From the IMG/VR virus record IMGVR_UViG_3300035034_002688: a stretch of DNA of 64,000 nt. One strand, given 5' to 3'. The notes under the pieces are model-generated. The model was not told where the DNA came from, did no database searches, and was given only the letters and a program-made list of their open reading frames with translations. Numbering within the stretch: position 1 is the stretch's first letter; every line of letters begins with the position of its first letter. Source of the DNA: an uncultured virus (IMG/VR IMGVR_UViG_3300035034_002688). Its lineage: Duplodnaviria > Heunggongvirae > Uroviricota > Caudoviricetes. Both the position numbers and the translations under genes were made by a program. Of the stretch, positions 1 through 64,000 are shown one piece after another.

Positions 1-311
1 GCCTGTGCGGAGATGTCTACTCCGTCCACCGTGCCCACGTTGGTGATGTCTTGACCTTCAAAGGGCAGCTCGGGCTCTTCGGGAAGAGGGTCTCCCGTGT
101 GCGCTGCGATCAAGGCATCCAAAACCAGGACTGCGGCTCCCGCCAAAGGGTTTGTGAAGATGAACGTGGCGGAACCTTCTTGAAGCTGGAAGATGCCTTG
201 AAATCCAGGCAGCGCGCTCTCCCGAAGCTCCTGGTTGAGTCGCGGTAGGTCCGGTGTGTTGTTTCCAGTAAGTCCCGTGAACGCGGACCATTGCCGTTCG
301 ATCTCAGCCAT
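1..311 (-). CDS. N-terminal part of a fibre-like virion protein, truncated by window start
   Basis: Not in the ORF track. ATG at 311-309 overlaps the upstream TAA (TAATG). Open to position 1 (MAEIERQWSAF...QDITNVGTVDGVDISAQ); the last motif recurs in the 1574-aa protein. Confidence 0.75.
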   Translation of the reverse strand, partial: MAEIERQWSAFTGLTGNNTPDLPRLNQELRESALPGFQGIFQLQEGSATFIFTNPLAGAAVLVLDALIAAHTGDPLPEEPELPFEGQDITNVGTVDGVDISAQ

Positions 312-3300
312 TATGCAATCCTGTAGAGGGTCATTCGAGCTTCAAACATCGCTGAGGAACTGTTGCCGTCGTTGGTGGCGAAGTCCAGGTCGAAGTTGTA
401 GGCTACACCTGCGGTCAAGGATAGAAAGATCATCCCGCTGGCCGGGAACCTCTGGTCGGTGCCCCCTGTGCCTGACCCCGCTGAATCTTTGGGCTCTTGT
501 TGATGGTCCATCAGCGTAGACGCGTCGTTTTGTTGGATACGCGCAAGGAAGTCGTTGGCTTGGCTGTCATGATTCCAAAAGTAAGACCAATCCAAACGGT
601 AGGTTCCGGTACCCCCAGCGGGGATAGTCGAAGACAAGCGGAGCTTCTGTACGAAGGCTGTGGAGGTTGTAATGGAGTTTCCGAGGCTCTCGACGAAGAC
701 GAGGTTCGTCCCATAGACGCGCGCCAGGAGCGTACCCAGCGCGTTGTTGATGCCCGTGAGGTGCGCGCTAAGGTGGTCGACATCGTTGACTTCTGGTGCG
801 GTGGTGGCGGGGGTGTAGCTGCTCGGTGTGTAGTCAATGTCAAGCCGGTCCCCGTCGATCTCATCCGCGCCGCCGAGAACGTGCGTGGCCGCGTGCGCGG
901 TAGGGGTGCGAGAGCCTGAGACATCATCCAACGTGGCATTTGTGACGAGCGCGTTGAGTTCCGCGAGCGTTCCCGTCCCCAGGTTCCCGAGATCGGTCGC
1001 ATGTGGGTTGTTGGTGTCTGCGATGTGGTTGTTCGTAGTAGCGGCCTGTGCGGAGACGTCTACACCGTCCACCGTGCCCACGTTGGTGATGTCGTTGGTC
1101 CCCAGGTTCAGGTCGCCGCTCAGGCTTCTGGAGCCGCTCGCCAGGAGGTATTGTGTGTGCGGGTCTGCGGCAGCCTCATGCGCCGTCACAGCCGCCGCAG
1201 CGGTGCCTGTAGGGTCTGCTCCCACGTCAGAGGCTGTAAGCGTAGTGAAGGCGACATCAAAGTCGGTAGCGGAGGCCTTGGTCAATACCTGTCCGGTAGT
1301 GCCTCCCGTAGGTACTCCAGGTCCAGCAGGTCCTTGAGGGCCTACGAGGTCGGCAATGAAGTCTGCTTCTGTTCCGGTGTTGCCGCTGTTGAGCCAGGAC
1401 TCGTACGCGCTGGTAATACCACCGGGACCTTGGAGGCCGTCTCCGAGGACGATCACGGTATGCTCACGGTCCACCAAGACGTCATCACCCCCACCGTTGT
1501 CGCCCAGTCCGATCTCAAGGCGGAATCCTCCCGTCGCGAGGTTCGCTATGGGGATCTGAATGTTGGTGTCGGTGGTTGTGCCAATGGGCTGACCGATCAC
1601 GACGTAGTTGGTATCCGCAGCGGCTTGGGTGAAGAGGTACTCGTAGCGGCCGTTTGCGGTACGGGTTACAGTGAGGCCGCGCGCCTCAATGATCACGCCC
1701 GCGCTGGTGGTGCGCGCGTAAGCTCCGAGACCGAAACCGGGAGGTCCTTCGGGTCCTGTGAGGTCTCCCACAGAGGTCCACGTGCCTGCGGCCTTCTCAA
1801 ACAACTCGGAGTTGCTGGGGTCAATAGCGAGGTCCCCATCCTGACCGTCTCCGTTGGCGGGCGCCCCTGTCGTAGGTTGTACGGGCGCGGCCGCGCGCGA
1901 GCGAGCTTCGGTTGTGTATTGGGTGTGGGGGTCACCTACCGTCAGATCCGCGAGAGCGTTGTGAGAGAGTTCATCGGAGCCTCCATCGGCATGCGTTGAA
2001 GCATGTGCTGTCGGGGTGCGTGAGCCCGAGACGTCATCCAGCGTGGCATCAGTGACGAGTGCGTTGAGTTCGGCCAACGTTCCGCTTCCAAGATTCCCGA
2101 GGTCCGTACCATGTGGGTTGTTCGTGGCCGCGACGTGGTTGTTCGTAGACGTGACGAACGTGTCGAATGAGGTCCCATTAATTGAGCCCACGGTGACGAT
2201 GTTGTTTCCGCCAAGGGTGAGGTCCCCATCGAGAGTGAGGTTCCCGCTGTCATCGAGGCTCGCGGTCGAGTCCTGGATCACCTGTCCCGTGGCGCCATCA
2301 AAGCGTACTAGCGCGTTGTCGGTGCCTCCGGTCGTATTGCTCACGGCACCCGCTGTCGCGGGCCTCTCAAACCATGCCGCACCGTCGTAGATGTACTGGA
2401 GACCGTTCGAGGTGACGAAGGCTTCATCGCCTTCTTCCACGGTGAGCGCATCACGTGCGGGGATGTCTGCGACCACGGTGAAAGAGGGGAGCGCAGAGGC
2501 CGGGATCTGTGCGGTGGGGATCTTACCGGTCGCGTCCAGGGTCGCGACGCCGTTGACGGCTGCCTTCTCGGTGAGTGCGATGGCTCCGATGTCGGCAGGT
2601 GTGGTCGAGTGCGGGTTGCCGGTCGCGTTGCGGTGCGCCGTGTTCGCTGCAACGGTCGTGTTTGCGGTGACGCGGGCCTCAGTGTAGTAGAGGTTAAGAG
2701 CCCCCTCAGAGAGGTCGTCGGTATCCTTCCCCGAGAACGCAGTGTCAAAGCGTGCGCTGTTGAGGTACTGCGTATGGGGGTCACCTACCGTCAGATCTGC
2801 GAGGTCATTGTGGGAGAGTTCGTCGGTCCCGCCCGCCTCATGTGTGCTCGCATGGCTGTTTGGATCACGCGTGCCCGAGACGTCATCCAATGTGGCGTCT
2901 GTGACAGTCGCGTTCAACTCAGCCAACGTACCGCTTCCAAGATTCCCGAGGTCCGTGGCGTGAGGGTTTGCCGTATTCGCGATGTGGTTGTTCGTAGACG
3001 TGACGAACGCGGTAAAGCCTACCCCATTGATGGAACCGACTGCCAGGATGTTGTTGGACCCTACGTCGAGGTCTCCTGTCATGGTCCGGGCGCCATCGGT
3101 CAAGAGGTACTGGAGGTGGTCATCGTCTTCGAGGCCGGTGAGGTCTCCGTGATCGGAGACCATGCTCGGGTCGCTTACCAGCGTCCAACCCCCCGCCCCG
3201 TCGGTTTCAAGACGCAACCCGATCAGTGCCGCACCCGACCCGAGGTCCTGAGCGAGAAGCTCATCCGAGCCCCCCAACTCATGTGTCGTAGCGTGAGCTG

Positions 3301-5035
3301 TAGGTGTCCTGGCATCTCCTGCATCATCCAGGGTGGCGTCTGTGACGAGCGCGTTCAACTCGACCAACGTACCGCCGCCAAGGTTCCCGAGGTCGGTTCC
3401 GTGAGGATTCGCGGTATCTGCAATGTGTGCGTTGGTGGTGGTCGCTTGCGCAGAGATGTCAACGCCATCCACGTCGCCTACGTTGGTGATGTCGTTTCCA
3501 CCCAGGTCCAAATCACCCGCGAGCGTTCGCGTACCATCGGTCAAGAGGTATTGAGGGTGGTCGTCATCTCCAAGCCCTCCCAGACCTCCGTGATCTGTAA
3601 TGACCACGGGCGTGGTGATCAGCGTCCAACCACCCGTGCCGTCGGTCTCCAGGAGCTGTCCGGCGCCTCCGCCCCCGGAGCCGAGGTCTTGTGCGAGCAG
3701 CTCATCCGAGCCTCCTTGCTCATGTGTCGTAGCATGAGCTGTAGGTGTCCTGGCATCTCCTGCATCATCAAGCGTGGCATCAGTAAGAAGCGCGTTCAGG
3801 TTCCCCAGCGTCCCTGTCCCGAGGTTCTCCAGGTTGGTTCCGTGAGGATTCGCTGTGTTCGCGATGTGGGCGTTGGTGGTGGTCGCTTGGGCCGATACAT
3901 CTACACCGTCCACCGTGCCCACGTTGGTGATGTCGTTGGTTCCCAGGTTCAGGTCACCTGTGAGCGTTCGGCCTCCGTTGGTGAGAAGGTACTGAGGGTG
4001 GTCGTCGTCCCCAAGTCCTCCCAGACCACCATGATCGGAGATGATGGTCGGAGCGGCTACAAGGTTCCAACCACCCGTGCCGTCGGTCTCCAGGAGCTGT
4101 CCCGCACCTCCTACACCAGAGCCGAGGTCTTGTGCGAGCAGCTCGTCCGAGCCCCCTTGCTCGTGTGTCGTAGCGTGTGCGATCGGGGTACGGGCATCTC
4201 CTGCGTCATCGAGCGTGGCGTTCGTCACTACCGCGTTCAGTTCCGCCAACGTTCCGGTTCCGAGGTTCCCCAGGTCCGTAGCGTGCGGGTTGTCTACGCG
4301 GCCACGATGGGTCGTGTTGGAGTCCACGCTGGTGTTCGCGGTGACACGGGCTTCGGTGTAGTAGAGGTTCCCAGGGCCTTCTGACAGGTCGTCTGTGTCC
4401 TTCCCAGCGAGAGCCGTATCAAAGCGCGCGCTGTTGAGGTACTGTGTATGGGGATCACCTGTGGTGAGGCCTGCCAAGTCATCGTGGGCCAGCTCGTCGG
4501 AGCCGCCCTCCTCATGTGTGCTTGCATGCGCAGTAGGTGCCGTAGGGGTACCTGAAGGGTTAAGCGTGGCGTCAGTGAGCAGGGCGTTCAGCTCGGCCAA
4601 GGTGCCGCTTCCAAGGTTCCCGAGGTCCGTGGCATGTGGGTTGTTCGTAGCGGACACATGCGTGTTGGTGTCGCTGGCAAAGGTGTCAAACCCTACCCCG
4701 TTGAGTAGGCCCACCCCGCTGAGAGCGCTGCCGTTGAACTCCACATCCTGGTCGATGTTGAGCGCGTTGTCCGAAGGGGCCTCAGCGCCTCCATGAGCCC
4801 CGACAAGAGCGGTGAGGGCGGCTTGACCGGCTGCGTCCAGTGCGGGGTCATACCCAATGAAGACATCCGAGGGGTCAGGGGGTGTGGGAAGTCCGGTTAC
4901 GTCGCTCAATCGAAGCGCGAGAAACCCGACGGACGCAAGAGGGTCTGCCTGGATCTCGGCTACCAACTCGCTGGGCGCGATCTCGCCATTGAGGGTGTCG
5001 TTGGCGATGCTGTAGACGTATTCGATGAATGCCAT
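311..5035 (-). CDS. Large repetitive His/Gly/Asp/Thr-rich tail-fibre-like protein (1574 aa)
   Basis: Repeated NPHxTDLGNLGxGTLAELNA, HAxTHExGGxDEL, DHGxLxGLxDDDHxQY and DPHTQY modules; short collagen-like GPQGPAGPG; first of a run of coupled minus-strand ORFs. Confidence 0.75.
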   Translation of the reverse strand: MAFIEYVYSIANDTLNGEIAPSELVAEIQADPLASVGFLALRLSDVTGLPTPPDPSDVFIGYDPALDAAGQAALTALVGAHGGAEAPSDNALNIDQDVEFNGSALSGVGLLNGVGFDTFASDTNTHVSATNNPHATDLGNLGSGTLAELNALLTDATLNPSGTPTAPTAHASTHEEGGSDELAHDDLAGLTTGDPHTQYLNSARFDTALAGKDTDDLSEGPGNLYYTEARVTANTSVDSNTTHRGRVDNPHATDLGNLGTGTLAELNAVVTNATLDDAGDARTPIAHATTHEQGGSDELLAQDLGSGVGGAGQLLETDGTGGWNLVAAPTIISDHGGLGGLGDDDHPQYLLTNGGRTLTGDLNLGTNDITNVGTVDGVDVSAQATTTNAHIANTANPHGTNLENLGTGTLGNLNALLTDATLDDAGDARTPTAHATTHEQGGSDELLAQDLGSGGGGAGQLLETDGTGGWTLITTPVVITDHGGLGGLGDDDHPQYLLTDGTRTLAGDLDLGGNDITNVGDVDGVDISAQATTTNAHIADTANPHGTDLGNLGGGTLVELNALVTDATLDDAGDARTPTAHATTHELGGSDELLAQDLGSGAALIGLRLETDGAGGWTLVSDPSMVSDHGDLTGLEDDDHLQYLLTDGARTMTGDLDVGSNNILAVGSINGVGFTAFVTSTNNHIANTANPHATDLGNLGSGTLAELNATVTDATLDDVSGTRDPNSHASTHEAGGTDELSHNDLADLTVGDPHTQYLNSARFDTAFSGKDTDDLSEGALNLYYTEARVTANTTVAANTAHRNATGNPHSTTPADIGAIALTEKAAVNGVATLDATGKIPTAQIPASALPSFTVVADIPARDALTVEEGDEAFVTSNGLQYIYDGAAWFERPATAGAVSNTTGGTDNALVRFDGATGQVIQDSTASLDDSGNLTLDGDLTLGGNNIVTVGSINGTSFDTFVTSTNNHVAATNNPHGTDLGNLGSGTLAELNALVTDATLDDVSGSRTPTAHASTHADGGSDELSHNALADLTVGDPHTQYTTEARSRAAAPVQPTTGAPANGDGQDGDLAIDPSNSELFEKAAGTWTSVGDLTGPEGPPGFGLGAYARTTSAGVIIEARGLTVTRTANGRYEYLFTQAAADTNYVVIGQPIGTTTDTNIQIPIANLATGGFRLEIGLGDNGGGDDVLVDREHTVIVLGDGLQGPGGITSAYESWLNSGNTGTEADFIADLVGPQGPAGPGVPTGGTTGQVLTKASATDFDVAFTTLTASDVGADPTGTAAAAVTAHEAAADPHTQYLLASGSRSLSGDLNLGTNDITNVGTVDGVDVSAQAATTNNHIADTNNPHATDLGNLGTGTLAELNALVTNATLDDVSGSRTPTAHAATHVLGGADEIDGDRLDIDYTPSSYTPATTAPEVNDVDHLSAHLTGINNALGTLLARVYGTNLVFVESLGNSITTSTAFVQKLRLSSTIPAGGTGTYRLDWSYFWNHDSQANDFLARIQQNDASTLMDHQQEPKDSAGSGTGGTDQRFPASGMIFLSLTAGVAYNFDLDFATNDGNSSSAMFEARMTLYRIA

Positions 5036-5850
5036 CAGGACACCTTGTAGAACATGAGATAGGATTGCAGCACCGTGGACTCAGCCGCCCCGGCCGAAGT
5101 CCCGAAGGAGAACTCGAAGGTGAAGCTGCCCACTCCCAAGTTCAGCAGTATGAACCCCGAGGCTGTGTGTACTTGATCGGTGCCTCCCACGCCGGTTCCC
5201 AACGAGTCTTTAGGCTCTTGACGGTGGAAGTAGCGGACTACGCCGCCTTCTTTGACTTGTGCGATGAAGTCGTTGCTCTGTGCGTCGTGGTTCCACAAGT
5301 ACGTGATGTCAAGGCGGTACACTCCCGCTACCGTGACGTTGCCCACGAGCGTGTCCCGGAGGAGGAGCCCGTCTTGTGCGTCGGCACCTACGGAATAGGT
5401 ATTCGTGACAGTCTGCACGGTCGTGTTGAAGACCGTCGCGAGGTCGGTGAACATCGAAGGCGCGAGCGCGTTGTCGATACCTGCGAGGTGCGCGGTCAGT
5501 TGCGTCGTGGTAGTGACTTCACCCGGCGTGACGTCACGTACGTAGTTGGCAGGGGTATAGTCGATCTCAAGCTGGTCGCCGTCAATGACATCTGTGCCGC
5601 CTTCGATGTGCGTGGGCGCATGCGGTGTGGGGGTCGCGCTGGAAGAGTCCCAACTGGTGTTGGTGATATCCCTCACGTAGAGCAGCATTTCATCGGTGCG
5701 AAAGAACAGCTCCCCCGCGAGCACGCCCGTAACCGGGAAGGCTGTACCTGAAGGGATGATGAGCCGTCCCCCGTTGTCTCGGTCGTACGCGATGATGCCC
5801 GTGATCGTACGGTCGGAGCCGTCATTGATTTCGATGAAGCTGTATTCCAT
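5035..5850 (-). CDS. Virion structural protein sharing C-terminal modules with the 1574-aa fibre
   Basis: HAPTHIEGGTDVIDGDQLEIDYTP and YLWNHDAQSNDF...QEPKDS...GGTDQ match the fibre C-terminus; stop/start overlaps. Confidence 0.7.
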   Translation of the reverse strand: MEYSFIEINDGSDRTITGIIAYDRDNGGRLIIPSGTAFPVTGVLAGELFFRTDEMLLYVRDITNTSWDSSSATPTPHAPTHIEGGTDVIDGDQLEIDYTPANYVRDVTPGEVTTTTQLTAHLAGIDNALAPSMFTDLATVFNTTVQTVTNTYSVGADAQDGLLLRDTLVGNVTVAGVYRLDITYLWNHDAQSNDFIAQVKEGGVVRYFHRQEPKDSLGTGVGGTDQVHTASGFILLNLGVGSFTFEFSFGTSAGAAESTVLQSYLMFYKVS

Positions 5851-7121
5851 CAGGTCTCCACGGCCGTGATCGTATCCAGTCGGATGCCTACGTACGTGTA
5901 GGTCTTGGTCAGGCGTTGGACTTCCACGCCTGCTCCGTCATACTGAATATCAATGGTTTGTGCAGGTCGGCGGGTAAAGGGTCCTGCGAATGTAACCTGA
6001 TGCTCACGGATCTTGAGCGTTTCTGTTACATCAGTGTAGGTGGTGATGTTGACCGCTCTGCCAATCCCGTCCCGAGTCACGGCTGTGTAGAAGTTCTCGG
6101 AGAGCCTGTGGACCAGCGTGTCGAGGTCCTCGTGCTGTGTAGGTGTCAGGCCCGCCCCCCCGGCTTCCAGGAGGTCCACGCGGTCTTCTACCTCATCAAG
6201 GGCCGCCTGGACGTCGGTAGCCAGGAGTCCTGACGCGGTGTTGTCGTAACTTATCGCGTCAGCCGCAGGGTCTGCAACGCTCAGGGAGAGGACCTCATCT
6301 GCCCCAGGGTTCAGGATTGCGAGACTCAGGCGTCCCGTAGCTGCGAACTTATCGAAGAGTGTGCCGGGCGTGGTGTCGGATGCGCTAGCCTTGACTTCCT
6401 CGTCAGTGCTTCCGGGGATGCCAATGGCGTCGAGTGTTGCCGTAAATTCAACGAGCGCTCCAACCCGAGCGTCAGTTCGTCCCGTATCGGTGACGGTACG
6501 AAAGCCCAGCCGCTGGCCTTGAAGTACGGGTATGGGGGCTGGGAAGAATACGAACGCTCCCCGGTTGGGGTTGAGCACCGTGATGGTTCCCACGTTGGTG
6601 CCATCCAGGGTTACCGCGACGGTAGCATCTCCCGTGGTGTTCTCGGTGCTCAGGGTCATGCCAACGATTTCGGAGTCTTCCCAGATCACCACGCCAATGT
6701 TTCCGGTGGCCCCGTTACCGAAGCTCCACTGCGTGTTGTTGTTCCCCAAGGCGCCGCTCTCTTCGGCCCAGATGAAGAGCTTGTACTTGGCTTCAACTGT
6801 GGTCCCAAGGTCGCCGTTCTCATCTCGTAGGAGGGCCGCATAGGGACCCACGCGCGTCAAGAATCCCGTCTCCAGGAACTCATCGGCCACGTCCTGGTCG
6901 ATGTTGTCTGTTCCATCATTCAGGATCAGTGTGGAGCTTCCCACACCAAACGCATCATCCTGGCACAGCGCCACGAGGTCCTTGCTCTGGGCAATATCCC
7001 ACAGCTCGTCCAGCTCTTCGATTGAAACAGACCCGCCCAGTCCGGGCACCTCGACTCCCACATCGGGAATCAAGACGTCAACGGGCTGGGCGGGGTTCGA
7101 CAGGATGATGATCACGGCCAC
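5850..7121 (-). CDS. Putative virion structural protein (423 aa)
   Basis: Long ORF with AGGAG RBS; N-terminal domain paralogous to 7139..8563 (DDAFGxGSSTLILNDGxxNIDQD). Confidence 0.65.
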   Translation of the reverse strand: MAVIIILSNPAQPVDVLIPDVGVEVPGLGGSVSIEELDELWDIAQSKDLVALCQDDAFGVGSSTLILNDGTDNIDQDVADEFLETGFLTRVGPYAALLRDENGDLGTTVEAKYKLFIWAEESGALGNNNTQWSFGNGATGNIGVVIWEDSEIVGMTLSTENTTGDATVAVTLDGTNVGTITVLNPNRGAFVFFPAPIPVLQGQRLGFRTVTDTGRTDARVGALVEFTATLDAIGIPGSTDEEVKASASDTTPGTLFDKFAATGRLSLAILNPGADEVLSLSVADPAADAISYDNTASGLLATDVQAALDEVEDRVDLLEAGGAGLTPTQHEDLDTLVHRLSENFYTAVTRDGIGRAVNITTYTDVTETLKIREHQVTFAGPFTRRPAQTIDIQYDGAGVEVQRLTKTYTYVGIRLDTITAVET

Positions 7122-7138
7122 ACTACACTCCTACGGGA

Positions 7139-8563
7139 TCAAACTCCCAGCGCCTCGTTCAGCTCCAACACAGCGGACGCGTTCGCGAAGGCGGACGCGC
7201 CAGAACCCGCCGTACGCTCCAGAGACAGGCTGATCGAGTCTCCCGCCACGAAGGGAATCGAGAGGGCCGTGGAGAACGTGGAGGTGTTCGTAGCGGCCAG
7301 CGCCAACGTACCCACCTCGACCTCGTTGATCTTGATGGAGACTTTGTAGCTGTTGGTGGCGTCTGCCGTGTTAACCGAGACAGAGGCTCCCGTGATTACG
7401 CCGTTTCGCAGGGCGATGGTGCCTGCCGAAGACGTGGCGACGTCGCCCGGACCCGAGAAGTAGCGGATGCCCTTGCCAGGAACCTTCTTGCTGATGCCGA
7501 AGCCCAGAAGCTTGCCCACGTAGCGCGAATCAGTGAGGAGCGGGTTGTTTGCTCCCGTGTTCTGCCACGTACCCGAGTCCGCGTCCCACGTGAACAGCGT
7601 ATCCACGTCACGGCAGGCGTGGGTCTCGTTGGGGATGAGTGCGGCCGAGGAACGCCCGAAGCCGAACTCCTTGACGGCGGGGTCAGCGGCCGGAAGCTGC
7701 GCGCTGATGCTGCTGGAGTAGTCGGGCTCTCCTGCGAAGTTGATGTACTGCGCGTCGGTCGGCGTCGTGATCACACCGAAGATGCGGTCATCGAAGGAGT
7801 CCTGCGCGGAGTTGTTGGTGCGGTAGATCGCCGTGACGACGGGGTTAAGCTCCGTCAATGCGGTCGTAGCTACGGCGCTCCACAGCGTCGAATCCGCGTT
7901 AATGGTGGTGGCGAGGTTGGTGGTGGATGCGTCGCCGTCACCGCCAATCTGGACGTCGAAGGCGGCCAACGGGGTCGTCTGGAAGGTGAAGGTCTCGGTG
8001 GTGGCGCCATCGGAGATTACGATGGTGTCGCCGTCTACCGGAGCCGCCAGGAGCCACGTCGCTCCGGCCTGCGAGATCGCATCGTTGACGGAATCAAGCT
8101 GCTCACAGACGAGCACCAGCTCCTTGAACGTTCGCGCACCCGCAGTCGCCGCGTCGACGTACTGCTTGTTGACCACATCCAGAGGGGCGGTAGGGTCCGG
8201 GATGCCTGTGATCGTAGCGGTCCCGTCGAAGGTGACGGGCTGGTCCACTTCACCTTCGGCGTTGTTCTTGACCACGCCGAAGTCTTCGTCAGACTCGGGG
8301 AGGATCAGCGTGTCCAGGAAGTTGAGCGCGTCATCCTGGTCGATGTTTACCACGCCATCGTTCAAGATGAGCGTGGAGCTGCCTGCGCCGAACGCGTCGT
8401 CGGTCAGCAGGGTGCGAAGATCCTGCGACTCTTGAAGCTCGAAGAGTTCGTCGTTCTCAATGAATGTGTCGCTGCCGCCGCCAAGCGTGATGCAGATTCC
8501 GGCATCACGAATGAGTACATCGGCAACTGTGGCTGCGTTGGAAAAGATTGTCAGAGTAGCCAT
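7139..8563 (-). CDS. Putative virion structural protein (474 aa)
   Basis: Long acidic, Thr-rich ORF; shares N-domain with 5850..7121 and C-domain with 8597..9523. Confidence 0.65.
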   Translation of the reverse strand: MATLTIFSNAATVADVLIRDAGICITLGGGSDTFIENDELFELQESQDLRTLLTDDAFGAGSSTLILNDGVVNIDQDDALNFLDTLILPESDEDFGVVKNNAEGEVDQPVTFDGTATITGIPDPTAPLDVVNKQYVDAATAGARTFKELVLVCEQLDSVNDAISQAGATWLLAAPVDGDTIVISDGATTETFTFQTTPLAAFDVQIGGDGDASTTNLATTINADSTLWSAVATTALTELNPVVTAIYRTNNSAQDSFDDRIFGVITTPTDAQYINFAGEPDYSSSISAQLPAADPAVKEFGFGRSSAALIPNETHACRDVDTLFTWDADSGTWQNTGANNPLLTDSRYVGKLLGFGISKKVPGKGIRYFSGPGDVATSSAGTIALRNGVITGASVSVNTADATNSYKVSIKINEVEVGTLALAATNTSTFSTALSIPFVAGDSISLSLERTAGSGASAFANASAVLELNEALGV

Positions 8564-8596
8564 GAGGTGTATCCTAGCTTGGAGAGATGTGCTCGC

Positions 8597-9523
8597 TCAG
8601 GTTGATGCGAGCTGTAGGTTGACCAGTACGTTTCGGAAAGTACTCTTCCCACTCCCACTTATCCTGACCACTTGTGCGGAGAGAGCGTCTCCCACATTGA
8701 GCGCGGCCCCTACCGATTGTACGAACTGTGTGGTCCCTGCCAGCAGGGGAACCGAGAACGTGGTCACATTGTTAATCAATACATCAACGGTATAATCCTT
8801 GGAATCGACGCGATCTACCGAAATAGAGAGCCCCACGATGCGCATATCAACCGGCGCAACCCATGGAGCAGCGGAAGTGGCCACCTTACCCACGCTCAAG
8901 AACTTCGTGCCGTATCCTGGGATGGCCGTGTGGCATCCGAAACTCACGATAGACGGCGCGCCTCCTCCCGTGACCACGCTCTCCAGTGTCGGACCCACGT
9001 AGCGGTAGACCGTCACATAGACCGAAGACACTCCAGCGGCTGCCCAGTTGTCGGTGGGCGTCGTGCCTCCCCAGATGAGAAGCCCCGCGAACGCGTGGAA
9101 GAACCAATTCGTGGGTCCAAACGCGGTCGTGATCTCGTCAGTTCCGGCAGCGTCGCGGTAGAAGCGAGGGAAGTAGCCTAGCCCGGAGCCGTCAAAAGGT
9201 GAGACCCAGTTTCCCAGGACCGTGGAGGAGGGGTCTCCTGGAGCGGCATACAGCCCATACGCGTTGCTATTGGTGCCGGGCACCAGCGTCATCTCACGTA
9301 GGGTCTCCTTCGCCACGACAGTAGGGTTGGCGGCCGCGTAGACGTCGGCTTGGGCCTGGGTGGTGGCGAAGTCGGGCTGAATGGCGCGGATGTCACGCCC
9401 ATACAAGATAGACTTCGCCGCAAACGGTTCCTGGAACCAGTTGCGTAGAGGGCTCGTGTGCGAGGTACCCGTTACAAAGGCCTTGAACGCCGCCTGAGCT
9501 TGAATGTCAATTGCCAGGGGCAT
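8597..9523 (-). CDS. Putative virion structural protein (308 aa)
   Basis: Co-oriented in structural cluster; C-terminal beta-rich domain similar to that of 7139..8563. Confidence 0.6.
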   Translation of the reverse strand: MPLAIDIQAQAAFKAFVTGTSHTSPLRNWFQEPFAAKSILYGRDIRAIQPDFATTQAQADVYAAANPTVVAKETLREMTLVPGTNSNAYGLYAAPGDPSSTVLGNWVSPFDGSGLGYFPRFYRDAAGTDEITTAFGPTNWFFHAFAGLLIWGGTTPTDNWAAAGVSSVYVTVYRYVGPTLESVVTGGGAPSIVSFGCHTAIPGYGTKFLSVGKVATSAAPWVAPVDMRIVGLSISVDRVDSKDYTVDVLINNVTTFSVPLLAGTTQFVQSVGAALNVGDALSAQVVRISGSGKSTFRNVLVNLQLAST

Positions 9524-9529
9524 CTACAC

Positions 9530-9688
9530 TCACTCCACGTCGCGCAGGGCGTCATTGAGGTCATCTCGCAGGCTCTTGATCTCTTGCTCGCTCATGCGCT
9601 GGACGAACGTGGAACGCTCGCCCAAGGCGAAGTGTACGTCATACCAGACCACTCCGTGGACCTCGACTCGCTCTACTTTTACGGGCAT
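9530..9688 (-). CDS. Small hypothetical protein (52 aa)
   Basis: Below track cut-off; AGGAG RBS then ATG; MPVKVERVEVHGVVWYDVHF...ALRDVE; fills the gap between two genes. Confidence 0.6.
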   Translation of the reverse strand: MPVKVERVEVHGVVWYDVHFALGERSTFVQRMSEQEIKSLRDDLNDALRDVE

Positions 9689-9697
9689 CTTGACTCC

Positions 9698-11932
9698 TTA
9701 CCAGCCGACCATTCGGAGGCTCCGAATTTGAAAGGGATCGCTCAAGCGCATCCCGATGCGTACGCGTACACCGAAGTTGGACCCAGGAGAGGTGAAGTAG
9801 GGAAACGCGTTGGAAGAGAGCGTAAAGCCAAACTCCGGGGGGGATGTGGCTTGGTTGGTCTCCGAGGTGTTCGTCAGGCACCCTCTCTCCACGCGAGTTG
9901 CACCTACAGGGTCAAACACGGCATTATTGAAAGGGCGGTTCAGGCTGAGCCAGTCACTTTGCCCTCCGTCGACCGGGCTGGCAGATGGATTCGCGAGCAT
10001 GACCTCCACGAACAGGCGATCATTGGTCAGGTCTTGCTCCGTGAGCACACCTGAGCACAGCTCGATGCGCAAGACGCCTCCGGAGTGAGTTACCGTACCT
10101 GAGGAGTTCGAGAGGTGGCGGTAATACCAGCGCACATCTGTAGCGCCTTCATACGCCTCTCCCAGAAGCCCAGTGTAATCCGGCCCACTGGGCGTGAAGC
10201 TCGTATAGTCTACCCCAGGATATACAAGCAGACCATCACAGCCAGACCTACAACCGATCACTTGAAGCCCGAACCCGTCGTCGTAGGTCACCAGCGATTC
10301 CAGGGAGTCCCAGTTCCCTGCGTCACGGTCACTGGCGAGCGTGAAGTCGTCCGACCTCAGGAGCCTCCGACCCTCTCCTCGGAAGTCTTCAGAGTTCCTC
10401 GTGGCGTTCGGGGTCCGGTTGAAGACGAGCACGTCGTTCAACGTGCCGGTGGCGTTCCCCGACGTGTTGAAGGGGTCGCTGATTGACGCCTGTGCGGTGA
10501 TGTTCTCCGAGCAGGTCCCGTTGCCGGAGAGCGTCAATGTTACGTCCAGGCTCGCGTCGTCGTTGACCGAAGGAGCTGCGCTGGGTGTTGTGATCTCGGC
10601 TGCGTTGTAGGCGTAGGTGGTGTTCCCGAACCCCTGAGCCGACGCATTGAGGCGGAAGGGCTGGGCTACGTACGTTTGGTTGAAGGGGTCCGTGTAGTCC
10701 ACCAGGGCCCGAAGCGTGGTCCCGTTGGTCGCGTGTGGTACTCCAGAGAGATAGAAGTCGACGGTGGATAGAACCTCCAGCGCGGGCGCGCCGGCCACGG
10801 GTGGAGTAGGTCCGGCGTCCACGAACACGGGGTCCGTGTAAACGAATGGGTAGGCGTCTCCCGCGACGTCATGGCGCGTCTCGATCCTCGTGATGAGCCC
10901 GCCGTCCGTGCCGAGCCCTGGAACCGCCAGGGGGTCGATGGTCGTGGTTACGAAGCCGGCGCGTCGGCCAAAGTCCGAGATGAGCCCGGTGATGCTGATG
11001 GTGATGCCTGATCCGGTCTCGGTCTTTTCGGTCCCATCCAGGAGCAGCACGAAGCTCACCGTTTGCTCGACCTCGGCGGCGTCAAGGTACGTGATCTCGA
11101 CGGTGATGGTCCCCTCCTCAAGCTGCGTGGCCTCCTCAATGTTCACATAGGAGAAGGGCGCGCGCGCCACTTGGTGGAGGTTCTCATCGTCGAGACCTCC
11201 GACCCCATACTCACCTTCGGGAGAGCCAATGAAGGCCTGCGCAAAGACGGGCGGGGAGACGGAGGCGTCGTTCTCGCCGTCTGTGGTGTTGTAGTGGGAG
11301 AGGAAGGGTAGGAGAAGCTCCGGCTGCTCTTTGCAGCAGTAGATCGTCCACCAGTTTCCCGCGTCGTCGGACTGAAGGCCCAGCGAGTCGAGGTAGCCCG
11401 TGATCACCATTGGAGCGAGCGAGCCCTCGATGGATTGGCCGGGCGTGGCTGTGACGATGATGCGGTTGCTGTCTGGGGTGACCTTCTTGATGGTGAACGT
11501 CGTGCCTTCGGGGGTGCGGTTCTCCGGGAAGGGTAGCGAGAAGATGTCTGGCAGGTTGACGATCACGTCTCCCAGTGACGTGTCAATCAGGATCAGCTCA
11601 TCGTCGATCTGAGCTTCATAGAGAGGGACCGGGCCGCCCTCTCCTTCATCAATCGTGAGGTTCTGAACGATGGCGGAATTGAGAAAGCCCGCATCCAGGA
11701 ATCCTCGAATCGAACCCTGCTGGTAGCTCGTGAGCGTACGGTCAGTCATGAGGATGTCCACGGTCTCTTTGAAGGAGACGTAGACCGCATGTTTCTCGTT
11801 GGCTCTCTTGTTTTCTTCTGTGTCGAGGTCGCTCAGGAAGAGGCTGCCGTGGCTCAACCCCGTATGCGTGAGTCGAATGAAGCGTGCGCCCGGCCGGATC
11901 GGAGACTTGTGTGCGTTGATGATGCCGGGCAT
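9698..11932 (-). CDS. Putative virion structural protein (744 aa)
   Basis: Long ORF heading the minus-strand structural cluster; beta-rich acidic composition. Confidence 0.6.
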   Translation of the reverse strand: MPGIINAHKSPIRPGARFIRLTHTGLSHGSLFLSDLDTEENKRANEKHAVYVSFKETVDILMTDRTLTSYQQGSIRGFLDAGFLNSAIVQNLTIDEGEGGPVPLYEAQIDDELILIDTSLGDVIVNLPDIFSLPFPENRTPEGTTFTIKKVTPDSNRIIVTATPGQSIEGSLAPMVITGYLDSLGLQSDDAGNWWTIYCCKEQPELLLPFLSHYNTTDGENDASVSPPVFAQAFIGSPEGEYGVGGLDDENLHQVARAPFSYVNIEEATQLEEGTITVEITYLDAAEVEQTVSFVLLLDGTEKTETGSGITISITGLISDFGRRAGFVTTTIDPLAVPGLGTDGGLITRIETRHDVAGDAYPFVYTDPVFVDAGPTPPVAGAPALEVLSTVDFYLSGVPHATNGTTLRALVDYTDPFNQTYVAQPFRLNASAQGFGNTTYAYNAAEITTPSAAPSVNDDASLDVTLTLSGNGTCSENITAQASISDPFNTSGNATGTLNDVLVFNRTPNATRNSEDFRGEGRRLLRSDDFTLASDRDAGNWDSLESLVTYDDGFGLQVIGCRSGCDGLLVYPGVDYTSFTPSGPDYTGLLGEAYEGATDVRWYYRHLSNSSGTVTHSGGVLRIELCSGVLTEQDLTNDRLFVEVMLANPSASPVDGGQSDWLSLNRPFNNAVFDPVGATRVERGCLTNTSETNQATSPPEFGFTLSSNAFPYFTSPGSNFGVRVRIGMRLSDPFQIRSLRMVGW

Positions 11933-11991
11933 GCGGGTAATGCTCTCAGGAGGTGCTGTGGATGCTCTCGTGAGTCCGCATCACAAGTGAA

Positions 11992-12525
11992 TTACAACTC
12001 CCCGCGCGCATCTCTCGCCTCTTTACGCTCGAAGAGAGTGCCAAGGTCTTTTGGGTATCTCTTGCCGTACACGTCGTCGTAGTACATGATCCGAATCGCG
12101 TTCAACCCTCTCCGGAAGTCAAAGCCAAAGCTCGCTGCCGTGCCCTTCGAGAGGTCCATCACTCCTCGCCACTTTCCCTCCTGGCTCCGCCGCGTCTTGA
12201 TGATCCATTCGCCGTCCAACATCGCTCCGTAAGGCCCCCTGTCATTCACACGGCACCACGTCCGCGTCCCGGTCTTCTGCTCTTCAACCAGGACCACCGT
12301 GTTCAACGGGATGAAACGGGACGCACATGTTCGCTGGCTCGGGTCAAACACCTCACCCGTGGCGGTGATTCGCCCGTGGAGGCCTCCGTCACCGCTCCCA
12401 CCTCCATACCAGGAGGAGAGCCCCTCCTCTTGTACGGGGGGCGGCTCAAAGTCGGGCACGACCTCTCCACCTCCTTGTGCCTGGAGGTATAGCGCGAACA
12501 GGGCTCCCATCTTGACTAGACTCAT
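11992..12525 (-). CDS. rlpA: RlpA-like double-psi beta-barrel lytic transglycosylase
   Basis: EEGLSSWYG...HGRITATGEVFD...TCASRFIPLNTVVLV...RVNDRGPY...DLSKGTA follows the RlpA pattern; start moved to ATG 12525 (GAGGAG RBS). Confidence 0.85.
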   Translation of the reverse strand: MSLVKMGALFALYLQAQGGGEVVPDFEPPPVQEEGLSSWYGGGSGDGGLHGRITATGEVFDPSQRTCASRFIPLNTVVLVEEQKTGTRTWCRVNDRGPYGAMLDGEWIIKTRRSQEGKWRGVMDLSKGTAASFGFDFRRGLNAIRIMYYDDVYGKRYPKDLGTLFERKEARDARGEL

Positions 12526-12604
12526 CTTAAACTCCTCTACTACCTCGACACGCGCATGGATACCCCAAGGTCGTCCGAGACGCAAAGTCTTTCTTGTCTT
12601 TTTC

Positions 12605-12634
12605 TTGACGGGGGTTCCAACCCTGTGGTAAACC
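12605..12634 (+). promoter_or_regulatory. Sigma70-like promoter (shared family, 18-bp spacing)
   Basis: TTGACG-N18-TAAACC with TGTGG before the -10; upstream of the HTH gene. Confidence 0.5.
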
Positions 12635-12691
12635 TTTTTACATGGCTTGACGGCCATATGCCGGACCGATCGGGTAGAGAGAGAGAGATAC

Positions 12692-13303
12692 ATGACATCA
12701 GGTAAGGTGAGCGAGAACGCCAAGGCGTATATCCGTAAGAGCGTGTTGGAGTGTAAGACCTATGCACAGGTTGCCGAAGAGGTCGGGGAGCTGTACGGCA
12801 TTGAGATCACGAAGCAGGCCGTGAACTACTACGTGGGCAAGATGGAGCTGCGTGATCAGATCAACGCAGCGCGCGAGGCGCAGAAGAAGGCTCAGGAGAG
12901 CGAGTGGCGTCAGGGCCTGCGTGCCTACGTAGAGTCTCAGGACGTCAGCACGGTGACGCTGAGGGAGGCCAGCGCGCAGATCGGGGCGCCGCACGACTGG
13001 ACGCGTGATGCGTTGATGAGTCTGGGGGCGTACGACGACACGACCTTCCGATCACGGATTGACGACGTGGAGCTTATGACCCGGTACATTATCGACGACC
13101 TGAGCCTGTCTGAGCTGCACGAGAGCTACTACAATGACGTGTGCATCTCGACGCTGACTCAGACCGTGCGTCAGCTCCTCAAGGAGCACAACGTCGACCC
13201 CCGGCCCAAGAGCTGCGCGAACAACGAGCCTCTCAAGGCCTCGTGGCGCCTGGAGACCCTGGAGAAGCTGAAGTCCCAGGGGTGGGCCGTCGCGGAGGTC
13301 TGA
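12692..13303 (+). CDS. Helix-turn-helix DNA-binding protein
   Basis: TYAQVAEEVGELYGIEITKQAVNYYV is HTH-like; further HTH-like segment TLREASAQIG; ATG at 12692. Confidence 0.6.
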   Translation: MTSGKVSENAKAYIRKSVLECKTYAQVAEEVGELYGIEITKQAVNYYVGKMELRDQINAAREAQKKAQESEWRQGLRAYVESQDVSTVTLREASAQIGAPHDWTRDALMSLGAYDDTTFRSRIDDVELMTRYIIDDLSLSELHESYYNDVCISTLTQTVRQLLKEHNVDPRPKSCANNEPLKASWRLETLEKLKSQGWAVAEV

Positions 13304-13345
13304 TCACAGGCTACAGGGGTCGGATCACAAGCAGGGGGGCCGAAG

Positions 13346-13381
13346 AGAGGGGGGTGAGCGTTCAGGCGTTCACCTCTCTCT
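13346..13381 (+). terminator. 15-bp hairpin after the HTH gene, possible terminator
   Basis: AGAGGGGGGTGAGCG pairs with CGTTCACCTCTCTCT (with G-U pairs), 6-nt loop; no U tract. Confidence 0.35.
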
Positions 13382-13507
13382 GTGCGCCAGGAGCCGAATA
13401 ATCCGTTTGTTCCCGGTGAAGTTGTTGTACCACGTGTCTTCGCCCCTCGTGTTGGGTAGACGACCAACTCCCCAGATACAATCAGCCTTTGATGGCAGGA
13501 GACCAAG

Positions 13508-14851
13508 ATGAGTGAGATGAAGAGGATTGCCCAGTGGGCGCAGCGATTGAACCGCAGCCTTGAGATGATGCGTGCGAAGAAGGCCGCGAGCGAGAGCCGA
13601 ATCAGCTCCAAGGTCCAGGCTCTCCTGCGCATGGCTGGCGAGGGCAAGCTGGACGGCACGGCTCTTCTCTCGGACCTTTCACGTCTTGAGCGTCTGGCCG
13701 AGGAGAAGGGAGCCACCCACGCTACGTTGAAGCAGGTCGAGGAGGAGGTGGATCGCATCTACGGCGACCAGTCCAAGAACGACATCTACTACTTCAACCG
13801 TCGCAACAAGGGAGCCTCGGAGCTGGAGGAGGAGACCGCGAAGGCCGACAAGACCTACGGCGATCAATCCAAGAACGATACGTTCTACACGGGCAAGGCG
13901 GCGGCGGCGTTCATGCGCAACCGTGACGACCTCATTCAGCACATCGACCTTCTCCTCAAGCGTACCGATCGTTGGGAGCATGGCGGTGGAGATGCACACA
14001 AGTACGCTCGCCACCTTGCAGGACGATTCGAGCTTCTCGGCAAGGAAGAGTATGTGACGGGCATCTACTATGATGTGTACTTCAAGCGAATGGCCAAGCA
14101 GCTCAACATGTCGATGCGAGGCTCTTCCGAGGAGATGGACTACGTTCTTGCGGACGTGATCGACCAGCTCGCAAACCTTCGCAATCAGGTCCGACGTCTC
14201 AAGAAGGCTTCCAAGGAGCTGGAGGAGATGAAGGCCTTGACCACGTACGAGAACGAGGACGTCGACGCGGAGTGGGACGGCACGATGAATCAGGGGTTCG
14301 AGTCGGTACGTAACGCGGGCCTGAGCCCGATCGGCAAGACCATCTACCAGCAGCTCGGCAACAAGGCCGCCGTGATGTTGGGCGGGACGCTCTACGACAT
14401 CCGCAACGGCCTCGGGATCAAGTGGCCCAACCGTCAGCGCTCCAAGGGCAACTACGTGGAGATCGTCCTCAACGGGAAGGACCTCTACGACATGACCTTC
14501 TTCAACGTCTCGATGAAGGGCAAGAAGATGGTCAAGCAGTACAGGGACCTCTTCGCGGAGTCTCTGGCTCCGACCTTCGAGGACCAGACCGGCTGGTACC
14601 TGCGCATGTCTTCGGTAGAGGCGGGCGTGATCTCGCCGGAGCTTCTGCGTCAGGCGCTTGAGGAGGATGGCTTTGTGATCGACCCGGCTGACCAGCTCGA
14701 CCTCAACCAGCCGGGCCCTTACGACTACAACGCGCCTCTGCCCCTGGACGAGGCGCACCCTCTGGGCATCCACGACTGGCCTTCCCAGGAAGACCCTGAC
14801 CGTCCTATTCAGCACCTCCAGCCGGTGATGTCGAGCAAGAAGGGCAGGTAA
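13508..14851 (+). CDS. Multi-module hypothetical protein (447 aa), possibly head-associated
   Basis: CAGGAG RBS; internal duplication YGDQSKND x2; C-terminal TIYQQLG...DLYDMTF...FEDQTG segment. Confidence 0.7.
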   Translation: MSEMKRIAQWAQRLNRSLEMMRAKKAASESRISSKVQALLRMAGEGKLDGTALLSDLSRLERLAEEKGATHATLKQVEEEVDRIYGDQSKNDIYYFNRRNKGASELEEETAKADKTYGDQSKNDTFYTGKAAAAFMRNRDDLIQHIDLLLKRTDRWEHGGGDAHKYARHLAGRFELLGKEEYVTGIYYDVYFKRMAKQLNMSMRGSSEEMDYVLADVIDQLANLRNQVRRLKKASKELEEMKALTTYENEDVDAEWDGTMNQGFESVRNAGLSPIGKTIYQQLGNKAAVMLGGTLYDIRNGLGIKWPNRQRSKGNYVEIVLNGKDLYDMTFFNVSMKGKKMVKQYRDLFAESLAPTFEDQTGWYLRMSSVEAGVISPELLRQALEEDGFVIDPADQLDLNQPGPYDYNAPLPLDEAHPLGIHDWPSQEDPDRPIQHLQPVMSSKKGR

Positions 14852-14907
14852 GAGTCCGCGTGTTGGGAGTCAAGTAAACCTACACCTACTAAAGAGGAGT
14901 CAACGCC

Positions 14908-15549
14908 ATGCGTGACAACGACAACAAGGTATACAAGCGGGGTACGAACCCCAACACGCGGATCGCGATCAGCCAGAAGAACAAGCTGTACTCGGTCGCG
15001 CGTGGCAACTCTGCGTTCTCCCAGGTGGGCGTCGTCTCCAGCTTCGGCTTGAGCGAGTCGCGCGCCGTGGATGAGGTTCGTGGCATGGGCTACGGTGATC
15101 AGGTTGCCGAGCTGGTCCCCGGCGTCACGGGTGCCATGAGCATCTCGATCAGCCGTACGCTGCTCTACCTCGCCAACATCTATCAGGTCATGGGCTACGC
15201 CGGTGGCATTGACGGGCTCGTCCGCTCGCTCAAGCACCACCAGTGGCCTTTCGACCTCAAGCAGGAGCTGGTGCTCAGCCGCATCGCCTCCAACTCGCAG
15301 AACAACCCCAAGCTCACCTCTCCCTCCTCGGACGGGACCAACGAGGCGCTCTTGACGTTCTTCGAGGCGTGCTGGATCGAGTCCTACTCCGCCAACTACG
15401 CCGCTGACGCTGCGATGATCTCGGAGGACGTGGGCATCAAGGCCACCGACATCATCGACGGCACCTCGACCTACGGCGAGCTTGCCTCCGATCCGGAGTC
15501 CACGGGCAACAACCCGTTCAACGAGACCGGCTCGGCTCGCTACCAGTGA
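14908..15549 (+). CDS. Putative tail tube protein
   Basis: 213 aa, GAGGAG RBS, followed by a terminator; QVGVVSSF...RAVDEVRG...ELVPG...PFDL...FEACWIESYS pattern resembles myovirus tube proteins. Confidence 0.7.
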   Translation: MRDNDNKVYKRGTNPNTRIAISQKNKLYSVARGNSAFSQVGVVSSFGLSESRAVDEVRGMGYGDQVAELVPGVTGAMSISISRTLLYLANIYQVMGYAGGIDGLVRSLKHHQWPFDLKQELVLSRIASNSQNNPKLTSPSSDGTNEALLTFFEACWIESYSANYAADAAMISEDVGIKATDIIDGTSTYGELASDPESTGNNPFNETGSARYQ

Positions 15550-15574
15550 TCCGGGAATCTTGAGACTCTCTATG

Positions 15575-15609
15575 GGCGCCGTGCATCTCAGCACGGCGCC
15601 TTTCTTTTT
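15575..15609 (+). terminator. Rho-independent terminator
   Basis: GGCGCCGTGC-atctca-GCACGGCGCC followed by TTTCTTTTT. Confidence 0.9.
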
Positions 15610-15617
15610 GGAGGGTC

Positions 15618-15658
15618 TATATACCCTGTTGACTCTTAAGCGTCAAGGGGGCTATGCT
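15618..15658. promoter_or_regulatory. Overlapping oppositely oriented promoter-like elements on a near-palindrome
   Basis: TTGACTCTTAAGCGTCAA (15629-15646); plus strand TTGACT-N18-TATGCT; minus strand TTGACG-N17-TATATA. Confidence 0.55.
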
Positions 15659-15681
15659 CAGAAGGCCTACTACGGAGATCA

Positions 15682-16029
15682 ATGTCGATGCAAATGCCTG
15701 AGCTTATGGTGCACGAGTTTGAGACCTTTGTGTGGTCTTTAGAGCAGTGGTATGAGCGCCACCCGATGCCGGCTCCCCTGGTAACACGTTGGATTGGCCT
15801 CTTCCTGGAGGCATACGAAAGCCGAGACCTCCATGAGTTTGGAGTCTCGGCTGCGTGGGTGGCCCGTGTGCTGTACTCAGACTTGCTTGAGTCTCCGATG
15901 CGTAATCAATACGCCAAGTGGGCGCGGCACGCGTCACTCTGTGCTCGGGTAGCGGGGGGTAGGCCCTTGGTCAGTCATGTGCTCCGACACCGCGTCAAGA
16001 CACCTCCCGAGATGGTGTTGCTTCACTGA
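15682..16029 (+). CDS. Hypothetical protein (115 aa)
   Basis: GGAG RBS; downstream of a promoter-like element. Confidence 0.55.
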   Translation: MSMQMPELMVHEFETFVWSLEQWYERHPMPAPLVTRWIGLFLEAYESRDLHEFGVSAAWVARVLYSDLLESPMRNQYAKWARHASLCARVAGGRPLVSHVLRHRVKTPPEMVLLH

Positions 16030-16445
16030 TCGTCAGAAAAGCGCGCCTCAAGGGCCTCCTGCATTTCCCGCAGATGTGCGCACGCGGTGTCGATCTCAGT
16101 CTTGAGCAGGTCATGTGCGATGGCGGTCGCTTCCTCCTGGCTATCGGCTCGGAAATACACATTATCCGATCCAACCAACTGGAAGGAGATCTGATAGATG
16201 TGCTCAGACATCCAACGGTAGATGCTGGCCACCAGAGCACCGTCGTAGTACAGGCCGCGAAAGGACTCCAGGTCTCTAGTTACAAGACCCTCCCCCGTCG
16301 ATCCCATGAGTGCGGGCATGCGGATGAAGACCTCTCCCGCCTCGAAACGGCGGGTCAAGGCGGGCACTCCATTCACCGCCTCTCCGGTAGATTCTGGCAG
16401 GTTGTTTAGTGCCTCGGTCAGTTCAGGGCTGATACGTACAGTCAC
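16023..16445 (-). CDS. Hypothetical protein (140 aa)
   Basis: AAGGAG RBS before GTG at 16445; 3' part of track ORF 16023..16703. Confidence 0.6.
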   Translation of the reverse strand: MTVRISPELTEALNNLPESTGEAVNGVPALTRRFEAGEVFIRMPALMGSTGEGLVTRDLESFRGLYYDGALVASIYRWMSEHIYQISFQLVGSDNVYFRADSQEEATAIAHDLLKTEIDTACAHLREMQEALEARFSDDQ

Positions 16446-16465
16446 GGCGCTCTCCTTGGTGGTGT

Positions 16466-16921
16466 TCAGGAGCCGAGAAGGCTGGGGAGGAACTCCGCAG
16501 CGTCTTCGTAGCTGGGGAAGATGTGGTCGGCGGCCTGTCGAATGAACGCGTGGTCCATGCAGTGCTCCTCGGTCAGGCCGGCGAGGACAACGAGCGTGTG
16601 GGGTTGCTTGTACGCCCACGCGATCTCGAAGGTGGTCCCGAGTGAGCGTGAGGTCGCTCCCGTCACGTCCGCGAACAGGACGTCCGCCTGTGCGACCATC
16701 CACTGATCACGACCAAAGATGGAGCGGTCGTTCGAGAGAGGGTCCTCGTAGCCCTTGGCCTTGGCCGTCCCCAGTCCGAGCAGGTGCTCCTTGCCAAGCA
16801 TCGGATGCAGGACGTCGAATCCCATCTCCTTGAGCTGTGCCGCTCGGTTGTGGAAGTGGATGTATGCTTCGTCGAGGTTGAGTCCCGTGATGGGTCCCGC
16901 GACGTAGACGGTCTTGGACAT
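16466..16921 (-). CDS. Nucleoside 2-deoxyribosyltransferase-like (NDT/Rcl fold) protein
   Basis: VYVAGPITG...GFDVLHP...IFGRDQWMVAQADVLFA...SLGTTFEIAWAY; catalytic Y/D/E pattern present; AAGGAG RBS. Confidence 0.8.
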   Translation of the reverse strand: MSKTVYVAGPITGLNLDEAYIHFHNRAAQLKEMGFDVLHPMLGKEHLLGLGTAKAKGYEDPLSNDRSIFGRDQWMVAQADVLFADVTGATSRSLGTTFEIAWAYKQPHTLVVLAGLTEEHCMDHAFIRQAADHIFPSYEDAAEFLPSLLGS

Positions 16922-17010
16922 GCTATGCTCCTTGGGTGGTATTGCTCTTGTAGGGTGCGTGCCTGTACCCCGTTTTGGGGCTCATATGACTTGCGAAAGG
17001 TACCACGGGT

Positions 17011-17589
17011 ATGACCCTGGAACAACTCAAACGTGTCCTGCTGGCCCTGGGGGTGCAACACCCCAACGTCAAGATCCCTCTAAGGGCGGTCATGGATACG
17101 CTCACCCGTGAGGACTTCGACCCCTCCCGGATCGTGGCAGCACGCCGATCACGCGTGGCAGCTTACGAGGCTCTTGACTTCACCCCTCCAAAGGCAGCAC
17201 AGAACGCAGCCTCAAGGGGTCTGGAGCTGCGCAAGAAGCAGGAAGGGGACAAGGCCGGCCTGACGACGCAGGAGGCAGGAGAGCAGGGTATCGGTTCCGG
17301 TGTCCAACGCGCCGCTGACCTCAAGGCCGGCAAGGCGCTGAGCCCGGATACCATTCGCCAGATGCACGGCTTCTTCTCCCGCTTCCAGGCCCTCATCAAG
17401 AAGGCTCGGAAGCTGACCAAGGAAGACGACATCCTGGAGTCGAACATGTACGTCTCCGACCTACTCTGGGGAGGCGCGCCTGCTCAGAAGTGGGCCGAGA
17501 AGCTCGTCAGTCAAATGGATGCGGAAGACAAGAAGAAAGAGGCAGCTCTCGCACGTCGAGTCGCCACCATCTACCTCAACAGCCACTGA
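17011..17589 (+). CDS. Phage hypothetical protein (192 aa), possibly head-associated
   Basis: FTPPKAAQNAASRGLELR...SGVQRA...TIRQMHGFFSRF...LLWGG segment resembles a domain I recall from phage head-region genes. Confidence 0.65.
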   Translation: MTLEQLKRVLLALGVQHPNVKIPLRAVMDTLTREDFDPSRIVAARRSRVAAYEALDFTPPKAAQNAASRGLELRKKQEGDKAGLTTQEAGEQGIGSGVQRAADLKAGKALSPDTIRQMHGFFSRFQALIKKARKLTKEDDILESNMYVSDLLWGGAPAQKWAEKLVSQMDAEDKKKEAALARRVATIYLNSH

Positions 17590-17599
17590 GAGAGCCCCC

Positions 17600-19177
17600 A
17601 TGCACGTACGCATCACCCCCAAACTTGAGCGCCAGCTCGTCTATGACGTGTGCGAGGTAGCTCGCCAGGGTCTCCTCGTGACACCCACCAAGGTTCCTAG
17701 CGTCCTGCTCAAGAAGTTGGCGGACAAGCTCGTCAAGGAGCTGGAGGTCGAGCTGAGCACGTCCAACGCGTACCGCTTTGCACAGGACCTTCTGGGCTCT
17801 TGCCGCGTCGCGCTGTCGGTGGCGGACATCAAGTCTGCGCTCAAGCAGGCGTCGGGTGAGGATAGCCCCTCGGTGGACCGCAAGACCGCCGAGAAGCTCT
17901 CCTCGATGCTTGAGAAGGCATGTCAAGCTCTCTCCATGGACCCGGAGCGTGGTGCGGAGCGTGCGAGGCGCGGCGCGTTGAAGCTGCTGGAGCGTGATCT
18001 GGCTCTGGAGAGCTGGGCCGCCATGCAGGTCTACGATGCGGTCTTGACGGACTCTTTGATCCTTCTCGACCTCGACACGTCTCAGCTCGGGGGATACCTC
18101 TCGTCGTATGCGGGCCCGGTCCACCAAAGGGTCGCCATGCGCTACGCGTGCTCCTCGGACACGATGAACGCGGGCTGCTCGGGGGCGTGCGCGTGTGCGT
18201 GTGACGGGTATGCGAATCAGGACGCGTGCGCGTGTGCGTCTGTGACCGCGAGCTTCCCCCGGTCCACGGAGGTCGCGACCCGTCGGCTGCGTGCTATTGA
18301 CGAAGAGGTCGAGCGCCTGAGCGTGCAGATCGAAGACCGCGAGGACATGGGAGTGTCTGCTCCTCGGATGAGTCGAAAGCGTCGTGAGTTGATTGAAGAG
18401 CGTGCGGGGTTGATTCGTCTCCTCGCCAGCTTCGGAGTCCGCATCTCCAAGAAGCACAAGGAGAAGCCCAAGGACGTCAAGCGCTACGTTGAAGAGCACC
18501 TGGAACAGGGGATGGACGAGAGCAAGGCGTGGGCGATTGCCTGGAGCCGCTACTGTCGCAAGAGGCCCGGCAGCCCACGGTGCAAGCAGGACGGCTACTT
18601 CAAGGGACAGAAGAAAGGGGGGGCCGACGACGCCAAGGATCTTGGCGTGGACCCGTCCGACTACACGCCCGAGCAGAGGGGACAGATCATCATGGAGCGT
18701 CCGTGGCTCCACCCCCGCAGACCTGACGGCATGACCTACGTGATGAGGGCCCTGTCGGAGCCTCTCGCGCGTTGGCAGGAGTACGGGAGCGGCAAAGACA
18801 AGGTGTTCGCCGCCTACAACGACCTGCACGAGGACCTCAAGAACCTGCTCGACGTCGCCAACCGTAAGGCCATGGGCGCGACCGCCATCGGGTTCCGCAG
18901 CTCGGGCAACGGGAAGTTCCCTTCCACCCTCGGCGGCATCTCTCTGCACTCCAACCTGGAGCCGGGTCAGGCTCGACTCGGGCCCAAGTACAACCGCGCG
19001 TACCGCGTACAGGCCAAAGATGTCCTGATGCACCCGGACGTTCCCAACTCTCCTCTGGCTCGTGGCTCCTGGAAGTGGGAGCGGGAGATGGTCCTCAAGC
19101 CCAACGCCAAGCCCAAGCAGCTCTCGGAATCCGAGACGGTCAAGCTCCTCGAAAAGATCGCCAAGGGAGGGAGGTGA
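17600..19177 (+). CDS. Multidomain protein with C-terminal ADP-ribosyltransferase-like (R-S-E) domain
   Basis: ATG 17600; ordered motifs IGFRS, GISLHS, WEREMVL; Cys-rich linker; KAWAIAWS module. Confidence 0.55.
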   Translation: MHVRITPKLERQLVYDVCEVARQGLLVTPTKVPSVLLKKLADKLVKELEVELSTSNAYRFAQDLLGSCRVALSVADIKSALKQASGEDSPSVDRKTAEKLSSMLEKACQALSMDPERGAERARRGALKLLERDLALESWAAMQVYDAVLTDSLILLDLDTSQLGGYLSSYAGPVHQRVAMRYACSSDTMNAGCSGACACACDGYANQDACACASVTASFPRSTEVATRRLRAIDEEVERLSVQIEDREDMGVSAPRMSRKRRELIEERAGLIRLLASFGVRISKKHKEKPKDVKRYVEEHLEQGMDESKAWAIAWSRYCRKRPGSPRCKQDGYFKGQKKGGADDAKDLGVDPSDYTPEQRGQIIMERPWLHPRRPDGMTYVMRALSEPLARWQEYGSGKDKVFAAYNDLHEDLKNLLDVANRKAMGATAIGFRSSGNGKFPSTLGGISLHSNLEPGQARLGPKYNRAYRVQAKDVLMHPDVPNSPLARGSWKWEREMVLKPNAKPKQLSESETVKLLEKIAKGGR

Positions 19178-20832
19178 TGACTCACAAGACTACACGCATG
19201 TCCAAGGCCGGTCAGGTCTTCTTGCACTTCACCAGCCGCAAAGACGCTGGCTTGATCAAGCGGTCTGGCAAGCTGTGGTCGTCGAGCTATGTTGAGGGCG
19301 TCTACGCCATCGAAGAGGGGGGCGCCTACATACCCGGAGTCCAACAGGGTTCATTGGGCCGCACGAAGGTCCGCGACACGGCGGTCGTTTTCACGACGCG
19401 AGTGCCTCCCAACCAGCGCTACTCGGAGGAGACCATCTGGTATGCGGATTCGATTCCCGTGCGCGTTCTGGAGGTCCTCCCCGTGGACCGAGCCGTATCG
19501 AAGTACCTCTACGTGCCGGGGTCAGACTCGAAGCTGTACACGAAGATGGAGGAAGCCGCGCGTAAGCTCCAGGAAGACCCTGCGATCACGCGGAAGGCAA
19601 AGTCGCTTCTTGGCGTGGACTGCAAGGTCTTCCTGGACATCCCCGCCGAACTTCGAGGGGGCAAGGTGCGGGTCGTGTTGTATCTGATGATGTCGCCCGG
19701 CGCTGACCCAAACATCCCCTCCGAGCGCGACCTTGGACGCATCCTGCAAGAGGCCTTGGAGGCGCAAGGCCTCTCGGTACAGGTCACCCCGGAAGACTTC
19801 TCCCTGGAAGATCGTACGGGCCCGGACAGCCTGTATAACGACACGCTCATGACTGCGTTCTTCCTGGTCGAGGAGCCTTCCGGATCACGTAAGGGTACGT
19901 CCCACCAGCGCGAGCTTGCTGTACGCGTCGCATCACTGTGGAGCCATCGTGAGCGTCTCGCGGGAGCGCCCGCGCGTGCGCGTCAAGATATGGCCAAGAA
20001 GCTCCTGTCGCACCTGCTCCGTAATGCGAACTGGATTCCTTCGGCTTTCAGCGACGGCCTGGAAGCCATCGTGCCCGCTCAACAGCTTCTGAGTCTACCG
20101 GAGTGGCCTGCGAACACTCCCGCGCGCCTGCGAGTACAGGTGAGTACGCGTCTCCAGACGTCCTCATACAGCGCCTCAAGGATTCGCCTCAAGGTCCGTG
20201 AGGAGCCCACAGAGGAGAACATCTACCTCCTCCTGGGGACTCCGCGTGTGCGGTCCTCTTTGCTCCACGAGCTGGTGCATTACGTGGACGACATGGCGCA
20301 GCGTCTCAACCTCTCCAAGGACTACGACTCCTCGAACCGCGACACGTACTTCAACGAGGCCGGCGAAATCAGCGCCTATGTTGGCCAGCTCGCCGGGTCG
20401 GTCGGCTCTACGTCCATGCGACGACTGCGCAAGGCCTTGCGTGGGGTCCGCAGCGGCAAGCCTCTCCACACGGTGCTGTGGGAGGTACCGGAGCTGTCAG
20501 GTTGGGGCAGCGAATACTTCACCGAGCTGCTCGACGTAAGCAGCATCACCGACAACCCCCTACGAAACGGGGACTACTTCAACAAGCTCGACGTCTCCCA
20601 TCTCAAGCTCTTGGGCAAGCACCTCAAGCCCAAGGAGCGTCGCACCTTCCTCCGGGACCTGTACCTTTCCCTGGAGCGCATCCGACGTCGTGAGCTGATT
20701 CCGGAGGTGGCGAAGTTCCTCAAGAGCCGGCCCGAGGTCCTGGAGGTCGAGGAGGACGAGGAATACTCATGGAAGCCCTCGGGCCCCAAGACCGCCAAGG
20801 CGTGGTGGGCGTGGCTCCTCAAGCAGGCTTGA
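19177..20832 (+). CDS. Multidomain protein: N-terminal ART-like (H-Y-E) domain and C-terminal zincin metallopeptidase
   Basis: TGATG coupling, GGAGG RBS; FLHFTS...IKRSG...GVYAI...EETIW; LLHELVHYVD...YFNEAGEISAY. Confidence 0.6.
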   Translation: MTHKTTRMSKAGQVFLHFTSRKDAGLIKRSGKLWSSSYVEGVYAIEEGGAYIPGVQQGSLGRTKVRDTAVVFTTRVPPNQRYSEETIWYADSIPVRVLEVLPVDRAVSKYLYVPGSDSKLYTKMEEAARKLQEDPAITRKAKSLLGVDCKVFLDIPAELRGGKVRVVLYLMMSPGADPNIPSERDLGRILQEALEAQGLSVQVTPEDFSLEDRTGPDSLYNDTLMTAFFLVEEPSGSRKGTSHQRELAVRVASLWSHRERLAGAPARARQDMAKKLLSHLLRNANWIPSAFSDGLEAIVPAQQLLSLPEWPANTPARLRVQVSTRLQTSSYSASRIRLKVREEPTEENIYLLLGTPRVRSSLLHELVHYVDDMAQRLNLSKDYDSSNRDTYFNEAGEISAYVGQLAGSVGSTSMRRLRKALRGVRSGKPLHTVLWEVPELSGWGSEYFTELLDVSSITDNPLRNGDYFNKLDVSHLKLLGKHLKPKERRTFLRDLYLSLERIRRRELIPEVAKFLKSRPEVLEVEEDEEYSWKPSGPKTAKAWWAWLLKQA

Positions 20833-20919
20833 AGATAGTTCTTATAACGACGTGATCGTGAACGCCCCCGGCGCATGGTGCCGGGTTTACGCAGCCTCAT
20901 CGCTACGACGGACTCCCAC

Positions 20920-21408
20920 ATGACACTCTCTCAACGCGTAGCTCGCCTGTATATGGCCGGGATCTATGAGTACACCCACCGCCTCAGGCACCATCGCTAT
21001 GATGGACCCGATCGCACGTGGGCCGAGCAGCTCCAGCTCCTCATTGATACTCTCTATTTGGCTGTGGAGATGTACGACGACCGCAGCGCAAGGGAGGCAG
21101 TAGGTGCGGTCTCCCGAGACCTCCCGGCGCTCTTTGCGCACGCCCAGAACCAGGATGACATCGCCAATGAGGAGGACCTCCTCGTGGCTCTTGATGCGAC
21201 CACCGCCGCGCTCATGGACGCAGACCGCATTGAACATGAGGTCGTCACCGAGGTAGCCGTCGCACTGGAAGCCGTTCTCAGCTCCGGTGATCTGGACGAG
21301 ATCCCGTACTCCCTCAACGTGACTCGCATTTACGAGATCCCGTCTCCGAAGGGACTCGACCGTCGCGCAGTCCAGAAGATCGTCCGAGCCTACCGCCTCC
21401 AGCGATAA
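20920..21408 (+). CDS. Hypothetical helical protein (162 aa)
   Basis: ATG 20920; starts MTLSQRVARLY. Confidence 0.6.
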   Translation: MTLSQRVARLYMAGIYEYTHRLRHHRYDGPDRTWAEQLQLLIDTLYLAVEMYDDRSAREAVGAVSRDLPALFAHAQNQDDIANEEDLLVALDATTAALMDADRIEHEVVTEVAVALEAVLSSGDLDEIPYSLNVTRIYEIPSPKGLDRRAVQKIVRAYRLQR

Positions 21409-21464
21409 GCCCTGCCAGCTCCGGTCGGTATGGATACGATCACCCACAGCACTTGAGACCTATC

Positions 21465-22115
21465 ATGAGCAACGCACTACTCAAGCCCGGCACTTACGTC
21501 CCCGATGAGCACGACGTCTTCGTACAGAAGCGTCGCAAGGCTCTGTTGCAGATGCTGGTCTTTTACGGCATGACCCTGGCGGGCCTGGGTTCGATCGCGT
21601 TCGCGGTCTATGGCGCGGAGGACCTCGGGGGAGCCTGGGTTGCCTTCGGCTTCACCATCGTGTGCTTGCTCATCTCAATCTGGGGCACGTACAGCTTCTA
21701 CACGCGCGCTACCTTTGGTTATCAGATCGTGAGCGGACGAATCCGGATGCTCTTCGAGACGGTCGACTACTACGTCCCGCCTCACATCATGGAGCCCTAC
21801 CTCCTGGGTATCATGACCATGTTCGATCGGTTCTTCCTGGAGAAGTACGGGAAGCCTACACAAGATGTCGTGGAAGTACGGCTGCTCTTGTTGGGTCGTC
21901 GCCCTATCGACCCGATCAAGCGCGGCGACCCGGATAAGTTGGTCGGGACCTCGTACTTCGGCCAATCGACCAGTAACGTGTACGGCCCTTACGCTTTGAA
22001 CGAGGGAGGCCTCGGATACGAGTTTCGCCTCCAGCTTTGTCACTACATCATCCCCGACACCACTGAGCCCGAGAAGCTCCAGTGGATGCTCGACAATGAC
22101 CTCTACAACGACTGA
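21465..22115 (+). CDS. Membrane protein with two predicted TM helices
   Basis: Hydrophobic ALLQMLVFYGMTLAGLGSIAFAVY and AWVAFGFTIVCLLISIWGTY. Confidence 0.7.
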   Translation: MSNALLKPGTYVPDEHDVFVQKRRKALLQMLVFYGMTLAGLGSIAFAVYGAEDLGGAWVAFGFTIVCLLISIWGTYSFYTRATFGYQIVSGRIRMLFETVDYYVPPHIMEPYLLGIMTMFDRFFLEKYGKPTQDVVEVRLLLLGRRPIDPIKRGDPDKLVGTSYFGQSTSNVYGPYALNEGGLGYEFRLQLCHYIIPDTTEPEKLQWMLDNDLYND

Positions 22116-22126
22116 AGGATACGACC

Positions 22127-22729
22127 ATGCCCCAGAAACTACACATCAAGATCGCCTCGGTCCCTGGACAGGAGCGTAGCCTCTTTGATCGCGTCGTCCG
22201 ACTGGCGTACACCACGCCCGAGCTGCGGCCTCAGCTCCTCCCGATGCTCAAGGATGCGGCGCGTTCGATCGGCCTCAACACGCTCAAGGATCTCCACGAG
22301 TACCGAGGCACGTTCGCGATCCTGTCGGCGTACCGTCCGATGTCGAAGTCGGACAACAAGGCACGGCACGGCGAGCTGATTCGTGATCTCCAGGTCATGG
22401 GGTACCGGAGCTGGTTCGACGCCAAGGGCTACTGGACCCACACCGAGAAGAGCGTGATGGTCCCCCGCATGACCTTTGGACACGCCGTGGAGCTTGGTCG
22501 CAAGTACAACCAGGATGCCGTGGTCTACAAGGGCAAGGACGGTCTCGTGGGGATCTATGACCTCCGCACCAACACCGTTCAGGTCGCCGGCCCGAACGTC
22601 GACATCTCCTCCGACCCTGCCGATGCCGTCACGAAGTTCCGCAACACGGGCCTCACGTACGAGTTGAGCGAAGCCCACTACCCCTTCAGCGGCCCCATGA
22701 CTCAGGACAAGCTCCGCTCTATGCAGTGA
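22127..22729 (+). CDS. DUF3293-like domain protein
   Basis: FAILSAYRP...NKARHGELIRDL...GYW..TEKSVMVP...AVELGRKYNQDAV. Confidence 0.6.
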   Translation: MPQKLHIKIASVPGQERSLFDRVVRLAYTTPELRPQLLPMLKDAARSIGLNTLKDLHEYRGTFAILSAYRPMSKSDNKARHGELIRDLQVMGYRSWFDAKGYWTHTEKSVMVPRMTFGHAVELGRKYNQDAVVYKGKDGLVGIYDLRTNTVQVAGPNVDISSDPADAVTKFRNTGLTYELSEAHYPFSGPMTQDKLRSMQ

Positions 22730-23285
22730 GCCTTCCGTGGAAGTCCGCTCCCTCCGGGGCGCAGTCACGGAGAGGGACCTCTCCAGCCTTGAAGCAAATC
22801 CAGGTCTCTCCCAGAGCCAGCCACAAGGTCCCGTCCGAAGATGCCGCGACCTGCGTGAGTTGAGAGCCTTCCAGACCTCTTCCCCAAATGGGGAGGGGGT
22901 CTTTCTCTGTGGTAGGTTCTGAACGTGCTCGGTCAAAGCTCCAACCTTCGCGTCCTACAGGGGCCCACAAATCCAGTCTAACGGGCGGCGCTCCCTTGGC
23001 GGACAAGTACAGCGCGGTGCCTCGGTCAAACGGCTCTACGGCGACGCATCGACGTCCCAGGTCCTTTGCCAGCTCCTTGTACGCGTTCCACTCTCCTCCC
23101 GAATGGCCGAGGGCGCACCACATCAGGACCTCATGGTGCGCCAGCTCGTTATGGGAGTCCCACCTGAGGTAGCGTCCCTCCACTCCTCGAAGCTTCGCAG
23201 CTTCCACGAGCGCCGTGTCGTCTTCCCAGTTGAGGAAGTTAAGCGGTCTACCCGTCTTTGCCCGCTGTCGGTTCAAATCATCCAT
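22719..23285 (-). CDS. Hypothetical protein
   Basis: Overlaps the upstream minus-strand gene end; ATG 23285. Confidence 0.55.
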   Translation of the reverse strand: MDDLNRQRAKTGRPLNFLNWEDDTALVEAAKLRGVEGRYLRWDSHNELAHHEVLMWCALGHSGGEWNAYKELAKDLGRRCVAVEPFDRGTALYLSAKGAPPVRLDLWAPVGREGWSFDRARSEPTTEKDPLPIWGRGLEGSQLTQVAASSDGTLWLALGETWICFKAGEVPLRDCAPEGADFHGRLTA

Positions 23286-23652
23286 GACCCACCACCCAGT
23301 TCCGGTCGGCCGCACGCACGCGCGACTGTATGCAGCCCTTCGTCCTCTTTTTCAGCGTCTGGAAGACCCCCGCCTCGTGCGGAGTGGCTTCCTCAGGCAT
23401 GACGAAGAAGCCTCCCGAGATTCCCTCCTTTCGCACCACATCCCGCAGCTCCTTTGCCACGTCGACGCCGTACCGAAGGTCGAGCCCGAAGTTGGGCCCT
23501 GAGGACCTCATCAGCAGCGCGCACTTCGGACAGTGCATCGTGTTTCGGTTCTTGAAGGATGGCCCGTACTGCCCGCAGCAGTCGCAGATATCTCCTCCGT
23601 ACTCCTCCCACCCAAGATGTCGGGCGAGCTTCAGATCCGTGTCTCTATCCAT
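23278..23652 (-). CDS. Small zinc-finger protein (124 aa)
   Basis: CDCC...HCPKC; GGAGGAG RBS; promoter upstream. Confidence 0.6.
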   Translation of the reverse strand: MDRDTDLKLARHLGWEEYGGDICDCCGQYGPSFKNRNTMHCPKCALLMRSSGPNFGLDLRYGVDVAKELRDVVRKEGISGGFFVMPEEATPHEAGVFQTLKKRTKGCIQSRVRAADRNWVVGHG

Positions 23653-23683
23653 CTCATACTCCTCCGTGAGGGTTAACGTCTCC

Positions 23684-23712
23684 TGTATACCACAGCACGA
23701 GAGAGCCGTAAA
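23684..23712 (-). promoter_or_regulatory. Sigma70-like promoter (shared family)
   Basis: TTTACG-N17-TATACA with TGTGG before the -10. Confidence 0.7.
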
Positions 23713-23767
23713 AGCTAATCGTTTTATAGTCTGGGAGGGTGTCACGTGGGATATAAGGAGGCAGTAA

Positions 23768-24760
23768 ATGAGCAAGGTACTTACTTTTGATCGCATTCAG
23801 GCGGGACTCCAGGCGCTCAAGAAGCTGGGCATCCAGCGCGAGACCTTCACGGTCCTGGGGGTGGAGCTGACGATTGCGACGGTGGACAGCAAGGCCCATC
23901 AGGAGATCAACACCTACGTCACCTCCTACATGCAGGCCTATGAGGAGGGAGATGGGGACTCGGCGTACAACTTTGACGCGACCCTGGACTTCTTCCTCGT
24001 ACGCAAGGTCGAGGTCCTCTCGCACGCCATCCTCAAGATGGGTGATCTGGACTTCGAGGGTGTTGAGTGGGTGGAGACCGGAGACAAGCATCCGGACAAC
24101 AGCTCGAAGGTTAAGGTCGCCAAGAGCAAGTTCTTGCGCGACCTCTTGATGGGAGTGGACCAGACGGTCGTGGACGTGGCCTACCGCAAGTACGCCGAGC
24201 TGATCGAGCTTGCCGAATCGCGCAGCGTCGAAGGTGTCGTGTTCCGTGATCTGGAGGATGAGCTGTCCAAGGCTCGCGCGACCGTCGCCCGTCTGGAAGA
24301 TGAGTTGGGCAAGGGCAAGGAAGAGGGCAACGACACGGAAGACGGCGAGAAGGTTGAAGAGGTCCTGACCGAGGAGAGCGTGCGTGATCGCATGTTTGGG
24401 GTCGTCTCCGAAGAGGAGAGCGTGGCCCTTGGAGACCGTTCGATCCTTTCGGAGCTGGAGGCCGAGCCCGTGACGGTGGAGGAGCCTGTGGAGAGGATTC
24501 AGGCCGGCTCGACCACGTTCGTGCGGCTCGACGAGCCTGACGCCCCCCTCTCCGACGAAGAGGAGACCTACCTACGCGCGCAGGAGGAGTTGCACCAGCA
24601 GCGCTACGGCGAGCCTCGTCAGCCCCTCAATCAGACCCCTCCCCAGCTACACTCCGGGACGCTCCCGTCTCAGGGTGGGCCCCGTCGAGTCGTGCGCGGG
24701 TCGCAAGCGCTTCCCCCCGACTTCGAGATTCACCAGGGTATCCACAGCGATGACACGTGA
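23768..24760 (+). CDS. Putative tail assembly chaperone
   Basis: AAGGAGG RBS; acidic helical protein two genes upstream of the tape measure (positional inference). Confidence 0.5.
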   Translation: MSKVLTFDRIQAGLQALKKLGIQRETFTVLGVELTIATVDSKAHQEINTYVTSYMQAYEEGDGDSAYNFDATLDFFLVRKVEVLSHAILKMGDLDFEGVEWVETGDKHPDNSSKVKVAKSKFLRDLLMGVDQTVVDVAYRKYAELIELAESRSVEGVVFRDLEDELSKARATVARLEDELGKGKEEGNDTEDGEKVEEVLTEESVRDRMFGVVSEEESVALGDRSILSELEAEPVTVEEPVERIQAGSTTFVRLDEPDAPLSDEEETYLRAQEELHQQRYGEPRQPLNQTPPQLHSGTLPSQGGPRRVVRGSQALPPDFEIHQGIHSDDT

Positions 24761-25947
24761 TGAGCAGATTGACTACCCGCTACGAAGACGTGGAGTCGAT
24801 GCTGTTCCAGGGGTTCGTGAGTACGCGGTGTTCCATCCAGGGGGTCCCGATCGTCCTCAAGACCTTGACGGAGATGGAGGCAAGCCTCGTCCTGCTCCAG
24901 GGTGAGGACCTCTCCACGGACTGGCGTACACACACGGCCTACTATCTGGCCTACAGCACGCTCTTCTTCAACAGACAGTTGGTGCTCCCCGTCCGAGATG
25001 ACTGGCTCCCCGAACTGGCCGACTCGTACCTGGAGTTTTCGGACCGGGTGCTCGTGACGCTGTTGCGCTCGCTCCGCAGGCTCAATCAAAGGTCGACGCA
25101 GGCGCTGCTCAAGGTGCAGGCGTACACGTATGGTGCCGCGTCCCGAGAGCGCTGGTTGGGACTCAACGGCACCCCCTTGTGTGATCCGAGGGTCACGGGA
25201 ATCCGGGGGAGCGAGTACCTGGGGTTGAACTACCACCAGCGGCTGTGGACCTACCTCAACGTTCACGACGACATCAACGAAAACTACATGCTCAACTATG
25301 GGCTCGCCAAGTTCCAGGTCTCTCCACACGCGCCCAAGGAGATCCAGAAGATGGACCGGCGTGATGCGACCCGGATCAAAGACCGCCAGAGCAAGAGAGA
25401 CGCGCTCTTCCACGGTCGCAAAAACCCGCTGGCTGAGGGAGAGAGCGTACGCGTCAGCGCGGAGAGCCCTCAGGAGCTGCTTGAGCAGATGGAGCGGACG
25501 ATGCGAGGCGAGAAGGACTTCCACGACCTCGTGATCGAAGAGCACAGCAAACGCGTCCGCATGCGTTACCTGGAGCGCGAGGCAGAGAGAAGCCGAATGG
25601 CACGTCAGGGACGCGAGCGCGCCTTGCGCTTGAGGGAGCTGGAGGGTTCACAGAAAGAGGTCACGGGCTTGAGCCGAGAAGAGGTCGAGCACATCGTCCA
25701 CAAGAACCGCGACGAGGACGCTCGGGCACGAGAGAACCCGCTATGGGCTGACCCAAGCGTACGGGCCGAGCAGGAGCGTAATCTCATCCGCTGGGGCTTC
25801 GTACAGAACGAGGACATCCCGGAGGACCGCAGGGATTGGTACGACGACATGGGCTACCGCGTTAAGCGCTCGACCTCGGACCTGACCGAAAATCCACTGA
25901 TGCGAGAGTATTACCAGAAGGAGACGCCTGAGCGTGATCCCGACTGA
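24757..25947 (+). CDS. Putative tail assembly chaperone-like protein
   Basis: Coupled to previous gene; immediately precedes the tape measure gene. Confidence 0.45.
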   Translation: MMSRLTTRYEDVESMLFQGFVSTRCSIQGVPIVLKTLTEMEASLVLLQGEDLSTDWRTHTAYYLAYSTLFFNRQLVLPVRDDWLPELADSYLEFSDRVLVTLLRSLRRLNQRSTQALLKVQAYTYGAASRERWLGLNGTPLCDPRVTGIRGSEYLGLNYHQRLWTYLNVHDDINENYMLNYGLAKFQVSPHAPKEIQKMDRRDATRIKDRQSKRDALFHGRKNPLAEGESVRVSAESPQELLEQMERTMRGEKDFHDLVIEEHSKRVRMRYLEREAERSRMARQGRERALRLRELEGSQKEVTGLSREEVEHIVHKNRDEDARARENPLWADPSVRAEQERNLIRWGFVQNEDIPEDRRDWYDDMGYRVKRSTSDLTENPLMREYYQKETPERDPD

Positions 25948-25972
25948 CCCCTGATAAAGAGAGACGAACCCC

Positions 25973-28900
25973 ATGGCCAAAGATATCCAGGAGCTGATTG
26001 TATCGGTTGGCCAAAGGGGCATGGCTGACCTTGAGCGCACGTTCAAGAACCTGGACGGGGTGGTCGGCAACTCTTTGGAGGGTCTGTCTCGGTACAACCG
26101 CAAGCTCTCGGAGGACTCGTCCGCCGCTGAAACGCAAGTCAAGGCCATCCACAACACCTTGACGACCCTGGAGAGGGGCATCGCGAGCGCGGGCAAGGGC
26201 CTCTCGACGACCTTTGACGGGCGGCAGATCGCGCAGTTCGACACCAAGCTGCGTGGGATGCGTCGTCAGCTCGACAAGACCCGTGATGCGTTGGAGGGTG
26301 CAGCGCTCTCGGGAGATAAGGCGACCGAACGCGCCATGCGCACCCGCCTGGGTTCGATCCAGAAGACGATCGACGCTGAGGTCTCGGGGTTCAGCAAGCT
26401 CTACACGTCTCATCGTGAACAGTTCGAGCAGCTCTCCAAGCTCCAGAAGCGAGGCCTCGGCCAGAACGTGGCGGCGGGTGGTAAGGGTGCCGCGAACCTC
26501 ATCTCTCAGGTCAGCGGCGGGAACCTCAAGGGCGCAGCGGGTACTCTCGGACAGGCAGGCAAGGTTGGTTTCCAGAGCGCGCAGCGTCGTGCCTTTGCCG
26601 GTGCCGCTGGGGGCAGTGCCGGGGCCGCAGGACTCTCCAGTGCGCTCGGGGGGTTGGCCAAGATTGCAGGACCTCTCGCGGCCGTTGCGGCCGTCGTCGG
26701 ATCACTGGTCAAGGCCTTCCTCGACCTGGACGCCAAGGTCAAAGACGTCAACAAGTCGATGCTCAAGAACGTCCCCTTGACGAGCCTCGCCGCCGATGGC
26801 TTCAGCGACATGAACGACAAGATCGCAGACGGTGAGAACGCGCTGGCGGACTTCCGAAACACAGTCTTGACCGACGCCGACTTGCGCATGCTCGGGATGA
26901 CTCCCGAGATGATGGCATCCACGATGGCGGCCATCGAGGAGCAGGCGGGGGGTCTCAGTCAGCTCCGCCGTGAGGGCTTCTCGGCACGCGACGCGTTGGA
27001 GGCCGCCCAGATCGCGGCCCTCAACCTCGGCGTGGACTCCAACGAGACCATGGGTCTGGTGGGGCAGCTCATGGACGTCACCAGCGCGTCGACGGGAGAG
27101 GCTCTGTCTTCCTTGAGTCAGATCGTATCCACGGCGCAAGATGCCGGAGTCTCCACGCGCAAGTTCTTCCAGGTCGTCCAGGGCGTCGTGGGTGAGATGG
27201 GGCTCTACAACTACCGGCTCGAAGAGACCGCCGCGTTGTTCGGGAAGCTCACCACCATCATGGACTCCAAGTCCGCCGAGTCGTTCGCCACGAGCCTGTC
27301 TTCGGCCATCAAGAACGCCTCGGCCACGGACAGGACCCGTACCTCCTTGATCGTGGGCTCGAAGACGATGGGGGAGATGACCGATCGAGCACAGGCGGCG
27401 GCAGCCAGTGGCATCAACGAGGACGTCCTCGCCAACGCCATGCGCAAGCTCGGGCTTGGCGCTCAGTTCCAGTCGGGTAACGTCGCAGGTTCGATGGGCG
27501 GCTTGAGCGAGAGGCAGCGTCTGGCGGTGATGTCGGCGGTGTCTGATGAGGACCAGGGACAGGGAGAGCGTCTCCGAAAGTTCGAGAACCTGCGTGGCGT
27601 CAACCGTAACAACGCCATGGAAGTCCAGGGTGCTATGGGGGACTTCAACCAGTACGACCAGATGGCTACTAAAATCATGGAGCTTGAGAAGTCCCTGTCG
27701 ATGCCTCTCTCGCAAATGAACTCGGTACTTACGGAGGGTATGGGCACGAACGAAGATCAGCTTCGTATCTTCAAGACCATCCAGGGGGAAGGCAAAGGCG
27801 ACATGGCCCGGCTTCAGATGCTTCTTGAGAAGGGCGTCGGCGGGTCCGCCTTCTCGGAAGCGGCCAAGGAGATGGGATACATCGTCTCCGAGGAGAACGG
27901 CAAGATCCTGGACTCTCAGGGTAACGAGATCAAGTCGTTCAATCAGCTCTTCGCCACGATGGACGATGAGAAGGCCAAGGACCTACAGGAGAAGCAGAAG
28001 ACCCTTGCCGAGAAGCAGTCGGACCTCCAGCGCACCATGCTCGACACGATCAAGTTTCAGCTCATGGATTTGGTCCAGGGTATTTACACTACGATCCTGG
28101 ACATTTACGACGCGTTGGTCAATTCAAAGTTCTTCGGGGGCAGCCAGGAGTCTCGTGACCGTTCGGCCATGGTTCGTAAGGAGATGAAGACTCGGGACCA
28201 GATCCGAACGATAGATCAGGATCTGGGATTGGCCCGCGAGCAGGGAGATTCAGGACGAGTGCGTGAGCTGGAGGCTCAGAGAGAGGCACTCAAGTCCAGC
28301 CTTGATACGCAGCAACGGGCCCGAAGGCATCTCAAGAAGAGCGGCTCTTTGGGCATGGCAGGCGCGACGGCACTTGCGAGCGGAGATCCGGCAACCGGAG
28401 GCTTGAGCTACGAATACAGCGGAGGCATGGGTCGCCGCTTTGAAGAAGACGAGTATTCAGGCCTCACGATGGGCGACAGCAAGCTGACCGGTATTGTAAC
28501 CTCTTCCGGGAAACGAATCACCGGAGAGGATGCGATCAAGGCCTTCGTCGCGGAGCAGGAGAAGAATAAAAAAGCGGCGCAGGGAACAATCGGCTCTCTG
28601 ATTCAGAGCAAGGTTGATGACGGCGAGGAGCTGTATCCCGAGGACGCCAAGAATCTCGCGGAGAAGACCAACAACTTGCTGGAGAGTAAAGGGATTCTGC
28701 TCGCTCCGAAGACCATCAAGGATCTCACAGATGTTATGCTCCAGGCTCAGATCGACAAGCAGGTGGTCAGTGAGATCATGCGCACGACCGGCCGAAGCAA
28801 GGCAGACTCCGAGTTCCTGCTTGGCAAGTACAAGAGCGGTGATGAGGCTGCGATTAATCAGGTCGGCAAGGAAGGGAACCTCCAGGGTATCTTCGCCAAC

Positions 28901-29200
28901 TACGGCGTACAGACGGCGCGTGATGCTCGCATCGTAACGGGCGGGATTCCCCTGTTGGACCTCCAGCCGGGAGACATCGTGGTCGACCAGTCCATGCTGG
29001 CCAACGCCGTGGCGGGCGGTGCAGGTCAATTCGTCCCCGACCTTCTGCGTTCAGCCGGCAACAAGGCGGGGCCCAGCTCCTCGTCTGACAGCACGCTCAA
29101 TGCCAACTTCTACATCAACGGAGGCAACCCCGGTGAGATCCGCACCGAGATCATGCGCGTCCTTGAGCAGTGGCAGAACCTCGGAGCGTCGAGAGGCTGA
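25973..29200 (+). CDS. Tape measure protein (1075 aa)
   Basis: Long helical Ala/Gly/Met-rich protein with a central hydrophobic segment, directly upstream of tube-initiator-like genes. Confidence 0.8.
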   Translation: MAKDIQELIVSVGQRGMADLERTFKNLDGVVGNSLEGLSRYNRKLSEDSSAAETQVKAIHNTLTTLERGIASAGKGLSTTFDGRQIAQFDTKLRGMRRQLDKTRDALEGAALSGDKATERAMRTRLGSIQKTIDAEVSGFSKLYTSHREQFEQLSKLQKRGLGQNVAAGGKGAANLISQVSGGNLKGAAGTLGQAGKVGFQSAQRRAFAGAAGGSAGAAGLSSALGGLAKIAGPLAAVAAVVGSLVKAFLDLDAKVKDVNKSMLKNVPLTSLAADGFSDMNDKIADGENALADFRNTVLTDADLRMLGMTPEMMASTMAAIEEQAGGLSQLRREGFSARDALEAAQIAALNLGVDSNETMGLVGQLMDVTSASTGEALSSLSQIVSTAQDAGVSTRKFFQVVQGVVGEMGLYNYRLEETAALFGKLTTIMDSKSAESFATSLSSAIKNASATDRTRTSLIVGSKTMGEMTDRAQAAAASGINEDVLANAMRKLGLGAQFQSGNVAGSMGGLSERQRLAVMSAVSDEDQGQGERLRKFENLRGVNRNNAMEVQGAMGDFNQYDQMATKIMELEKSLSMPLSQMNSVLTEGMGTNEDQLRIFKTIQGEGKGDMARLQMLLEKGVGGSAFSEAAKEMGYIVSEENGKILDSQGNEIKSFNQLFATMDDEKAKDLQEKQKTLAEKQSDLQRTMLDTIKFQLMDLVQGIYTTILDIYDALVNSKFFGGSQESRDRSAMVRKEMKTRDQIRTIDQDLGLAREQGDSGRVRELEAQREALKSSLDTQQRARRHLKKSGSLGMAGATALASGDPATGGLSYEYSGGMGRRFEEDEYSGLTMGDSKLTGIVTSSGKRITGEDAIKAFVAEQEKNKKAAQGTIGSLIQSKVDDGEELYPEDAKNLAEKTNNLLESKGILLAPKTIKDLTDVMLQAQIDKQVVSEIMRTTGRSKADSEFLLGKYKSGDEAAINQVGKEGNLQGIFANYGVQTARDARIVTGGIPLLDLQPGDIVVDQSMLANAVAGGAGQFVPDLLRSAGNKAGPSSSSDSTLNANFYINGGNPGEIRTEIMRVLEQWQNLGASRG

Positions 29201-29748
29201 TGGCAACCAACTTCACACAGCGTTCGATCCCTTCGGCCTTCTCGGGGCCAAGCGATGCCCGACGCCTTCCTGTGCTCTTTCAGGTGATCTCTCCGGACTT
29301 CTCCACGGCGCTGTTGCCCGAGGCGATGGTCCTTCACATCAACCCTACCTCGATGTCGTTGAGCTACTCCAAGGTCATTGAGCGGTTCCAGACACGCGGA
29401 GGCTTTCAGGAGCAGCACTTCGGTGAGCAGCTCACGGACATGTCCTGTGAGGTCTCTTCCGGAGCGTTCATCAACGTGGACACCGGCCTCGCGGTGTCGT
29501 CGCGTCAGGACACGATCGCCTACGAGAAGTTTCAACACCTCGTGGAGCTGTTCCAGAACAACGGCCTCGTCACCGACCAGAACGGGACCGCACAGTACCG
29601 AGGTCGCATCCGGATCACGTTTGACGGCGGGGTCTATGACGGGTCTTTCCGCTCCCTCACGATCAATGAGTCAGCCTCCAACCCGTTCATGTTCACCTGC
29701 GATTTCGCCTTCCGGGTGGAGCGTGAGGCTCAATCTCTCCTGATCTAA
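29200..29748 (+). CDS. Baseplate/tube-initiator-like protein (gp48/gp54-type)
   Basis: TGATG coupling to TMP; LHINPTSM...QTRGGF.EQHFGEQL...YDGSFRSLTINES..PF.F pattern. Confidence 0.6.
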   Translation: MATNFTQRSIPSAFSGPSDARRLPVLFQVISPDFSTALLPEAMVLHINPTSMSLSYSKVIERFQTRGGFQEQHFGEQLTDMSCEVSSGAFINVDTGLAVSSRQDTIAYEKFQHLVELFQNNGLVTDQNGTAQYRGRIRITFDGGVYDGSFRSLTINESASNPFMFTCDFAFRVEREAQSLLI

Positions 29749-29759
29749 GGAGGCGCACC

Positions 29760-30974
29760 ATGGCGTCTATTCTTGACGAGCTGGCAGTTCTTACAGGTCA
29801 GCAGGCTCTCAACGCTCAGGCGGACGAGGGCCTTGATCCCAGGACTCGTGATGCCCTTGACAGGAACGCTCAAGCGACGCTCTCTCGCTCCTGGCGCAAG
29901 ACGCGCTCGGTTCTTTCGGAGTACGCGAGCCTGATCTCAGGTCAAGGCTACGAGTTCAACGCCCTGTCGAGCCCGGTGGATGCGGTCGCGCACGCCAAGC
30001 CGGCCCTGCTCCCCCTCTTCATTCAGATCATCCCCCCGGACTACTACCCCACGGGCCAGACCCGTACGATCGAGATCTTCTCTCCACAGACCTCCGACAC
30101 GCAGCTCACGGGATTCGTGGAGCGTATCCGGCAGCGAGGCTTCTCAACGGACCCTCGCAACCCCGTGTTCACTGGTGGGGTAACCGAGGTGGATCGTATC
30201 GTATCCACGAGCCCCAACGTCAACCAGACGGTCCAGGTTCCCGAGCTGACGCCCGACGATCAGGTCTCCCAGGTGCGACGTACCAGGGACTTCCTGGCGA
30301 CCACACAGCAGCGATACCGCGACTTCCAGACGGGCTCCCGCACCGCAGCCCGTGATCTGGAGGAGCGTACGCAGCCGATCGTAGAGGACCGCGCCGAGAT
30401 TGAGGATACGCCGGGTAAAAATGCAGAGATTCGTCGCGCGCGCAAGGAGAACATCTCCTCGGACCTTGAGTCTTTGCGCCAGCAGGCCCTCAAGCTCCTC
30501 GCGTTGCCTCCGGTTCTCATGTACGTCAACCCCAACGCTCTCACCACCTCCAAGGAGTTCATCGTCTCGGATGGCAACCGTACGCGGGAAGGCTATACGG
30601 TCGAGTTCTGGGGAGAGCAGCAGAACAAGCTGAGCCTGAGTGGCGAGATCGGAGCCTTCTGGACGCACGGTACCAGCCCGTCCGGGCAGCCCACGGGTGG
30701 ACTCACTGTTCGTTACCGTAAGGGCTCCTTTGCCTACCAAAACTTCTTGAGCCTCATCCTCGCCTACCGCAACAACGGCTACCTCTACTCCCAGTCCGAG
30801 GTCACCCGGATTGCGTCGGTAGGCTCGGTCAACCTCTTCTACGACGGGACGCTCTACACGGGTTCCTTCGACACCCTTTCCATCAACCACAGCGAGGACA
30901 AGCCCTTCAGCCTCACGTACCAGATTGGATTTACCGTTCGATACACCCAGAAATTGGGGACCCTCACACGCTAA
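29760..30974 (+). CDS. Baseplate/tube-initiator-like paralogue (404 aa)
   Basis: C-terminal domain aligns by eye with 29200..29748 (YVNP...EFWGEQ...NNG...YTGSFDTLSINHSEDKPF). Confidence 0.6.
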   Translation: MASILDELAVLTGQQALNAQADEGLDPRTRDALDRNAQATLSRSWRKTRSVLSEYASLISGQGYEFNALSSPVDAVAHAKPALLPLFIQIIPPDYYPTGQTRTIEIFSPQTSDTQLTGFVERIRQRGFSTDPRNPVFTGGVTEVDRIVSTSPNVNQTVQVPELTPDDQVSQVRRTRDFLATTQQRYRDFQTGSRTAARDLEERTQPIVEDRAEIEDTPGKNAEIRRARKENISSDLESLRQQALKLLALPPVLMYVNPNALTTSKEFIVSDGNRTREGYTVEFWGEQQNKLSLSGEIGAFWTHGTSPSGQPTGGLTVRYRKGSFAYQNFLSLILAYRNNGYLYSQSEVTRIASVGSVNLFYDGTLYTGSFDTLSINHSEDKPFSLTYQIGFTVRYTQKLGTLTR

Positions 30975-30993
30975 CATGCCCGGAGAATACCCC

Positions 30994-31563
30994 ATGCCTC
31001 TATACATCCCTCAGGATCGTGAGTACGTACCCGGAGACGTAATTCTGGCTGTCTTCGCGGAGGTACATGACTCAACGGACATGGATGACGAGGAACGCGA
31101 AGAGATTTGCCCGTACGTGCGTCTCGTGCTTGGACGCGTCATTGGAGTCACCCTCGGCGTACTCAAAAGCTCCGGGGGGGACGATGGGATGGAGTTTCGG
31201 GCTTACGAATGCACCGAGCAGGCGATACACTACGTCTGGCCCCATTCGTACGGCGGAGAGCAGGTCGAGTTCTGTCCGCGAGGGTCCGAGTTCGAGAGCT
31301 ACGTCATGCACGAAGACATCCTTGGGTGCGTCCCACACTCGGACGCCCTCAAAAGCTCTTTCCAGGCGGAGCGCTACATGAGGCAGGTGGTCAAGGCGGA
31401 GCGCGACGCCCTCCAGGATTGGATGGCGTGGGTGCTGGAGGCGTATTCGGAATGGTGTCTGGGTTTCGCAGACGAGAGCTGGGATGGAGATGACGACCTG
31501 GACGAGGACTACTCGATTCAGGCCTTGTTGTCCCGTCAGCGCGCTGCTACCTTCGTTAGGTGA
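30994..31563 (+). CDS. Tandem paralogue family member 1
   Basis: GGAG RBS; N-terminal REYVPGDVIL. Confidence 0.6.
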   Translation: MPLYIPQDREYVPGDVILAVFAEVHDSTDMDDEEREEICPYVRLVLGRVIGVTLGVLKSSGGDDGMEFRAYECTEQAIHYVWPHSYGGEQVEFCPRGSEFESYVMHEDILGCVPHSDALKSSFQAERYMRQVVKAERDALQDWMAWVLEAYSEWCLGFADESWDGDDDLDEDYSIQALLSRQRAATFVR

Positions 31564-31594
31564 GACCCTCTGGCATTGCATTTTGAGAGGCCCC

Positions 31595-31990
31595 ATGTTC
31601 AGGCTCATGGATATCCAACACGCCTGCGAGGGTGATCCGTGCTTCATTTTCCGAGTGATACCTCCCGAGGCGGGTGATGTGTCGAGTACGTGGCGCGTAA
31701 GCATACATGCAGGCGTACGAAGGACGAGTCTCGACGCTGACTTCTTCTTGCTGGAGGTTTGTTGGTTCGGTACCGTCTCGCTCTATGCGGGTCAGTGTGG
31801 TCTCCCGTCGTTGCAGGGAGGGTCGCACAATCGGCACGTCTTCTCCCCTCAAAGGTCCTTGGTGACGACCCTTCGGGGAGAGGTCGACTTCGAGGACCCA
31901 CGCATCGTGCGGCTCTTGGTACGCCAAGCACTTGCCTCTTTGGAGGACTACTTTGGAGAGCAGCAGCTACGGCTGATGTCTGCTGACTGA
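31595..31990 (+). CDS. Tandem paralogue family member 2
   Basis: GAGAGG RBS; QHACEGDPCF; C-terminal FEDPRIVRLL. Confidence 0.6.
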   Translation: MFRLMDIQHACEGDPCFIFRVIPPEAGDVSSTWRVSIHAGVRRTSLDADFFLLEVCWFGTVSLYAGQCGLPSLQGGSHNRHVFSPQRSLVTTLRGEVDFEDPRIVRLLVRQALASLEDYFGEQQLRLMSAD

Positions 31991-32029
31991 GGAGAATTCA
32001 TGCCCGTGCTCCACGTTTGAAAGGAACCC

Positions 32030-32425
32030 ATGTCATTCTTCACCAACCGCGCCTCCCGTCTCCATACTGGAGACAGCTACGCAGACTATACGGTGGATTC
32101 AAACCAATTCTACGTGTATGTGTGCTTCTACGAGGCTCAAGCCTTTTATCCGTCCCACGATGAAAAAATCCCAGTGCGTTCGATGGTCCTCAAAGCTGCG
32201 TACACGTTCAACCTCGCCTCTGGCCTTATCATCTTCGAGAGGCTCAAGCCTGCGCTTGGGACGGTTCACTCCGACGCCAAGGTGATCGGATTTCACGAGG
32301 TTCTCGACTTCTCCAACGCACGCGTCCTACGCTCCGTGGCCAAGGAGATCTTCGCACATGTTTGGGAGGACTGCGTGACACAGGTGTGGGGGCAGACGAG
32401 CCAAAAAGCTCACGAGGACCTTTGA
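32030..32425 (+). CDS. Tandem paralogue family member 3
   Basis: AAGGA RBS; SRLHTGDSY; FSNARVLRSV. Confidence 0.6.
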   Translation: MSFFTNRASRLHTGDSYADYTVDSNQFYVYVCFYEAQAFYPSHDEKIPVRSMVLKAAYTFNLASGLIIFERLKPALGTVHSDAKVIGFHEVLDFSNARVLRSVAKEIFAHVWEDCVTQVWGQTSQKAHEDL

Positions 32426-32426
32426 G

Positions 32427-32846
32427 ATGCCCCTTTTTTACTCTCCAACGTCACATATTGAGCCGGGAAGCTGTGCCTTCGTGTGGCAGATCCATCCAGA
32501 CGTACCGGTCCTTCAGATCGAGTTTTTACGTCACCTGGAGTTCGATTCTCGGTGGCGCGATTACCGGTTCGAGGGCGGCCCCACCGTCCAGTACAACTTC
32601 TCTACCGGGGCGTACCGTTCGAGACCTCCCATTGAGAGGTTGGTGCGGTTTGCCTTCCTGGAGTACGTGTTTCGTCTCGGTGGAGACATGAACTTCAAGG
32701 ACACGTCTCGGACACGCTACCTCGCCAAGGGGATCGTCGCGGTCCTCGAAGAGCGCGTCCTCGATCTGGCTCTCCAGGCCGTCGGTCAGGAGAATTACGA
32801 TGGTCCCAATGTTCAATCGTGGGATGTCCACCCTGACCTGCTCTAA
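32427..32846 (+). CDS. Tandem paralogue family member 4
   Basis: SHIEPGSCAF; FKDTSRTRYL. Confidence 0.6.
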   Translation: MPLFYSPTSHIEPGSCAFVWQIHPDVPVLQIEFLRHLEFDSRWRDYRFEGGPTVQYNFSTGAYRSRPPIERLVRFAFLEYVFRLGGDMNFKDTSRTRYLAKGIVAVLEERVLDLALQAVGQENYDGPNVQSWDVHPDLL

Positions 32847-32855
32847 GGAGATCCT

Positions 32856-33299
32856 ATGATCCATTGTACGAACCCGGCCAACATCCGCGAAGGCGACCTG
32901 ATCCTCACCTACTACGTGCTGTCGGTCACGACGGAGAGGGTCGTGTATGTGGTCATGGACGTCCGACGTATCGAGCATGTAGGCTACGACTCTGATATGC
33001 GTGAGTGGTACTGGGAGGCGCAGCCCCTGTACAAGACGTGGGTGTACTTCAACACGGGGACCTGCTTTTCGCTGATAGGTAGACACTCCTCCATGGTCTA
33101 TCCAAGACCAGAAGAGCCTGTCCTTCTTGTTCGAGGGCGTCCTCTGCAAAGCCCACAGCGCATACGCAGCTTCTTCAAAGAGGTGTTCTGGAGCTTGAGA
33201 GACGACCTGATCCTGAAAGCTCACGACTGCATCACGCGAGAAAACTTCGAGGACGAAGACGGTGTAGATGACGGAGGGGTGGTGACACGATGCCTGTGA
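32856..33299 (+). CDS. Tandem paralogue family member 5
   Basis: AAGGAG RBS; ANIREGDLIL; LQSPQRIRSF. Confidence 0.65.
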   Translation: MIHCTNPANIREGDLILTYYVLSVTTERVVYVVMDVRRIEHVGYDSDMREWYWEAQPLYKTWVYFNTGTCFSLIGRHSSMVYPRPEEPVLLVRGRPLQSPQRIRSFFKEVFWSLRDDLILKAHDCITRENFEDEDGVDDGGVVTRCL

Positions 33300-33700
33300 T
33301 ACGAATGGTAGAAGCGTCTCGGGTCAAGACCGGGGATGTGATCCTGCTGGGGGTCTTCCCACCCACCCCGTGGGGAGCTTCGGTTTACGGTGTGGTATAT
33401 TTCTCAACGATAACTTCGTGGCTGAAAACGGGCCCGAGCTTTCGAGAGGGGCCAATGCGGTGGGGAGGTAGCCTGCTCCATGAAGCACGGCTGACCTTCT
33501 GGGCGCGTACCCTGGTGGTTCGGGATTTCAATCTGCCTCGCACAAAAGACTTTTGTGAGATTGACGAGAAGGTCCCAGTGCTCAACGGCGCTCTGCCCCG
33601 CTCTCGACGAGAGTTCGTAGAGGTCGGCCGAGCGGTCTACCCTCAGATGGAAGAGGACCTGATTCAAGCCGCCCGTCAATGCAAGTCTTGCAGCTCCTAG
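33290..33700 (+). CDS. Tandem paralogue family member 6
   Basis: SRVKTGDVIL; VLNGALP. Confidence 0.6.
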   Translation: MPVIRMVEASRVKTGDVILLGVFPPTPWGASVYGVVYFSTITSWLKTGPSFREGPMRWGGSLLHEARLTFWARTLVVRDFNLPRTKDFCEIDEKVPVLNGALPRSRREFVEVGRAVYPQMEEDLIQAARQCKSCSS

Positions 33701-33710
33701 AGGTAATCAC

Positions 33711-34109
33711 ATGCCCCTGCTTCGGATCACGAACACTTCACGCCTTCGCCAAGGAGACGTCATACCCGACGTCTGCCTTCGCGAGACACGAGAGCTGTCG
33801 ATTTCGGGCCCAGACCCTGAGCCCACGGTCGGAGTCCATGTCGCCTTCTGGGAGGTCGTGCGGCTCCTCCCGAATGCCGAAGGCCCCATGATCAAGTGGC
33901 TCGGCTCTTTCCTCTTTGATCTGCGAACGGGAGGCTGTGAGACGTTTGAGCTACCCCAGGAGCCCGTGGGACCTCTCCCTCCACAGCGATGCTACGTGGT
34001 CAACGGGAGCCTCCCCGCTGACCTGCGCCTGCGCCGTAAGATTGCCAACACCCTGTATGAATGTGAACAGGACCGCCTACGCTCTCAGGCATGGCAGTTC
34101 TTGGGGTAG
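33711..34109 (+). CDS. Tandem paralogue family member 7
   Basis: GAGG RBS; SRLRQGDVIP; VVNGSLP. Confidence 0.6.
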   Translation: MPLLRITNTSRLRQGDVIPDVCLRETRELSISGPDPEPTVGVHVAFWEVVRLLPNAEGPMIKWLGSFLFDLRTGGCETFELPQEPVGPLPPQRCYVVNGSLPADLRLRRKIANTLYECEQDRLRSQAWQFLG

Positions 34110-34110
34110 C

Positions 34111-35115
34111 TCAGAGTTGCTCCAGGGATTGCGTGTGGGGGTTGATTCCTGGATGAATGCTGGCGAACTTTGCGATGTTCTGCGAGGTCTCCAGGGCGTC
34201 GATCTCGCGGAGCTGACGGTTGCGGATGCGCAGGCCCTGGTAGAAGTCTCGCCACAGCAGATCCGCCCCGCCAGCCTTGTGCATCATGGCCTTGAGGTGT
34301 TCCATAACCTCGTCCGCACGACCGATCAGCTCCTGAGCCCGCTTTTGATTTGCCTTCAGGGTCGACAGGGAGACGTTAGTACCTTCTTGGTACACGCGGG
34401 CCTTCGTGGAGATTCCGGAATCCCGGAAGATAGACCACGTGTCGTAACTGCCCCCCAGATCGAGGTCGACGGCGCGGGGCTTTTGATGCTGCCACATCAA
34501 GAAGGTGATGCGGTTCTGCCCCGCGCCGTCGACCTCGATCTGGAAGTAGTCTCTCGCCCTGTTCCAGCGGTTTCCCAGGATATCATAGGGGTAGACCACC
34601 CCCGAGACTTCCCGACCTCCGCGAGAATGTCCCAGAAGGCCTCGTATTGCGATCAGGTGCTTCTCCAGGGCTGCGACGTGGCCCGACCCCTCTCCCAACT
34701 GCGTACGCGAGCCTCTACGGCTACGAGGACACTCCCAGAGGTCGGGCTTTGACACGGATCGTTTGATGATCGCTATCTGCCCCGGATCATACCGTCGCTC
34801 GATGAGCGAGGGCTTCTCGTACGACAACTTGACGGTAGCCCGGAGGACACATCGGGGTTGCTCCAGGTCGGGCAGAATCCGAACCTCACTCCATTCCCCC
34901 TCAAGATTGTACTGTATCACATGCTGGATGAGATGGACCGCCTTCATGTGGTCAGCGGGATAGGGCAAGATGCCTCCTCGCCTCGCACGAAGCTCCACCT
35001 CGACAGTGTGGGTCGCAGAGTATTCTCTCTTCATGGGGTCATGGTGTCGGATGTCTATGATAGCGGGTTGGCCCGTCGTATACACTCGCACCGTGGCGGG
35101 GCTCGTCAGCGGCAT
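34111..35115 (-). CDS. Hypothetical protein (334 aa), probable paralogue of 35465..36397
   Basis: GAGGAG RBS; REYSATHTVEVELR...VKLSYEKPS. Confidence 0.7.
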   Translation of the reverse strand: MPLTSPATVRVYTTGQPAIIDIRHHDPMKREYSATHTVEVELRARRGGILPYPADHMKAVHLIQHVIQYNLEGEWSEVRILPDLEQPRCVLRATVKLSYEKPSLIERRYDPGQIAIIKRSVSKPDLWECPRSRRGSRTQLGEGSGHVAALEKHLIAIRGLLGHSRGGREVSGVVYPYDILGNRWNRARDYFQIEVDGAGQNRITFLMWQHQKPRAVDLDLGGSYDTWSIFRDSGISTKARVYQEGTNVSLSTLKANQKRAQELIGRADEVMEHLKAMMHKAGGADLLWRDFYQGLRIRNRQLREIDALETSQNIAKFASIHPGINPHTQSLEQL

Positions 35116-35207
35116 GTCAGCACTCCTCTATCTGAATCTTACTGTATTCAATCTTAGGCGGTCAAAGGTACCTCGCACGGAGGGTCCCTGTCAACGCTCA
35201 AGCGGCT

Positions 35208-35381
35208 TCAGGAGAAGAGGTGGGCCCACTTCTCCTTGAACATCACCCCCGCCCATTCGTCTCCCATGCCCTGAAAGTCCTCCTGCGTTTTGCTCATGCC
35301 TACCAGGAACATCGCGCTCGCCTCCAGGGACTCCTCCGAGGCGCTCCTCGCCTCTCCCCAGTAATCTCTCCTCTTGACCAT
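35208..35381 (-). CDS. Small hypothetical protein (57 aa)
   Basis: GGAGG RBS; promoter at 35418-35446. Confidence 0.5.
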   Translation of the reverse strand: MVKRRDYWGEARSASEESLEASAMFLVGMSKTQEDFQGMGDEWAGVMFKEKWAHLFS

Positions 35382-35417
35382 GCCGAACCTCCAACGTATC
35401 AACCGTCACACAGTCAA

Positions 35418-35446
35418 CACGTACCACAAAGAAGGTGGCAGGTAAA
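35418..35446 (-). promoter_or_regulatory. Sigma70-like promoter (shared family)
   Basis: TTTACC-N17-TACGTG with TGTGG before the -10. Confidence 0.55.
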
Positions 35447-35464
35447 GAGGACTCTCAGGACGTC

Positions 35465-36397
35465 TCACTCGGTGGCGAGAGCGATCTGCATGCTTACGTG
35501 GTAGCGGAGGAGTCCGGTCAGCGTCTCAAAACCCCCGAAGCTGTGGGAGAGCTTGGAGAGGCGCTTGAGCTGAGCCACGACCTCTCTCAAGAGGGCTACG
35601 TACTCGGCCCTGCGGGCGGCATGAGCCGCCAGCTCATCGAGGGACGCTTGAGAGAGACTGGACATCGAGAGGTGGTAGTCGATGAAGCCTTGCGCGAAGG
35701 GCTTGAAGCTCTTGCGCATACCGAAGACGACCTCACTCTCGGTGTACGAGATCCTCGCCTCCAGTTCGATCGAGGTAGCGACCGCAGCGGTTCCCCTGAA
35801 ATCGTAGCGCAGCTCCAGCTTTCGAGTGTCGCTGTTCCGCCCCATCGACGGCGCGAAGATTGCCGCCATGGGGGAGAGGTCTTCGTAGATGTGTCCCCCA
35901 CGCGGCGGAGTGATGAAGTCACTACCCAGGTTCACCAGCTCCTGAGAGATGTGCTCGACTTCAGCGAGCGTAGCCTTCTCGGTCTCTCCTATGGTGGTGA
36001 CGATCTCGTCCATGGCCACTGAGATGCTCGCGGCCAACATGCTCGCTTGGTTGGTCTTGCCCTCTCCCTTGGGCAGCTCGGAGGGCTTGGCGTAGTGGAT
36101 CTTGACATGAAGATCCGCGTGTACCCCGCCATCGTCCTGTAGAAAGAGCTGGTTCACCTTCACCTCAAGAGGCCTCTCGGGGTGGGTGTTCTCGTGAGCA
36201 AAGTAACGCTCCCCCACCGCTTTGAGACACGCGACGGCCTCCGACACCAGACAGATGAACTGGTCGTCTTCGGGAACGCGCACCTGGACCTCGAAGCACA
36301 TGCGTATCGAGTAGTCACGAGCATGCGCATGTTTCGCGCGGAAGTTGGTGGTCGCAAATTCGGTTCGCTCGATCGTCGCGGTCGTCACGGTCGTCAC
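35465..36397 (-). CDS. Hypothetical protein (310 aa)
   Basis: CAGGAG RBS; RDYSIRMCFEVQVR...VKIHYAKPS. Confidence 0.7.
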   Translation of the reverse strand: MTTVTTATIERTEFATTNFRAKHAHARDYSIRMCFEVQVRVPEDDQFICLVSEAVACLKAVGERYFAHENTHPERPLEVKVNQLFLQDDGGVHADLHVKIHYAKPSELPKGEGKTNQASMLAASISVAMDEIVTTIGETEKATLAEVEHISQELVNLGSDFITPPRGGHIYEDLSPMAAIFAPSMGRNSDTRKLELRYDFRGTAAVATSIELEARISYTESEVVFGMRKSFKPFAQGFIDYHLSMSSLSQASLDELAAHAARRAEYVALLREVVAQLKRLSKLSHSFGGFETLTGLLRYHVSMQIALATE

Positions 36398-36432
36398 TCC
36401 TGTACGGGTGTGTCGTTTTGTCTTACATCCTC

Positions 36433-36461
36433 TATATACCCCAAGGAGGGGGGGCCGTCAA
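36433..36461 (-). promoter_or_regulatory. Sigma70-like promoter (shared family)
   Basis: TTGACG-N17-TATATA; promoter and 5' UTR closely similar to 60414-60476. Confidence 0.7.
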
Positions 36462-36496
36462 ATAAAGACTTCACCTGATGCCTCGGGAGAGAGGGC

Positions 36497-36636
36497 TTGA
36501 CACGTCCGGCCCGTTGAGGTTACCGTAATGAAGTCTGGAGCGGTGAGGAGCGGTGACGGTCTTTGTCACTGGACCCTGAAAGTCTTTGAAAACTGAATAC
36601 TTACGTGATTTCACCCATGTGACTTCTTGTCGCAGA
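36497..36636 (+). promoter_or_regulatory. Promoter and leader of CRISPR array 1
   Basis: TTGACA-N18-TACCGT (36497-36526), then a relatively AT-rich non-coding stretch up to the first repeat. Confidence 0.55.
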
Positions 36637-37283
36637 CCCCTCCCCGTGTACGCGGGGATGTCCCGTGCCTACCCTTGTCTACGAACGGGGCGCGGCCCCC
36701 CTCCCCGTGTACGCGGGGATGTCCCCCTTCGACGGTCACGACGACCATCGACACCAACCCCCTCCCCGTGTACGCGGGGATGTCCCCTACAACCTGGGCT
36801 CGGCTCGCTCCAGGCAAGCCCCCTCCCCGTGTACGCGGGGATGTCCCCACCCACATCACGACCTCGAAGGACTCGTTGGTCCCCTCCCCGTGTACGCGGG
36901 GATGTCCCCATGGCGTCTGTCATGGGCAACAGGATGGACTTCCCCTCCCCGTGTACGCGGGGATGTCCCCGGGTACGTGAGCGCCTTGGCGGAACCCTTC
37001 CCCGTGTACGCGGGGATGTTCCCCGTGTACGCGGGGATGTTCCCCATTACAGGGCGGCACACCCTAGGTTCATAACCCCTTCCCCGTACACGCGGGGATG
37101 TTCCCCAGACACCCCAGATCCACCTTGGCGTCCAGACCCCTTCCCCGTACACGCGGGGATGTTCCCCTCACACCGAACGAGCGAACGCCAATGTGCCCTT
37201 CCCCGTACACGCGGGGATGTTCCCACCATGCCTTTTTGGACATGCACTGATTGTCGCTTCCCCGTATACGCGGGGATGTTCCT
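36637..37283 (+). CRISPR. CRISPR array 1, type I-E-like, 12 repeat units and 10 spacers, no adjacent cas genes
   Basis: 29-nt repeats CCCCTCCCCGTGTACGCGGGGATGTCCCC at 36637, 36698, 36759, 36820, 36881, 36942 (61-bp period), then CCCTTCCCCGT(GT/AC)ACGCGGGGATGTTCCC at 36995, 37016 (overlapping), 37077, 37138, 37196 and degenerate 37255. Confidence 0.97.
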
Positions 37284-37335
37284 GTTCCTGTTCCGTCTCG
37301 TTCTCCTCTCTATTGCCGTGGCAAAGGAGCCTGAT

Positions 37336-37662
37336 ATGAAGATCATGACCTTGAGTGCAGAGTCGCTTCGCGAGTCCATGAGTCCGCGTGATTACTTCAG
37401 AGAGACCGGGTGCTTTACGGACACCAAAGACGCCCTGGATCAGGTGCTCAGGGGTGTGAGAGGGCTGACCTCGATGGCCGAAGCCTTCGAGCGTGAGACG
37501 CATCAAGAAGCTTGGCGGAGAGGCGACGCCGAACAGCACGTTTCTGCTTTGGTCGTGGAGTCTCAGCGTGTCTACACTGTCGCTCGATTGCTTCAGAGAA
37601 GCGTGAGGGCGACTCCCTTGCACTATGGCACCACGCTGCAAGAAGGCGCGCGCGAGGGATGA
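37336..37662 (+). CDS. Hypothetical helical protein (108 aa) downstream of array 1
   Basis: AAGGAG RBS, ATG 37336 (MKIMTLSAES...). Confidence 0.6.
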   Translation: MKIMTLSAESLRESMSPRDYFRETGCFTDTKDALDQVLRGVRGLTSMAEAFERETHQEAWRRGDAEQHVSALVVESQRVYTVARLLQRSVRATPLHYGTTLQEGAREG

Positions 37663-37670
37663 AGCCTCCT

Positions 37671-40600
37671 TCAGTCCGGATCGAGCAGGAATTCCAGCTC
37701 GTCAAGCAGGGTCGTGGTCTCCTGGAGATCGTCCTGATCCCGTGCGATGCGTGTCTGCTCCACCACATCCAGACCCGTAGCACGTTCGATCTTCTGCGTC
37801 AGGCTGACGCCTCCGATGGCGGAGAGGTCCTCGTCCTTCTCCAGACGTACGGCGACCACCTCCGGATCTTGAGCGGCGACTTGCCCCAGAGCGGTGGAGA
37901 GATCACGTCTCGCGCGGTCCAGCTTCAGGCGGGTATCTTCGGTCGCAGTGCGCGCCTCCGTGCCGAGCACCGATCCTAGCGTCTCTCCTGCGTCCAGGCG
38001 GCGGCGAATGTCCTCACGCCCAAAGATGCCTGTGTTTGCTCGACCCACCGGCTCCAGGTTCACCGTGTCGAGACCTCCAATGACGGGATTGGGAGGGGAG
38101 GTCGCGGGCGGGGTACGGTTCTCACCGCGTAGCTCGCGCTCTCGAATCGCACCCTGTTGGACGTCTCGCTCGTAGAGGTTGAGGAGGAAGCGGTTGAGCG
38201 CGTCGATGATCCCCGGATCACGGGGAGGGGTCAGGCCTTCCGGTAGCGTATTGACTCCGTTCTGGGCGTTGTCGTCGAGAGCTTCCGCGAAGCGGTTCAC
38301 TGAATCCTGCTCGTCTTCAATGACGTCCGGGAGCCCAACCGTGTTGACGCGGTTGGAGGCTTCAAGATCATTCGCCTCGTCACCTTGAAGAATGGCGGCC
38401 TCCGTGACCATGGGCTGCTCGGGCGTGACCACCATGCCGTCAGGTATCGGGAGCAAGGACTCAGCCCAGATCCCGCGCGCGGTCTCCTCATCTCCGATGT
38501 ACCCGTCAAGGTTCCAGGGCTTCTTGTTGGGCTTGTACTGTCGGGGGTACTCGGCTTGCCACTGGGCGATCTCGGCTGCGCTGGGGTTGGTCGCCAGGAA
38601 GCGGTTGTAGAGCGTCAGGCTTCCAGGACCTGCCTTCCAGAGGATGGCGATCTTGGTGGGATCGTTGCCGTGTCGGCCTTTGTACTTTTCGGCGTAGCGT
38701 AGGAAGTGCTCCAGGCTCTGGTCTGGCGCGTTCATGAAGTCGACGTTGGAGGTGTTGGTGCCGTCCCTCTTGTTGAACTCCTTCGCGTTGGTCTTGCCGA
38801 TCTGAACCAACCCGACAAACTGCGAGGGCTTCCCGTTCTTCTGCGTCCGTCTCGCATCGGCCTTACCCGAAGACTCGGTGTGGATGATCGCGAGCACCAA
38901 CTCATCGGGATAGGTCGCTTCGGAGTAGCCCAGCTTTTCGCGCGCCGCGCGGATGTTGGGGCGCCAACGGGCCACGTTCGAGTTGTACTTGAAGACGCGA
39001 CCTCGCGACGACTTTCTCACCGTCTTGTTGTTGACCGTGTACGAGTCCGAAGAGAGTGGGCTGGGCGCAGCGGTCGCCGGCACGGAGGAGGAAGCCCCCT
39101 GTGCGTTGGAGAACTGGAGCTGGGCGGAGAGCACGCGCGCGGCGAGCGTGGGGTCGGCCGAGATGTTGGGAGGTGCAAGCTCTGCGAGTCGTCGCCCGTA
39201 GTTGTTGGGGTCCAGCTTGAGCGCCTTGCCTCCCAGGTCTGCCTCATAGGCCGTGGCGAGGTTGTCGGAGATCTCATTTTCGGCGTTGGGCGTCGTCCTC
39301 CCTGGCTGCCCCAGGTCGTCGGGTGCGAGGTTGAGGAGCAGCTCCACGGCCGTGTTCAAGGGCGTCTGGTCAAAGCGGTAGCCTTGAGGGGTCGCCAGGA
39401 CACGGCGCCCGTACTCATAGGCTCCGATCACCTCATAGCCTCGCTCATCCGAGACCGGGAACACCACCGCGTTGACCGTGGCGGTCTCGGTGGTTCCTTC
39501 TGAGGTGGCCGTGATCTGTAGCTTGGGGTCGGACTCGATGTGAGTCACCGGACCTCGTGAGCGGTTGTTGGCCTCATCGGAGACGTAAGGGGTCTCCCGG
39601 TTCGGGTCAATGAGGTAGACGTAGCGGTTGTCTGTCGTGTTGCCAAACTGTGATCGCAGGTCGACCAAGTTACGCAGGCGGCGGTCCGAGTCAGTGGAGT
39701 CGTCCTCAAACGTGGGCACCACGTCACCGAACCTCTTGAAGTCCTTTTCGGGGAGGTAGGTCATCACCACGTTGCGGTCACCCAGGGGCCGCCCGTTGGG
39801 GTCTGTGGGTCGGGCCCCGATGTTTCTCGGGATGTCACCGGGGAGCGCCAGATCACCGGGCTTGGGCTCGGCCGCCTCGTCACGCCACCGCTCAAAGGCC
39901 CCGTAGAACTTCTGTCTGCGCGCGGAGAGGGTCAGGGACGTGGTACAGCGTGATCCATACCCGAAGCTGTGTGAGATGCCCTCCACGTAGTAGTACGCGT
40001 CCTTGCCCTCCACATAGACCGGGTACCCCAGGCGAAGCTCGGGTCGAAACGGGATCGTGACCGTGCCGCTGTTGATGCGCGCGTTCTGCTGATCCAGGAT
40101 GTCGACGAGGTGGTAGAAGAGCGCCTTGGGCCCTCCGTTCTCCTTGGACCCAATGAACTCGGAGCTGAACGCTCCTGGACGCCATCCGTACTTCTGGACG
40201 AGCCTGTAGTCGACGTACGTAGCCTTGGTCTGTGCCAGGGAGGAGAGCCCGACCTCGACGTTCTGTGTGTAGCGTCCCGTGGCCTCCACGAAGGTCGCTT
40301 CCGGAGGGTTCTCCGAAAAGTTCCAGGAGATCACGTCAACGTCTCGAATCCAACTCACGGGGAAATTCAGCCGGGTGTCCATGTTGAAGAACGGAGGCTT
40401 GAAGATGATCTCCCCCGTGACGTCCATGTAGAACTCGTAGTTGATCGCCTCCTTGGTCTGCAAGGCGAGGTTGAGCTTGTTCTCGAACTCACTGTTCTCG
40501 ATCTCTACCGCACCGAGCTGACTCAGCTTCTGGCTGAAGGGGGCGATGGCGCTCACGTCGAAGAAGTCCTGCTTGAAGGGCTCGTAGTCCTTGAGCTTGG

Positions 40601-41399
40601 TAGCCTTGGCGGACCCCTTGCGCTGGCGAAGGAAGAAGTCTCGGTTCTCGCCCGAGAGCACGCTCGCGAGCTGGCCACCCTGGAGGACGTTCCCGGAGGG
40701 GCCATACATCTTGATGTTCTGCGTGATCCGACCCCACTTGGCGCTCCAGTAGGCCATCATCCTCTTGGTGTCCGCTCCCGAGATCGGCTCGGTACGGGCT
40801 TCGCGGTTTGGGACCGACTGATTACGCACGTTCATCGAGTCCCCATACACGTAGCGTGAGAGGCTGTAGATGATGTCGAAGGCGTTCATGCCCGTGAACG
40901 TGTGTCCTCGCAGGTTGACCTGTTGGGTCTGGTCCTTCAAGGTCGCCAGATACGACGGGTTGATGTTGATCTGCGAGACCTGCCACCAGTACAGGATGTC
41001 CGAACAGCTCAAGCTGACCGTCTGCTCGCCGGCCGAGTAGCTCTCCTGCAAGCTCGTGACGACGCCCCAGAAGATCGGGTAGTACCGTGGCGATCCGCCC
41101 ACCGAGAAGTGACCCTTGGCGTAGATCTGGACCTCCATCATCGTGGTCAACGTGAGCTGACCCCCCACATAGATGTCACCCAGGTAATGTGCCGGGATGT
41201 GCAGGTCAATGGAGGCGCTGCCGGGCACCGAGTTGACCCCCAGGTTGACCGAGATCGTGTTGATCAACGGCTGCAAAGGCACGCGTCGGTTCGGGTTGGC
41301 TCCGCTTGGGAGGCTCAGCTCTCCGTTGATGTAGACCAGACAGTCTGGCGCCGTGGTGACGACGGGGCGGCGGTTTGGCTTGTAGGTCCCTTGGTACAC
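37671..41399 (-). CDS. Baseplate hub-like protein with SLT lytic transglycosylase domain (1242 aa)
   Basis: N-half gp27/GPD-like (PIFWGVV, YEFYMD..GEIIFKPPF, VTIPFRPELRLGYPV...YYYVEGISHSF); SLT motifs LAIIHTESSG, GLVQI, WKAGPG. Confidence 0.8.
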   Translation of the reverse strand: MYQGTYKPNRRPVVTTAPDCLVYINGELSLPSGANPNRRVPLQPLINTISVNLGVNSVPGSASIDLHIPAHYLGDIYVGGQLTLTTMMEVQIYAKGHFSVGGSPRYYPIFWGVVTSLQESYSAGEQTVSLSCSDILYWWQVSQININPSYLATLKDQTQQVNLRGHTFTGMNAFDIIYSLSRYVYGDSMNVRNQSVPNREARTEPISGADTKRMMAYWSAKWGRITQNIKMYGPSGNVLQGGQLASVLSGENRDFFLRQRKGSAKATKLKDYEPFKQDFFDVSAIAPFSQKLSQLGAVEIENSEFENKLNLALQTKEAINYEFYMDVTGEIIFKPPFFNMDTRLNFPVSWIRDVDVISWNFSENPPEATFVEATGRYTQNVEVGLSSLAQTKATYVDYRLVQKYGWRPGAFSSEFIGSKENGGPKALFYHLVDILDQQNARINSGTVTIPFRPELRLGYPVYVEGKDAYYYVEGISHSFGYGSRCTTSLTLSARRQKFYGAFERWRDEAAEPKPGDLALPGDIPRNIGARPTDPNGRPLGDRNVVMTYLPEKDFKRFGDVVPTFEDDSTDSDRRLRNLVDLRSQFGNTTDNRYVYLIDPNRETPYVSDEANNRSRGPVTHIESDPKLQITATSEGTTETATVNAVVFPVSDERGYEVIGAYEYGRRVLATPQGYRFDQTPLNTAVELLLNLAPDDLGQPGRTTPNAENEISDNLATAYEADLGGKALKLDPNNYGRRLAELAPPNISADPTLAARVLSAQLQFSNAQGASSSVPATAAPSPLSSDSYTVNNKTVRKSSRGRVFKYNSNVARWRPNIRAAREKLGYSEATYPDELVLAIIHTESSGKADARRTQKNGKPSQFVGLVQIGKTNAKEFNKRDGTNTSNVDFMNAPDQSLEHFLRYAEKYKGRHGNDPTKIAILWKAGPGSLTLYNRFLATNPSAAEIAQWQAEYPRQYKPNKKPWNLDGYIGDEETARGIWAESLLPIPDGMVVTPEQPMVTEAAILQGDEANDLEASNRVNTVGLPDVIEDEQDSVNRFAEALDDNAQNGVNTLPEGLTPPRDPGIIDALNRFLLNLYERDVQQGAIRERELRGENRTPPATSPPNPVIGGLDTVNLEPVGRANTGIFGREDIRRRLDAGETLGSVLGTEARTATEDTRLKLDRARRDLSTALGQVAAQDPEVVAVRLEKDEDLSAIGGVSLTQKIERATGLDVVEQTRIARDQDDLQETTTLLDELEFLLDPD

Positions 41400-41457
41400 G
41401 CAGCACTCCTTGACGTGGGGTCCTTCACCCTGCGCACAAAAAGGTTAGGCATGGCGC

Positions 41458-41487
41458 TTGACACTCACGTTGCAGTTGCAGTATACC
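41458..41487 (+). promoter_or_regulatory. Sigma70-like promoter upstream of the duplicated CRISPR leader
   Basis: TTGACA-N18-TATACC. Confidence 0.55.
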
Positions 41488-41508
41488 TTGAGACGTCAAG
41501 TGGGCGCG

Positions 41509-41647
41509 GTACCACAGAGTAAGAGTTGGTAAAGTAAAACGGCGAACCTCATGCTAACAGGATTCCCCTTATGAATCAAGGAGTTAGGTACACTTCCGAA
41601 GGCTTGAACATTTGAAGAGTGTTCCCCGCGCGAGCGGGGAAGTTCCT
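41509..41647 (+). CRISPR. Duplicated array-2 leader plus a solitary type I-E repeat
   Basis: 41583-41630 is identical over 48 nt to the reverse complement of the array-2 leader/repeat junction; 41526-41542 is identical to revcomp 62482-62498; single repeat GTGTTCCCCGCGCGAGCGGGGAAGTTCCT at 41619-41647; IHF consensus match AATCAAGGAGTTA at 41574-41586. Confidence 0.9.
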
Positions 41648-41687
41648 ACCTTCTACTACGACCACACCTTCTGTGGGGGATGAGACC

Positions 41688-41885
41688 ATGAAGATCAAGA
41701 CACGGATTCAGCGAGACGACAAGCCCACGGTCATCATCCGAATCGTCCGCACGGAAGATGGGACGGTCACGTGGCAGAGCAAGATAGCACGCACGGGTCG
41801 AATCATCGGCACCGGTACGTGCGATACGGTCGAAGATGCGCTCCTGGAATCGTCCAAGGGGATGTTCGAGGTCCCTGATTCATGA
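41688..41885 (+). CDS. Small hypothetical protein (65 aa) after the solitary repeat
   Basis: GGGGGA RBS, ATG 41688; ATGA-coupled to next gene. Confidence 0.6.
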   Translation: MKIKTRIQRDDKPTVIIRIVRTEDGTVTWQSKIARTGRIIGTGTCDTVEDALLESSKGMFEVPDS

Positions 41886-42760
41886 GCTACTACAAGACCA
41901 AAGGTCGCTGCACGCTCCAGGTACAGAAGCACGGCGGCGTGTGGATGGCCGAGGTCGACGTCTCTCAGGAGCATGGTCCGATGGCCGAGCTGTGCTGTGC
42001 TCCGGCGACGTCCTACACTCAGGCCGTCAAGATGGCCCACGCGGTGGAGAAGCAAGTAGAGGAGGGCTCACTCTTGCGCCTCCCCGAACAGGCGATTGAA
42101 GAGCACTACACCTCTTATCCCAAGCTGTACTATACGCGGTGGTGCGCCCTCTCTTGGATTCTGGGCTATTACGGTATGGATTGGCTCGACGGACAGAAGG
42201 TCTCAACCTGCGACCTTCACCCGGACGGGACGCAAGCGCTGGACCTCTACTCCGAAATCTCTGACGAGCTGGAGGGTCTTGAGCGGCGGGCCTTCGCGCC
42301 GTTGAAACACGATGAGCCTCTTGAAGACTATCTCTCCAGGTACTACAAGGAGGAACAGTTTCAAGCCTATAAGGCCGAGTCCAAGGCGTTCTTTGAGCGG
42401 CCTTACCCCCTCGATGATACCGGCTACGCGGTTCATGACGCACATCTGCGAGACCTCGAAGTCCCTGACAACATCCACCCCAAGTGGTTGGAAGCCGTCC
42501 GTGAGCTGCTCATCATCTGCGGCACGAGGTGCACGGAGACCTCGGCTCGGCTGTGGGCCGACGAACAGGGCAAGACACTCGAAGCTCGTTTCCCTACACG
42601 CTTCGAGCCCTTGAACCTGGACATGACCTCTCACCCCACTCGGCCCGTGTTTTCGAGCTTCAGCTTGACGCAGAGGAGCGCGGAGAAGACGGCGAAGCTC
42701 TTGACCGCCAAAGAGCGTGAGCGTCTCCTTTGTGCCTATCCCAAGAGGTTCTCAGTATGA
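41882..42760 (+). CDS. Hypothetical protein (292 aa)
   Basis: Long ORF coupled on both sides. Confidence 0.7.
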   Translation: MSYYKTKGRCTLQVQKHGGVWMAEVDVSQEHGPMAELCCAPATSYTQAVKMAHAVEKQVEEGSLLRLPEQAIEEHYTSYPKLYYTRWCALSWILGYYGMDWLDGQKVSTCDLHPDGTQALDLYSEISDELEGLERRAFAPLKHDEPLEDYLSRYYKEEQFQAYKAESKAFFERPYPLDDTGYAVHDAHLRDLEVPDNIHPKWLEAVRELLIICGTRCTETSARLWADEQGKTLEARFPTRFEPLNLDMTSHPTRPVFSSFSLTQRSAEKTAKLLTAKERERLLCAYPKRFSV

Positions 42761-43017
42761 ACGAGTTGACCTACCTTAGAAGCGTTCTTGGAATCCTGGG
42801 AGCCTTTATGGCGGCCATGTTCTTCACGAGCTTCCTGATGTTGGCCTTGCCGGCTGAAGAGGACCTGACGGGGTGGCACTTTGTGTTCTACTTCTTCTCC
42901 TGGACCTGCATCTTCATTGCGCGTGGTGCACGGGGAGTGGTCCTGTCACATCTGGTCGAGCTGGAAGCGGCCATGAAAGACCAGGGCGTCGATGCACCGG
43001 AAGACCTCGTGATGTGA
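42757..43017 (+). CDS. Small membrane protein with two TM segments
   Basis: ATGA overlap; two hydrophobic stretches. Confidence 0.6.
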   Translation: MNELTYLRSVLGILGAFMAAMFFTSFLMLALPAEEDLTGWHFVFYFFSWTCIFIARGARGVVLSHLVELEAAMKDQGVDAPEDLVM

Positions 43018-43038
43018 GATTGTCTTTGTTCGCCGTGG

Positions 43039-45222
43039 TTGAAGAGACCTCAACCGTGGAGTCGTGCTGTGACCAGACGCTATGGAACCCCCCTCCCTCT
43101 CGGCCAGAAGCCCCTCAAGACCAAGATGGTGGGAGGCAAGGGCGCGTTGCGCTTCTCGTTGCGCATCGGTGAGATCACGCGGGTAGACTACGAGAGCATG
43201 GTCTGTGACATCTCCTGGATACAGGGTCGGTATCCGCCCTCTCTTGATGTCCCCTTGACCTCGGCCTACTGGTCGGCGCGTAGCTTCCTTGGAGTGATGC
43301 CAGAAGAGGGCGCGCTCGCTGTATGCGGCTTCAGCGCCGTGCACGAGAGTCAGGGCACCCGTCCCTATGTCCTGGCGTACATCCCCAATGGATACCGAAC
43401 CGCCCTCGGGTTCCAACCGTTCGGGGTCGCCCCTCGTAATGCTCCCGAACTCAACGCCCCTCTTGACGACATCCAACGTCAGCTCCAGGGTCAGTATGGC
43501 CCTACTCGCTACAAGATGCGCAAGCTCTACGGTGGTGACGCCTACATGGCCTCCACGCATGGCGCCGAGCTTCTGGTGAACCGGGACGTCCGGCTCCTGG
43601 ATGCTTCAGGTGGAGAGCTGTGGCTGCGAGGGGAAGACAGCTCACTGACCACGACCTCCCTGGACCATTACTCGACCACGGCAGCCGGCCGGTCCAGGAC
43701 GGGTCGCATCTCTCGCGGAGCCCTGACTCTTCCTGCCGACGTCGAGAGTCGCCTCACGCCAGGGACCGAGCTGTTCGAGTACCTCCTGTCAGCCGGACTC
43801 GTCTTTGAGGACGGCGCGCTGGCCCCCGACATCAACCGCCTCCCTTATCTGGTGCTGGAGTCCGGGGAGCGTCTGACTCTGATCACGGACAACGGGGTCG
43901 ACCCTTCCCTCCCATCCTCGCGCGCCTTCACGGAGTCTCGTCACGAGATTCAGGAGTTCGATGCGGGCATCCTGGGACATCCCGATCACTACGGGTTTGA
44001 CTCGGACCTCCTCGCCCCTTCGCCCAACTACGCCCCCTTCATTGAGCGGGTCCACGGCACCGTCGTGGGCAACGACCCCTACACCCTGCGAGGAAGGGCC
44101 CAATATGGCAGCCTCCTGCGTCCCTCGGTGTTCTCCAGCCCCTCAGCCACGACAGGCTCTCCAGGCCTGGAGGCGGTCGCCAACGACGCCGAGGAGACTC
44201 AGAAGTCCATGGTCGCTGCCAGCCTCTACCGTATGCGACGCCCTGATGGTCTCGGAGAGCTGTTCTTTGCTCATGACAAGGAAGGCCATGTCTACCTCTC
44301 TATCCCCGGCTCGACCTCAAAGCCGGCCAGCCTTGGGGGCAACCGCAGCGTCGAAGCCGACATCAAGGGGTCCATCAAGGCCGTGCTCGGAGCCAACACG
44401 AACGATACGCAGTCCCTCGACCTCTTCGCGCGTGGTGGGTTCCTGTGGTCCCTGGGGACCCTCGCGTCGTCGCGACGCTCTCTTGATCTGACAGCTCGGG
44501 GAGGCATCAACATCAAGGTCGAGCGGCCCGACGTCAACGGGTACGCGATGCAATCTACCCTCAACGGAGACGTAGGGCTCTCCGCGCGCGGTTCGATGGG
44601 CGTGGCCCTGACGGGAGATCTTCTCGAAGACATCCAGGGGTTGCGCGAGACCAACGCGGAAGCGGTGAGCGTGAACGTTGGCGTGGGAGGCAAGACGGAG
44701 ACGATTCAAGGTGATCGCCAGTCGGTCGTCACAGGCAACGAGCAGCTCAAGATTGGACAGGGGCGTGACGTCACGATCACGGGACCCTCTCCTCAGAGTC
44801 CCTACGCAGACCGTCTGGAGATCCTCGCCGGGAGCCGGCTTGAGACCTTCGCAGGACCGGCCACCGACACGATCCAGTACCAGTCCGCCGCCACGAGGTC
44901 TATCGAAGCCACGGGGGCCCTCAACGCCACATGGTCCTCGGCCGGCGTGGGCACATACAGCTTCTCCTCCGCGTCAGGCTCGTTCGCCGTCAACGTCGGC
45001 ACAGGTGCGATCTCGTTGAACGCGGGCGGCGCGGTCTCGATCAACTCGGGAGCTGCGATCACGATGGCGGCCTCCAACATCAACCTCACCGGCTCGGTTG
45101 GCCTGGGTACAGGTGCGGCGGCGGTCAACGCGGTCGTGGGCGGCGTCCCCGGTCCAAGCCCCTCCATCGACCCCTTGACGGGTATCCCCGCCACAGGTAA
45201 CCCTCTCGTGCGTACGGCTTGA
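43039..45222 (+). CDS. Baseplate central spike, gp5/gpV-like (start uncertain)
   Basis: OB-fold-like LRIGEITRVDYE...DVPL...FLGVMPEEGALAVCGF; C-terminal beta-strand repeats (ETIQGDRQSVVTGNEQLKIG, ISLNAGGAVSINSGAAITM). Confidence 0.75.
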   Translation: MKRPQPWSRAVTRRYGTPLPLGQKPLKTKMVGGKGALRFSLRIGEITRVDYESMVCDISWIQGRYPPSLDVPLTSAYWSARSFLGVMPEEGALAVCGFSAVHESQGTRPYVLAYIPNGYRTALGFQPFGVAPRNAPELNAPLDDIQRQLQGQYGPTRYKMRKLYGGDAYMASTHGAELLVNRDVRLLDASGGELWLRGEDSSLTTTSLDHYSTTAAGRSRTGRISRGALTLPADVESRLTPGTELFEYLLSAGLVFEDGALAPDINRLPYLVLESGERLTLITDNGVDPSLPSSRAFTESRHEIQEFDAGILGHPDHYGFDSDLLAPSPNYAPFIERVHGTVVGNDPYTLRGRAQYGSLLRPSVFSSPSATTGSPGLEAVANDAEETQKSMVAASLYRMRRPDGLGELFFAHDKEGHVYLSIPGSTSKPASLGGNRSVEADIKGSIKAVLGANTNDTQSLDLFARGGFLWSLGTLASSRRSLDLTARGGINIKVERPDVNGYAMQSTLNGDVGLSARGSMGVALTGDLLEDIQGLRETNAEAVSVNVGVGGKTETIQGDRQSVVTGNEQLKIGQGRDVTITGPSPQSPYADRLEILAGSRLETFAGPATDTIQYQSAATRSIEATGALNATWSSAGVGTYSFSSASGSFAVNVGTGAISLNAGGAVSINSGAAITMAASNINLTGSVGLGTGAAAVNAVVGGVPGPSPSIDPLTGIPATGNPLVRTA

Positions 45223-45255
45223 CTCTAATCCACCTCTTGGGATACACTCTCGGCT

Positions 45256-45534
45256 ATGAACACATCCGAAGTCGAAAAGTTCTGCGAGGACACCAAGGCC
45301 TCTGGCTTCTATGTCCACCGACCACACCCGACGATGATCATCGCCGCGCGGAAACAGAAGCTCTTATTTGGGGTGCCCATCCTCTATGGCGCTCGCTTCG
45401 CCGTGGTGGTCAACCCGGAAGGCGGATGGCTCATGGAGCATGTCCTCGGTCACCCGAGTGGTGACTTCATGTCTCGGGAGATGGATACCCTGGAGGAAGT
45501 TCTCGCGGTCGCGCGTCAGCTCCAGTCCGACTGA
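45256..45534 (+). CDS. Hypothetical protein (92 aa)
   Basis: ORF fills the gap after the spike gene. Confidence 0.55.
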   Translation: MNTSEVEKFCEDTKASGFYVHRPHPTMIIAARKQKLLFGVPILYGARFAVVVNPEGGWLMEHVLGHPSGDFMSREMDTLEEVLAVARQLQSD

Positions 45535-45544
45535 ACAATATTCT

Positions 45545-45573
45545 TTTACGGTACGGTCTTCTTGTGGTATAGA
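45545..45573 (+). promoter_or_regulatory. Sigma70-like promoter (shared family)
   Basis: TTTACG-N17-TATAGA with TGTGG before the -10. Confidence 0.7.
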
Positions 45574-45602
45574 GGTCGTACACACCAATATGGAGGTACT
45601 CG

Positions 45603-46031
45603 ATGAGTAATGAGAAGAAAGACAACGTGGTGAAGGTGCAGTTCGGAAAGATCGCGTCGCGAGACGACGGCTTCTTCAAGGACCTCATGTCCTTGGAGGC
45701 ACCCGAGCAGGATTACGACAAGCCGAGCAAGCAGCGGGTCTGCGAGGATTTCCTCGCGAGCGGCATCGTGCATGTGGCGCTGATCATGAGCGCGCCGGGG
45801 GTCGTGGTCCCGGAGCACCTGGGAAATACGGGCATCGGCGTCCTGACCTTCTCGTACGCTTACGGGCTGGTCGACTTCGAGGTGGACGGCGAGGGCTTGA
45901 GAGCCTCGCTGTTGTTCTCGGGTCGCAAGGTCTTCTGTGACATCCCCTGGAGCGCCGTGGTGAACCTGAGCAGCAAGGATCAAAGGCTCTCCGTGAACTT
46001 CGTCGAGGAGTTTCCGAATGTCCTCAACTGA
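45603..46031 (+). CDS. sspB: SspB-like ClpXP adaptor
   Basis: PGVVVPEHL...VLTFSY...DFEVDGEGLRASLLFSGRKVFCDIPWSAV matches the SspB core; GGAGG RBS. Confidence 0.8.
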   Translation: MSNEKKDNVVKVQFGKIASRDDGFFKDLMSLEAPEQDYDKPSKQRVCEDFLASGIVHVALIMSAPGVVVPEHLGNTGIGVLTFSYAYGLVDFEVDGEGLRASLLFSGRKVFCDIPWSAVVNLSSKDQRLSVNFVEEFPNVLN

Positions 46032-46425
46032 AGCTGAACAGCTCGAAGCCATCTCCTCGGAGATGGCTTCTCTCATCGTTGCGGCGTGCTCCAAGCTCCA
46101 CACGGAAGCGCACACGCCTCATGGCGTCACCCTGCGGACTCAAGGGGAGCTGACAAGGGCTACCCTTCGCAAGGATGCCTGCAACGCTCCCCACCCCACA
46201 CCCGCTCAGAAGCTGCTGCGGGCGGCGGAGCTGCTCTACTACCAGACTTGCCAGGAGATCCAGGAGGCCGAGAAACTCGTAGGAGAGACGCCAGAAGCGG
46301 TCGAGATGCTGGACGTTCGCTGGGCGCGTCTCTACCAGCTCATGCGAGAGGCGGACAAGGCTCGTGCGGTGGGGGCCGACGCGGTGGCGTTGGAAAACCG
46401 AGTCAACGACCTTGGCACATCTTGA
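46018..46425 (+). CDS. Hypothetical helical protein (135 aa)
   Basis: GAGGAG RBS; overlaps sspB end. Confidence 0.55.
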   Translation: MSSTEAEQLEAISSEMASLIVAACSKLHTEAHTPHGVTLRTQGELTRATLRKDACNAPHPTPAQKLLRAAELLYYQTCQEIQEAEKLVGETPEAVEMLDVRWARLYQLMREADKARAVGADAVALENRVNDLGTS

Positions 46426-46948
46426 GCGTGTAGGAGGGCCTCTCGTCCTCCCCTGTCGCGCCCTCCTCCGCATAGTTCAGGTACCGGGTCAGGGGCCTGA
46501 AGTTCACAATCTCCGGCCTGTCGGGGTACGCGTTGAGGATGCAGTCGTCGAGGTGGCCGTTGTAGCGGTCGATTTGTGCAAGGTAGAAATGCCTCGCCTC
46601 GTCCTTGAAGTGCGGGAGGACCTCCTCGTAGCGCTCTAGCTGATCACTGTAGCTCGCCTTGGATTTGAGACCGGAGATGCCGTACATGAGGAGGTCTCGT
46701 ATCTTGTGTGTATGGATTCGGCGTCGCGGAGAGCGTCTCCCTTGAATCACCGCCTTGTACGCAAAGAAGAGGGCGTTGAGGCAGGCGTATTCATTATGCG
46801 CCTCCCGAGCTTCCAGGAGGCGTGCAGTGGCCTCCACATTGTGATCCAGGTCCTTGAGGGTCTTGACCCATGTGTATGTGGAGTGGATCTCTTCGATGTG
46901 GTGGGAGAAGAGGTAAGAGGGCGTGAACTTGAAGGCGTGTGTTGTCAT
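46403..46948 (-). CDS. Hypothetical protein
   Basis: ATG 46948 in ATGA overlap with the upstream gene. Confidence 0.6.
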   Translation of the reverse strand: MTTHAFKFTPSYLFSHHIEEIHSTYTWVKTLKDLDHNVEATARLLEAREAHNEYACLNALFFAYKAVIQGRRSPRRRIHTHKIRDLLMYGISGLKSKASYSDQLERYEEVLPHFKDEARHFYLAQIDRYNGHLDDCILNAYPDRPEIVNFRPLTRYLNYAEEGATGEDERPSYTLKMCQGR

Positions 46949-47334
46949 TCTTCTTCGTCTCTGTTGTAGACTTCGTGGTACCACTCCTCAATGTCGAGGC
47001 TGAGCTTGGTCTGTCGGTAATACTCGAATTTACCTCGGGTTTCGGTCTCAAGCCATCCGCACATGCCGAGCAGGTCGCAGATATTTGTCAGCTCCTTGGA
47101 GAGCTTTGACACGGGGCCTAACTCCTCAAAGGTAATCTGCGTCAGGATGTGCCCGTAGACCAAGTACATGTGCATCTCGGTATTACGGAGGCGGCGCAGG
47201 ATATACAGGGGGGTCCAGGTTATAGCAGCTATGCAGCACATCCCTGGAGTCCAGGTATGCCTCATGCTCGCTGATACGCGCTGATACGCGCTGATACTCT
47301 CTCTAGCTTCTTTTGGTTCATGCTGCACCTCCAA
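46945..47334 (-). CDS. Hypothetical protein (start uncertain)
   Basis: Coupled to the downstream gene; 5' part overlaps a 10-bp repeat and may be non-coding. Confidence 0.4.
   Translation of the reverse strand: MEVQHEPKEARESISAYQRVSASMRHTWTPGMCCIAAITWTPLYILRRLRNTEMHMYLVYGHILTQITFEELGPVSKLSKELTNICDLLGMCGWLETETRGKFEYYRQTKLSLDIEEWYHEVYNRDEEE
47269..47297. repeat. 10-bp tandem repeat CGCTGATACG, about 2.9 copies
   Basis: cgctgatacg cgctgatacg cgctgatac read directly. Confidence 0.8.
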
Positions 47335-47398
47335 GGTGTTTATACCTTATAGCCTCTTATTCGGTCAAGCCGCGATTCCTTCTATCAGCCGGGTGACT

Positions 47399-47986
47399 AT
47401 GCCTGTGACACCACTACAGCTCGTACCTGCGTTGACCTCTTCCCTGGCGAGCGTGGGGATTCAAGGGGTACGCGCGCCCGCGCTCGCGCAAGCTCTCTCC
47501 CAAGGTGTGATCGCCTCTCTGGCCGTCGCGCGGGTCGTGACGGCAGCAACAGGAGTCTCGGGAGTGGGCACCGGCAACGGCCGCATCTTGCTTGACCCCG
47601 TGTCGGGTATTGCCACCCTCGCAGCGACTCTCTCTGCCCGTGGACTCAATGGATACTTGACACCGGGATTGGCTCAAGGCATCATCACAGGTATTGCGCT
47701 CACGCTCAATACGCAGGCAACCGTGGCGACTGTAACGCCTGGAGTCGCCACGGGAGTGGGTGTGGGCAGTTTGCAAGGTCTCAACCCGGCTACAATGGCT
47801 CCGCTATTTTTGGCCGGGTTGGCCAGCACAGGAATCATTGGACCCCAAGCCTCCGCCCTTGCGTCTGCCCTGGGTGAAGGCCTGTCGGTTTGGATGTCAA
47901 CGGGCGTCGTCACTACCGTCATCACCGGGGTACCCAGCGTACCTCCTATCGCCCTCGTCCTCGCCGGGACGGGTCAAATCTTCTGA
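47399..47986 (+). CDS. Gly/Ala/Thr-rich putative virion protein with internal repeats
   Basis: Repeated L.S.GI.G..A..LA..L..G units; ATG 47399. Confidence 0.55.
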   Translation: MPVTPLQLVPALTSSLASVGIQGVRAPALAQALSQGVIASLAVARVVTAATGVSGVGTGNGRILLDPVSGIATLAATLSARGLNGYLTPGLAQGIITGIALTLNTQATVATVTPGVATGVGVGSLQGLNPATMAPLFLAGLASTGIIGPQASALASALGEGLSVWMSTGVVTTVITGVPSVPPIALVLAGTGQIF

Positions 47987-47994
47987 GGTACCAC

Positions 47995-48531
47995 ATGAGC
48001 GATTACACACTACCCCCTACCCATGACTTGAGGTACCCCTTCTTGCGTGAGGATAGTGGTGGGGACTACGCCAAGTACAACAACATCCCCTACATCTGGC
48101 CGTTTGGCGGGTATGAGCACTCGTACCCCTACGACACGATGCCCATGCCCCCCTCTACGGCCCCCCCGTTTACGCTCCCTCCCCAGAACATGGCGCCCCC
48201 GATCGTGTCCACCTCTCTCGTGGCGCATACGCTCTACGACCTCCGCATCGTGTGGCATGATGCGGAGAGCGCGTACCTGCAATGCGAGTACGCGATGGCC
48301 ATGCTTGGCGGTGACGATGTGCGACGCGTTCTGCTCGTGCCCATAGCCGAGGTAGGGCTTGTTGATGGGTCGCTAGCCGACCTTACCTTCAGGGCTCAAG
48401 ACCGTACGTACTGGTTCACGCGTCCCGAGGAGTCCTACCGATATCAGTATGAGATGGACCGTGAGGGTGGAGAGCCGATCAACCTCGCGTTGTTGCTGTA
48501 CTCGCTCCGAGACGCGTGGGCACAGCAGTGA
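47995..48531 (+). CDS. Hypothetical protein
   Basis: GAGG RBS, ATG 47995. Confidence 0.55.
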   Translation: MSDYTLPPTHDLRYPFLREDSGGDYAKYNNIPYIWPFGGYEHSYPYDTMPMPPSTAPPFTLPPQNMAPPIVSTSLVAHTLYDLRIVWHDAESAYLQCEYAMAMLGGDDVRRVLLVPIAEVGLVDGSLADLTFRAQDRTYWFTRPEESYRYQYEMDREGGEPINLALLLYSLRDAWAQQ

Positions 48532-49019
48532 CCGACATGACGCTCGAAGAATTCTTCGCACTCGAAGAGCACGAGGAGTCCTTGAGACCTCCCCTTCGGC
48601 TTGGCATCGTGGGCTCACGAGACTGGCCCGAAGAGCGCAAGGAGTTCTTCGTGCGCGAGGTCCTGGCGATGCTCAAGCTCCACCCGAGCATCAACACGAT
48701 CGTCTCGGGAGGGCAGGCCAAGGGCGTGGACGGCTGGGCAATGCGCATCGCGCGCCACTTTGGCATGAAGCCGGTTGAGCATCTCCCCGCACACTACCTC
48801 CCCAAAAACGACCCTCGGTATCTCCCTTATTCTCCTGGCCACTACCACGCGCGCAACGAGAAGATCGCACAGGACAGCGACCTCATCCTCGCGTTCCGAC
48901 ACAAGATGTCAGGAGGCACATCCTCGACGATTCGATACGCTCAGAAGCTCTTGCCTCCTGAGCGTGTGATCATCCATGACTGGCCCCTTCGGGCCGCCAC
49001 AACGGAGCCTATCAAATGA
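48528..49019 (+). CDS. SLOG-superfamily (YspA/DUF2493-like) protein
   Basis: LGIVGSRDW...IVSGGQAKGVD...HARNEKIAQDSDLILAF...SGGTSSTI. Confidence 0.8.
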   Translation: MTDMTLEEFFALEEHEESLRPPLRLGIVGSRDWPEERKEFFVREVLAMLKLHPSINTIVSGGQAKGVDGWAMRIARHFGMKPVEHLPAHYLPKNDPRYLPYSPGHYHARNEKIAQDSDLILAFRHKMSGGTSSTIRYAQKLLPPERVIIHDWPLRAATTEPIK

Positions 49020-49336
49020 GCCTCAAGAACATCACCACCGAGACTCACGACCAGCACGTCTTCTCGGACGACCTCAAGCGCGTTGTCGTCCTGGACTTCT
49101 ACGCCGACTGGTGCGGCCCCTGTAAGGGGATCATGCCTCAGGTCGAGAAGATGGCACAGGACCGCAACGCCTCCTTCTTCAAGGTCGACACGGACAAGGA
49201 GAACGAGTTGGCCTCGGAGTACGGCATCAAGAGCCTCCCCACGTTCATCGTGATCCAGGGTGGGGAGGTGGTCGAGTATTGCATCGGCGCCAACCTCGAC
49301 AAGCTCAACGAGGTCCTTGACGGCCTGGGTGCTTGA
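49016..49336 (+). CDS. trxA: Thioredoxin
   Basis: DFYADWCGPCK active site; FKVDTD; YGIKSLPT. Confidence 0.95.
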   Translation: MSLKNITTETHDQHVFSDDLKRVVVLDFYADWCGPCKGIMPQVEKMAQDRNASFFKVDTDKENELASEYGIKSLPTFIVIQGGEVVEYCIGANLDKLNEVLDGLGA

Positions 49337-49337
49337 C

Positions 49338-49799
49338 ATGTGGGTTCCCCTGTCCTTTGGCTTCGTGTTGGGTGCGGTGTTTGCCCTGCTCTGCGTTTGG
49401 TCTCGCTATGGCGAACAGCTCCAGGCTGCAACGGCTACCCTGTTGGATAGTAGACAGAGGCGACAGTTACTGTTGGAGTGGGGGCAACTTGAAGTAGGTG
49501 ACCGGTTCAAGTCCAAAGCGACGTGGCACGAGATCGACCAGATTAAGGTCCGTGAGCGTACCCAGCGTTACGCTGCGCCTCAAGACGATGAGGTCTTCGT
49601 CTTGACCACCCAGGGGGAGATGATGCAGCATACCCTCGACAAAGTGTTTGTGGTACAGAGGATTGTGGACCAGCCCATTCAAGGGGCGCTGTCCCATCCT
49701 GAGACGCCTCTGGCGCTCTCGCATGAGGACCTCTTTGATAGTGACGCGGAACGTGAGGACCTCACCTCACGCGAGGCGGAGCATGACATCTGGAAATAG
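49338..49799 (+). CDS. Hypothetical protein with N-terminal membrane anchor
   Basis: MWVPLSFGFVLGAVFALLCVW; starts just after the thioredoxin stop. Confidence 0.6.
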   Translation: MWVPLSFGFVLGAVFALLCVWSRYGEQLQAATATLLDSRQRRQLLLEWGQLEVGDRFKSKATWHEIDQIKVRERTQRYAAPQDDEVFVLTTQGEMMQHTLDKVFVVQRIVDQPIQGALSHPETPLALSHEDLFDSDAEREDLTSREAEHDIWK

Positions 49800-49801
49800 A
49801 C

Positions 49802-52800
49802 ATGACAGGCGACTTCAACGGCTGGGTGCTTCGTAAGCCACGGGTAGCAGCTTCCAACGCCAACACCACCGCTGAACCTGATGTCGTCGTGCGCGAGCAG
49901 GATGAGGCCGCGTATCGCGCCTCCTACCTCGACAACGTGAGCGCTACGGGGTCGGAGTACCTCGTCCGTACTGCACAGACCGGTGACCTCGTGGTCCCCT
50001 CGTCGATCACCGAGATTGCGAGCCCCTTTGATGGCTCCTTGCCGACCGCGCTCGTCTTCACGTTCAACACGCAGGGTCGCGCCGTCGCTGCGCCCGTGCT
50101 CCCCGCAGATGTGACGCCCCTTCCGGACAGCGTGGACACGTCTGCCGGCCTGATCACCTATCTGGTCGCCCCTGGTGTGGCACCCACCGTCACCTTTGTA
50201 CCTGCACCCCTGTCTGTCGAGTACACCCGCAACGACTCGGGGCGTACGCGCTTTGGATACGATGCGCGCGTGTCCCGTTGGGAGACCCTCCCCGGAGGCT
50301 CACCCGAGTCCCTCGGTCTGGTGCCTGAAACCGGCCTCCTCACGCTCCCTCTCGTTGAAGCTGATGCAGCGGGCGCGCCGGCCCCTCCTCGCGTCCTGCT
50401 TGGCAATCCGGACCGTCTGTTGGGGACCCTCGTGGACGTCACACAGCTCCTGGGTGAAGACGCGTTCGCGGATTACCGTGATGGCATCCTTGACCCTGCG
50501 TCTGGAGAAGGGGCGCTGAACGTGGAGACGGGGGAGCTTCGACTCGCCCCGTCCTTGACGGTAGGATTCGAGGCTCAGGAGGCCTTCTTTACCCGGCGCA
50601 ACTTCTTCGCCTTTGATGCGTCAACGGGACGCGTCGGGATCATCGGAGAGGACCTCCTCTTGAACCCGTTGCCCCTGGTCGGAGAGGAGCCCCTGCTTCG
50701 CGTAGGGTACGGCTCGTATCTAAACGCGTCCGTAGGGGCGGGCTCTCCGGTGGGCAGCGAGCAGGCACGTGTTGATCCGCTCACGGGTCGAGTCAACTTG
50801 AGCGCGGCTCTTGAGGCTCAATCAGAGGGCTTAGCTCTCTACTACGATGGGGTTCTTACGGGGACCGCGACGCCTCAGGCTCCTACAGTGCTCGGAGACC
50901 TCCTCTCCAACCAATCGGGCCTCTCCAATGTGGACCTCCTGGAGTACGAGCCGGAGGCGCTGGTGCTCTATATCGAACAGACCGGGGAGGCGGTGCGCGA
51001 GCTGGAGTTCGTGGCCGACCCGTCGGACTTCACTGAGGCGCGCAACCTCCCTCCCACGAAGGCGCAGGTCGCCCGGTCAGATGGGTCCGTTCGCTTGAGC
51101 CAGCGTTTCGTTTCGGCCAACCTCTCGCGTGATCTTGTGGCGGGCTCCACGGACCTCACGCTCGAACGTGGGCTGACGTTTCGGATGGGCCGATCACCCC
51201 TTGACCCAACCAACGCAGCCGGGCTCCCGGACGGCCAAGGCGTCTTGCGCCTGGAAGATGAGCTGCTGGGCCCCGTTCGCAGTGGGCCTTCCGCGTTCCT
51301 GACTCAGGTGCCCCTGGTCGACGTCGCAGGTTATGCGGCAGACACCTTTTACCGTCTGGGGAGCGGGGCCCAACGGCGCGTACTCGTCCCGGATGAGGAG
51401 GTGATCTATGATTTTGATACCCGTCAGCTCCTGTGGGCCCAGCGTCGTACCACCTCACAGACGATCTCTCAGCGCACGTTCTCCGTACGCGTCCCGGATC
51501 AGGTCCTGCTCAACCGTAACTACAGCTTCGAGCTGAACCGGGGCAGCGGCTTTGAGGCCCTGGAGGATGGCGTCAACGCCTCCGTGGACTTCGACATTGG
51601 GGAGATCCGCTTCACCCAGACGCAGGGTGAGGTTCTGATTGAAGACGTCGCGACCGTGGCGGGACAGGAGTTCACGTTCTTGACCGAGGACCTCTCCGGG
51701 GTCGTCATTTCGCTGGTGGACCTTGACCGGCCCCTGCTTCGTACAGGCCTGAACGCCTACACGATCACGGGCATCGCGGGTAGCGTGGTGACCGTGGAGG
51801 GGGACGTCCAGGAGAGCGGCTCCGTCGCTGTCGAGATCATCTCCGCGCCCGAGCCCGTGTACGCGTACGCGCTCGCGCAGGTGAACCTCAACCCGGACAT
51901 CGTGGCGGCGTTCCTGGTCCGCGAGGTGGACAGCTCCGGGACCGTCTACGCTCCGGGGACCACAGGAGAGGTCTATGCGGTCTCGGGCGGAGTCCGTCGT
52001 GATGTCGTACGGCTCGCCTCAACCGTTCTCGGAGAGGCACAGGATGCCTTGACGCTTCCTGCGTTTGCACAGGGGGCCGAGGCTGTCTTTGAGATCTACC
52101 TTGGGAGTGATCTCCTGGTAGAGGTCGGCGGGACGCCCAACCAGGGTGAGTACCGCATCATGGGCGTGGACTTGGTGCTCTCCTCGGCGGACGTGCTGGC
52201 CAACCCCAAAGAGCTGGTTACGCTGGACCCGAGCCTGAGCACGGCGCGCGCGACCGGGGACGTGGAGCTGCTGGTCGCTACCCGCGAGCTGGGGTTCCCT
52301 CTTGACCTCGCAGTCGTAGACCTCTACGTACAGGTCGAGGCGCGTATCCAGGACCGCCTCCTCTACTTCTCCCAGCCTTTCGCTGCGGGAGATCGCCTGA
52401 GGGCGCGCTACCGTACCGCTGATGAGGTTGAGGTGGAGGAAGAGGTAGGCTTTCGCGTCGTGGAGGATGCCGTGATCGTGAGCGCGACCGAGGCGACCTA
52501 CGGGGCTGGACGCCTCCTCGACCCGAACCGCGCTCCTATCATACTCGTCAATGGAGCACGCACAGACCTCCCGGTAGATCCGGTGGCGGGCACCATCAAC
52601 ACCAGCTCGGTTCGTACGGGGCGCACGATCAGCGTGAGCTACGCCGCACTCGATGCCAAGGGTGGGGAACAGACCGCGAGCCTTCTCCAGACGCCCGTGT
52701 CTCCTGATGTGGTGTTCGCTCCTGGGACCAGCCAGACCTTGCGCGGTGATCAGACCGACGACCTCTTCCTGGGTGCGTTTGTCCAGGCGGGCTCAACGAG

Positions 52801-55800
52801 CTTCACCGTGGCGAGCGTGCCGACCTATGATGGAACGCAAACCACCTTCGAGGTCGAGCCTTCGCTCCCTCAAGAGGTACGCAATCCGATCACTCTTGTC
52901 AGCGGGACGGTGTTTGACTTCGAGGTACTCCCCACGCTTGCCTTTGATGCCCCCGTGCAGGGCTCGACAACCTTGCGCGTCTTCTCAGACGTGACAGGCC
53001 TCCTCAAGGCGCAGCGGGTGCTCGTGCTCGACTCGGACGCTTACTACGTCACCGACGTCACCTTCGACGGTGGCCAGACTGTCCTCTCCTTGGCGAGCCC
53101 GCTCGCGCGCGCATACAGCTCTCCCCTGGCGTCTCAGTCCGTGTTTACGGTGTATGGCCCCGGTGCTCAGGTCCTGTTGACCGAGAAGACGGGACTCGAC
53201 GGAGGCCTCGTTGAGGTGATCCGCCGCGCCGCAAATGGAGACCTTACGGTAGTAGATCCCTCGACCTACCTGTTTGAGCCTGCGGGTCGTCTCACTCTGG
53301 ACCCTACCCTGACGGCTCCGCTGTCTCGGGGAGAGGTGGTCTTCTTGCGGTACACCGCGCTCGATCCGGTAGGCCCCACGACTCTTGGGGGACAGCTCTT
53401 CTTGCCTCGCTTCCGTGGGACCTACACGCAACGGGTCAACGCCTCCGAGACCAATGGCTACCTGGGGTCGAACCTGTACGTGAGCGCGACCTTGCGCGCG
53501 CCTGACACCTTCTACTTTCGCGTCCTCCCTCTCGCGGAATGGTCCGAGGAGGTCGCTCAAGGCTTGACGACCTCTTCAGGCACGGGCCCCGTGGTCTCTT
53601 CGTTCGCGACGACGCCCCTGTCAGATCAAGGTATCCAGACCCTGGTTGGGGAAGGGGGAGACCTCTACGATACCGACCGCGCCGCGCGTCGCTACCTTTC
53701 GTTCTACAATGACCTCGTGACCGCCTTCGAGAACGTCCAGGAGGTCCTGGATGGTCGAGTGATCGGAGACCGTGACGGCAAGTTCCGCTTCACCGTCCGT
53801 GCAGACTCGACCCCTGGAGGTGAGGACCCGATCACGGGACGCCTGCTTCCCTACTACATCAACCCGGCCAACCCTGGAGTGCGTCCGACGAGCGTTCAGA
53901 TCGGGGACACGGGAGACCTGACCTTGCAGACCGGGCTCGTCCAGAACAACCTCGACGACATCCTGCTCACCTCCAAGCGCCCCTTCTCCCTGAACATCCT
54001 CGGGTTCACGATCGACTACACAGGCACGTTCAAGCGTGCCTGGGAGCCCTCACGCCTCTCGCGTCTCTACCCCGAAGAGTCCACGGTCCAGACGATCACG
54101 GTGCCCCCTCTTGGCGGAGGCGGCAGCTACACGTTTGGAGACGATGGCGGGCAGATCCTGGCAGACTCGGGCGTCACGGGGGTCCTGGCGATCAAGGGTA
54201 TCCGTCCGCGCGGGTCCGCCGCCACGGTTACGAAGGTGACGCCCGGAGATCCGCTCGTGCTGTCTTGCGCGCAGACCTATGACCCGATCACAGGCGACCT
54301 CTCCAACGCTCCCTATGACCTCACCACAGGTGACCCCTCGCGCGCGCGCCCGCCGTTTGAAGTAGGTAGCCGGGTCGACATAGGCCGGGTCGTCTTTAGC
54401 CGAAACGGTGAGGATGTCACGAGGACCGAGGTGCTCGTGGCTCGGGACTTGGTGGTCGACTCGGTGACCGCTTCAACTCTTGAGCTGGTCGAGGGTGCAG
54501 GCACGGCAATCGGTTCGGTAAATACACGAGCGGGAGATACGGTGTACGAGGCTACGCCTCTGGACCTCCCCGGAGTCGCAGACTTGGCATCGCTCGACCC
54601 GGCCGACATGCCCTTCTACCGCAACCCACTGGACGTGACCCTGGACGGAGCGACTGGAGAAGTCATTAACCCGACCCTACCCGGATTCTTTGCGACCTTG
54701 CTCGGTCAGAAGGTGCCTCCTCCCGGCACTCTGCTCGATCTGACCGTGAGCTACCAGAATACGAACACGTCTCCTCGTCGTCCTCCCGCTCTTGATGGAG
54801 GTGCGGCCAATGACGATGGGGACCTCAGCGTCCCGTTCGTCTCTCCAATGCCGGACTCGGAGCTGTCTCGTCTGCCTGCCGAGCTGGCTGCGATCACGAC
54901 GCTACTCTCCAACACGGAGCCCGGCGTCTACGTGTCCGCGGCGACGCGTCTCTCGGCCACGACCCTCTCGACGTCTCTGGACCTCACTGGCCTTGGAGTG
55001 GGAGTCCAGGGGTTCACCCTCCTTGAAGGTTCTCCTGTGGTCTACTCCTCTTCGGAGGTGCCGGGACCCAACGTCTTGACCCTGGCAGCGTTTGAGTATG
55101 AGGACCTGACGGCTCCCTTTGAGGTGCCTGACCTCTTCGCGGGTTCTGGTACCGTAGCGGGCGCGGTCCTTACCGACGCGGGCACGGACTTCACCGCGTT
55201 CTCGGGAGCGACGATCACCCTCAATATTGACGGCGGAGCCTCTTACCCGGTGAGCGTGCTCTCCAACGGGTCTCTTACGGCTACGGGCGTGATCGCGGAG
55301 ACGGGCGCGCAAAGCTACACGTTGAGTGCGAGCGGGGTAGGCTCCATCTCCACGGACTTGACCACTCTGGAGGCTCCTGGAGTTGACTTCACCTCGGCGT
55401 CCGGGCCCTTCACCGTCGCACGTCCGTTCAATGGCGGCCTCTCTCCCATCACCTTCCTCGTGGGAGAGGGCTCAGACGGATCTCTCGTGCCAGACCTCAT
55501 CCCTTCAGGCTTCAACGGACCGTTGGCAGTGGGTCCACTGGTGCCGGTAGCCTCAGGGACCGCTCAGGTGTCTGTCACAAACGTGCTCAGTACCCTGGAC
55601 TCCCTGGCATCTGTGGCTCCAGGAGACACGCTCATCATTGCCTCTTCGTCTCCCAACGCTGGCCGCTACCGGGTGGGTGCAGTAGGCGCGACGACGTTGA
55701 CCCTGGATGTGGGAGCGGACGCGAGCATCTGGAACACCTTCTTCTGGGACAATGAGGGCGGAGGCATCACTTACCCTGTGGACTACACGGTCGTGCGTCC

Positions 55801-56635
55801 TCGCCGCTACAGCGTGGAGATGGAAGACTACCGCGAGGAGCTGGCACGTCAGCGGGTGATCTATGAGGACAACGCCAACGCGCCGGCTGACATCATTGGC
55901 TTCCTCACGGCGACGTCTTCCAACCCCGCCACGCCCTTGAAAGAGCGGCTGGACGCTCTTGACGCCCTCCTGTTGCCGGCTCCTTTCCTTACGCTTACCG
56001 GCGTGGCGGAGACGGGCGCGCAGACCTTGACCGGTGGCGTGGACTTCGTGGTGGAGGGGGTGGAGACGGGAGACCTCGTGCGCGTGGACGCGGGTATCAA
56101 TCGAGGCTTCTACTTCGTCACTGGAGTCTCCAGCGCAGCGATCACCCTGGACGGCTCGAACCCTTACGTCACCTACACGCTGAGCAACGACGGCGCTACG
56201 GACTACACGGTCACCAAGGCGGAGGGGTTCCAGGACCTCACGTACCAGCTCGTGCTCTCGGAGATCTACGGACTTGACCAACGCATCGAGCGTCTGGACG
56301 CGGGTATCCGAGGGGTCGACACGGACACGGACGACCTTCTGGGAGTGCTTCCGTACGGTAGCCTGACAGGAGACTACACCGACGACACCCTCACGGCCCA
56401 CCAGACGCAAGCTCAGGCGAGGTTGGACCGTCTACAGGTGGTTCCCACGCTTGCTCAGGACATCGAAGGCATCTTGAAGGGGTCTGAGGCCCTGTATGAT
56501 ACGCGGTATGCCTGGGTAGACTATCGCGCGAACCTTGAAACAGGTACCCTGCCAAGAATCCGTCGATACCTTGCTACGGTAGACAAAGAGAAGGAGCGAC
56601 GCTTGAGGGAACTCACTCGCGCCGGTTCAACTTGA
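49802..56635 (+). CDS. Very large virion structural protein, probably baseplate wedge-like (2277 aa)
   Basis: Uninterrupted 6.8-kb ORF; beta-rich acidic composition; within the baseplate region. Confidence 0.65.
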   Translation: MTGDFNGWVLRKPRVAASNANTTAEPDVVVREQDEAAYRASYLDNVSATGSEYLVRTAQTGDLVVPSSITEIASPFDGSLPTALVFTFNTQGRAVAAPVLPADVTPLPDSVDTSAGLITYLVAPGVAPTVTFVPAPLSVEYTRNDSGRTRFGYDARVSRWETLPGGSPESLGLVPETGLLTLPLVEADAAGAPAPPRVLLGNPDRLLGTLVDVTQLLGEDAFADYRDGILDPASGEGALNVETGELRLAPSLTVGFEAQEAFFTRRNFFAFDASTGRVGIIGEDLLLNPLPLVGEEPLLRVGYGSYLNASVGAGSPVGSEQARVDPLTGRVNLSAALEAQSEGLALYYDGVLTGTATPQAPTVLGDLLSNQSGLSNVDLLEYEPEALVLYIEQTGEAVRELEFVADPSDFTEARNLPPTKAQVARSDGSVRLSQRFVSANLSRDLVAGSTDLTLERGLTFRMGRSPLDPTNAAGLPDGQGVLRLEDELLGPVRSGPSAFLTQVPLVDVAGYAADTFYRLGSGAQRRVLVPDEEVIYDFDTRQLLWAQRRTTSQTISQRTFSVRVPDQVLLNRNYSFELNRGSGFEALEDGVNASVDFDIGEIRFTQTQGEVLIEDVATVAGQEFTFLTEDLSGVVISLVDLDRPLLRTGLNAYTITGIAGSVVTVEGDVQESGSVAVEIISAPEPVYAYALAQVNLNPDIVAAFLVREVDSSGTVYAPGTTGEVYAVSGGVRRDVVRLASTVLGEAQDALTLPAFAQGAEAVFEIYLGSDLLVEVGGTPNQGEYRIMGVDLVLSSADVLANPKELVTLDPSLSTARATGDVELLVATRELGFPLDLAVVDLYVQVEARIQDRLLYFSQPFAAGDRLRARYRTADEVEVEEEVGFRVVEDAVIVSATEATYGAGRLLDPNRAPIILVNGARTDLPVDPVAGTINTSSVRTGRTISVSYAALDAKGGEQTASLLQTPVSPDVVFAPGTSQTLRGDQTDDLFLGAFVQAGSTSFTVASVPTYDGTQTTFEVEPSLPQEVRNPITLVSGTVFDFEVLPTLAFDAPVQGSTTLRVFSDVTGLLKAQRVLVLDSDAYYVTDVTFDGGQTVLSLASPLARAYSSPLASQSVFTVYGPGAQVLLTEKTGLDGGLVEVIRRAANGDLTVVDPSTYLFEPAGRLTLDPTLTAPLSRGEVVFLRYTALDPVGPTTLGGQLFLPRFRGTYTQRVNASETNGYLGSNLYVSATLRAPDTFYFRVLPLAEWSEEVAQGLTTSSGTGPVVSSFATTPLSDQGIQTLVGEGGDLYDTDRAARRYLSFYNDLVTAFENVQEVLDGRVIGDRDGKFRFTVRADSTPGGEDPITGRLLPYYINPANPGVRPTSVQIGDTGDLTLQTGLVQNNLDDILLTSKRPFSLNILGFTIDYTGTFKRAWEPSRLSRLYPEESTVQTITVPPLGGGGSYTFGDDGGQILADSGVTGVLAIKGIRPRGSAATVTKVTPGDPLVLSCAQTYDPITGDLSNAPYDLTTGDPSRARPPFEVGSRVDIGRVVFSRNGEDVTRTEVLVARDLVVDSVTASTLELVEGAGTAIGSVNTRAGDTVYEATPLDLPGVADLASLDPADMPFYRNPLDVTLDGATGEVINPTLPGFFATLLGQKVPPPGTLLDLTVSYQNTNTSPRRPPALDGGAANDDGDLSVPFVSPMPDSELSRLPAELAAITTLLSNTEPGVYVSAATRLSATTLSTSLDLTGLGVGVQGFTLLEGSPVVYSSSEVPGPNVLTLAAFEYEDLTAPFEVPDLFAGSGTVAGAVLTDAGTDFTAFSGATITLNIDGGASYPVSVLSNGSLTATGVIAETGAQSYTLSASGVGSISTDLTTLEAPGVDFTSASGPFTVARPFNGGLSPITFLVGEGSDGSLVPDLIPSGFNGPLAVGPLVPVASGTAQVSVTNVLSTLDSLASVAPGDTLIIASSSPNAGRYRVGAVGATTLTLDVGADASIWNTFFWDNEGGGITYPVDYTVVRPRRYSVEMEDYREELARQRVIYEDNANAPADIIGFLTATSSNPATPLKERLDALDALLLPAPFLTLTGVAETGAQTLTGGVDFVVEGVETGDLVRVDAGINRGFYFVTGVSSAAITLDGSNPYVTYTLSNDGATDYTVTKAEGFQDLTYQLVLSEIYGLDQRIERLDAGIRGVDTDTDDLLGVLPYGSLTGDYTDDTLTAHQTQAQARLDRLQVVPTLAQDIEGILKGSEALYDTRYAWVDYRANLETGTLPRIRRYLATVDKEKERRLRELTRAGST

Positions 56636-56652
56636 ATCCAAAGGTAGTTCTG

Positions 56653-56832
56653 ATGGAAGATAGGCGCACCTGGGTAAGCCAGGACATCAAGCGATCACAG
56701 ACCCTACGTGATCGCCTCAAGGAGATCCGGGAAGGCCTCTCGGATCTCAGGGACCAGCTAAGGCGAACACCTGATGATCGACATGACACTGGAGATGGGG
56801 CCGACGCCTCTACGGCAAGACCCCTGGAATGA
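56653..56832 (+). CDS. Small coiled-coil protein
   Basis: LRDRLKEIREGLSDLRDQL heptads; overlaps the next ORF. Confidence 0.35.
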   Translation: MEDRRTWVSQDIKRSQTLRDRLKEIREGLSDLRDQLRRTPDDRHDTGDGADASTARPLE

Positions 56833-57007
56833 TTATTACGAGCGCCTCGGTGAGCTGGCCTGCAAGCTCGACCTGGACGAAGATGAGGAGGGGGAGTACC
56901 GCACCCTCTCAGCGCTTCTGAAGGTACACATGGAGCTGATGGCCGAGAGCGCGGTCCCGGAGACTGGATCAGTCGAAGCCCTGAAGGGCCGGTACGGAGT
57001 GTCTTGA
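56774..57007 (+). CDS. Small acidic hypothetical protein
   Basis: Stop abuts the start of 57008..59239. Confidence 0.5.
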   Translation: MIDMTLEMGPTPLRQDPWNDYYERLGELACKLDLDEDEEGEYRTLSALLKVHMELMAESAVPETGSVEALKGRYGVS

Positions 57008-59239
57008 ATGGCAGATTGGCAGAATCTGGAGGTAGACCTCTCGGGGGTACAGGCGGGGGTTGATGGTACACAGGCGGTCTCGGACGCGGTGAGTGCCGTG
57101 GGGCAGATTGCGTCGGCTTTGCTTGGCCTGTTGCGGACCTTCACCGTCCCTTCCTTGCCCAATCCCATCGCCGGCGCAACCATGTTGCTGATCGCACAGC
57201 TTGAGGACCTCCTGGAGAGCCTGGGAGATACCGGAGCGTTTGGGCTCTTCCTGTTGCCCACGACTCTGGACGACCTCGCAGACAGCGCTGGTGGGTACGC
57301 ACGCTTCGAGCAGCGCGTGGTAGCGTCCTTCTACGACACGGCGGACGCCGAGCGTCCTCAGGTGGGCCAAGCAGGTACGCTGGGCGGGCTAGTGATCTAC
57401 GTCAACGCTCCCAGTCCGGCCGGCATCATCGAGAAGGCCTTGGCCCTGGCGAGGCTCTTTGGCCAGCGTCCGGAGGTGTCTTACCCCTCCCCCATAAGCC
57501 TTCGAGCTACCCCCGCGTCAGACCTCGGCGTGGCCATCCCCGGCGTGATCGACATCTACACGCAAGGCATCGACCCGCCCACCACGATCCTGCTGGAGTG
57601 GGAGGAGCCCAAGAGCACGCAGAACATCTTCTTCGACCTATTCGCGGCCAACAAGTTCTACATCGAACGCTCCCGATCACGGGAAGGCAAGCGCCTCACC
57701 GTGACTCAACCCTCTACCATTCAGATCGACCCTCTCGCGCGTCGCCGTAACGCGCCACCGGAGTATCGCGAGCCCGTGCTCGATGAGAAAGGCGCCGTGA
57801 CGACCGTGTGGGAGCCCCTCGACCCCTCCAACCCGTTCCTCGACGCAGACGACGCAGACGAGGGAGAAGGCCGCCTCGGAGCCAACTTCCTCGCGGGAAC
57901 CTACTCGACCGTCTTGCGCGGCCTCACTCCGGGACAGGATGAGGGGTATTACTACCGTATCCGGAGTGTCCCCGAGAACACCGTGTTGGCGAGCCGACCG
58001 GTCGAGACGACTGATGCCGGGGGCGTGACCGCACAAGAGATCGCGTATGAGTTGAAGCTGGACGGCAAGCCTTATCAGGGCTCTCCCCCCTCGTCTCCCG
58101 TCTATGGATTCATCCCGGAGATCCCCAAACAGACGGGGGGCGCAGCGTTCGACCTCCCCACGGCCCTGCTCAACGTCTACCGCGCCGCGTACCTGCTACG
58201 CTTTGACACCACGGTCTTTGACGACAGCTCTCAGCCCTTGACGGGCTCGGGTATCCTCAACCCGATCACGCCACAGACGATCCTTGACCTCCCCCCGGAC
58301 GACTTCGACTTTGACGGTACGGGCTCAGTCTCGGCGGCGTTCGAGTCGCAGTCTCCAGGTGGCTTTCGATCCACCGAAGACGGCGTGCGGTACTTCTCGG
58401 GTGAGTTCTTTCCGGAGGTGTTCTTTGAGCAGGGACCTCCAGGCTACGCAGACTCGAAGCGGAACGTGGCAACGCTGGGGGCGATCACGTCGTCGTCAGC
58501 TCTGGAAGATGACCCGTTCGCAGGAGCGCGTGAGCTGTTTGCGGCCAAGCTCGGCCTTACCGTTCGGGAGCGGTATCGCCTGTATGTGGACGAGGTGGCC
58601 ACAGATAAGATCGAACGGATACTACCCCTCATCGCACGCAACGAGACGCTCCTGGGGGCTATACGGACATCCTACGTTGGATTCGAGGCGGACCTTCTGG
58701 AACTCCTCACGGGATTCACGACAGACTTCACGCTGATCGAGCGTGAGGACCTGCGAATCGCCGTGGCGAGCCTGATGGTCCTCTTTGATGGGCAGATTCG
58801 CCCCGGTCAGCCTCCCAACTGGAGATCTGTCCGGCTCTTCAAGGACGTTCTGCCTGAGGTTGATCGCGTGGGCGCGGAGCTTCTGGCTGCCATACAGAGC
58901 ATCGAGCTGGCGACCGCCGACGTGAGCACACGCCTTGACGCGACAGTGGAGGGCTTGCAGAACCGTTTGGCCGCGCTCGACGCGGTAGTAGACGCCCTTG
59001 ATGAGATCATTTCGTTCCTGGATGCGGTCTCCGGGACGGCGCTCACGGCTTCGATCCTATTCATCCCGCCTCAGACTGGAGGCGCTCCTGCGTTCGTGAA
59101 CGAGGTCCTCGCGGCACAGGACAAGCCCACGAGCGAGCCCACCGACTACGGCGGAGGTTTCGTGCTCGCAGCCGGAGGGGCGGGTCCTGGGGACGGCGCC
59201 GCGCTCTTTGATGCGCTACGGTTCGTCTTCGGCTTCTAG
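57008..59239 (+). CDS. Putative baseplate-region structural protein (743 aa)
   Basis: Long ORF; FnIII-like motifs (LLEWEEP, FYIERS, GLTPG...YYYRIRSV); helical termini. Confidence 0.6.
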   Translation: MADWQNLEVDLSGVQAGVDGTQAVSDAVSAVGQIASALLGLLRTFTVPSLPNPIAGATMLLIAQLEDLLESLGDTGAFGLFLLPTTLDDLADSAGGYARFEQRVVASFYDTADAERPQVGQAGTLGGLVIYVNAPSPAGIIEKALALARLFGQRPEVSYPSPISLRATPASDLGVAIPGVIDIYTQGIDPPTTILLEWEEPKSTQNIFFDLFAANKFYIERSRSREGKRLTVTQPSTIQIDPLARRRNAPPEYREPVLDEKGAVTTVWEPLDPSNPFLDADDADEGEGRLGANFLAGTYSTVLRGLTPGQDEGYYYRIRSVPENTVLASRPVETTDAGGVTAQEIAYELKLDGKPYQGSPPSSPVYGFIPEIPKQTGGAAFDLPTALLNVYRAAYLLRFDTTVFDDSSQPLTGSGILNPITPQTILDLPPDDFDFDGTGSVSAAFESQSPGGFRSTEDGVRYFSGEFFPEVFFEQGPPGYADSKRNVATLGAITSSSALEDDPFAGARELFAAKLGLTVRERYRLYVDEVATDKIERILPLIARNETLLGAIRTSYVGFEADLLELLTGFTTDFTLIEREDLRIAVASLMVLFDGQIRPGQPPNWRSVRLFKDVLPEVDRVGAELLAAIQSIELATADVSTRLDATVEGLQNRLAALDAVVDALDEIISFLDAVSGTALTASILFIPPQTGGAPAFVNEVLAAQDKPTSEPTDYGGGFVLAAGGAGPGDGAALFDALRFVFGF

Positions 59240-59578
59240 TTTCGGCGTTGGGAAGATGAGAGCGTCTTTCAGGATCTCCTGGATCTCCCGATCGCACCGT
59301 CGTATCCGAATCTCCAGCTCTCGGAACTGTATCATGAGCTGCCAGAACTCCGAGAGGTTGCGGTCCTTCACGGCAACAGGCATCCCCGACAGTCGAATCT
59401 TCAGGTGTTCCGTGCCTCGCTCGACGAGCAGGCAAGGGGTAAATCTAACAACCTCGGCGCCCCAAACAATGTAACTTTTGCGGGTGTTTATGACCCGGAC
59501 GCCATATGGCGTCAGGTTCAGGGTGACGCCTTCCCCCAGAAGGTCCTGGAGGCGTCTGAGGGTTTCCGTGTCGCTCAT
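59216..59578 (-). CDS. Hypothetical protein
   Basis: ATG 59578 in ATGA overlap with 59575..59832. Confidence 0.55.
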   Translation of the reverse strand: MSDTETLRRLQDLLGEGVTLNLTPYGVRVINTRKSYIVWGAEVVRFTPCLLVERGTEHLKIRLSGMPVAVKDRNLSEFWQLMIQFRELEIRIRRCDREIQEILKDALIFPTPKLEAEDEP

Positions 59579-59832
59579 GACTCCGGGAGGTTGTCCAGCT
59601 CCTCCTGGAGCAGGTCTCGCGCCCACTGCGGCACCGTCTTGCGGTACGAGTCACCACCCGTAAGCAGGGTCAGCGTGAGGGCGTCTCCCGAAGGCGCCTC
59701 ACCCTTGCGCACTCCCCAGAAGAGGGCGCTGTAGGCATCGCCACCGGGAGCGCACGCGGTGGGTGCGCCCTTGGCGAGCTTTCGGAGCGCGACGCGGTGT
59801 GCTTCAGGGTTCGAGCTGGCATGAAATCCCAT
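59575..59832 (-). CDS. Hypothetical protein (85 aa)
   Basis: AGAGGA RBS. Confidence 0.55.
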   Translation of the reverse strand: MGFHASSNPEAHRVALRKLAKGAPTACAPGGDAYSALFWGVRKGEAPSGDALTLTLLTGGDSYRKTVPQWARDLLQEELDNLPES

Positions 59833-59959
59833 GATGTGTTCCTCTTAGCGTTGTGTGTATGTAGGAGAGTCTACGCGTTACGTGGGGCGGACACTTAGCG
59901 CTGGACCACGTGCCAGACCCGTGGGCGCGTCTGCTTGTGACTGTAGGTGTTTGTCGAGG

Positions 59960-60097
59960 TCAGTGAGGACAGGCGGCCCCCAGGGTGCGACACCACTTAC
60001 CGCTCAAGAGCTTGACGAAGTGGAATTTCTTGGCCCAGCTCTCGTGGTAGTCCAGGCGGGTGGTGCTGCGCGCGTGGTTGAGCGTGTTGAACGTCAT
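59960..60097 (-). CDS. Small hypothetical protein (45 aa)
   Basis: GGAG RBS; MTFNTLNHAR...AACPH; not in track. Confidence 0.4.
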   Translation of the reverse strand: MTFNTLNHARSTTRLDYHESWAKKFHFVKLLSGKWCRTLGAACPH

Positions 60098-60139
60098 GGT
60101 CTTGTCTCCGTGTCTGAATGTTCGTGGTGCGGGAAGCTC

Positions 60140-60406
60140 TCAGCGGTAGCGGATGAAGTTCTCCGCCTCTTCGTGGAAGGACTGCCAGCGCTCCTCCATA
60201 TGCTCCTCTTCCAGCTCTTTATCGCAGTGGCGGCAGTGGTCTCGCCACTCCTGGAGACAGTGCACCGAGTCTTCCGGGCTCAAGCCCTTGACCGACTCAA
60301 GGATCTCTTCCTTGCTCTTGGGTGCCTCGTCCGGGTCGAAGCTGTTGAGCAGCTCAAGGGCGAGCTGCTTGAACTGGAAGCGAAGCTCCTGAATCGAGTT
60401 GTCCAT
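60140..60406 (-). CDS. Small acidic hypothetical protein (88 aa)
   Basis: CAGGAG RBS, ATG 60406, promoter upstream. Confidence 0.65.
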   Translation of the reverse strand: MDNSIQELRFQFKQLALELLNSFDPDEAPKSKEEILESVKGLSPEDSVHCLQEWRDHCRHCDKELEEEHMEERWQSFHEEAENFIRYR

Positions 60407-60447
60407 GTCGTCGTCTCCTGCGGTGTGTCGTTTCGTCTTACACACCC

Positions 60448-60476
60448 TATATACCACAAGGAGGGGGGGTCGTAAA
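60448..60476 (-). promoter_or_regulatory. Sigma70-like promoter (shared family)
   Basis: TTTACG-N17-TATATA with TGTGG before the -10. Confidence 0.75.
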
Positions 60477-60478
60477 AA

Positions 60479-61151
60479 CTATTCGACAGGTTCCACGCGA
60501 CGGCGGTACTGGACTCCTCGGCGGTACTTCCCCCTTAAAGCCTTCAAGGGTGTGAGATCTTGGATGTGGTTGTAATCCAGGGATATCCATCCCGCCTTCA
60601 CCATGCTTGCGAGAGGCTCCACGTCGTCGATGTGGTTCCCCCCAAGGTCGAGTTCCACCATCTCTACCATTCCCGCAAGGGGCGATACGTCCTCTATTTT
60701 ATTGTCCGAGAGCGTCAGGTATTCAAGCTTGGTCAGCCCTGTGATCGGGCGGGAGATCTTCGATGGCATTTCTGTCCAGGGACGGATGCAGCATTCCGAC
60801 CATCTGCGCGATAGGGGTGAGGTCTTTGATGTTCAGCTCCATCGCCTCCAACTCGACGACGTTCGTGAGGCCATGCAGCCGCGCGAAGTCCTCGGCTTCG
60901 TAGAGCGCCAAATCTGTTGTGATCTTGGGGCACAGCTCCTGGAGTTCAAAGGCGCGCTCGACCTTGCTGTGACATAAAACGGGTCTGGAGACCTTGAAGT
61001 CGAGTCCCATGACGTAGGGGAGCACCTGATCCGCGTAACGCGTCGGGTCCTCTTCCCTCATGCGGTACAGGATGTGGTACAAGTGCGGTGCCTCCACCGG
61101 GTTCCCGGAGTGCAGGAGGCTACGGAGGTCGTGAAAAGCTTCGGCTTGCAG
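60479..61151 (-). pseudogene. Internalin-type leucine-rich repeat gene split by a frameshift
   Basis: LRR register (NIKDLTPIAQM, NAIEDL / PITGLTKLEYLTLSDNKIEDVSPL, NHIDDVEPL) continues across two frames near 60750; CTG lies where a start is expected. Confidence 0.7.
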
Positions 61152-61164
61152 GGTTCGTCTCGCG

Positions 61165-61563
61165 TCAGGTGTGTGTGGCGGCAAGATGAGCAAGGAAGGC
61201 TTCCACCTTGAACGGTGTGAACGTTCCGGGACCGTCCCAGTCGTCCTCAACATGTAGGTCCAAGTGCGGGCGGCCTTTGCATCGGAACGAGTAGCCCTTG
61301 TGTCCTGAGTTCGTGCGCTCAATCTCAAGACGCCAGCCCTCCTCTAGCCAGACAGCGATGGCGCCGCCCTCCAAAGATAGTGTCAGCACGTAGGGGTCAC
61401 CCAGATGTGCTTGGAAGGCGTCCACGTCGCAAAAGAAGGCATCGAGGGCATCCGAAGAGGGCTCGGGCCAGTCTTCCTCATCCTCCCACCGATAGCTCAA
61501 GATCGTCATGAGGTCGGACGTGGTGTCCTGCGCTCGTGTTTTATCCCAAAAATCCCAAAACAC
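61165..61563 (-). CDS. Hypothetical protein (132 aa)
   Basis: AAGGAG RBS before GTG. Confidence 0.6.
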   Translation of the reverse strand: MFWDFWDKTRAQDTTSDLMTILSYRWEDEEDWPEPSSDALDAFFCDVDAFQAHLGDPYVLTLSLEGGAIAVWLEEGWRLEIERTNSGHKGYSFRCKGRPHLDLHVEDDWDGPGTFTPFKVEAFLAHLAATHT

Positions 61564-61618
61564 ACGCTCTCCTTGGGTAGTGTAAGGTGGCGAGCGTACC
61601 TTGAGATGTGGGAACCTG

Positions 61619-61813
61619 TCAAGCGGGGTCTACGGGCTGGTCGCACACATCACACTTCTCGGTGTTGTGGGGGCCGGTATCTCCCCACACCACGTTCCCG
61701 TGGTTGACGGCACATGCCATACAGCGGAGGTACCCCAGGTTGTCAACGACGCCGACGGCGCCTTGTTTGTAGAGCTTCTCCCGGTCTTCCTTCTCAATGC
61801 GCTTTGCGTTCAT
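61619..61813 (-). CDS. Small zinc-finger protein (64 aa)
   Basis: CMAC...CDVC; GAGGAG RBS; promoter upstream. Confidence 0.65.
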   Translation of the reverse strand: MNAKRIEKEDREKLYKQGAVGVVDNLGYLRCMACAVNHGNVVWGDTGPHNTEKCDVCDQPVDPA

Positions 61814-61853
61814 GGCTCGTCTCCTCTCGTGGCGTGTTGTTCCTTACACACAT

Positions 61854-61882
61854 CATATACCATAGGAAGCCTGGAGCGTAAA
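61854..61882 (-). promoter_or_regulatory. Sigma70-like promoter (shared family)
   Basis: TTTACG-N17-TATATG with TGG before the -10. Confidence 0.65.
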
Positions 61883-61949
61883 AACTATCTCAGTCTTCGA
61901 GGCTTCGAATGCCCACGGTCTGGTAGGTCTCAAAGCCCACAACCTCTTC

Positions 61950-62405
61950 TGGGACATCCCCGCGTGCGCGGGGAACACGCTCCCCTTCGATACAGAGATC
62001 TTCTTTCTACCGGGACATCCCCGCGCACGCGGGGAACACGGGTAGAACAAGAAGATGTATGAGAGGGGATCCGGGACATCCCCGCGCACGCGGGGAACAC
62101 CGGACGAGCATGGGGAGACGTATTCGCCCTACCGGGACATCCCCGCGCACGCGGGGAACACTTGAAGCTGGAAGGATGCACGAGATGTGCGTGCGGGACA
62201 TCCCCGCGCACGCGGGGAACACACAGGTGTGATCACAAGAGCATGTCGCCTCATCGGGACATCCCCGCGCACGCGGGGAACACGTCAAAGCTGGTCACCT
62301 TTGGAGCGTGAACGGCGGGACATCCCCGCGCACGCGGGGAACACCATGACACCGACACACCCGCACTTGGTGCATCCGGGACATCCCCGCGCACGCGGGG
62401 AACAC
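61950..62405 (-). CRISPR. CRISPR array 2, type I-E, 8 repeats and 7 spacers of 32 nt
   Basis: Repeat GTGTTCCCCGCGTGCGCGGGGATGTCCCG (minus strand) at plus-strand starts 61950 (variant, terminal), 62011, 62072, 62133, 62194, 62255, 62316, 62377; exact 61-bp period. Confidence 0.98.
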
Positions 62406-62515
62406 TCTTCAAATGTTCAAGCCTTCGGAAGTGTACCTAACCCCCTGTATTCGCTCAGGAATTCTGTTGGCATGGGGTACACCGTTTTACTTTACCAAAT
62501 CGTACCCTGCGGTAC
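62406..62515 (-). promoter_or_regulatory. Leader of CRISPR array 2
   Basis: AT-richer non-coding stretch between the cas gene stop and the first repeat; homologous to 41509-41618. Confidence 0.85.
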
Positions 62516-62524
62516 AAGCCTGAA

Positions 62525-64000
62525 TCAGGAGGCCTTCTTGGTGGGGGCGCGGTAGTAGGTGCGCGTCCACTCCATCTGCGTCTGAGAGCCCCAGGTGAGG
62601 AGGCTCAGGATGAGGTCGTTGGCGTCGGCACCCTGACCCTCAATGCGTCCGAGGACGTTGCGGAGCTGGCGCCAGTGGCCGTTCAAGGTGCCTCCCGAAC
62701 ACAGGCGCTCGAACGAGCGCTCCTTGATGTCACGAGACTGCGCGAGGACGCGCGCGACGGGGCGGTTGCCCTTGAAGCCGGTGGGCTTGAGGCCCGCGAG
62801 CAGGACCGCCAGGAGGAACACGCGCTCCTGCAACTCGGGGGCGTTCTCACCAAGGTTACGCTCCACCACCTTCTCCAGGGCCTTCTCCAGCAGGATGGCG
62901 GGGCGCATGTAGCGTACGTCCTGGAGGTTCTTGGCGCGAGAGAGCGCGACGCGGCCGGAGCCCTTGTCGTGGTGGAGGTTGCGCCACCACTTGTGGACCA
63001 CGGAGAGGATCTCATCCTTGTGGGCGTATACGATGTTGTTCATGGGGTTCTTCTCTCTCTTGGTGGAGGTGCCGCAGAGTTTGAGGAGCTGCTTTTCGAG
63101 CCCGGCTCGTTCCCTCACGGCGGATGTGATGGTGCGGGTGTTCATGCGCGATTTGCGAGTGACACGGCCTCCAACGAGGGAGTCGAAGATCGTGAGCGCG
63201 GTGGTCGCGAGGAGGCGCTTGTAGGGCGTATAGACCATCTCCTCAAGCTCCTCCCGGTTGGTCGTGAGCTTGACCTTGGCGAGCGCGTCGTATGCAGCCT
63301 GTTCGGTGTGTGACCACAGCTCGGAGTTGTTCCGGCCTCCCAGGCAGGCGACCTTCGCGCGGAGCACCTTATCCACCTCGGACGTGAGCTTGACCAGCGC
63401 CCCGAAGGTGTCCTCATCACGCAGAGCCTGTGAGCCCTCGAAGATGAAGATGTACTTCTCGAAGAAGCTCACCGTCTTGCCCGCAAACATGTTGAATCCG
63501 AAGACACGCAGCGGGGGAAGCCCTCCCCATACCTCATCCCAATGCTCCGCGACCTCATCGTACAGGAAGGCCTTGCGCTTGGTGTGGGTGATGATTGGGG
63601 GCGTGTGGAGGGTCTCGGAGTAGGCGTGGGAACCCAGAACGTTCCACGTGCGCCTGTTGGTGACGGTCTGCACAGCGCGGACATCTTTCACATCTTTGGG
63701 GGTCCACTTGCCGTTGACGCCCATCGTCTTGAGGTTCTTGAGGGTGGTGGCGTTGTTGGGGAGCTGCCAGACACCCGACATGGGGATGCACTGACGAGAC
63801 CCCGGCAGACCTTCCCACTTCTCGGACTGCGCTGTGTAGCGCTGCCGGTTGCCCCAGGGCTGCGCATCCACGTAGTCCAGGAGCCCGTCCTCATCCGGCT
63901 CCGGCAGGACCCACTCACGCGTGAGGTGCCAGAACGCGGTCAAGGGGTGGTAGTCCAGGTCGTGAGCGCGCCACCCCTCGATCTGACTCTCTTCGACCCA
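62525..64000 (-). CDS. Cas8e (Cse1)-Cas11 (Cse2) fusion protein, 5' end beyond the window
   Basis: Frame is open to 64000. Cse1-like motifs HPLTAFWHLTREWVL, LRVFGFNM..K, LWSHTEQAAYDAL, ALTIFD. Last 172 aa are Cse2-like (WWRNL...GRVALSRA...SFERL...QLRNVL...LLTWG...EWTRTYY). Adjacent to a I-E array. Confidence 0.8.
   Translation of the reverse strand, partial: WVEESQIEGWRAHDLDYHPLTAFWHLTREWVLPEPDEDGLLDYVDAQPWGNRQRYTAQSEKWEGLPGSRQCIPMSGVWQLPNNATTLKNLKTMGVNGKWTPKDVKDVRAVQTVTNRRTWNVLGSHAYSETLHTPPIITHTKRKAFLYDEVAEHWDEVWGGLPPLRVFGFNMFAGKTVSFFEKYIFIFEGSQALRDEDTFGALVKLTSEVDKVLRAKVACLGGRNNSELWSHTEQAAYDALAKVKLTTNREELEEMVYTPYKRLLATTALTIFDSLVGGRVTRKSRMNTRTITSAVRERAGLEKQLLKLCGTSTKREKNPMNNIVYAHKDEILSVVHKWWRNLHHDKGSGRVALSRAKNLQDVRYMRPAILLEKALEKVVERNLGENAPELQERVFLLAVLLAGLKPTGFKGNRPVARVLAQSRDIKERSFERLCSGGTLNGHWRQLRNVLGRIEGQGADANDLILSLLTWGSQTQMEWTRTYYRAPTKKAS

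Follow-up and report, generated by a model that had tools for sequence, protein, structure and literature searches.

The DNA analysed here, a 64,000-nt stretch from an uncultured virus that we refer to as the window, carries three CRISPR elements, as a preliminary description of the sequence had claimed. A search for the repeat core TCCCCGYRYRCGCGGGGA with up to two mismatches identified 21 sites (42 strand-wise matches), whereas 100 shuffles gave a mean of 0.17 and at most 3 matches; twelve of the sites lie at 36641–37276, one at 41623–41640, and eight at 61957–62401. The first group forms array A1 (36637–37283, + strand), which is composed of 12 repeats of 29 nt separated by spacers that are mostly 32 nt, and is transcribed in the + direction. 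Its repeat is CCCCTCCCCGTGTACGCGGGGATGTCCCC, drifting to CCCTT...GTACAC/GTATAC...GTTCC; the six leader-proximal repeats have one sequence (with a final G in the first and a final C in the remaining five), the distal repeats are degenerate, and one repeat pair at 36995–37044 is fused without a spacer. A co-oriented ORF of 108 aa (37336–37662, + strand), for which no family was found, begins 53 nt past the last repeat. Array A2 (61950–62405, − strand) has eight repeats, seven identical and one terminal variant, with seven spacers of 32 nt; its repeat is GTGTTCCCCGCGTGCGCGGGGATGTCCCG and its transcription runs along the − strand. Both arrays have a period of 61 nt and together they hold the previously counted 17 spacer-like intervals, none of which is matched in full at another place in the window, again as described. 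The third element is a solitary repeat, GTGTTCCCCGCGCGAGCGGGGAAGTTCCT (41619–41647, + strand); 40 nt downstream of it, a series of + strand genes opens with its first ATG (41688) and continues to about 46425. This repeat resembles the phage's own class-B repeat, and its handle part is AAGTTCCT compared with ATGTCCCG in the array consensus. The repeat loops are more varied than the three variants reported earlier, with GTAC, ACAC, and ATAC in A1, GCGA in the solitary repeat, and GTGC and GCAC in A2. Most window ORFs match no Pfam family, and the tail or baseplate label given to the genes between the arrays finds weak PHROG matches only (SLT domain / baseplate hub, E = 1.2e-5, 37671–41399).

The elements are preceded by two unrelated leaders, in line with the preliminary description. 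Leader type A of A1 (36497–36636, + strand) contains TTGACA (36497–36502) and TACCGT (36521–36526) separated by an 18-nt gap, as well as a conserved block of about 60 nt adjoining the first repeat, and is unrelated to the leader shared by the solitary repeat and A2. The type B copy in front of the solitary repeat (41458–41618, + strand) likewise has TTGACA (41458–41463), an 18-nt gap, and TATACC, and it is 85.8% identical over 134 nt to the A2 leader (62406–62524, − strand), which lies between the cas8e::cas11 stop codon and the first A2 repeat. An alignment of seven leader-A copies revealed conservation of the TTGACA box, GGTTACC(G/A)TAA, and the repeat-proximal block, with the approximately 60 nt next to the repeat conserved in six of the seven; in the leader-B alignment (solitary repeat, A2, and A7) the last 100 nt or so are conserved and the last 45 nt are identical. 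The leader copies are paralogues with 78–93% identity. A formal promoter scan called promoter-like sites (scoring 10/12) in the leaders of A3 and A4, with the same geometry as in the A1 leader, and a generic promoter scan made no call for the leader promoter of A1 or of the solitary-repeat locus. Terminator-like hairpins are present at the terminal repeat of A3 and between cas7e and cas6e.

Among the 60 window ORFs scanned, Cas11e was the sole Cas signal, at the C-terminal end of the 62525–64000 ORF (− strand; PADLOC, E = 4.6e-9), consistent with the earlier remark that only Cas8e-Cas11 was recognisable, and a Pfam search of the window found no Cas family. This ORF is the 3′ part (residues 245–735 of 735 aa) of a cas8e::cas11 fusion. 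The IMG/VR contig L001, which is 99.98% identical to window positions 53949–64000 and continues past the window end, encodes the full-length protein at 8577–10784 (− strand) as the last gene of an operon with the order cas3-cas7e-cas6e-cas5e-cas8e::cas11; within 8 kb past base 64000 lie the rest of Cas8e::Cas11, then Cas5e, Cas6e, Cas7e, and a full Cas3. The core locus on the − strand reads leader A, A3, two small ORFs, cas3, cas7e, hairpins (one repeat-like and the terminator-like one), cas6e, cas5e, cas8e::cas11, leader B, and A2, and its last 1.5 kb is the sole part within the window. The large-subunit region matches Cas8e (Cse1) in Pfam (PF09481, residues 4–500, 67.6 bits, cut-off 24.7) and PADLOC (E = 7e-21), and scores below the NCBIfam TIGR02547 cut-off (41.6 vs 70.05 bits). 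Cas11e (Cse2) is present as the C-terminal domain of the fusion and not as a separate gene (TIGR02548, residues 579–729, 38 bits, cut-off 28.5; PADLOC E = 1e-8 for the full-length protein). Cas7e (TIGR01869, 182.1 bits, cut-off 178.05), Cas5e (TIGR01868, 142.1 bits, cut-off 68.95), and Cas6e (TIGR01907, 73.7 bits, cut-off 45.2) were also identified, and this set matches PF09344, PF09704, and PF08798 as well; for Cas6e the best solved-structure alignment spans only the C-terminal half. Cas3 combines an HD nuclease with an SF2 helicase (PADLOC Cas3e, E = 3e-140; Cas3_HD, 96.6 bits; Cas3-like_C_2, 92.2 bits), and its alignment to the solved chain 4q2c (E = 2e-52) displays the H..HD, GAGKTE, and DEVH motifs, with HD and DEVH intact.

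No Cas1 or Cas2 family was detected in the window and two IMG/VR contigs, which cover approximately 267 kb of the 366–373 kb genome; PF01867, PF09707, and PF09827 had no match in either contig (G002 or G008), and the PADLOC Cas1 and Cas2 models had none among the 60 window ORFs or the 15 surrounding the operon. The canonical I-E order is cas3-cas8-cas11-cas7-cas5-cas6-cas1-cas2, from which the phage operon differs in the order of its genes, in the fusion of Cas8e and Cas11, and in that no adjacent cas1-cas2 module was found. The doubt raised beforehand, that the full genome might encode a complete conventional I-E operon, is therefore half borne out: the interference module is complete, but its order is unconventional and cas1-cas2 was not found. 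By contrast, the proposed reliance on host Cas5, Cas6, Cas7, and Cas3 is an artefact of where the window ends. A phage with arrays and Cas8e-Cas11 only would explain why Cas11e alone is detectable among the 60 window ORFs, but in the 99.98%-identical contig the truncated ORF has cas5e, cas6e, cas7e, and cas3 immediately upstream, and a Cas7e of identical sequence is recorded on a 373,477-bp contig, so that borrowing of these components is very improbable. Because the phage has its own complete DNA-cutting machinery past the window end, it has no need to borrow a host nuclease.

The window belongs to a jumbo myophage from lake water that is represented by contigs of 365,960 bp (a metagenome contig) and 373,477 bp. 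The genome is well above 200 kb and includes virion hallmark genes, with the major head protein (2e-50), portal (1e-27), large terminase (2e-27), tail sheath (2e-29), and a protease on G008 and replication genes on G002. In the approximately 50 kb they have in common, G002 and the window differ by seven mismatches. The single 365,960-bp contig holds every array and is collinear with the two IMG/VR contigs; with three independent assemblies collinear, the caveat that the contig might be chimeric does not apply. GC content is uniform at 0.60–0.61, no tRNA genes were found in the seven loci of G002 (window 13868–64000 onward), and the window together with five G002 loci gave no Rfam match, indicating that these contain no rRNA or tRNA. 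IMG/VR designates G008 a "provirus", and this contig also carries GroEL, ribonucleotide reductase, and topoisomerase-like genes. An origin of the arrays in a bacterial chromosome, plasmid, provirus flank, or chimeric contig, which that designation and those genes might suggest, is scarcely credible given that G008 also encodes head, portal, terminase, protease, and sheath proteins, that tRNA genes and Rfam matches are absent from the loci searched, that most ORFs lack a Pfam family, that GC is even, and that one collinear contig contains all arrays.

Including further arrays on G002, G008, and the 365,960-bp contig, the phage has at least 12 CRISPR loci with 52 spacers, all of them unique. Spacer GC is 0.600 and, by per-array tallies, 43 of the 52 spacers are exactly 32 nt, which together with the 29-nt hairpin repeat corresponds to type I-E. 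In the hairpin, pairing is kept in 99.1% of 112 pair cells when the 16 distinct repeat variants are compared, and one pair shows a compensatory GC-to-AU change. In E. coli I-E integration the last repeat base (position 29) derives from the PAM; in the phage this position is C in 37 cases, G in 15, and never A or T. In arrays A1, A2, A4, and A6 the repeats nearest the leader are identical over long runs, A5 and A10 are mosaics of repeat types, and upstream of A3 there is a tandem leader′-repeat-leader arrangement. The arrays are identical across all assemblies and runs examined, and there is consequently no sign of ongoing acquisition. None of the spacers matches the phage itself perfectly, and no target was found in searches of INPHARED with six array regions, IMG/VR with four exact spacer stretches, or PLSDB with A1 and A2. 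No identical 29-nt repeat occurs among 185,579 bacterial species-representative genomes, in which the nearest arrays differ at three or more positions, and no RNA run contains the window stretch.

One of the 52 spacers has a traceable origin. Spacer A10_4, from array A10 outside the window, matches 28 of 32 positions at L119 817–848 in the phage's own DNA, compared with a best of 24 of 32 in shuffled controls. The site lies in the phage's gene for a 251-aa SLT-domain transglycosylase (Pfam, E = 5.7e-11), and the mismatches are confined to positions 3, 7, 8, and 9, all in the seed and all synonymous, so that the spacer encodes the identical peptide, AGSVRKHDEN. The 5′ flank of the site is AAC, the C of which is also the base at position 29 of the repeat before this spacer. 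Synonymous mismatches restricted to the seed, together with this flank, suggest that the target is a related phage. The earlier suggestion that the arrays act against competing phages thereby gains one piece of support, from this single kin-derived spacer among 52. The pattern would be a clean sequence-level signature of kin-phage warfare and self-avoidance, and it yields, from one case, a testable PAM, AAC.

Taken together, these data make it very probable, judging from sequence, that the phage carries an I-E-type system that is complete for interference. We consider it likely that the window comprises three of the CRISPR loci, at least 12 in all, that belong to a jumbo myophage with its own type I-E-like interference, the probable targets of which are co-infecting related phages; that the main use of the system is against such relatives is an evenly balanced proposition. 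Under this explanation, the leader promoters (TTGACA-N18-TAC..T) would transcribe each array, and phage Cas6e would cut at the hairpin base to yield crRNAs with the 5′ handle AUGU(C/U)CC(C/G). A Cascade composed of Cas7e, Cas5e, Cas6e, and the fused large and small subunits would then locate protospacers beside an AAC/AAG-type PAM and recruit phage Cas3 for DNA degradation. The likely targets would be related phages infecting the same host; A10_4 differs from the transglycosylase gene of the phage itself at synonymous sites.

The arrays bear marks of past polarised I-E-type acquisition, although adaptation genes were not found in the approximately 267 kb, and the lack of Cas1 and Cas2 there makes dependence on host Cas1-Cas2 possible. 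It is possible, though less likely than not, that the arrays are frozen heirlooms from an ancestor with cas1-cas2 that have since been reshuffled only by leader-repeat duplication and recombination, as the paralogous leaders, the tandem arrangement upstream of A3, the mosaic arrays A5 and A10, the spacerless fusion in A1, and the sameness of the arrays in all assemblies would suggest; however, the identical leader-proximal runs in A1, A2, A4, and A6 fit fairly recent serial acquisition better. Adaptation in trans, in which I-E Cas1-Cas2 of the host inserts spacers at phage leaders during infection, is a rather unlikely but tenable account. It would explain the absence of the Cas1 and Cas2 families, the polarity from identical leader-proximal to divergent distal repeats, the C/G variation at position 29 expected of a PAM-derived base, and the conservation of the repeat-proximal leader in six of seven leader-A copies, and it has a precedent in a type IV-A3 system that, according to PMC11656645, is served in trans by host I-E machinery. 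Those plasmids, as described in the same paper, are likewise mobile elements with CRISPR and no adaptation module that possibly use host I-E Cas1-Cas2, but they differ in effector type and vehicle, and acquisition in trans is for the phage a conjecture. Against it are the species-representative genomes, none of which has an identical repeat, the spacers that are the same between assemblies and runs, and the roughly 100 kb of genome beyond the part searched that could hold cas1-cas2.

The units with a leader and a single repeat (41619–41647, S2, and A3′) and the two-repeat mini-arrays could alternatively be RNA decoys or regulators and not guides, either Racr-like repeat mimics that titrate host I-E Cas proteins or Cas6e-processed 5′ UTR elements that make expression of the operon downstream dependent on phage Cas6e. 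All of the solitary units carry a promoter-like TTGACA box of their own and are followed, within a few tens of nucleotides, by a co-oriented gene start, the handle of the window's solitary repeat departs from the consensus, a repeat-like hairpin also occurs within the cas operon, and solitary repeat units acting as RNA anti-CRISPRs have been described (PMC10651486). We nevertheless regard these roles as improbable, since decoys would titrate Cas6e and Cas7e of the phage itself as well, the 32 nt following 13 terminal or solitary repeats have no above-background match elsewhere in the phage (22 of 32 at most), and decay of an array to one repeat accounts for the same anatomy. In that anatomy the 41619–41647 unit and the two-repeat loci resemble viral mini-arrays and solitary units which, as described in PMC10651486 and PMC11656645, mimic host repeats in phages without cas genes; here, by contrast, it is the array beside the phage's own cas genes that the repeats match, and Cas6e and Cascade are phage-encoded. 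A joint reading, which we offer as a long shot, is that a clade of lake-water jumbo phages (~370–440 kb) with a deep-branching I-E variant and fused Cas8e::Cas11 has turned the leader-repeat unit into a proliferating promoter cassette with more than 12 scattered copies. Some would be full arrays loaded in trans by host Cas1-Cas2 against sibling phages, and others a leader and one repeat in the 5′ UTRs of structural operons, where phage Cas6e would process or gate the mRNA and couple virion gene expression to the CRISPR machinery.

CRISPR-Cas systems that lack adaptation genes are already known from huge phages, and the general kind is therefore not new. The systems described by Al-Shayeb et al. 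(2020; PMC7162821) share with ours a metagenomic phage of more than 200 kb, compact arrays (median of six repeats there), the absence of Cas1 and Cas2 (here from the approximately 267 kb searched), and a proposed role against competing phages. In contrast to those systems, which lack a nuclease or use a helicase substitute, interference here is complete with Cas3, the large and small subunits are fused, and the leader-array loci, served by two families of leaders, are separate and number at least 12; the subtype here is I-E, and "type I-E" occurs zero times in PMC7162821. Vibrio phage ICP1, as described in PMC11656645, also encodes a type I system that includes arrays and a Cas3-type nuclease and is employed offensively while it infects; however, ICP1 has subtype I-F, its own adaptation module, and a host defence island as its target, whereas here the subtype is I-E, adaptation genes were not found, and the single traceable spacer points to a related phage. 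With canonical I-E (the E. coli, Thermus, and Thermobifida Cascade-Cas3 systems) the phage shares Cas3, Cas8e, Cas11, Cas7e, Cas5e, and Cas6e, a 29-nt hairpin repeat with a 7-bp stem and tetraloop, 32-nt spacers, and a last repeat base that is apparently PAM-derived, but its apparent PAM is AAC and not AAG (a single case), its Cas proteins are 26–39% identical to bacterial ones, and its Cas7e is about 80–100 residues longer than usual.

The variant is unusual: it is of subtype I-E, has a rare fusion of Cas8e with Cas11, departs from the canonical gene order, and comprises many leader-array modules at dispersed sites. Its value lies in a nuclease-complete I-E phage system, a large and a small subunit that are naturally fused, and an exceptional number of independently promoted arrays, and it could inform how adaptation-less CRISPR systems of mobile elements keep arrays up to date and how a single fused Cas8-Cas11 is accommodated in the architecture of Cascade. 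Cas7e-like genes are present in 3 of 50,697 deposited phage records, one of the three being a bacterial contig, and two, perhaps three, proteins fused in the same way occur among 1.84 billion representative proteins.

With up to two mismatches allowed, the window has 21 sites for the repeat core TCCCCGYRYRCGCGGGGA; counted strand-wise the matches number 42, whereas 100 shuffles averaged 0.17. Array A1 (36637–37283, + strand) comprises 12 repeats and array A2 (61950–62405, − strand) 8 repeats, both with a period of 61 nt, and a solitary repeat (41619–41647, + strand) is preceded by a copy of the A2 leader, the two leaders being 85.8% identical over 134 nt. This common leader, leader B, differs from the leader of A1. 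Re-reading of the sites, the 61-nt period and the leaders showed that the three CRISPR elements and 17 spacers of the preliminary description are accurate, but more than the three loop variants that it listed are present, and its label of tail or baseplate genes for the region between the arrays has weak PHROG hits as its sole support. Two arrays have a short GTTCCT microsatellite behind terminal or degenerate repeats, at window 37277–37295 and in A4 (approximately 156–185 of phage locus L003), and it is a source of spurious matches to many unrelated phages.

The same description had found no nuclease genes and proposed that the phage may borrow Cascade and Cas3 from its host. By an exact 52-nt search we located a second contig of this phage, G002 (IMGVR_UViG_3300012271_000005; 125,429 bp), which is 99.98% identical to window 53949–64000, runs on past base 64000, and differs from the window at 7 positions across the approximately 50 kb in common. 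On G002 the ORF truncated at the window end has a length of 735 aa, with residues 4–500 matching Cse1/Cas8e and residues 579–729 matching Cse2/Cas11, and upstream of this cas8e::cas11 fusion on the same strand are cas5e, cas6e, cas7e, and then an 876-aa cas3. The true start of cas6e is at position 12332 of L001, the G002 stretch carrying the operon, and yields a protein of 243 aa. Cas3 aligns with the solved Cas3 4q2c (E = 2e-52), and in this alignment the HD-domain histidines and aspartate, a GAGKTE motif, and a DEVH motif are kept. With cas3 in place beyond the window end, the apparent lack of nuclease genes is a window-edge artefact, and the borrowing of Cascade and Cas3 is refuted by the phage's own cas5e, cas6e, cas7e, and cas3.

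Two small ORFs lie upstream of cas3, one for a zinc-ribbon protein of 122 aa and the other for a product of 97 aa without a family match, and directly upstream of these is array A3 with its own leader. The gap between cas7e and cas6e (L001 12350–12400, − strand) contains a repeat-like hairpin whose stem, CCCCGC/GCGGGG, is that of the CRISPR repeat, followed by a second hairpin and a U-run that were classed as terminator-like in our scan. This pair of hairpins could attenuate expression of the genes downstream of cas7e; Cascade requires the cas7e product in several copies.

CRISPR loci are spread widely over the genome. G002 also carries arrays A3, A4, and A5, and three further loci are found on G008, a 127,707-bp contig of the same phage: a 9-repeat array, a leader A (the family unrelated to leader B) with one repeat directly upstream of a gene, and a leader-B mini-array of 2 repeats. 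All G002 and G008 loci recur on a 365,960-bp metagenome contig together with three more, namely A10 and the tandem pair A8 and A9. Seven of ten loci from this contig align full-length to G002 or G008 at 99.93–100%, and the remaining three fall in stretches absent from both; a contig of 373,477 bp is on record with an identical Cas7e. The CRISPR loci total 12, or 13 when an extra leader-repeat unit upstream of A3 is counted, and hold 52 spacers of 28–34 nt, all unique, with a mean GC content of 0.600. On the metagenome contig, outside the window, locus L115 (approximately 1570–2100) contains a leader-A array of 3 repeats and a leader-B mini-array of 2 repeats in tandem; the sole spacer of the latter encodes the DEAH-box helicase motif VIICDEAHYL and has no exact match in IMG/VR.

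The genome is that of a jumbo myophage. G008 encodes the major head protein, portal, large terminase, head protease, and tail sheath, as well as GroEL, topoisomerase II, UvsX, a clamp loader, and ribonucleotide reductase, while G002 encodes DNA polymerase, primase, a DnaB-type helicase, and PhoH. Nothing observed supports the IMG/VR label of G008 as a provirus. No tRNA genes were found in seven G002 loci covering window 13868–64000 onward, and the window and five G002 loci gave no Rfam matches at gathering thresholds.

Six-frame family searches for Cas1 (PF01867) and Cas2 (PF09707, PF09827), which gave matches in control genomes, returned none in G002 or G008, a scope of approximately 267 kb of the 366–373-kb genome, and PADLOC identified neither protein among 60 window ORFs or 15 ORFs around the cas operon. 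The phage may therefore borrow host Cas1–Cas2 for adaptation. Within each of A1, A2, A4, and A6 the repeats nearest the leader share one sequence and those at the far end diverge, which is the pattern left by serial integration at the leader end. Position 29 of the repeat is C in 37 and G in 15 spacer units and never A or T, and it varies within otherwise identical repeats; in the Escherichia coli I-E system this last repeat base is PAM-derived. Several other features of the sequences suggest that leader-repeat modules have also been duplicated and recombined: leader copies are paralogues with 78–93% identity, a tandem leader'-repeat-leader arrangement is present, A5 and A10 each mix repeat types, and two repeats in A1 are fused with no spacer between them. 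The arrays are identical across all assemblies and, where the stretch is covered, in low-depth contigs of two other runs, so that no current array turnover is visible across the assemblies and runs compared. Contigs of three DNA runs aligned to L001 contain no new spacers, and apparent joints in these alignments arose from cross-mapping between A9 and A4, which are paralogous. Of the sequencing runs listed as containing the stretch, none is of RNA.

The window's solitary leader-repeat unit could represent a decayed array, a promoter cassette, a decoy, or a 5' UTR processed by Cas6e. In our promoter scan the leader copies of A3 and A4 scored as promoter-like (10/12), and those of A1 and of the solitary unit were not called. 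Of seven leader-A copies, six retain TTGACA, the 18-nt gap, GGTTACC(G/A)TAA, and a highly conserved block of approximately 60 nt adjoining the first repeat, with variable sequence between the blocks. At the other end, A3 finishes in a repeat with a U-rich tail, classed as terminator-like, and a U-run was seen by eye at the degenerate terminal repeat of A10. The repeat hairpin is paired in 99.1% of 112 pair cells across 16 distinct variants, with one compensatory GC-to-AU pair. Separately, an element of approximately 56 nt is repeated at window 36407–36462, 60422–60477 (these two copies being 88% identical), and approximately 61826–61890, just upstream of gene starts on the − strand; on that strand it looks like a promoter (TTGACG/TTTACG, 17 nt, TATATA/TATATG) followed by a common 5' UTR. 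Three of the seven mismatches between the window and G002 (36441, 36449, and 36477) lie in or beside its first copy.

With one exception, the spacers lack perfect or near-perfect matches elsewhere in 267 kb of the phage. The exception, spacer 4 of A10 (A10_4), matches positions 817–848 of phage locus L119 with 28 of its 32 bases, where shuffled controls reached 24 at most, and it alone matches one of the phage's own genes at the peptide level. Its mismatches are at spacer positions 3, 7, 8, and 9, leaving the 23 PAM-distal bases identical. The site falls within a gene for a 251-aa product that has an SLT transglycosylase domain, and spacer and gene encode the same peptide, all four differences being synonymous (Ala GCT/GCG, Ser AGC/TCG). 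On the spacer-identical strand the 5' flank of the site is AAC, the final C of which matches position 29 of the preceding repeat. Judged from these sequences, the simplest reading is that A10_4 would derive from the ortholog of this gene in a close relative of the phage and that the phage's own transglycosylase copy would then be protected by the seed mismatches. BLASTN analysis of six array regions against INPHARED gave repeat-level or low-complexity matches only; exact 23–24-nt stretches from 4 of the 52 spacers found the phage itself or nothing in IMG/VR; and in PLSDB the A1 and A2 queries matched repeats of other arrays and one solitary repeat but no target. Pseudo-spacers after terminal and solitary repeats had no match above background.

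Across 185,579 species genomes the repeat pattern was found at 90 loci, none with an identical 29-mer. The nearest bacterial arrays, from Streptomyces, Deinococcus, and Verrucomicrobia/Lentisphaerae relatives, differ at three or more positions, and Cas7e is 27–36% identical to sequences from five of these genomes, apart from one 49-residue piece at 51%. Relatives of PhoH and DNA polymerase are metagenomic proteins or belong to an uncultured 485-kb phage. Within IMG/VR, Cas7e as a single query found the phage itself only, and the PhoH alignment contained nothing above 33% identity except the phage itself. Relatives of the phage exist: the cluster of a PhoH with 75% identity includes a protein on a contig of 437,490 bp, and the cluster of P0185, a Cas8e::Cas11 fusion with 31% identity, includes one on a contig of the same length. 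Among other records, the cultured 95-kb Saccharomonospora phage PIS 136 (JX006077.1) has an unannotated I-E-type mini-array of 4 repeats at approximately 1440–1645, and Allochromatium tepidum plasmid pAt1 (NZ_AP024564.1) has a solitary I-E repeat at 410–437 beside a terminator-like hairpin with no array around it. The pAt1 repeat is identical to the first repeat of A2 over 28 nt, of which 4 are the end of the leader.

CRISPR-Cas systems lacking Cas1, Cas2, and Cas4, with compact arrays sometimes aimed at other phages, are described for huge phages in PMC7162821 and are summarized in PMC11656645, so that the kind of system is already known. The system found here differs from those in being of subtype I-E with a complete nuclease module, in its very divergent Cas proteins, in its noncanonical gene order, and in the unusual number and dispersal of its arrays. 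Cas7e-like sequences occur in 3 of 50,697 deposited phage records, one of which is a Salmonella contig, and the closest nonidentical Cas7e has 33% identity. For the Cas8e::Cas11 fusion a word-indexed search returned only itself, and a search of 1.84 billion representatives gave 70 matches, including two full-length fused relatives and a third that is probably fused. In the literature searched, fused small subunits are mentioned only for I-B, I-C, I-D, and I-F, and we found no description of a natural I-E Cas8e–Cas11 fusion, although a 2022 survey of virus-encoded CRISPR-Cas in Cell may cover it.

Other window genes include a 1574-aa ORF (311–5035, − strand) with PHROG matches to tail fibre and virion structural proteins, inside which a 441-bp tandem repeat extends over 2.4 copies with 79% matches (3229–4276). 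A 200-aa ORF (22127–22729, + strand) matches DUF3293 and the S-adenosylmethionine lyase family (E = 3.4e-7) and is a possible anti-restriction SAM lyase. A DprA/SLOG-like protein with weak PADLOC matches to PsyrA/ShosA is encoded at 48516–49336 (+ strand) with thioredoxin directly after it, and the − strand carries a nucleoside 2-deoxyribosyltransferase-like ORF (16466–16921) and a short leucine-rich-repeat ORF (60479–60769).

Follow-up and report, generated by a model that had tools for sequence, protein, structure and literature searches.

A leader with a solitary type I-E CRISPR repeat in a huge phage that carries its own type I-E cas operon

Leader copy, repeat and intergenic setting

The element at positions 41509–41647 of the window (the whole 64 kb stretch of DNA that was analysed) consists of a 110-nt leader paralogue of type A (41509–41618, + strand) that directly adjoins a solitary type I-E repeat, GTGTTCCCCGCGCGAGCGGGGAAGTTCCT (41619–41647, + strand), with a stem-loop at 41624–41639. 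Aligned with the leader and first repeat of array 2, which lie on the opposite strand at 62515–62378, segment 41509–41646 is 85.0% identical over 140 columns (E value 7.5e-33), and the alignment with the reverse complement of 62365–62560 contains identical blocks of 48 nt (41583–41630) and 17 nt (41526–41542). The earlier note, which had been made from the letters of this stretch, was thus right in describing about 110 bp of homology to the array-2 leader on the opposite strand with blocks of these two lengths. The leader taken separately is 85% identical to that of array 2 and approximately 90% identical to that of a mini-array in G002, a second IMG/VR record. The 36 nt before the solitary repeat (41583–41618) are invariant across all three type-A leader copies.

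The solitary repeat agrees with that of the mini-array throughout its first 22 nt and differs from it at three positions within the last 7 nt. The hairpin CCCCGC-GCGA-GCGGGG is complete and forms in the predicted fold, and the 3′ end reads AAGTTCCT versus ATGTCCCG in array 2, so that the intact hairpin and the altered 3′ end described previously are both borne out. The GCGA loop is shared with the mini-array repeat, and the altered loop is therefore a regular variant in this genome. A 19-nt pattern of the repeat core has 43 matches in the 64 kb window, with 0.40 expected; outside arrays 1 and 2 only the repeat at 41619 and a single match with three mismatches at 9082 are found. The best candidate for a second repeat in 41648–42000 agrees with the 29-nt repeat at 15 of 29 positions, which is within the background of 13–18 in 166 control windows; the claim of exactly one repeat at this locus stands. 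A type I-E CRISPR locus is usually required to have at least two repeats separated by a spacer, and the element has a single repeat; what it shares with such loci is a homologous leader, an abutting 29-nt stem-loop repeat and the presence of cas genes in the genome. The crRNA-like regulatory mini-arrays (CreR, CreA and Cracr) need two repeats or pseudo-repeats around a pseudo-spacer with a promoter match, and the element does not belong with them because it has no second repeat.

The leader RNA has no predicted structure beyond that of shuffled sequences (z-score of 0.17), the window has no Rfam match at gathering thresholds, arrays included, and a blastn search of 41000–43000 against 50,697 phage records found nothing. 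The 32 nt that follow the solitary repeat have no match of more than 12 nt within 267 kb of the genome. When these nucleotides are compared with the spacer of the mini-array, 13 of 20 positions agree in a fixed register, the best of 45 comparators, and 2391 of 5000 shuffles score equally in local alignment; an extension of the homology past the repeat is unproven.

The element is located in a 288-nt divergent intergenic region. On one side lies the gene of a 1242-aa virion-type protein with an SLT lysozyme domain (37671–41399, − strand), transcribed away from the element, and on the other side a 65-aa ORF (41688–41885, + strand), which starts 40 nt after the repeat, is preceded by a GGGGGA ribosome-binding site and has no family match at E values up to 10. 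A 292-aa ORF (41882–42760, + strand) overlaps the stop codon of the 65-aa ORF. Neither a terminator-like site nor a promoter was called between the solitary repeat and the 65-aa ORF. Upstream of the leader, 160 nt from the repeat, there is a promoter-like site on the + strand, TTGACA-18 nt-TATACC (41459–41488, with TTGACA at 41459–41464 and TATACC at 41483–41488). A strict sigma-70 scan of 41200–42000 returned zero sites, and this one is missed because its −10 element lacks the final T. Judged by its letters, the site can plausibly be read as a promoter, and a layout of the form TTGAC(A/G)-17/18-T(T)A.. is found upstream of eight of the nine leader modules for which upstream sequence was read, array 2 being the exception. 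The earlier claim that the element has its own TTGACA promoter is therefore upheld as to the TTGACA box, and is not supported by the strict sigma-70 scan, which calls no site.

An exact match to the IHF consensus, WATCARNNNNTTR, lies at 41574–41586 on the + strand, 33–45 nt upstream of the repeat; the consensus used (AATCAAGGAGTTA) is of the E. coli type. The window contains two matches to this consensus, with 0.75 expected, and two or more occur in 21 of 100 shuffles. A match at this very spot would be expected by chance about 0.001 times per 110-nt leader at the background of the scan, a figure that is post hoc. The match falls in a block, 41567–41582, in which the solitary copy alone departs from the others at 11 of 16 positions. 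The leaders of array 2 and of the mini-array carry GAATAC where the solitary leader has the consensus, the motif is absent from both, and the type-B leaders likewise carry GAATAC at a similar distance from the repeat. The site is thus not conserved among functional leaders, and of the three type-A copies only the solitary one has it. From this comparison the perfect IHF site is a derived state of the most diverged leader copy, and its absence from both spacer-bearing leaders argues against a functional integration signal. The earlier observation of a perfect consensus that is degenerate in array 2 is accurate as far as the letters go.

The phage genome, its cas operon and its arrays

The window is part of the genome of a huge lake-water phage of at least 366 kb. 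An IMG/VR record of 125,429 b (G001) matches the window at 13868–64000 with 99.986% identity (seven mismatches in 50,133 nt) and continues for 75 kb more; window-equivalent coordinates beyond the end of the window are G001 coordinates plus 13867. The second record, G002, has 127,707 b. On a JGI metagenome contig of 365,960 b there are three leader copies, two at the spacing found in the window and a third that is 100% identical to G002 over 5,023 nt. G001 and G002 are thus parts of one phage genome, since the leader copies of both are present on this contig. G002 contributes genes typical of huge phages (Lon, GyrB, a sigma factor, RecA and RNR), and the 49 window ORFs chosen for searching have few Pfam or PHROGs matches, which are phage-like: tail fibre and virion proteins, the SLT lysozyme domain of the 1242-aa protein, a DprA/SLOG-like protein and a thioredoxin. 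Within viral_contigs, the 292-aa neighbour of the element and the Cas7e of the phage each match only this phage, and the two leader patterns occur only in G001 (two sites) and G002, so that this collection offers no related phage locus for comparison.

A cas operon, read from G001, lies on the − strand just past the end of the window (window-equivalent 62525–70481), directly upstream of array 2. The gene order is cas3-cas7-cas6e-cas5-cas8e::cas11e, that of a type I-E variant. The genes encode Cas3e (67851–70481, − strand; PADLOC, 3e-140), Cas7e (66357–67703, − strand; 9e-59), Cas6e (65549–66280, − strand; Pfam PF08798, 4e-22), for which the real start is the ATG at 66280 with a GGAG site, Cas5e (64774–65520, − strand; 4e-42) and a 735-aa Cas8e–Cas11e fusion (62525–64732, − strand), in which residues 4–488 match the Cas8e model (7.3e-21) and residues 597–728 the Cas11e model (1e-8). 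The stop codon of the fusion gene is 4 nt from the array-2 leader. Only its 3′ part, the last 1.5 kb (62525–64000), lies within the window, and this part alone has no Pfam match. Residues 36–236 of the phage Cas6e align with residues 9–198 of E. coli CasE, and His47 is aligned to His20, which we take to be the catalytic residue of CasE. The earlier note had started from a phage without cas genes that faces the type I-E system of its host, a premise that has to be abandoned in view of a full I-E interference module upstream of array 2. A decoy of Cas6e would in fact act on the phage's own system first, because the phage has its own I-E module and the solitary repeat is identical over 22 nt to that of one of its own arrays.

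No Cas1 or Cas2 was found among 239 ORFs (49 + 62 + 128) or by six-frame searches of G001 and G002, which covers 267 kb of the at least 366 kb; the ORF scan took in ORFs of 90 aa or more, apart from 10 that extend over a locus boundary, and the Cas2 model PF09707 was positive in only one of 14 control genomes. The arrays of huge phages are described as small and as lacking Cas1 and Cas2 in the passages covered of Al-Shayeb et al. (2020; PMC7162821). A scan of 185,579 species genomes for the repeat pattern detected no host array and gave one isolated match, in E. coli.

The 267 kb contain 55 repeats that match the general I-E pattern, together with two degenerate terminal repeats. Three repeat types can be distinguished, type A (GTGTT...ATGTCCCG), type B (CCC(C/T)T...ATGT(C/T)CCC) and type C (stem CCCCACG/CGTGGGG), and there are two leader families. 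The phage has eight arrays of 2–12 repeats. Array 2 (61950–62405, − strand) has eight repeats, GTGTTCCCCGCGTGCGCGGGGATGTCCCG, and seven spacers; its leader (62406–62520, − strand), which served as the reference copy, abuts the cas8e-cas11e stop codon and has no TTGACA box of its own. Array 1 (36637–37283, + strand) has 12 repeats of a second type, and its terminal repeat, which ends in ...ATGTTCCT, stops 53 nt before an ATG with an AAGGAG site. The mini-array (G002 71709–71797), at a distance of 195 kb from the element, comprises two repeats, GTGTTCCCCGCGCGAGCGGGGATGTCCCG, and one spacer. Run X1 has a Logan contig with a further type-A locus, which comprises one spacer and two repeats or more and has a depth of 17.4 (phage 16.2–16.7); over the 33 nt aligned, a single position distinguishes its repeat from the solitary one, the contig does not continue into the element, and the spacer has no exact match in viral_contigs. 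The other leaders of the family have acquired different spacers. There is no sign of self-targeting, since the 46 spacers and pseudo-spacers have no match longer than 18 nt at any other place in the 267 kb.

A stem-loop scan of the 267 kb outside the arrays yielded four solitary sites, the only other matches being the two degenerate terminal repeats. Apart from the repeat at 41619, these are a type-B leader with exactly one repeat (G002 15179–15347, repeat at 15207), followed after about 66 nt by a 182-aa ORF on the same strand that has a GGAGG site, a solitary repeat at 71667–71695 just upstream of the array-3 leader, and a degenerate repeat hairpin in sense orientation in the 76-nt spacer between cas7e and cas6e.

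Divergence of the element and competing explanations

Of the 139 columns in the three-way alignment of the type-A copies, 112 are identical in all and 27 are variable, with 17 changes specific to the solitary copy, seven to array 2 and two to the mini-array, and one column in which all three differ. The solitary copy is thus the longest branch. Eleven of its 17 specific changes are clustered in the 16-nt block 41567–41582 and create the IHF consensus. At the other end of the element, the last base of the repeat is T or A in four of eight terminal repeats and in the solitary repeat, and in none of the 44 repeats at first or internal positions; GTTCCT, the ending of the solitary repeat, recurs in two terminal repeats. 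As far as can be judged from the letters, this 3′ end is what recombination between the first and last repeats of an array would leave, and equally what relaxed selection on an unused 5′-handle segment would leave. Arrays in this genome routinely precede same-strand genes, so the order of leader, repeat, 40 nt and ORF needs no special cause.

We regard it as somewhat probable that the element is a one-repeat locus of the phage's own type I-E family, without spacer or guide, which has been emptied or was never filled and which has no dedicated function; an array of this kind, rather than a special anti-CRISPR weapon, is its most likely identity. A collapsed array was the third alternative offered by the earlier note and is the one now favoured, on account of the homologous spacer-bearing loci, the 3′ end of terminal-repeat type and the leader that has diverged most. 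The genome holds a graded series, in which the type-A leader occurs with eight repeats (array 2, beside the cas operon), with two repeats and one spacer (G002) and with one repeat (41509–41647), and the type-B leader with one repeat. On this explanation the element would be a paralogous leader-repeat cassette, either stripped of its spacers through recombination between repeats or without spacers from the outset. Transcription from TTGACA/TATACC would start near 41495 and run into the downstream ORFs. The phage Cas6e would bind the hairpin and cut at its 3′ base, presumably between 41639 and 41640, a position assigned by analogy with the Cas6e of E. coli and T. thermophilus. Cleavage would yield, on the one side, a leader RNA of some 145 nt with the hairpin at its 3′ end and, on the other, a 5′-OH mRNA of the downstream genes, and no guide RNA would be formed, because no second repeat sets its 3′ end. 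Any effect on immunity would be at most a by-product, a minor titration of Cas6e such as the leader fragment of any array may cause. The element would work most like the leader-proximal end of any I-E array.

Two features sit less easily with a neutral relic. The first is that the element and the mini-array copy agree throughout the 58 nt from 41583 to 41640, in spite of changes at 17 of 139 positions on the solitary branch. By our own arithmetic, the chance of such a run is about 6e-4 with all changes taken as independent and about 0.05 with the 11 clustered ones taken as a single event. The run therefore suggests purifying selection, or else gene conversion among the three copies, which would produce the same pattern, and it leaves some doubt that the element is a neutral relic. 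The second is the IHF-consensus match, which stands at a plausible distance from the repeat and by the post hoc estimate given above is unlikely to have arisen there by chance.

Several explanations would give the element a role of its own; for the first two, a Racr-like RNA and an acquisition site, the data offer no specific support. One, to which we assign a low but not negligible probability, is a Racr-like RNA, in which an abundant transcript of promoter, leader and hairpin would bind Cas6e, and Cas7e through its 5′ part, in dead-end subcomplexes and would damp the I-E system of the host or of a rival phage, or the phage's own as a form of dosage control. The architecture fits the candidate criteria given in the passages covered of Camara-Wilpert et al. 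(2023; PMC10651486), a solitary viral repeat with a promoter within 250 bp upstream, and two type I-E Racrs are functional there. The hairpin is intact, the drift affects the 8-nt handle part, which is dispensable for a Racr, and the 267 kb contain four solitary repeats. Against this, the repeat is of the phage's own type, and Cascade and Cas6e are encoded by the phage itself; the same passages (PMC10651486) describe solitary repeats as 'not associated with cas genes', and a cas operon is found here approximately 21 kb from the element. A Racr can do without a conserved leader, but the 36 nt that precede the repeat do not vary among the three copies. The genome scan provided no host repeat for comparison, no acr-like neighbour was recognized, and the leader-repeat RNA is not a discrete small-RNA gene, because no terminator follows the repeat. 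An improbable alternative is a maintained empty landing pad, in which a compatible Cas1–Cas2 supplied by the host or by a co-infecting element, possibly helped by IHF, could use the intact leader-repeat junction to begin a new array with a promoter of its own. In S. thermophilus and, according to work cited there, in the type I-E system of E. coli, adaptation needs no more than a leader and a single repeat (passages covered of Wei et al., 2015; PMC4330368). No variation is seen in the leader-proximal 36 nt or in the first 22 nt of the repeat, the IHF consensus stands at a short distance upstream, and the gain of different spacers by the other leaders also speaks for this possibility. It is opposed by the absence of Cas1 and Cas2 from the 267 kb searched, by the lack of the IHF motif in both copies that hold spacers, by the position of the solitary leader as the most diverged copy, and by the finding of no expanded form of the locus in three assemblies or in the Logan contigs of four runs, of which only X1 covers the whole stretch and X2–X4 cover small parts. 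We also doubt that the repeat is a Cas6e-dependent processing site in a 5′ UTR, at which cleavage, or the loading of Cas6e or a Cascade-like assembly on the 5′ end, would set the stability or translation of the downstream operon and couple it to Cas levels. The repeat does end 40 nt before an ATG with nothing called in between, the one-repeat type-B locus of G002 has a comparable position before an ORF, and a sense hairpin lies between cas7e and cas6e; full arrays, on the other hand, also precede same-strand genes, and the position is what a collapsed array leaves. We know of no natural precedent for such processing. It is similarly doubtful that the solitary repeats as a group (41619 and G002 15207, each heading an operon, 71695 before an array leader, and the one between cas7e and cas6e) are deliberate Cas6e sites in the phage's own transcripts, which would allow these mRNAs and the cas operon to be processed or tuned by Cas6e or by a Cascade-like assembly on the newly made 5′ end.

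Two other explanations are far less probable. The repeat and the IHF site might form an attP-like crossover site of a neighbouring recombinase, for integration into, or exchange with, CRISPR arrays, which we consider highly improbable. IHF sites are typical of the arms of lambda-type attP. The attP of PhiAP1.1 has 8 bp identical to a CRISPR repeat and can take up repeat-spacer units on excision, according to the part covered of a preprint (bioRxiv 10.1101/2020.10.09.333658), and in an Atlas feature search the clusters nearest to the 292-aa protein are those of tyrosine recombinases (scores 0.92–0.93). These Atlas matches share only 104–121 of 256 features, a range of mostly chance or very distant similarity. 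The 292-aa protein has no Pfam match at E values up to 10, and its sole PDB match (E value 0.19) is an unrelated methyltransferase; a search of 5.8 billion proteins retrieves only the protein itself, and an exhaustive search adds two weak relatives (E values of 2e-5 and 6.5e-4), neither with a Pfam family. The alignment of these three members has no conserved R..HxxR..Y pattern, and the AlphaFold model, with a mean pLDDT of 47, is unusable. Identification of the 292-aa protein as a tyrosine recombinase is thus unsupported. Collapse of a multi-spacer array by the assembler is barely credible. Short-read assemblies can mis-join at repeats, and Logan contigs do break at the common 48-nt block, but the AAGTTCCT variant is unique and its contig, from run X1, is unbranched from 41611 through the downstream gene to 42800 at a depth of 16.7, with flanks at 16.2. 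The element is letter-identical in G001 and in the 365,960-b JGI contig, and three assemblies, which may share a sample and so need not be independent, agree letter for letter. A loss of this kind, which the earlier note had proposed to look for in reads, is contradicted by these data.

Comparison with known systems and implications

The emptied or never-filled array that we favour can be set beside four published systems. The element resembles a Racr as described in passages of Camara-Wilpert et al. (2023; PMC10651486) in being a single intergenic viral repeat downstream of a promoter-like site with its hairpin intact, and thus a solitary repeat in a mobile element; RacrIE1 and RacrIE2, of type I-E, inhibit interference in that work. 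Unlike a Racr, it has a full 110-nt leader paralogue, is accompanied in the same phage by Cas6e, Cascade, Cas3 and eight arrays, so that the descriptor 'not associated with cas genes' does not apply, and has no terminator before the genes that follow. With the CRISPR-Cas systems of huge phages that lack an adaptation module (Al-Shayeb et al., 2020; PMC7162821) the phage shares compact arrays and effector genes, with no Cas1 or Cas2 found; the passages covered of that paper do not describe loci of a leader plus a single repeat, and the phage reported here has the type I-E variant gene order.

The layout is identical to that of the minimal substrates of Wei et al. (2015; PMC4330368), a leader and one repeat without a spacer, which are competent for spacer acquisition according to the passages covered. 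Those loci were engineered, in bacteria with Cas1–Cas2, whereas the element is natural and resides in a phage without detected Cas1–Cas2, and its repeat has drifted at the 3′ end and its leader diverged in the distal part. The attP of PhiAP1.1 (bioRxiv 10.1101/2020.10.09.333658), in the part of the preprint covered, is likewise a repeat-like phage sequence and illustrates one route for the gain and loss of repeat-spacer units; it differs in that no integrase has been demonstrated beside the element and in that the homology here extends over a whole leader and not over an 8-bp core. A natural locus of a leader plus one repeat in a cas-bearing phage was not found described in a literature search, which was not designed to prove absence. 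The element adds a further case to a known class of loci.

If the emptied or never-filled array is the correct reading, the element would be one stage in the turnover of phage-borne arrays, with the same leader carrying eight, two and one repeats in a single genome. It would then shed light on how arrays arise, are duplicated and lose their spacers in phages without Cas1–Cas2, and would not be surprising. For surveys of Racrs it is a caution that a promoter-proximal solitary viral repeat can belong to the virus's own CRISPR-Cas system, and that a window of 64 kb can hide cas genes just past its end. The element would gain in importance if the invariant leader-repeat junction is under selection, as this would be a sign that one-repeat loci in huge phages have an unrecognized use, as an RNA or as an acquisition site. 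If the solitary repeats are Cas6e sites in the phage's own mRNAs, they would represent a natural use of a CRISPR endoribonuclease for gene regulation.

The type I-E operon beside array 2

The type I-E cas operon lies in G001, an IMG/VR record that is part of the same phage genome, at L005:8658–16614 (window-equivalent 62525–70481, of which the window itself holds only 62525–64000), and array 2 comes directly after it. The gene order is unusual (cas3, cas7e, cas6e, cas5e and a single gene for a 735-residue Cas8e–Cas11e fusion), and neither cas1 nor cas2 was found in the 267 kb analysed. Between cas7e and cas6e is a 76 nt spacer (L005:12414–12489, window-equivalent 66281–66356, − strand) with a type-B repeat hairpin, CCCTTTCCCCGCTCACGCGGGGGTCCCC, that is degenerate and in sense orientation; after it comes another GC hairpin, which has a T-run. 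These hairpins could constitute a Cas6e site or an attenuator within the cas operon.

Other genes of the window and G001

A tandem repeat of 441 nt (window 3229–4276; 2.4 copies, 79% matches) falls within a tail-fibre-like ORF of 1574 residues (311–5035, − strand). The 200-residue ORF at window 22127–22729 gives weak matches to DUF3293 and to the S-adenosylmethionine lyase family, and may encode an anti-restriction SAM lyase. An ORF of 2277 residues (window 49802–56635) is without a match in Pfam or PHROGs. In G001, a DnaB-like helicase gene (L007:7714–10656) is split by an intein that carries a homing-endonuclease domain of the LAGLIDADG type.

Array 1 and a further type-A array

Array 1 is composite, with six repeats of one variant followed by six with variant sequences. 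The junction (window 36942–37044) includes a 24 nt spacer and two repeat copies that lie just 21 nt apart, and looks like the scar of an inter-array recombination. Another type-A array, with at least one spacer, is present in a Logan contig (record 8) of X1, a sequencing run with contigs of this phage, at a depth equal to that of the phage. The spacer would encode VIICDEAHYL, a helicase DEAH box; no exact target was found in viral_contigs.

One-repeat and two-repeat loci

A second unit of leader plus one repeat, of the type-B family, is located on the − strand of G002, another IMG/VR record of the same genome (L017:15179–15347). Its repeat is intact (…ATGTTCCG), and ∼66 nt downstream of the unit lies a 182-residue ORF, the product of which looks like a membrane protein. 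G002 also carries, at 71709–71797 (L020:11709–11797, − strand), a two-repeat type-A array with a single spacer, CCCTTGACGCCGCCCACTCCACGCACTGTATA. This spacer, with CTTGACG ... TATAGT extending into the next repeat, looks like a promoter of the same phage; within 267 kb it has no match of more than 13 nt at 100% identity.

Outside this phage, an unrelated IMG/VR viral contig of 30,707 b contains a lone intergenic I-E repeat, GTGTTCCCCGCGCGAGCGGGGATGAGCCC (L030:1501–1529, − strand). Neither leader homology nor a second repeat is present in the 3 kb covered; the element is a solitary repeat unit of the classic kind and a candidate Racr.

Follow-up and report, generated by a model that had tools for sequence, protein, structure and literature searches.

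The reading frame at the far edge of the stretch of DNA analysed here (64,000 nt from an uncultured virus, IMG/VR record IMGVR_UViG_3300035034_002688; hereafter the window) very probably encodes Cas8e/Cse1 and Cas11/Cse2 together, as part of a type I-E Cascade-Cas3 system that is self-contained, serves interference only and resides in a huge freshwater phage. The frame is free of stops on the minus strand from the window edge at 64000 to the stop codon at 62525-62527, and its 5' end is open in the window. In the virus record G001, which is 100% identical to the window over positions 61900-64000, the full ORF comprises 735 codons (L006:1159-3366), of which the window carries the last 491 (residues 245-735); residues 1-244 lie outside the window edge (L006:2635-3366). 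The initial annotation had proposed that the phage encodes Cas8e and Cas11 fused in a single chain, immediately ahead of a type I-E array, and profiles, fold and array position all bear out this proposal. The distance from the end of the ORF to the first repeat, given there as about 120 bp, was measured as 119 nt and, as it also stated, cas7-cas5-cas6e-cas1-cas2 are absent between the fused gene and the array, no gene being present in that interval.

Domain composition of the fused protein

The cas8e (Cse1) part covers residues 245-554 within the window (63071..64000, minus strand) and the cas11 (Cse2) domain residues 571-733 (62534..63022, minus strand). The two are arranged end to end and joined by a connector of about 16 residues (555-570, including Met564; 63023..63070, minus strand), which corresponds to the gap between the Cse1 and Cse2 structural alignments and is predicted as coil at residues 554-562 in the secondary structure of the model. 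With the full-length protein, the large-subunit family PF09481 matched residues 4-500 (E 1.6e-18, 67.6 bits vs a cut-off of 24.7); the in-window fragment alone gave no Pfam match, and the stricter Cse1 equivalog TIGR02547 remained below its cut-off (41.6 vs 70.05 bits). The Cse2 part matched TIGR02548 with 38-39 bits (39.1 at best) vs a cut-off of 28.5, over profile positions 2-166 of 167.

An AlphaFold model of the fused protein built from a 65-row alignment (pLDDT 79.3, pTM 0.75) superseded a single-sequence fold of the query, P0001 (pLDDT 33). Residues 3-554 of this model aligned with residues 1-495 of E. coli Cse1 (Z 32.7, rmsd 3.2, 453 residues aligned) and residues 571-733 with residues 3-159 of E. 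coli CasB (Z 15.6, rmsd 2.8 over 149 residues). A Foldseek search with the fused model retrieved 23 chains of Cse1 at E <= 4e-6, followed by chains of Cse2; for the Cse1 part, 4u7u_M was matched at E 2.6e-15. Among PDB sequences, a 4-row profile (A1) matched both Cse1 and Cse2, including Thermus thermophilus Cse2 (2zca_A, E 1.4e-7), and a phmmer search with P0001 alone returned 0 matches at E <= 1. The profile searches and structure prediction suggested in the initial annotation have in this way yielded PF09481 and TIGR02548 above their cut-offs and a match to both folds, so that the signature large subunit (PF09481, Z 32.7) and the small subunit (TIGR02548, Z 15.6) of type I-E are both represented in one frame.

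A complete interference operon upstream of the fusion

Extension past position 64000 and a search for cas3, cas5, cas6 and cas7 located all four genes directly upstream of the fusion, on the same strand and just past the window edge. The order of the operon is cas3, cas7, cas6e, cas5e, cas8e::cas11, the 119-nt leader and the array. Family matches were obtained for Cas7e (TIGR01869, 182.1 bits; cut-off 178.05), Cas5e (TIGR01868, 142.1 bits) and Cas6e (TIGR01907, 72.4 bits), while Cas3 (876 aa) contains an HD domain (PF18019, E 2.7e-27) and a helicase (cas3_core, 190.7 bits). Cas5e is a protein of 248 aa that matched only Cas5 families and has no HNH domain, and Cas7 is enlarged, with 448-496 aa in two phages, i.e., 85-130 residues beyond the 361-position family profile. 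Cas7e, Cas5e, Cas6e and a Cas3 with HD plus helicase are consequently encoded in one operon, as in type I-E; separate cas8e and cas11 genes in the order cas8e-cas11-cas7-cas5-cas6e are found neither in G001 nor in a second phage genome, G002 (see below). Each of these records gave a single Cse2 match, located within the fused frame with no stops, and no separate cas11; in G002 this match is under the cut-off (21.5-24.4 vs 28.5 bits). No match to Cas1 (PF01867) or to the I-E family of Cas2 (PF09707) was obtained in G001 (a fragment lacking window positions 1-13867) or in the complete G002.

Occurrence of the fusion in related phages

A HMMER search of 1.84 billion representatives returned 70 matches, including three fusions besides the query: P0002 (726 aa, aligned over 2-733), P0003 (718 aa) and P0006 (688 aa, with a long Pro/Ala-rich linker). 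These three clusters share 25-31% identity with the query, and one of them is encoded on the complete 437-kb phage genome G002, which carries the same fusion in the same gene order at a syntenic site and has arrays between its cas genes (cas7, array, cas6e, array, cas5e, cas8e::cas11, array). When G001 and G002 were compared, 61 of the 94 long ORFs of G001 had collinear matches in G002, mostly at 45-75% identity, and the fusion reached only 27%. All five cas genes are intact in both phages and their products are ~27-50% identical, and on this comparison of sequences the cas locus is old and retained. Between the two genomes the Cas proteins have evolved much faster than the neighboring genes.

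In a metagenome scan an identical ORF was detected on a 365,960-bp contig (L022), contigs of this phage measuring 366-373 kb, and the only other match was one plain Cse1 N-terminus; scans of viral collections found the fusion only in G001 and G002. A word-based search with the whole protein retrieved only itself, and one with the Cse2 alignment among longer proteins retrieved only P0001, missing even the G002 fusion, hence its weakness as a measure of rarity. No RNA run was found to contain the stretch. The phage identity of the carrier is only partly established, on the basis of its virus-collection record, direct terminal repeats, matches to baseplate-J and to tail-fibre and virion PHROGs, and PolA, DnaB and PhoH; Terminase_6N and Phage_sheath_1 gave no match in G001 or G002.

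Leader and arrays

The leader (62406..62524, minus strand) extends 119 nt from the stop codon to the first repeat, and a scan of these 119 nt detected neither a sigma-70-like promoter nor a terminator. It is followed by a CRISPR array (61950..62405, minus strand) co-directional with the cas operon, consisting of 8 repeats of 29 nt and 7 spacers of 32 nt with a period of exactly 61 nt; the first repeat occupies 62377-62405 and the leader-distal repeat is a variant. Palindromic 29-nt repeats with 32-nt spacers are those of type I-E, and the array had no Rfam match, including CRISPR-DR. A second array of the same repeat family, with 12 repeat cores of two repeat subtypes (36637..37285, plus strand), probably feeds the same Cascade as the main array, and a solitary repeat unit formed by a leader copy (85% identical, 41509-41646) and a single repeat is located at 41509..41650 (plus strand). 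Since the repeat-core pattern matched 42 times in the window vs 0.16 expected, a chance origin of these repeats is excluded.

Alternative explanations for the locus

That two separate genes were joined artificially, through a chimeric assembly, a frameshift or an overlooked stop, is hardly credible. The evidence on the reading itself consists of contigs from three runs: a contig at depth 14 spans 62433-64000 with zero differences, and the one independent contig near the joint, X2 (63030-63293), extends just 11 nt past Met564, too short a distance to count formally as independent bridging. Against an artefact, the window, G001 and L022, all assemblies of this phage, show the frame uninterrupted, and the missed stop that the initial annotation recommended looking for at 63040-63120 is absent there and in the three other clusters, one of them on a complete genome; neither phage, moreover, has a separate cas11. 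Because fused proteins recur at about 30% identity, assembly error was excluded. The initial annotation had also left two explanations of the gene content, a rearranged phage Cascade with the rest of the genes upstream or a minimal module in which the phage gives the PAM-reading, Cas3-recruiting subunit together with guides and borrows Cas5, Cas6 and Cas7 from the host. The latter accommodates the lack of any other cas gene within the 64-kb window, but it has next to no probability, being refuted by the upstream operon of G001, repeated in G002, which encodes the rest of Cascade and Cas3; the former is the one that stands.

It could also be argued that DNA cleavage has been lost and the locus now serves as a repressor or a decoy, or that the system is gradually disappearing. 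The failure to find an adaptation module or any spacer target (see below), the solitary repeats and the many degenerate mini-arrays would fit with such repurposing or decay. This explanation is nevertheless improbable, considering that the five genes are intact in two phages at the protein divergence mentioned above, that Cas3 retains its HD and helicase domains, and that repeat stems stay paired across different arrays despite changes on both sides.

Internal start or obligate single chain

Met564 (ATG, 63041-63043) is a candidate internal start for a free Cas11 of 172 aa. In the alignment it shares a column with the N-terminal Met of five free Cse2 proteins and with Met553 in the G002 homolog. 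The bases preceding this internal Met are rich in purines, and the codons there include AGA, a rare one that accounts for 5.5% of Arg codons. Internal in-frame starts are known to yield Cas11 in types I-B, I-C and I-D (bioRxiv 10.1101/2020.04.18.045682, in the parts considered here). Based on this analysis, there is close to an even chance that Met564 also starts a free Cas11 that would fill the second small-subunit position.

According to the competing explanation, whose probability falls a little short of even, the 735-aa protein is the sole product, so that a Cascade has a single, tethered Cas11 rather than two free copies; the second position would be empty or taken by Cas6e or by the enlarged Cas7. 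The upstream pairing energies are not distinctive, which is compatible with an obligate single chain: the two phages gave -5.3/-5.4 kcal/mol, values that rank at only the 22nd-23rd percentile among their internal ATGs (for Met564, -5.3 kcal/mol and the 22nd percentile of 169). The same direction is taken by the alignment, in which a Met occupies the Cse2 start in two of the four fusion members and is absent at that column in P0003 and P0006, the latter with a Pro/Ala-rich linker typical of a true tether. The 85-130 additional residues of Cas7 also favor this explanation, as do reports that the type I-E Cascade with Cas5-HNH, which contains a single Cas11 in its solved form, is functional (PMC11794572, in the parts considered) and that in vivo E. 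coli can do without Cas11 in both silencing and plasmid interference (PMC12235044, likewise). Conversely, the spacer length of 32 nt is canonical and implies a backbone of full length, and both phages with readable DNA retain a Met (Met564/Met553) precisely where free Cse2 starts. Furthermore, all fused large-small subunit genes studied so far gave a free small subunit, as described in the passages considered of bioRxiv 10.1101/2020.04.18.045682.

Comparison with known systems

The textbook example of a small subunit that is a separate protein and occurs twice is type I-E. Its canonical gene order is cas3-cas8e-cas11-cas7-cas5-cas6e-cas1-cas2 followed by the array, and the canonical Cascade has the stoichiometry Cas8e(1):Cas11(2):Cas7(6):Cas5(1):Cas6e(1). 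The phage system resembles canonical I-E systems (E. coli K-12 CasA-E, Thermobifida fusca, T. thermophilus) in having Cas3, Cas8e, Cas11, Cas7e, Cas5e and Cas6e, complete Cse1 and Cse2 folds, 29-nt stem-loop repeats and 32-nt spacers. It differs from them in that cas8e::cas11 is a single ORF, in the order cas3-cas7-cas6e-cas5e-cas8e::cas11, in that cas1/cas2 were not found, and in residing in a huge phage whose arrays are numerous and dispersed.

In types I-B, I-C and I-D, too, a single ORF encodes the large subunit with a C-terminal Cas11 and has an in-frame Met at the border (bioRxiv 10.1101/2020.04.18.045682; PMC11899642). In those systems, however, the Cas11 sequence is the C-terminal domain of Cas8 or Cas10d itself and is produced by internal translation, whereas the phage fusion adds a complete Cse2 to a Cas8e that is itself complete, C-terminal helical bundle included, and its internal start is putative. 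Fusions of cas8 and cas11 have been mentioned, with no description or test in the passages considered, in HNH variants devoid of Cas3 and related to I-E and I-F1 (PMC10910872), a group that includes PDB entries 8YB6 and 8ZLU. The phage system is unlike the HNH-Cascade in that it has a full Cas3 and its Cas5e is without HNH. With respect to the CRISPR-Cas systems of huge phages, it shares the carrier of several hundred kb, the apparent lack of adaptation genes and a presumed role in inter-phage conflict; those described were a type I-C variant and class 2 systems, with no I-E fusion in the passages covered (PMC7162821). In the literature searched, no description was found of a Cas8e-Cas11 fusion in a Cas3-bearing I-E system; a 2022 Cell survey of virus-encoded systems may list such loci.

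Proposed origin, mechanism and significance

In the canonical Cascade, solved structures place the Cas8e-proximal Cas11 beside the C-terminal helical bundle of Cas8e. The fusion may have originated by loss of the cas8e stop codon and of the intergenic gap, given that the position of Met564 coincides exactly with the first residue of free Cse2 proteins. Cas6e would cut the transcripts of the many phage arrays into 61-nt crRNAs, and Cas7, Cas5e, Cas6e and the fused protein would assemble on each of them, with the tethered Cas11 adjoining the C-terminal helical bundle of Cas8e. Cas3 would then degrade the matched DNA, most likely that of competing phages or of mobile elements sharing the host.

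The fusion suggests that a large-small subunit gene has arisen again within type I-E, providing a young example of how such genes may form, with the stop lost and the old start codon retained. With it, the question of whether tethering allows Cas11 to stand in for one or both of the free copies can be tested directly, and type I genome-editing tools gain a ready-made Cascade with one gene fewer. The phage setting, in which no adaptation module was found, mini-arrays are dispersed and Cas proteins evolve fast, contributes a class 1 case to the view that huge phages use CRISPR against their competitors. A broader proposal, tentative and rather unlikely, is that of a clade of huge phages with a four-gene Cascade, in which Cas8e-Cas11 is a true single chain and the arrays lie between cas genes, one transcript cut by Cas6e supplying both mRNAs and guides; as part of it, Cas6e perhaps regulates itself through the repeat hairpin located just upstream of cas6e. 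If true, it would imply an independent and recent re-invention in I-E of the I-B/I-C/I-D large-small fusion and would provide a naturally compacted Cascade-Cas3 for engineering.

Spacer targets and host

No protospacers were detected for both arrays of the window among 50,697 phage records, where 5 weak matches corresponded to repeat sequence. An exact scan of viral contigs with two of the seven spacers matched only the array itself, and the 78 inter-repeat segments of G001 and G002 had no match outside arrays in either genome. As no spacer target was found, the biological target named above is a guess.

Dozens of dispersed mini-arrays, many of them degenerate, are present in the phage genome in addition to the solitary repeats. 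A scan for the repeat pattern returned nine loci, of which real arrays were present only in Roseomonas oleicola (19 and 12 matches), a lead rather than a host assignment.

A Conserved Cas8e-Cas11 Fusion

On the minus strand, a single stop-free frame runs from position 64000, its 5' end open at the window edge, to a stop at 62525-62527. A virus record of the same phage (G001, a fragment of 125,429 bp) is 100% identical to window 61900-64000 and continues beyond the edge, which gives a complete ORF of 735 codons (P0001) with residues 245-735 inside the window. The Cse2/CasB profile TIGR02548 matched the in-window fragment with 39.1 bits (cut-off 28.5), the alignment extending from position 2 to position 166 of the 167 in the profile; a Pfam search with this fragment alone returned no match. 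On the full protein, the Cse1 profile PF09481 scored 67.6 bits (cut-off 24.7) and the stricter TIGR02547 scored 41.6 bits, below its cut-off of 70.05.

A P0001 model built from a 65-row alignment of its relatives reached a pLDDT of 79.3 and a pTM of 0.75 (pLDDT 33 for a single-sequence model). A Foldseek search with this model ranked 23 Cse1 chains ahead of the Cse2 chains, 4u7u_M being the best of them (E 2.6e-15), and VIA-align placed residues 3-554 onto E. coli Cse1 1-495 (Z 32.7, rmsd 3.2, 453 aligned) and residues 571-733 onto E. coli CasB 3-159 (Z 15.6, rmsd 2.8, 149 aligned). These matches indicate that P0001, as modeled, consists of two complete proteins placed end to end and joined by a connector of about 16 residues; residues 554-562 are coil in the model and hydrophilic in sequence.

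A full HMMER search with P0001 against 1.84 billion representative proteins produced 70 matches at E <= 0.001, among which three fusions were found besides the query: P0002 (726 aa, query 2-733 aligned to 3-718, E 2.5e-67), P0003 (718 aa, E 9.8e-51) and P0006 (688 aa, Cse2 part 571-728 aligned to 529-675). The remaining matches are ordinary proteins of one kind or the other, either Cse1 (about 470-620 aa, some of them fragments) or Cse2 (168-229 aa). The four fused proteins can be aligned from end to end at 25-30% identity, their linkers varying, and the conservation of this architecture across divergent proteins excludes an artefact as its origin. An identical ORF is present on contigs of 365,960 bp and 373,477 bp, and a lake water metagenome contig (8,881 nt, depth 14) is identical over window 62433-64000. 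In other samples of these contig-level lake water data, two short contigs match without differences at 63030-63293 and 63386-63630, neither of them formally bridging the joint. The single-chain fusion beside a type I-E array proposed in the initial annotation is real and conserved, with both predicted domains recognized by profile and by fold. A literature phrase search for a type I-E Cas8e-Cas11 or Cse1-Cse2 fusion returned none, nor was one described in the broader listings and abstracts retrieved. Fusions of cas8 with cas11 are mentioned in PMC10910872, for HNH variants that lack Cas3.

A Rearranged Type I-E Operon

Two explanations had been offered for this gene: a rearranged phage Cascade with the remaining genes upstream, or a minimal module swapping a subunit into host Cascade. 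Beyond position 64000, G001 has four further cas genes directly upstream and on the same strand as the fusion, encoding Cas3 (876 aa, HD and helicase), Cas7e (448 aa; L006:4991-6337, minus strand), Cas6e (domain 96-312 of a 319-codon ORF, likely start Met77) and Cas5e (248 aa, without an HNH domain), in the order cas3-cas7-cas6e-cas5e-cas8e::cas11-leader-array. Their presence refutes the subunit swap and supports the rearranged Cascade. Cas1 and I-E Cas2 profiles found no match in the G001 fragment, and the Cse2 profile matched it in one place only, within the fused frame. The system is a rearranged, Cas3-bearing type I-E system in which no adaptation genes were found, carried in a clade of likely huge phages.

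A syntenic relative, G002 (437,490-bp virus record, direct terminal repeats, estimated completeness 100%), carries a member of the P0002 cluster and the same gene order (cas3, cas7, array, cas6e, array, cas5e, fusion, array); Cas1 and Cas2 profile searches of G002 gave no match, and its single Cse2 domain scored 21.5-24.4 bits, under the cut-off. Of 94 long G001 ORFs, 61 match G002 collinearly, mostly at 45-75% identity, and identity is 27% for the fusion, 42% for Cas5e and 49% for Cas3. The locus has therefore long belonged to this clade, has been kept there and evolves fast.

In G002, Cas7e has 496 aa (L010:6158-7648, plus strand), the family profile having 361 positions; the extra 85-130 residues of Cas7e might matter if Cascade contains one Cas11 only. 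The cas7-cas6e gap of G001 (L006:4914-4990, minus strand, outside the window) holds two repeat-like hairpins before the likely cas6e start, and in G002 the final repeat of a mini-array (L010:8012-8052) directly precedes the cas6e start, suggesting that the transcript of this operon may itself be a Cas6e substrate.

One Product or Two

Canonical I-E Cascade contains two Cas11 copies (bioRxiv 10.1101/2020.04.18.045682; PMC11794572). In types I-B, I-C and I-D, the gene for the large subunit yields free Cas11 through internal translation (bioRxiv 10.1101/2020.04.18.045682). Only one Cas11 is present in the solved Cas5-HNH I-E Cascade (PMC11794572), and in E. coli Cas11 was dispensable in vivo (PMC12235044). 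The phage gene may yield both the fused protein and free Cas11 started at Met564, a reading to which we give slightly less than an even chance. In alignment, Met564 falls in precisely the column where five free Cse2 proteins have their first Met and the G002 protein has Met553, and purine-rich codons lie upstream in both phages, including in this one AGA, which accounts for 5.5% of its Arg codons; however, P0003 and P0006, available as proteins only, have no Met in this column. Set against 169 and 53 in-frame internal ATGs, the predicted pairing with a generic anti-Shine-Dalgarno sequence (-5.3 and -5.4 kcal/mol) stands at the 22nd-23rd percentile, and the true cas ATG starts of this phage (-2.7 to -5.9) are no stronger than the internal candidate; the nominal cas5 TTG start gave 0.7. 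Pairing strength therefore does not tell true starts from other ATGs here.

Arrays and Spacers

The array (61950-62405, minus strand) begins 119 nt beyond the ORF stop and comprises eight 29-nt repeats with an exact 61-nt period and seven 32-nt spacers. Its repeats share the reading direction of the fusion gene, the variant repeat is the one most distant from that gene, and a leader copy (85% identical over 138 nt) precedes a solitary repeat at 41509-41650 (plus strand). On these grounds the leader lies at the gene-proximal end and the array is thus co-directional with the gene. Behind the solitary repeat comes a small ORF; leader copy and repeat together may form a unit of one repeat or be what is left of an array. 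A second array (36637-37285, plus strand) has 12 repeat cores of two repeat subtypes, and its stems differ from those of the first in both arms yet still pair; at 36998-37037 the spacing is irregular, two cores being separated by just 21 nt. Arrays are numerous and dispersed in both genomes: the G001 fragment (125 kb) holds six arrays and two solitary repeats, and G002 about 16 array loci, which range from 1 to 9 repeat cores and in several cases lie between cas genes.

No protospacers for either window array were found in 50,697 phage records, exact scans with two of the seven spacers matched only the array itself, and 78 inter-repeat segments gave neither self-match nor cross-match in the G001 and G002 genomes. 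By analogy with the role described for huge phages in PMC7162821, the system may be directed against rival elements. Among nine genome loci with the repeat pattern, true arrays occurred only in Roseomonas oleicola, a weak host lead.

The Probable Carrier Phage

The carrier is likely a huge phage, as indicated by the virus-collection records, the terminal repeats of G002 and genes for a baseplate-J-like protein, for proteins with tail-fibre-like and virion PHROG matches, and for a family-A DNA polymerase, a SNF2 helicase, PhoH and a DnaB-like replicative helicase (L030:7717-10707, minus strand) split by a LAGLIDADG-bearing intein. Terminase_6N and Phage_sheath_1 profile searches gave no match, and most large ORFs lack a family match. 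Three giant ORFs lie in the window: one of 2277 aa (49802-56635, plus strand) without PHROG match and 56% identical to its G002 counterpart, one of 1574 aa (311-5035, minus strand) with only short tail-fibre-like or virion-like repeat PHROG matches, and one of 1242 aa (37671-41399, minus strand) without PHROG match, in which an SLT transglycosylase domain was detected (G001 stop-to-stop frame, 1257 aa). Short ORFs at 60479-61328 (minus strand) have translations resembling leucine-rich repeats.

Follow-up and report, generated by a model that had tools for sequence, protein, structure and literature searches.

Does a gene that joins the large subunit of a type I-E Cascade to the small one also deliver the small subunit on its own? 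Type I-E is the textbook case of a separate cas11 gene, the canonical order in E. coli and T. fusca being cas3-cse1-cse2-cas7-cas5-cas6e-cas1-cas2; in types I-B, I-C and I-D, to our knowledge, the large-subunit gene has always appeared "fused". The locus considered here lies at one end of a 64,000-nucleotide stretch of viral DNA (the whole of which is called the window in what follows), and in it cas8e and cas11 form a single reading frame with an in-frame ATG at the junction. The original prediction was that this ATG may be a hidden start from which free Cas11 is made. Internal translation of this kind is plausible and moderately supported by the comparisons set out below, the judgement being an even one.

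The prediction leaned on two precedents, and both are borne out by the sources cited: the type I-E Cascade contains six Cas7 and two Cas11 subunits (PMC11127173), and the Cas11 of types I-B, I-C and I-D is translated internally, from within cas10d, cas8b and cas8c, behind a GA-rich stretch similar to a ribosome-binding site (RBS) (bioRxiv 10.1101/2020.04.18.045682; O'Brien et al. 2020, PMC7684278). A Cas11 fused to the large subunit has been proposed to nucleate the minor filament (McBride et al. 2020, bioRxiv 10.1101/2020.04.18.045682).

The fusion gene and its junction

There is no doubt that cas8e and cas11 (cse1 and cse2) are truly fused in this gene. Its 3' two-thirds (residues 245-735; 62525..64000, minus strand), recognised by PF09481, TIGR02548 and Foldseek, run from the window edge at 64000, which cuts the gene, to a TGA stop at 62527-62525 (minus). 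The 5' start lies beyond the window end and is found in G001 (locus L009), a 125-kb IMG/VR viral record whose bases 1-50133 match window positions 13868-64000 at 99.986% identity, and in which the frame has its full size of 735 aa (protein P0002). The same 735-aa frame is present on a 365,960-bp metagenome contig, and the longest contig in the protein's cluster record measures 373,477 bp; the element in the window is thus a huge phage. G001 is 27% complete. The searchable DNA of this phage comes to 139 kb of at least 366 kb. Its DNA sources are lake-water metagenomes. The contigs of three lake-water DNA runs showed no junction variants, megablast against phage GenBank returned zero matches, and a metagenome scan turned up, apart from one N-terminal Cse1 match, just a contig of 100% identity. 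The relative used for comparison at the DNA level is G002, a phage genome of 437,490 bp that has terminal repeats and is estimated to be 100% complete; its fusion locus is L011. Elsewhere in the window, a plus-strand ORF of 2277 aa (49802-56635) is without any Pfam or PHROG match.

The Cse1 part of the protein matches PF09481 (CRISPR_Cse1) over residues 4-500 (E 1.6e-18); against TIGR02547 it scores 41.6 bits, below the 70-bit cut-off, and the Cas8e part is therefore divergent. The Cse2 part (residues 579-729) matches NCBIfam TIGR02548 (casB_cse2) at 38-39.1 bits, against a cut-off of 28.5 bits (E 8e-10). Foldseek pairs the Cas8e part best with the Cse1 of E. coli Cascade (4u7u_M; E 3e-15, TMt 0.74) and also with the Cse1 of T. 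fusca and T. thermophilus; for the Cas11 part it gives Cse2 chains from E. coli and T. thermophilus, 4tvx_J (TMt 0.66) and 2zca_A.

In an AF2 model derived from a 65-row alignment (mean pLDDT 79.5, pTM 0.75), the Cas8e part ends in a four-helix bundle (codons 440-553; 63074..63415, minus; helices 440-463, 472-487, 493-526 and 532-553), the last helix being separated by a nine-residue loop (codons 554-562, the TSTKREKNP region; 63047..63073, minus) from the first Cas11 helix, which begins at residue 563. The in-frame ATG, codon M564 (63041..63043, minus), is the candidate internal start codon, and the model places it exactly at the boundary of the Cas11 domain. The prediction had this ATG, at 63043, opening a Cse2-like domain, and so it does (MNNIVYAHKDE): the TIGR02548 match begins just after the Met, and the Foldseek matches to this part are Cse2 chains. 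The Met stands 18 residues before a conserved WW motif, and five aligned free Cse2 proteins begin 15-22 residues ahead of it. The 172 codons from the ATG to the stop, a length also given correctly, make a nested ORF (62525..63043, minus) for a putative free Cas11 of 172 aa plus stop, the same as the C-terminus of the fusion and covered by the same Cse2 matches. The 18 bases directly 5' of the ATG (63061-63044) read AAGAGAGAGAAGAACCCC; this purine-rich tract (63044..63061, minus), although not a canonical Shine-Dalgarno (SD) sequence, is the candidate ribosome-loading region. A predicted complex of residues 436-735 (bundle plus Cas11) with free Cas11 (564-735) scored 0.00, a value that counts neither way on binding.

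The start context of the internal ATG

The context was ranked among the 395 internal in-frame ATGs of 130 ORFs in the 139 kb of the window phage, the ORFs having been crudely called (longest ORF, greedy). With an extended anti-SD tail the tract pairs at -6.7 kcal and ranks 63/395 (top 16%); with the core anti-SD CACCUCCU it ranks 187/395, about the median, as against 149/374 for the site in G002. The anti-SD motif is an assumed one and may differ from that of the host. As evidence for an internal start, SD strength by itself was rejected. Of the RBS that had been claimed for this site, the purine-rich and open context stands, but the tract is not a canonical SD sequence, and its rank depends on the anti-SD that is assumed.

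The openness of the mRNA is a robust signal. Positions -25 to +25 around the ATG fold at -1.6 kcal, compared with means of -12.8 kcal for internal ATGs and -7.3 kcal for gene starts (42 ATG starts); the site is the least structured of the 395 at every window size tried, is more weakly structured than all 42 gene starts, and comes first or second of the 395 when openness is combined with SD pairing (extended anti-SD). Within the fusion gene itself, a 50-nt window centred on the site ranks 4/760. The starts of cas3, cas7 and cas8e carry equally weak GAGAG-type tracts in more structured surroundings (SD/fold values of -4.2/-7.3, -4.5/-4.2 and -3.0/-5.8, respectively, against -6.7/-1.6 at the internal site). 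The DNA-level comparison of contexts covers two fusions, those of the window phage and G002. The orthologous ATG in G002 is M553, and its context, ACCAAGAAGGACGCC-ATG, is again purine-rich and unstructured: it ranks 3/363 for openness, 4/363 for the combined measure, and 3-13/374 across window sizes.

The principal rival explanation is that only the full-length fusion is made, that the Met is a bequest of the ancestral cse2 start, that the open context is a by-product of the linker, and that a single tethered Cas11 suffices for function. It is a possibility to be taken seriously, though we doubt it. The composition of the linker speaks for it: the segment is rich in Lys, Arg and Glu, so purine-rich codons follow from the peptide, and when the peptide is held fixed and its codons are redrawn from phage usage, the mean fold is already -6.2 kcal. 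Most of the low structure is a consequence of the amino acids of the charged linker, and the ordinary SD rank with the core anti-SD also fits a by-product. Codon choice nevertheless adds signal. Relative to synonymous resamples, the window phage has a fold P of 0.022 and a joint P with SD of 0.006; in G002 the corresponding values are 0.10 for fold, 0.60 for SD and 0.04 jointly, a weak signal at the codon level. Nor does a by-product account readily for the most open of 395 internal ATGs having an orthologue that falls in the top 1-3% in G002.

The original prediction had also likened this context to the start of the phage's tape-measure gene. The likeness holds: AAGAGAGACGAACCCCATG, at 25957-25975 (plus), matches the internal site at 17 of 19 positions, and with two mismatches of 19 allowed, 0.00 such matches are expected in 100 shuffles. 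The tape-measure label is unconfirmed, the 1075-aa ORF that AAGAGAGACGAACCCCATG opens (25957-29200, plus) having no Pfam or PHROG hit. A separate ORF of 1242 aa (37671-41399, minus) gives weak matches to families of tape-measure and baseplate-hub proteins.

Rarity and age of the fusion, and conservation of the Met

When 1.84 billion cluster representatives were searched exhaustively with phmmer (E <= 0.001), 70 hits came back, among which full-length fusions come from just three other clusters: P0003 (726 aa, E 2.5e-67), P0004 (718 aa, E 9.8e-51) and P0007 (688 aa), the rest being ordinary Cse1 (~500 aa) or free Cse2 (~170 aa). The 90%-identity cluster of P0003 has four members, one of them encoded in G002. 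P0002 and P0003 are ~30% identical, and the fusion lineages compared are 27-30% identical. A quick maximum-likelihood tree was built for the Cas8e part from 60 of the alignment's 65 rows, five with <300 residues in the Cas8e columns being left out. It groups P0002 and P0004 with the P0003 cluster in one clade (SH-aLRT 96), whose terminal branches measure ~2 substitutions per site, and it nests P0007 among ordinary Cse1 proteins; long branches meet in this tree, as the program warned. Taken at face value, the quick tree would mean that fusion happened independently at least twice and that the megaphage event is ancient. The alternative offered with the original prediction, a relic of a recent gene fusion, is weakened, because the fusion predates lineages that are 27-30% identical; an inherited Met stays a rival, if a doubtful one.

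Searches aimed at further examples added little. In 401 sampled Actinomycetota genomes, Cse2 matches number 19, spread over 17 genomes, and not one lies in an open frame of at least 600 aa; bacterial genome contigs scanned with P0007 gave 28 ordinary Cse1 loci and no fusion; viral contigs scanned with P0004, P0007 and a C-terminal alignment gave no new loci; and P0002, P0003 and the fusion alignment, used as queries in word-indexed homologue searches, retrieved nothing beyond themselves. Two loci from the P0007 scan of genome contigs, L038 and L048, have long open frames that extend upstream in high-GC DNA. One full-text literature library yielded no report of a natural Cas8e-Cas11 fusion, a result whose scope is that library.

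Of the 14 Mets in P0002, M564 alone aligns with a Met in P0003, and this junction Met is kept in 4/4 proteins of the P0003 90%-identity cluster. In P0004, of the same clade, the column is occupied by Ser, with the nearest Met 11 residues upstream, and in the independent fusion P0007 the linker is of the Pro/Ala kind and the junction lacks a Met; both are judged at the protein level. The conservation that the original prediction looked for in homologous fusions is accordingly partial, the Met being retained in the P0003 cluster and the context in G002, but the Met being absent from P0004 and P0007. P0007, which has the same two-domain architecture as P0002 but joins its domains through a Pro/Ala-rich linker with no Met near the junction, and which has a strong canonical Cse1 score (187 bits), would be a natural control for the question of whether such fusions need an internal start.

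The Cse1-bearing open frame ends in ATGA in 14 of the 28 bacterial loci, the next ORF being only presumed to be cse2; with such an overlap, a one-base frameshift would put a Met in frame at the junction, downstream of the old RBS. A fusion by frameshift would naturally leave this mark, which favours the by-product explanation, as does the lack of Met in the P0004 and P0007 column. What a frameshift at ATGA would explain, however, is the origin of the site and not its persistence: the fusion is old, and yet the single internal Met that is conserved between P0002 and P0003 is this one. On these sequence comparisons it may well be, with the chances about level, that the huge-phage lineage has kept the old cse2 start alive within the fusion for a very long time, converging on the one-gene-two-subunits design of types I-B, I-C and I-D.

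Two proposed products from one message

A second Cas11 would have a place to go. Downstream of the fusion stop, a leader-like spacer of ~120 nt extends to the first repeat (62406..62524, minus; a copy with 85% identity is present in the window) and is followed by a CRISPR array of eight I-E-type repeats with a 61-nt period (61950..62405, minus) in the same orientation as the cas genes, the repeats having been typed against what we take to be the I-E consensus. The 61-nt repeat-spacer unit matches the canonical I-E crRNA, thereby implying two Cas11 positions, which argues against a by-product. The sole Cse2 match in the complete G002 genome, and likewise in G001, is inside the fused frame; no stand-alone cas11 was found in complete G002 or in the searchable 139 kb of the window phage (at least 366 kb). 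On the other side, E. coli Cas11 is reported to be dispensable for silencing and plasmid interference (PMC12235044), so that a Cascade with one Cas11 might suffice.

If free Cas11 is made by internal translation, the fusion gene would be read twice, giving two products from one mRNA. Initiation at the 5' ATG would produce the 735-aa fusion, composed of the Cas8e body, the four-helix bundle, the nine-residue loop and a single tethered Cas11; ribosomes that load on the open purine-rich stretch at codons 555-563 and start at M564 would produce the free 172-aa Cas11. Tethered and free Cas11 together would fill both Cas11 positions of a six-Cas7 Cascade on the 61-nt crRNA, the fusion supplying the tethered, nucleating copy and internal initiation adding the second at a fixed ratio. 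The logic would be the same as in types I-B, I-C and I-D with their nested cas11. Initiation at M564 and the joining of free Cas11 to Cascade are the steps that we infer.

Three further explanations do less well. The first, which we consider improbable, is that the rare codons AGA and GTA, with the SD-like tract, slow elongation and let Cas8e fold before Cas11 emerges, no initiation being involved. Both codons are right at the domain boundary: AGA, the rarest Arg codon (4.5% of the 2346 Arg codons counted across the phage's ORFs; 2 of the fusion gene's 57), is codon 559, in the loop, and GTA, also rare, is codon 568. The G002 junction, however, is without a comparably rare Arg codon, and a pause leaves unexplained both the conservation of the Met and the openness downstream of the ATG in two lineages. 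Scarcely more credible, and if anything slightly less so, is that free Cas11 arises by some other route: from an internal promoter, by proteolysis of the linker, or as a Cas11 of the host or of phage DNA outside the sample. The search of the window phage did cover just 139 kb of at least 366 kb, which leaves room for such a gene; but positions 62400-64000 contain no match to a sigma-70-like promoter, cleavage cannot raise the ratio of Cas11 to Cas8e above one, and complete G002 lacks a second Cse2 match. That an assembly or sequencing artefact has joined two genes is exceedingly unlikely, since nothing was found to support it, the 735-aa frame is identical in G001 and the 365,960-bp contig, with its 3' part in the window, and full-length homologous fusions exist in other records.

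Relation to nested cas11 genes

Free Cas11 from M564, if made, would be the known Cas11 mechanism in a new setting, a type I-E fusion. Like the cas11 genes nested in types I-B, I-C and I-D, the locus encodes its small-subunit domain at the large-subunit gene's 3' end, has an in-frame ATG where that domain starts, behind a GA-rich tract, and has two Cas11 positions to fill with no separate cas11 gene (a statement that is complete only for G002). In contrast to the nested systems, the Cas8e here comes with a four-helix bundle of its own, and what is appended to it can be recognised as Cse2 (TIGR02548), which indicates that the architecture arose secondarily, by fusing two I-E genes. The free small protein is here a putative one.

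Were internal initiation to occur, the nested design would appear as a repeatedly selected way of setting the ratio of large to small subunits, and the idea of McBride et al., in which the minor filament is nucleated by a tethered Cas11, would gain support. There would be a practical side as well: recoding the genes of compact, phage-borne, adaptation-free I-E systems would cost them the second Cas11. Were it not to occur, the locus would show instead that one tethered Cas11 is enough for an I-E Cascade to function.

The surrounding module

In G001 the operon runs on one strand in the order cas3-cas7-cas6e-cas5-cas8e::cas11, followed by the leader and the array; the gene order in G002 is identical, and the same Cas families are recognised there. 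The cas3 product (876 aa) has HD, helicase and C-terminal domains (PF18019, 2.7e-27; PF22590, 3.1e-26), and the other products match PF09344 (Cas7e, 448 aa, 5.6e-58), PF09704 (Cas5, 9.4e-34) and PF08798 (Cas6e, 4.3e-22). Neither Cas1 (PF01867) nor I-E Cas2 (PF09707) was matched in G001 (27% complete) or in complete G002. All five Cascade families and Cas3 are thus recognisable, and the repeat is I-E-like with a 61-nt unit, as in canonical I-E; unlike canonical I-E, the locus has cse1 and cse2 fused rather than separate and in canonical order with cas1-cas2, arranges its genes differently, has no cas1 or cas2 that was found, and is carried by a huge phage. Judged by its gene content, the system is an interference-only, type I-E-derived module with a non-canonical gene order. 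New spacers would have to come from other sources, because neither phage record has a Cas1 or Cas2 match.

The Cas7e homologue (L009 4491-5837, minus, outside the window) is long, at 448 aa, and its counterpart in G002 has 496 aa; an insertion at about residues 150-185, acidic and then Lys-rich, is absent from typical CT1975-family Cas7 proteins. A second leader-like copy lies at 41509-41646 (plus) in the window, 85% identical to 62412-62515. The leader-like sequence is followed by a single I-E repeat at 41619-41641 (plus), with the ATG of a small ORF ~45 nt further on, and another lone repeat is found at 37016-37038 (plus); these may be solitary units with a regulatory or processing role. In G002 (L011), short arrays with a 61-nt period are placed in the gap between cas7 and cas6e, in the gap between cas6e and cas5, and after cas8e::cas11 (3697-4031, 4804-5182 and 8206-8716); with arrays between its cas genes, processing by Cas6e would cut the operon transcript into pieces.
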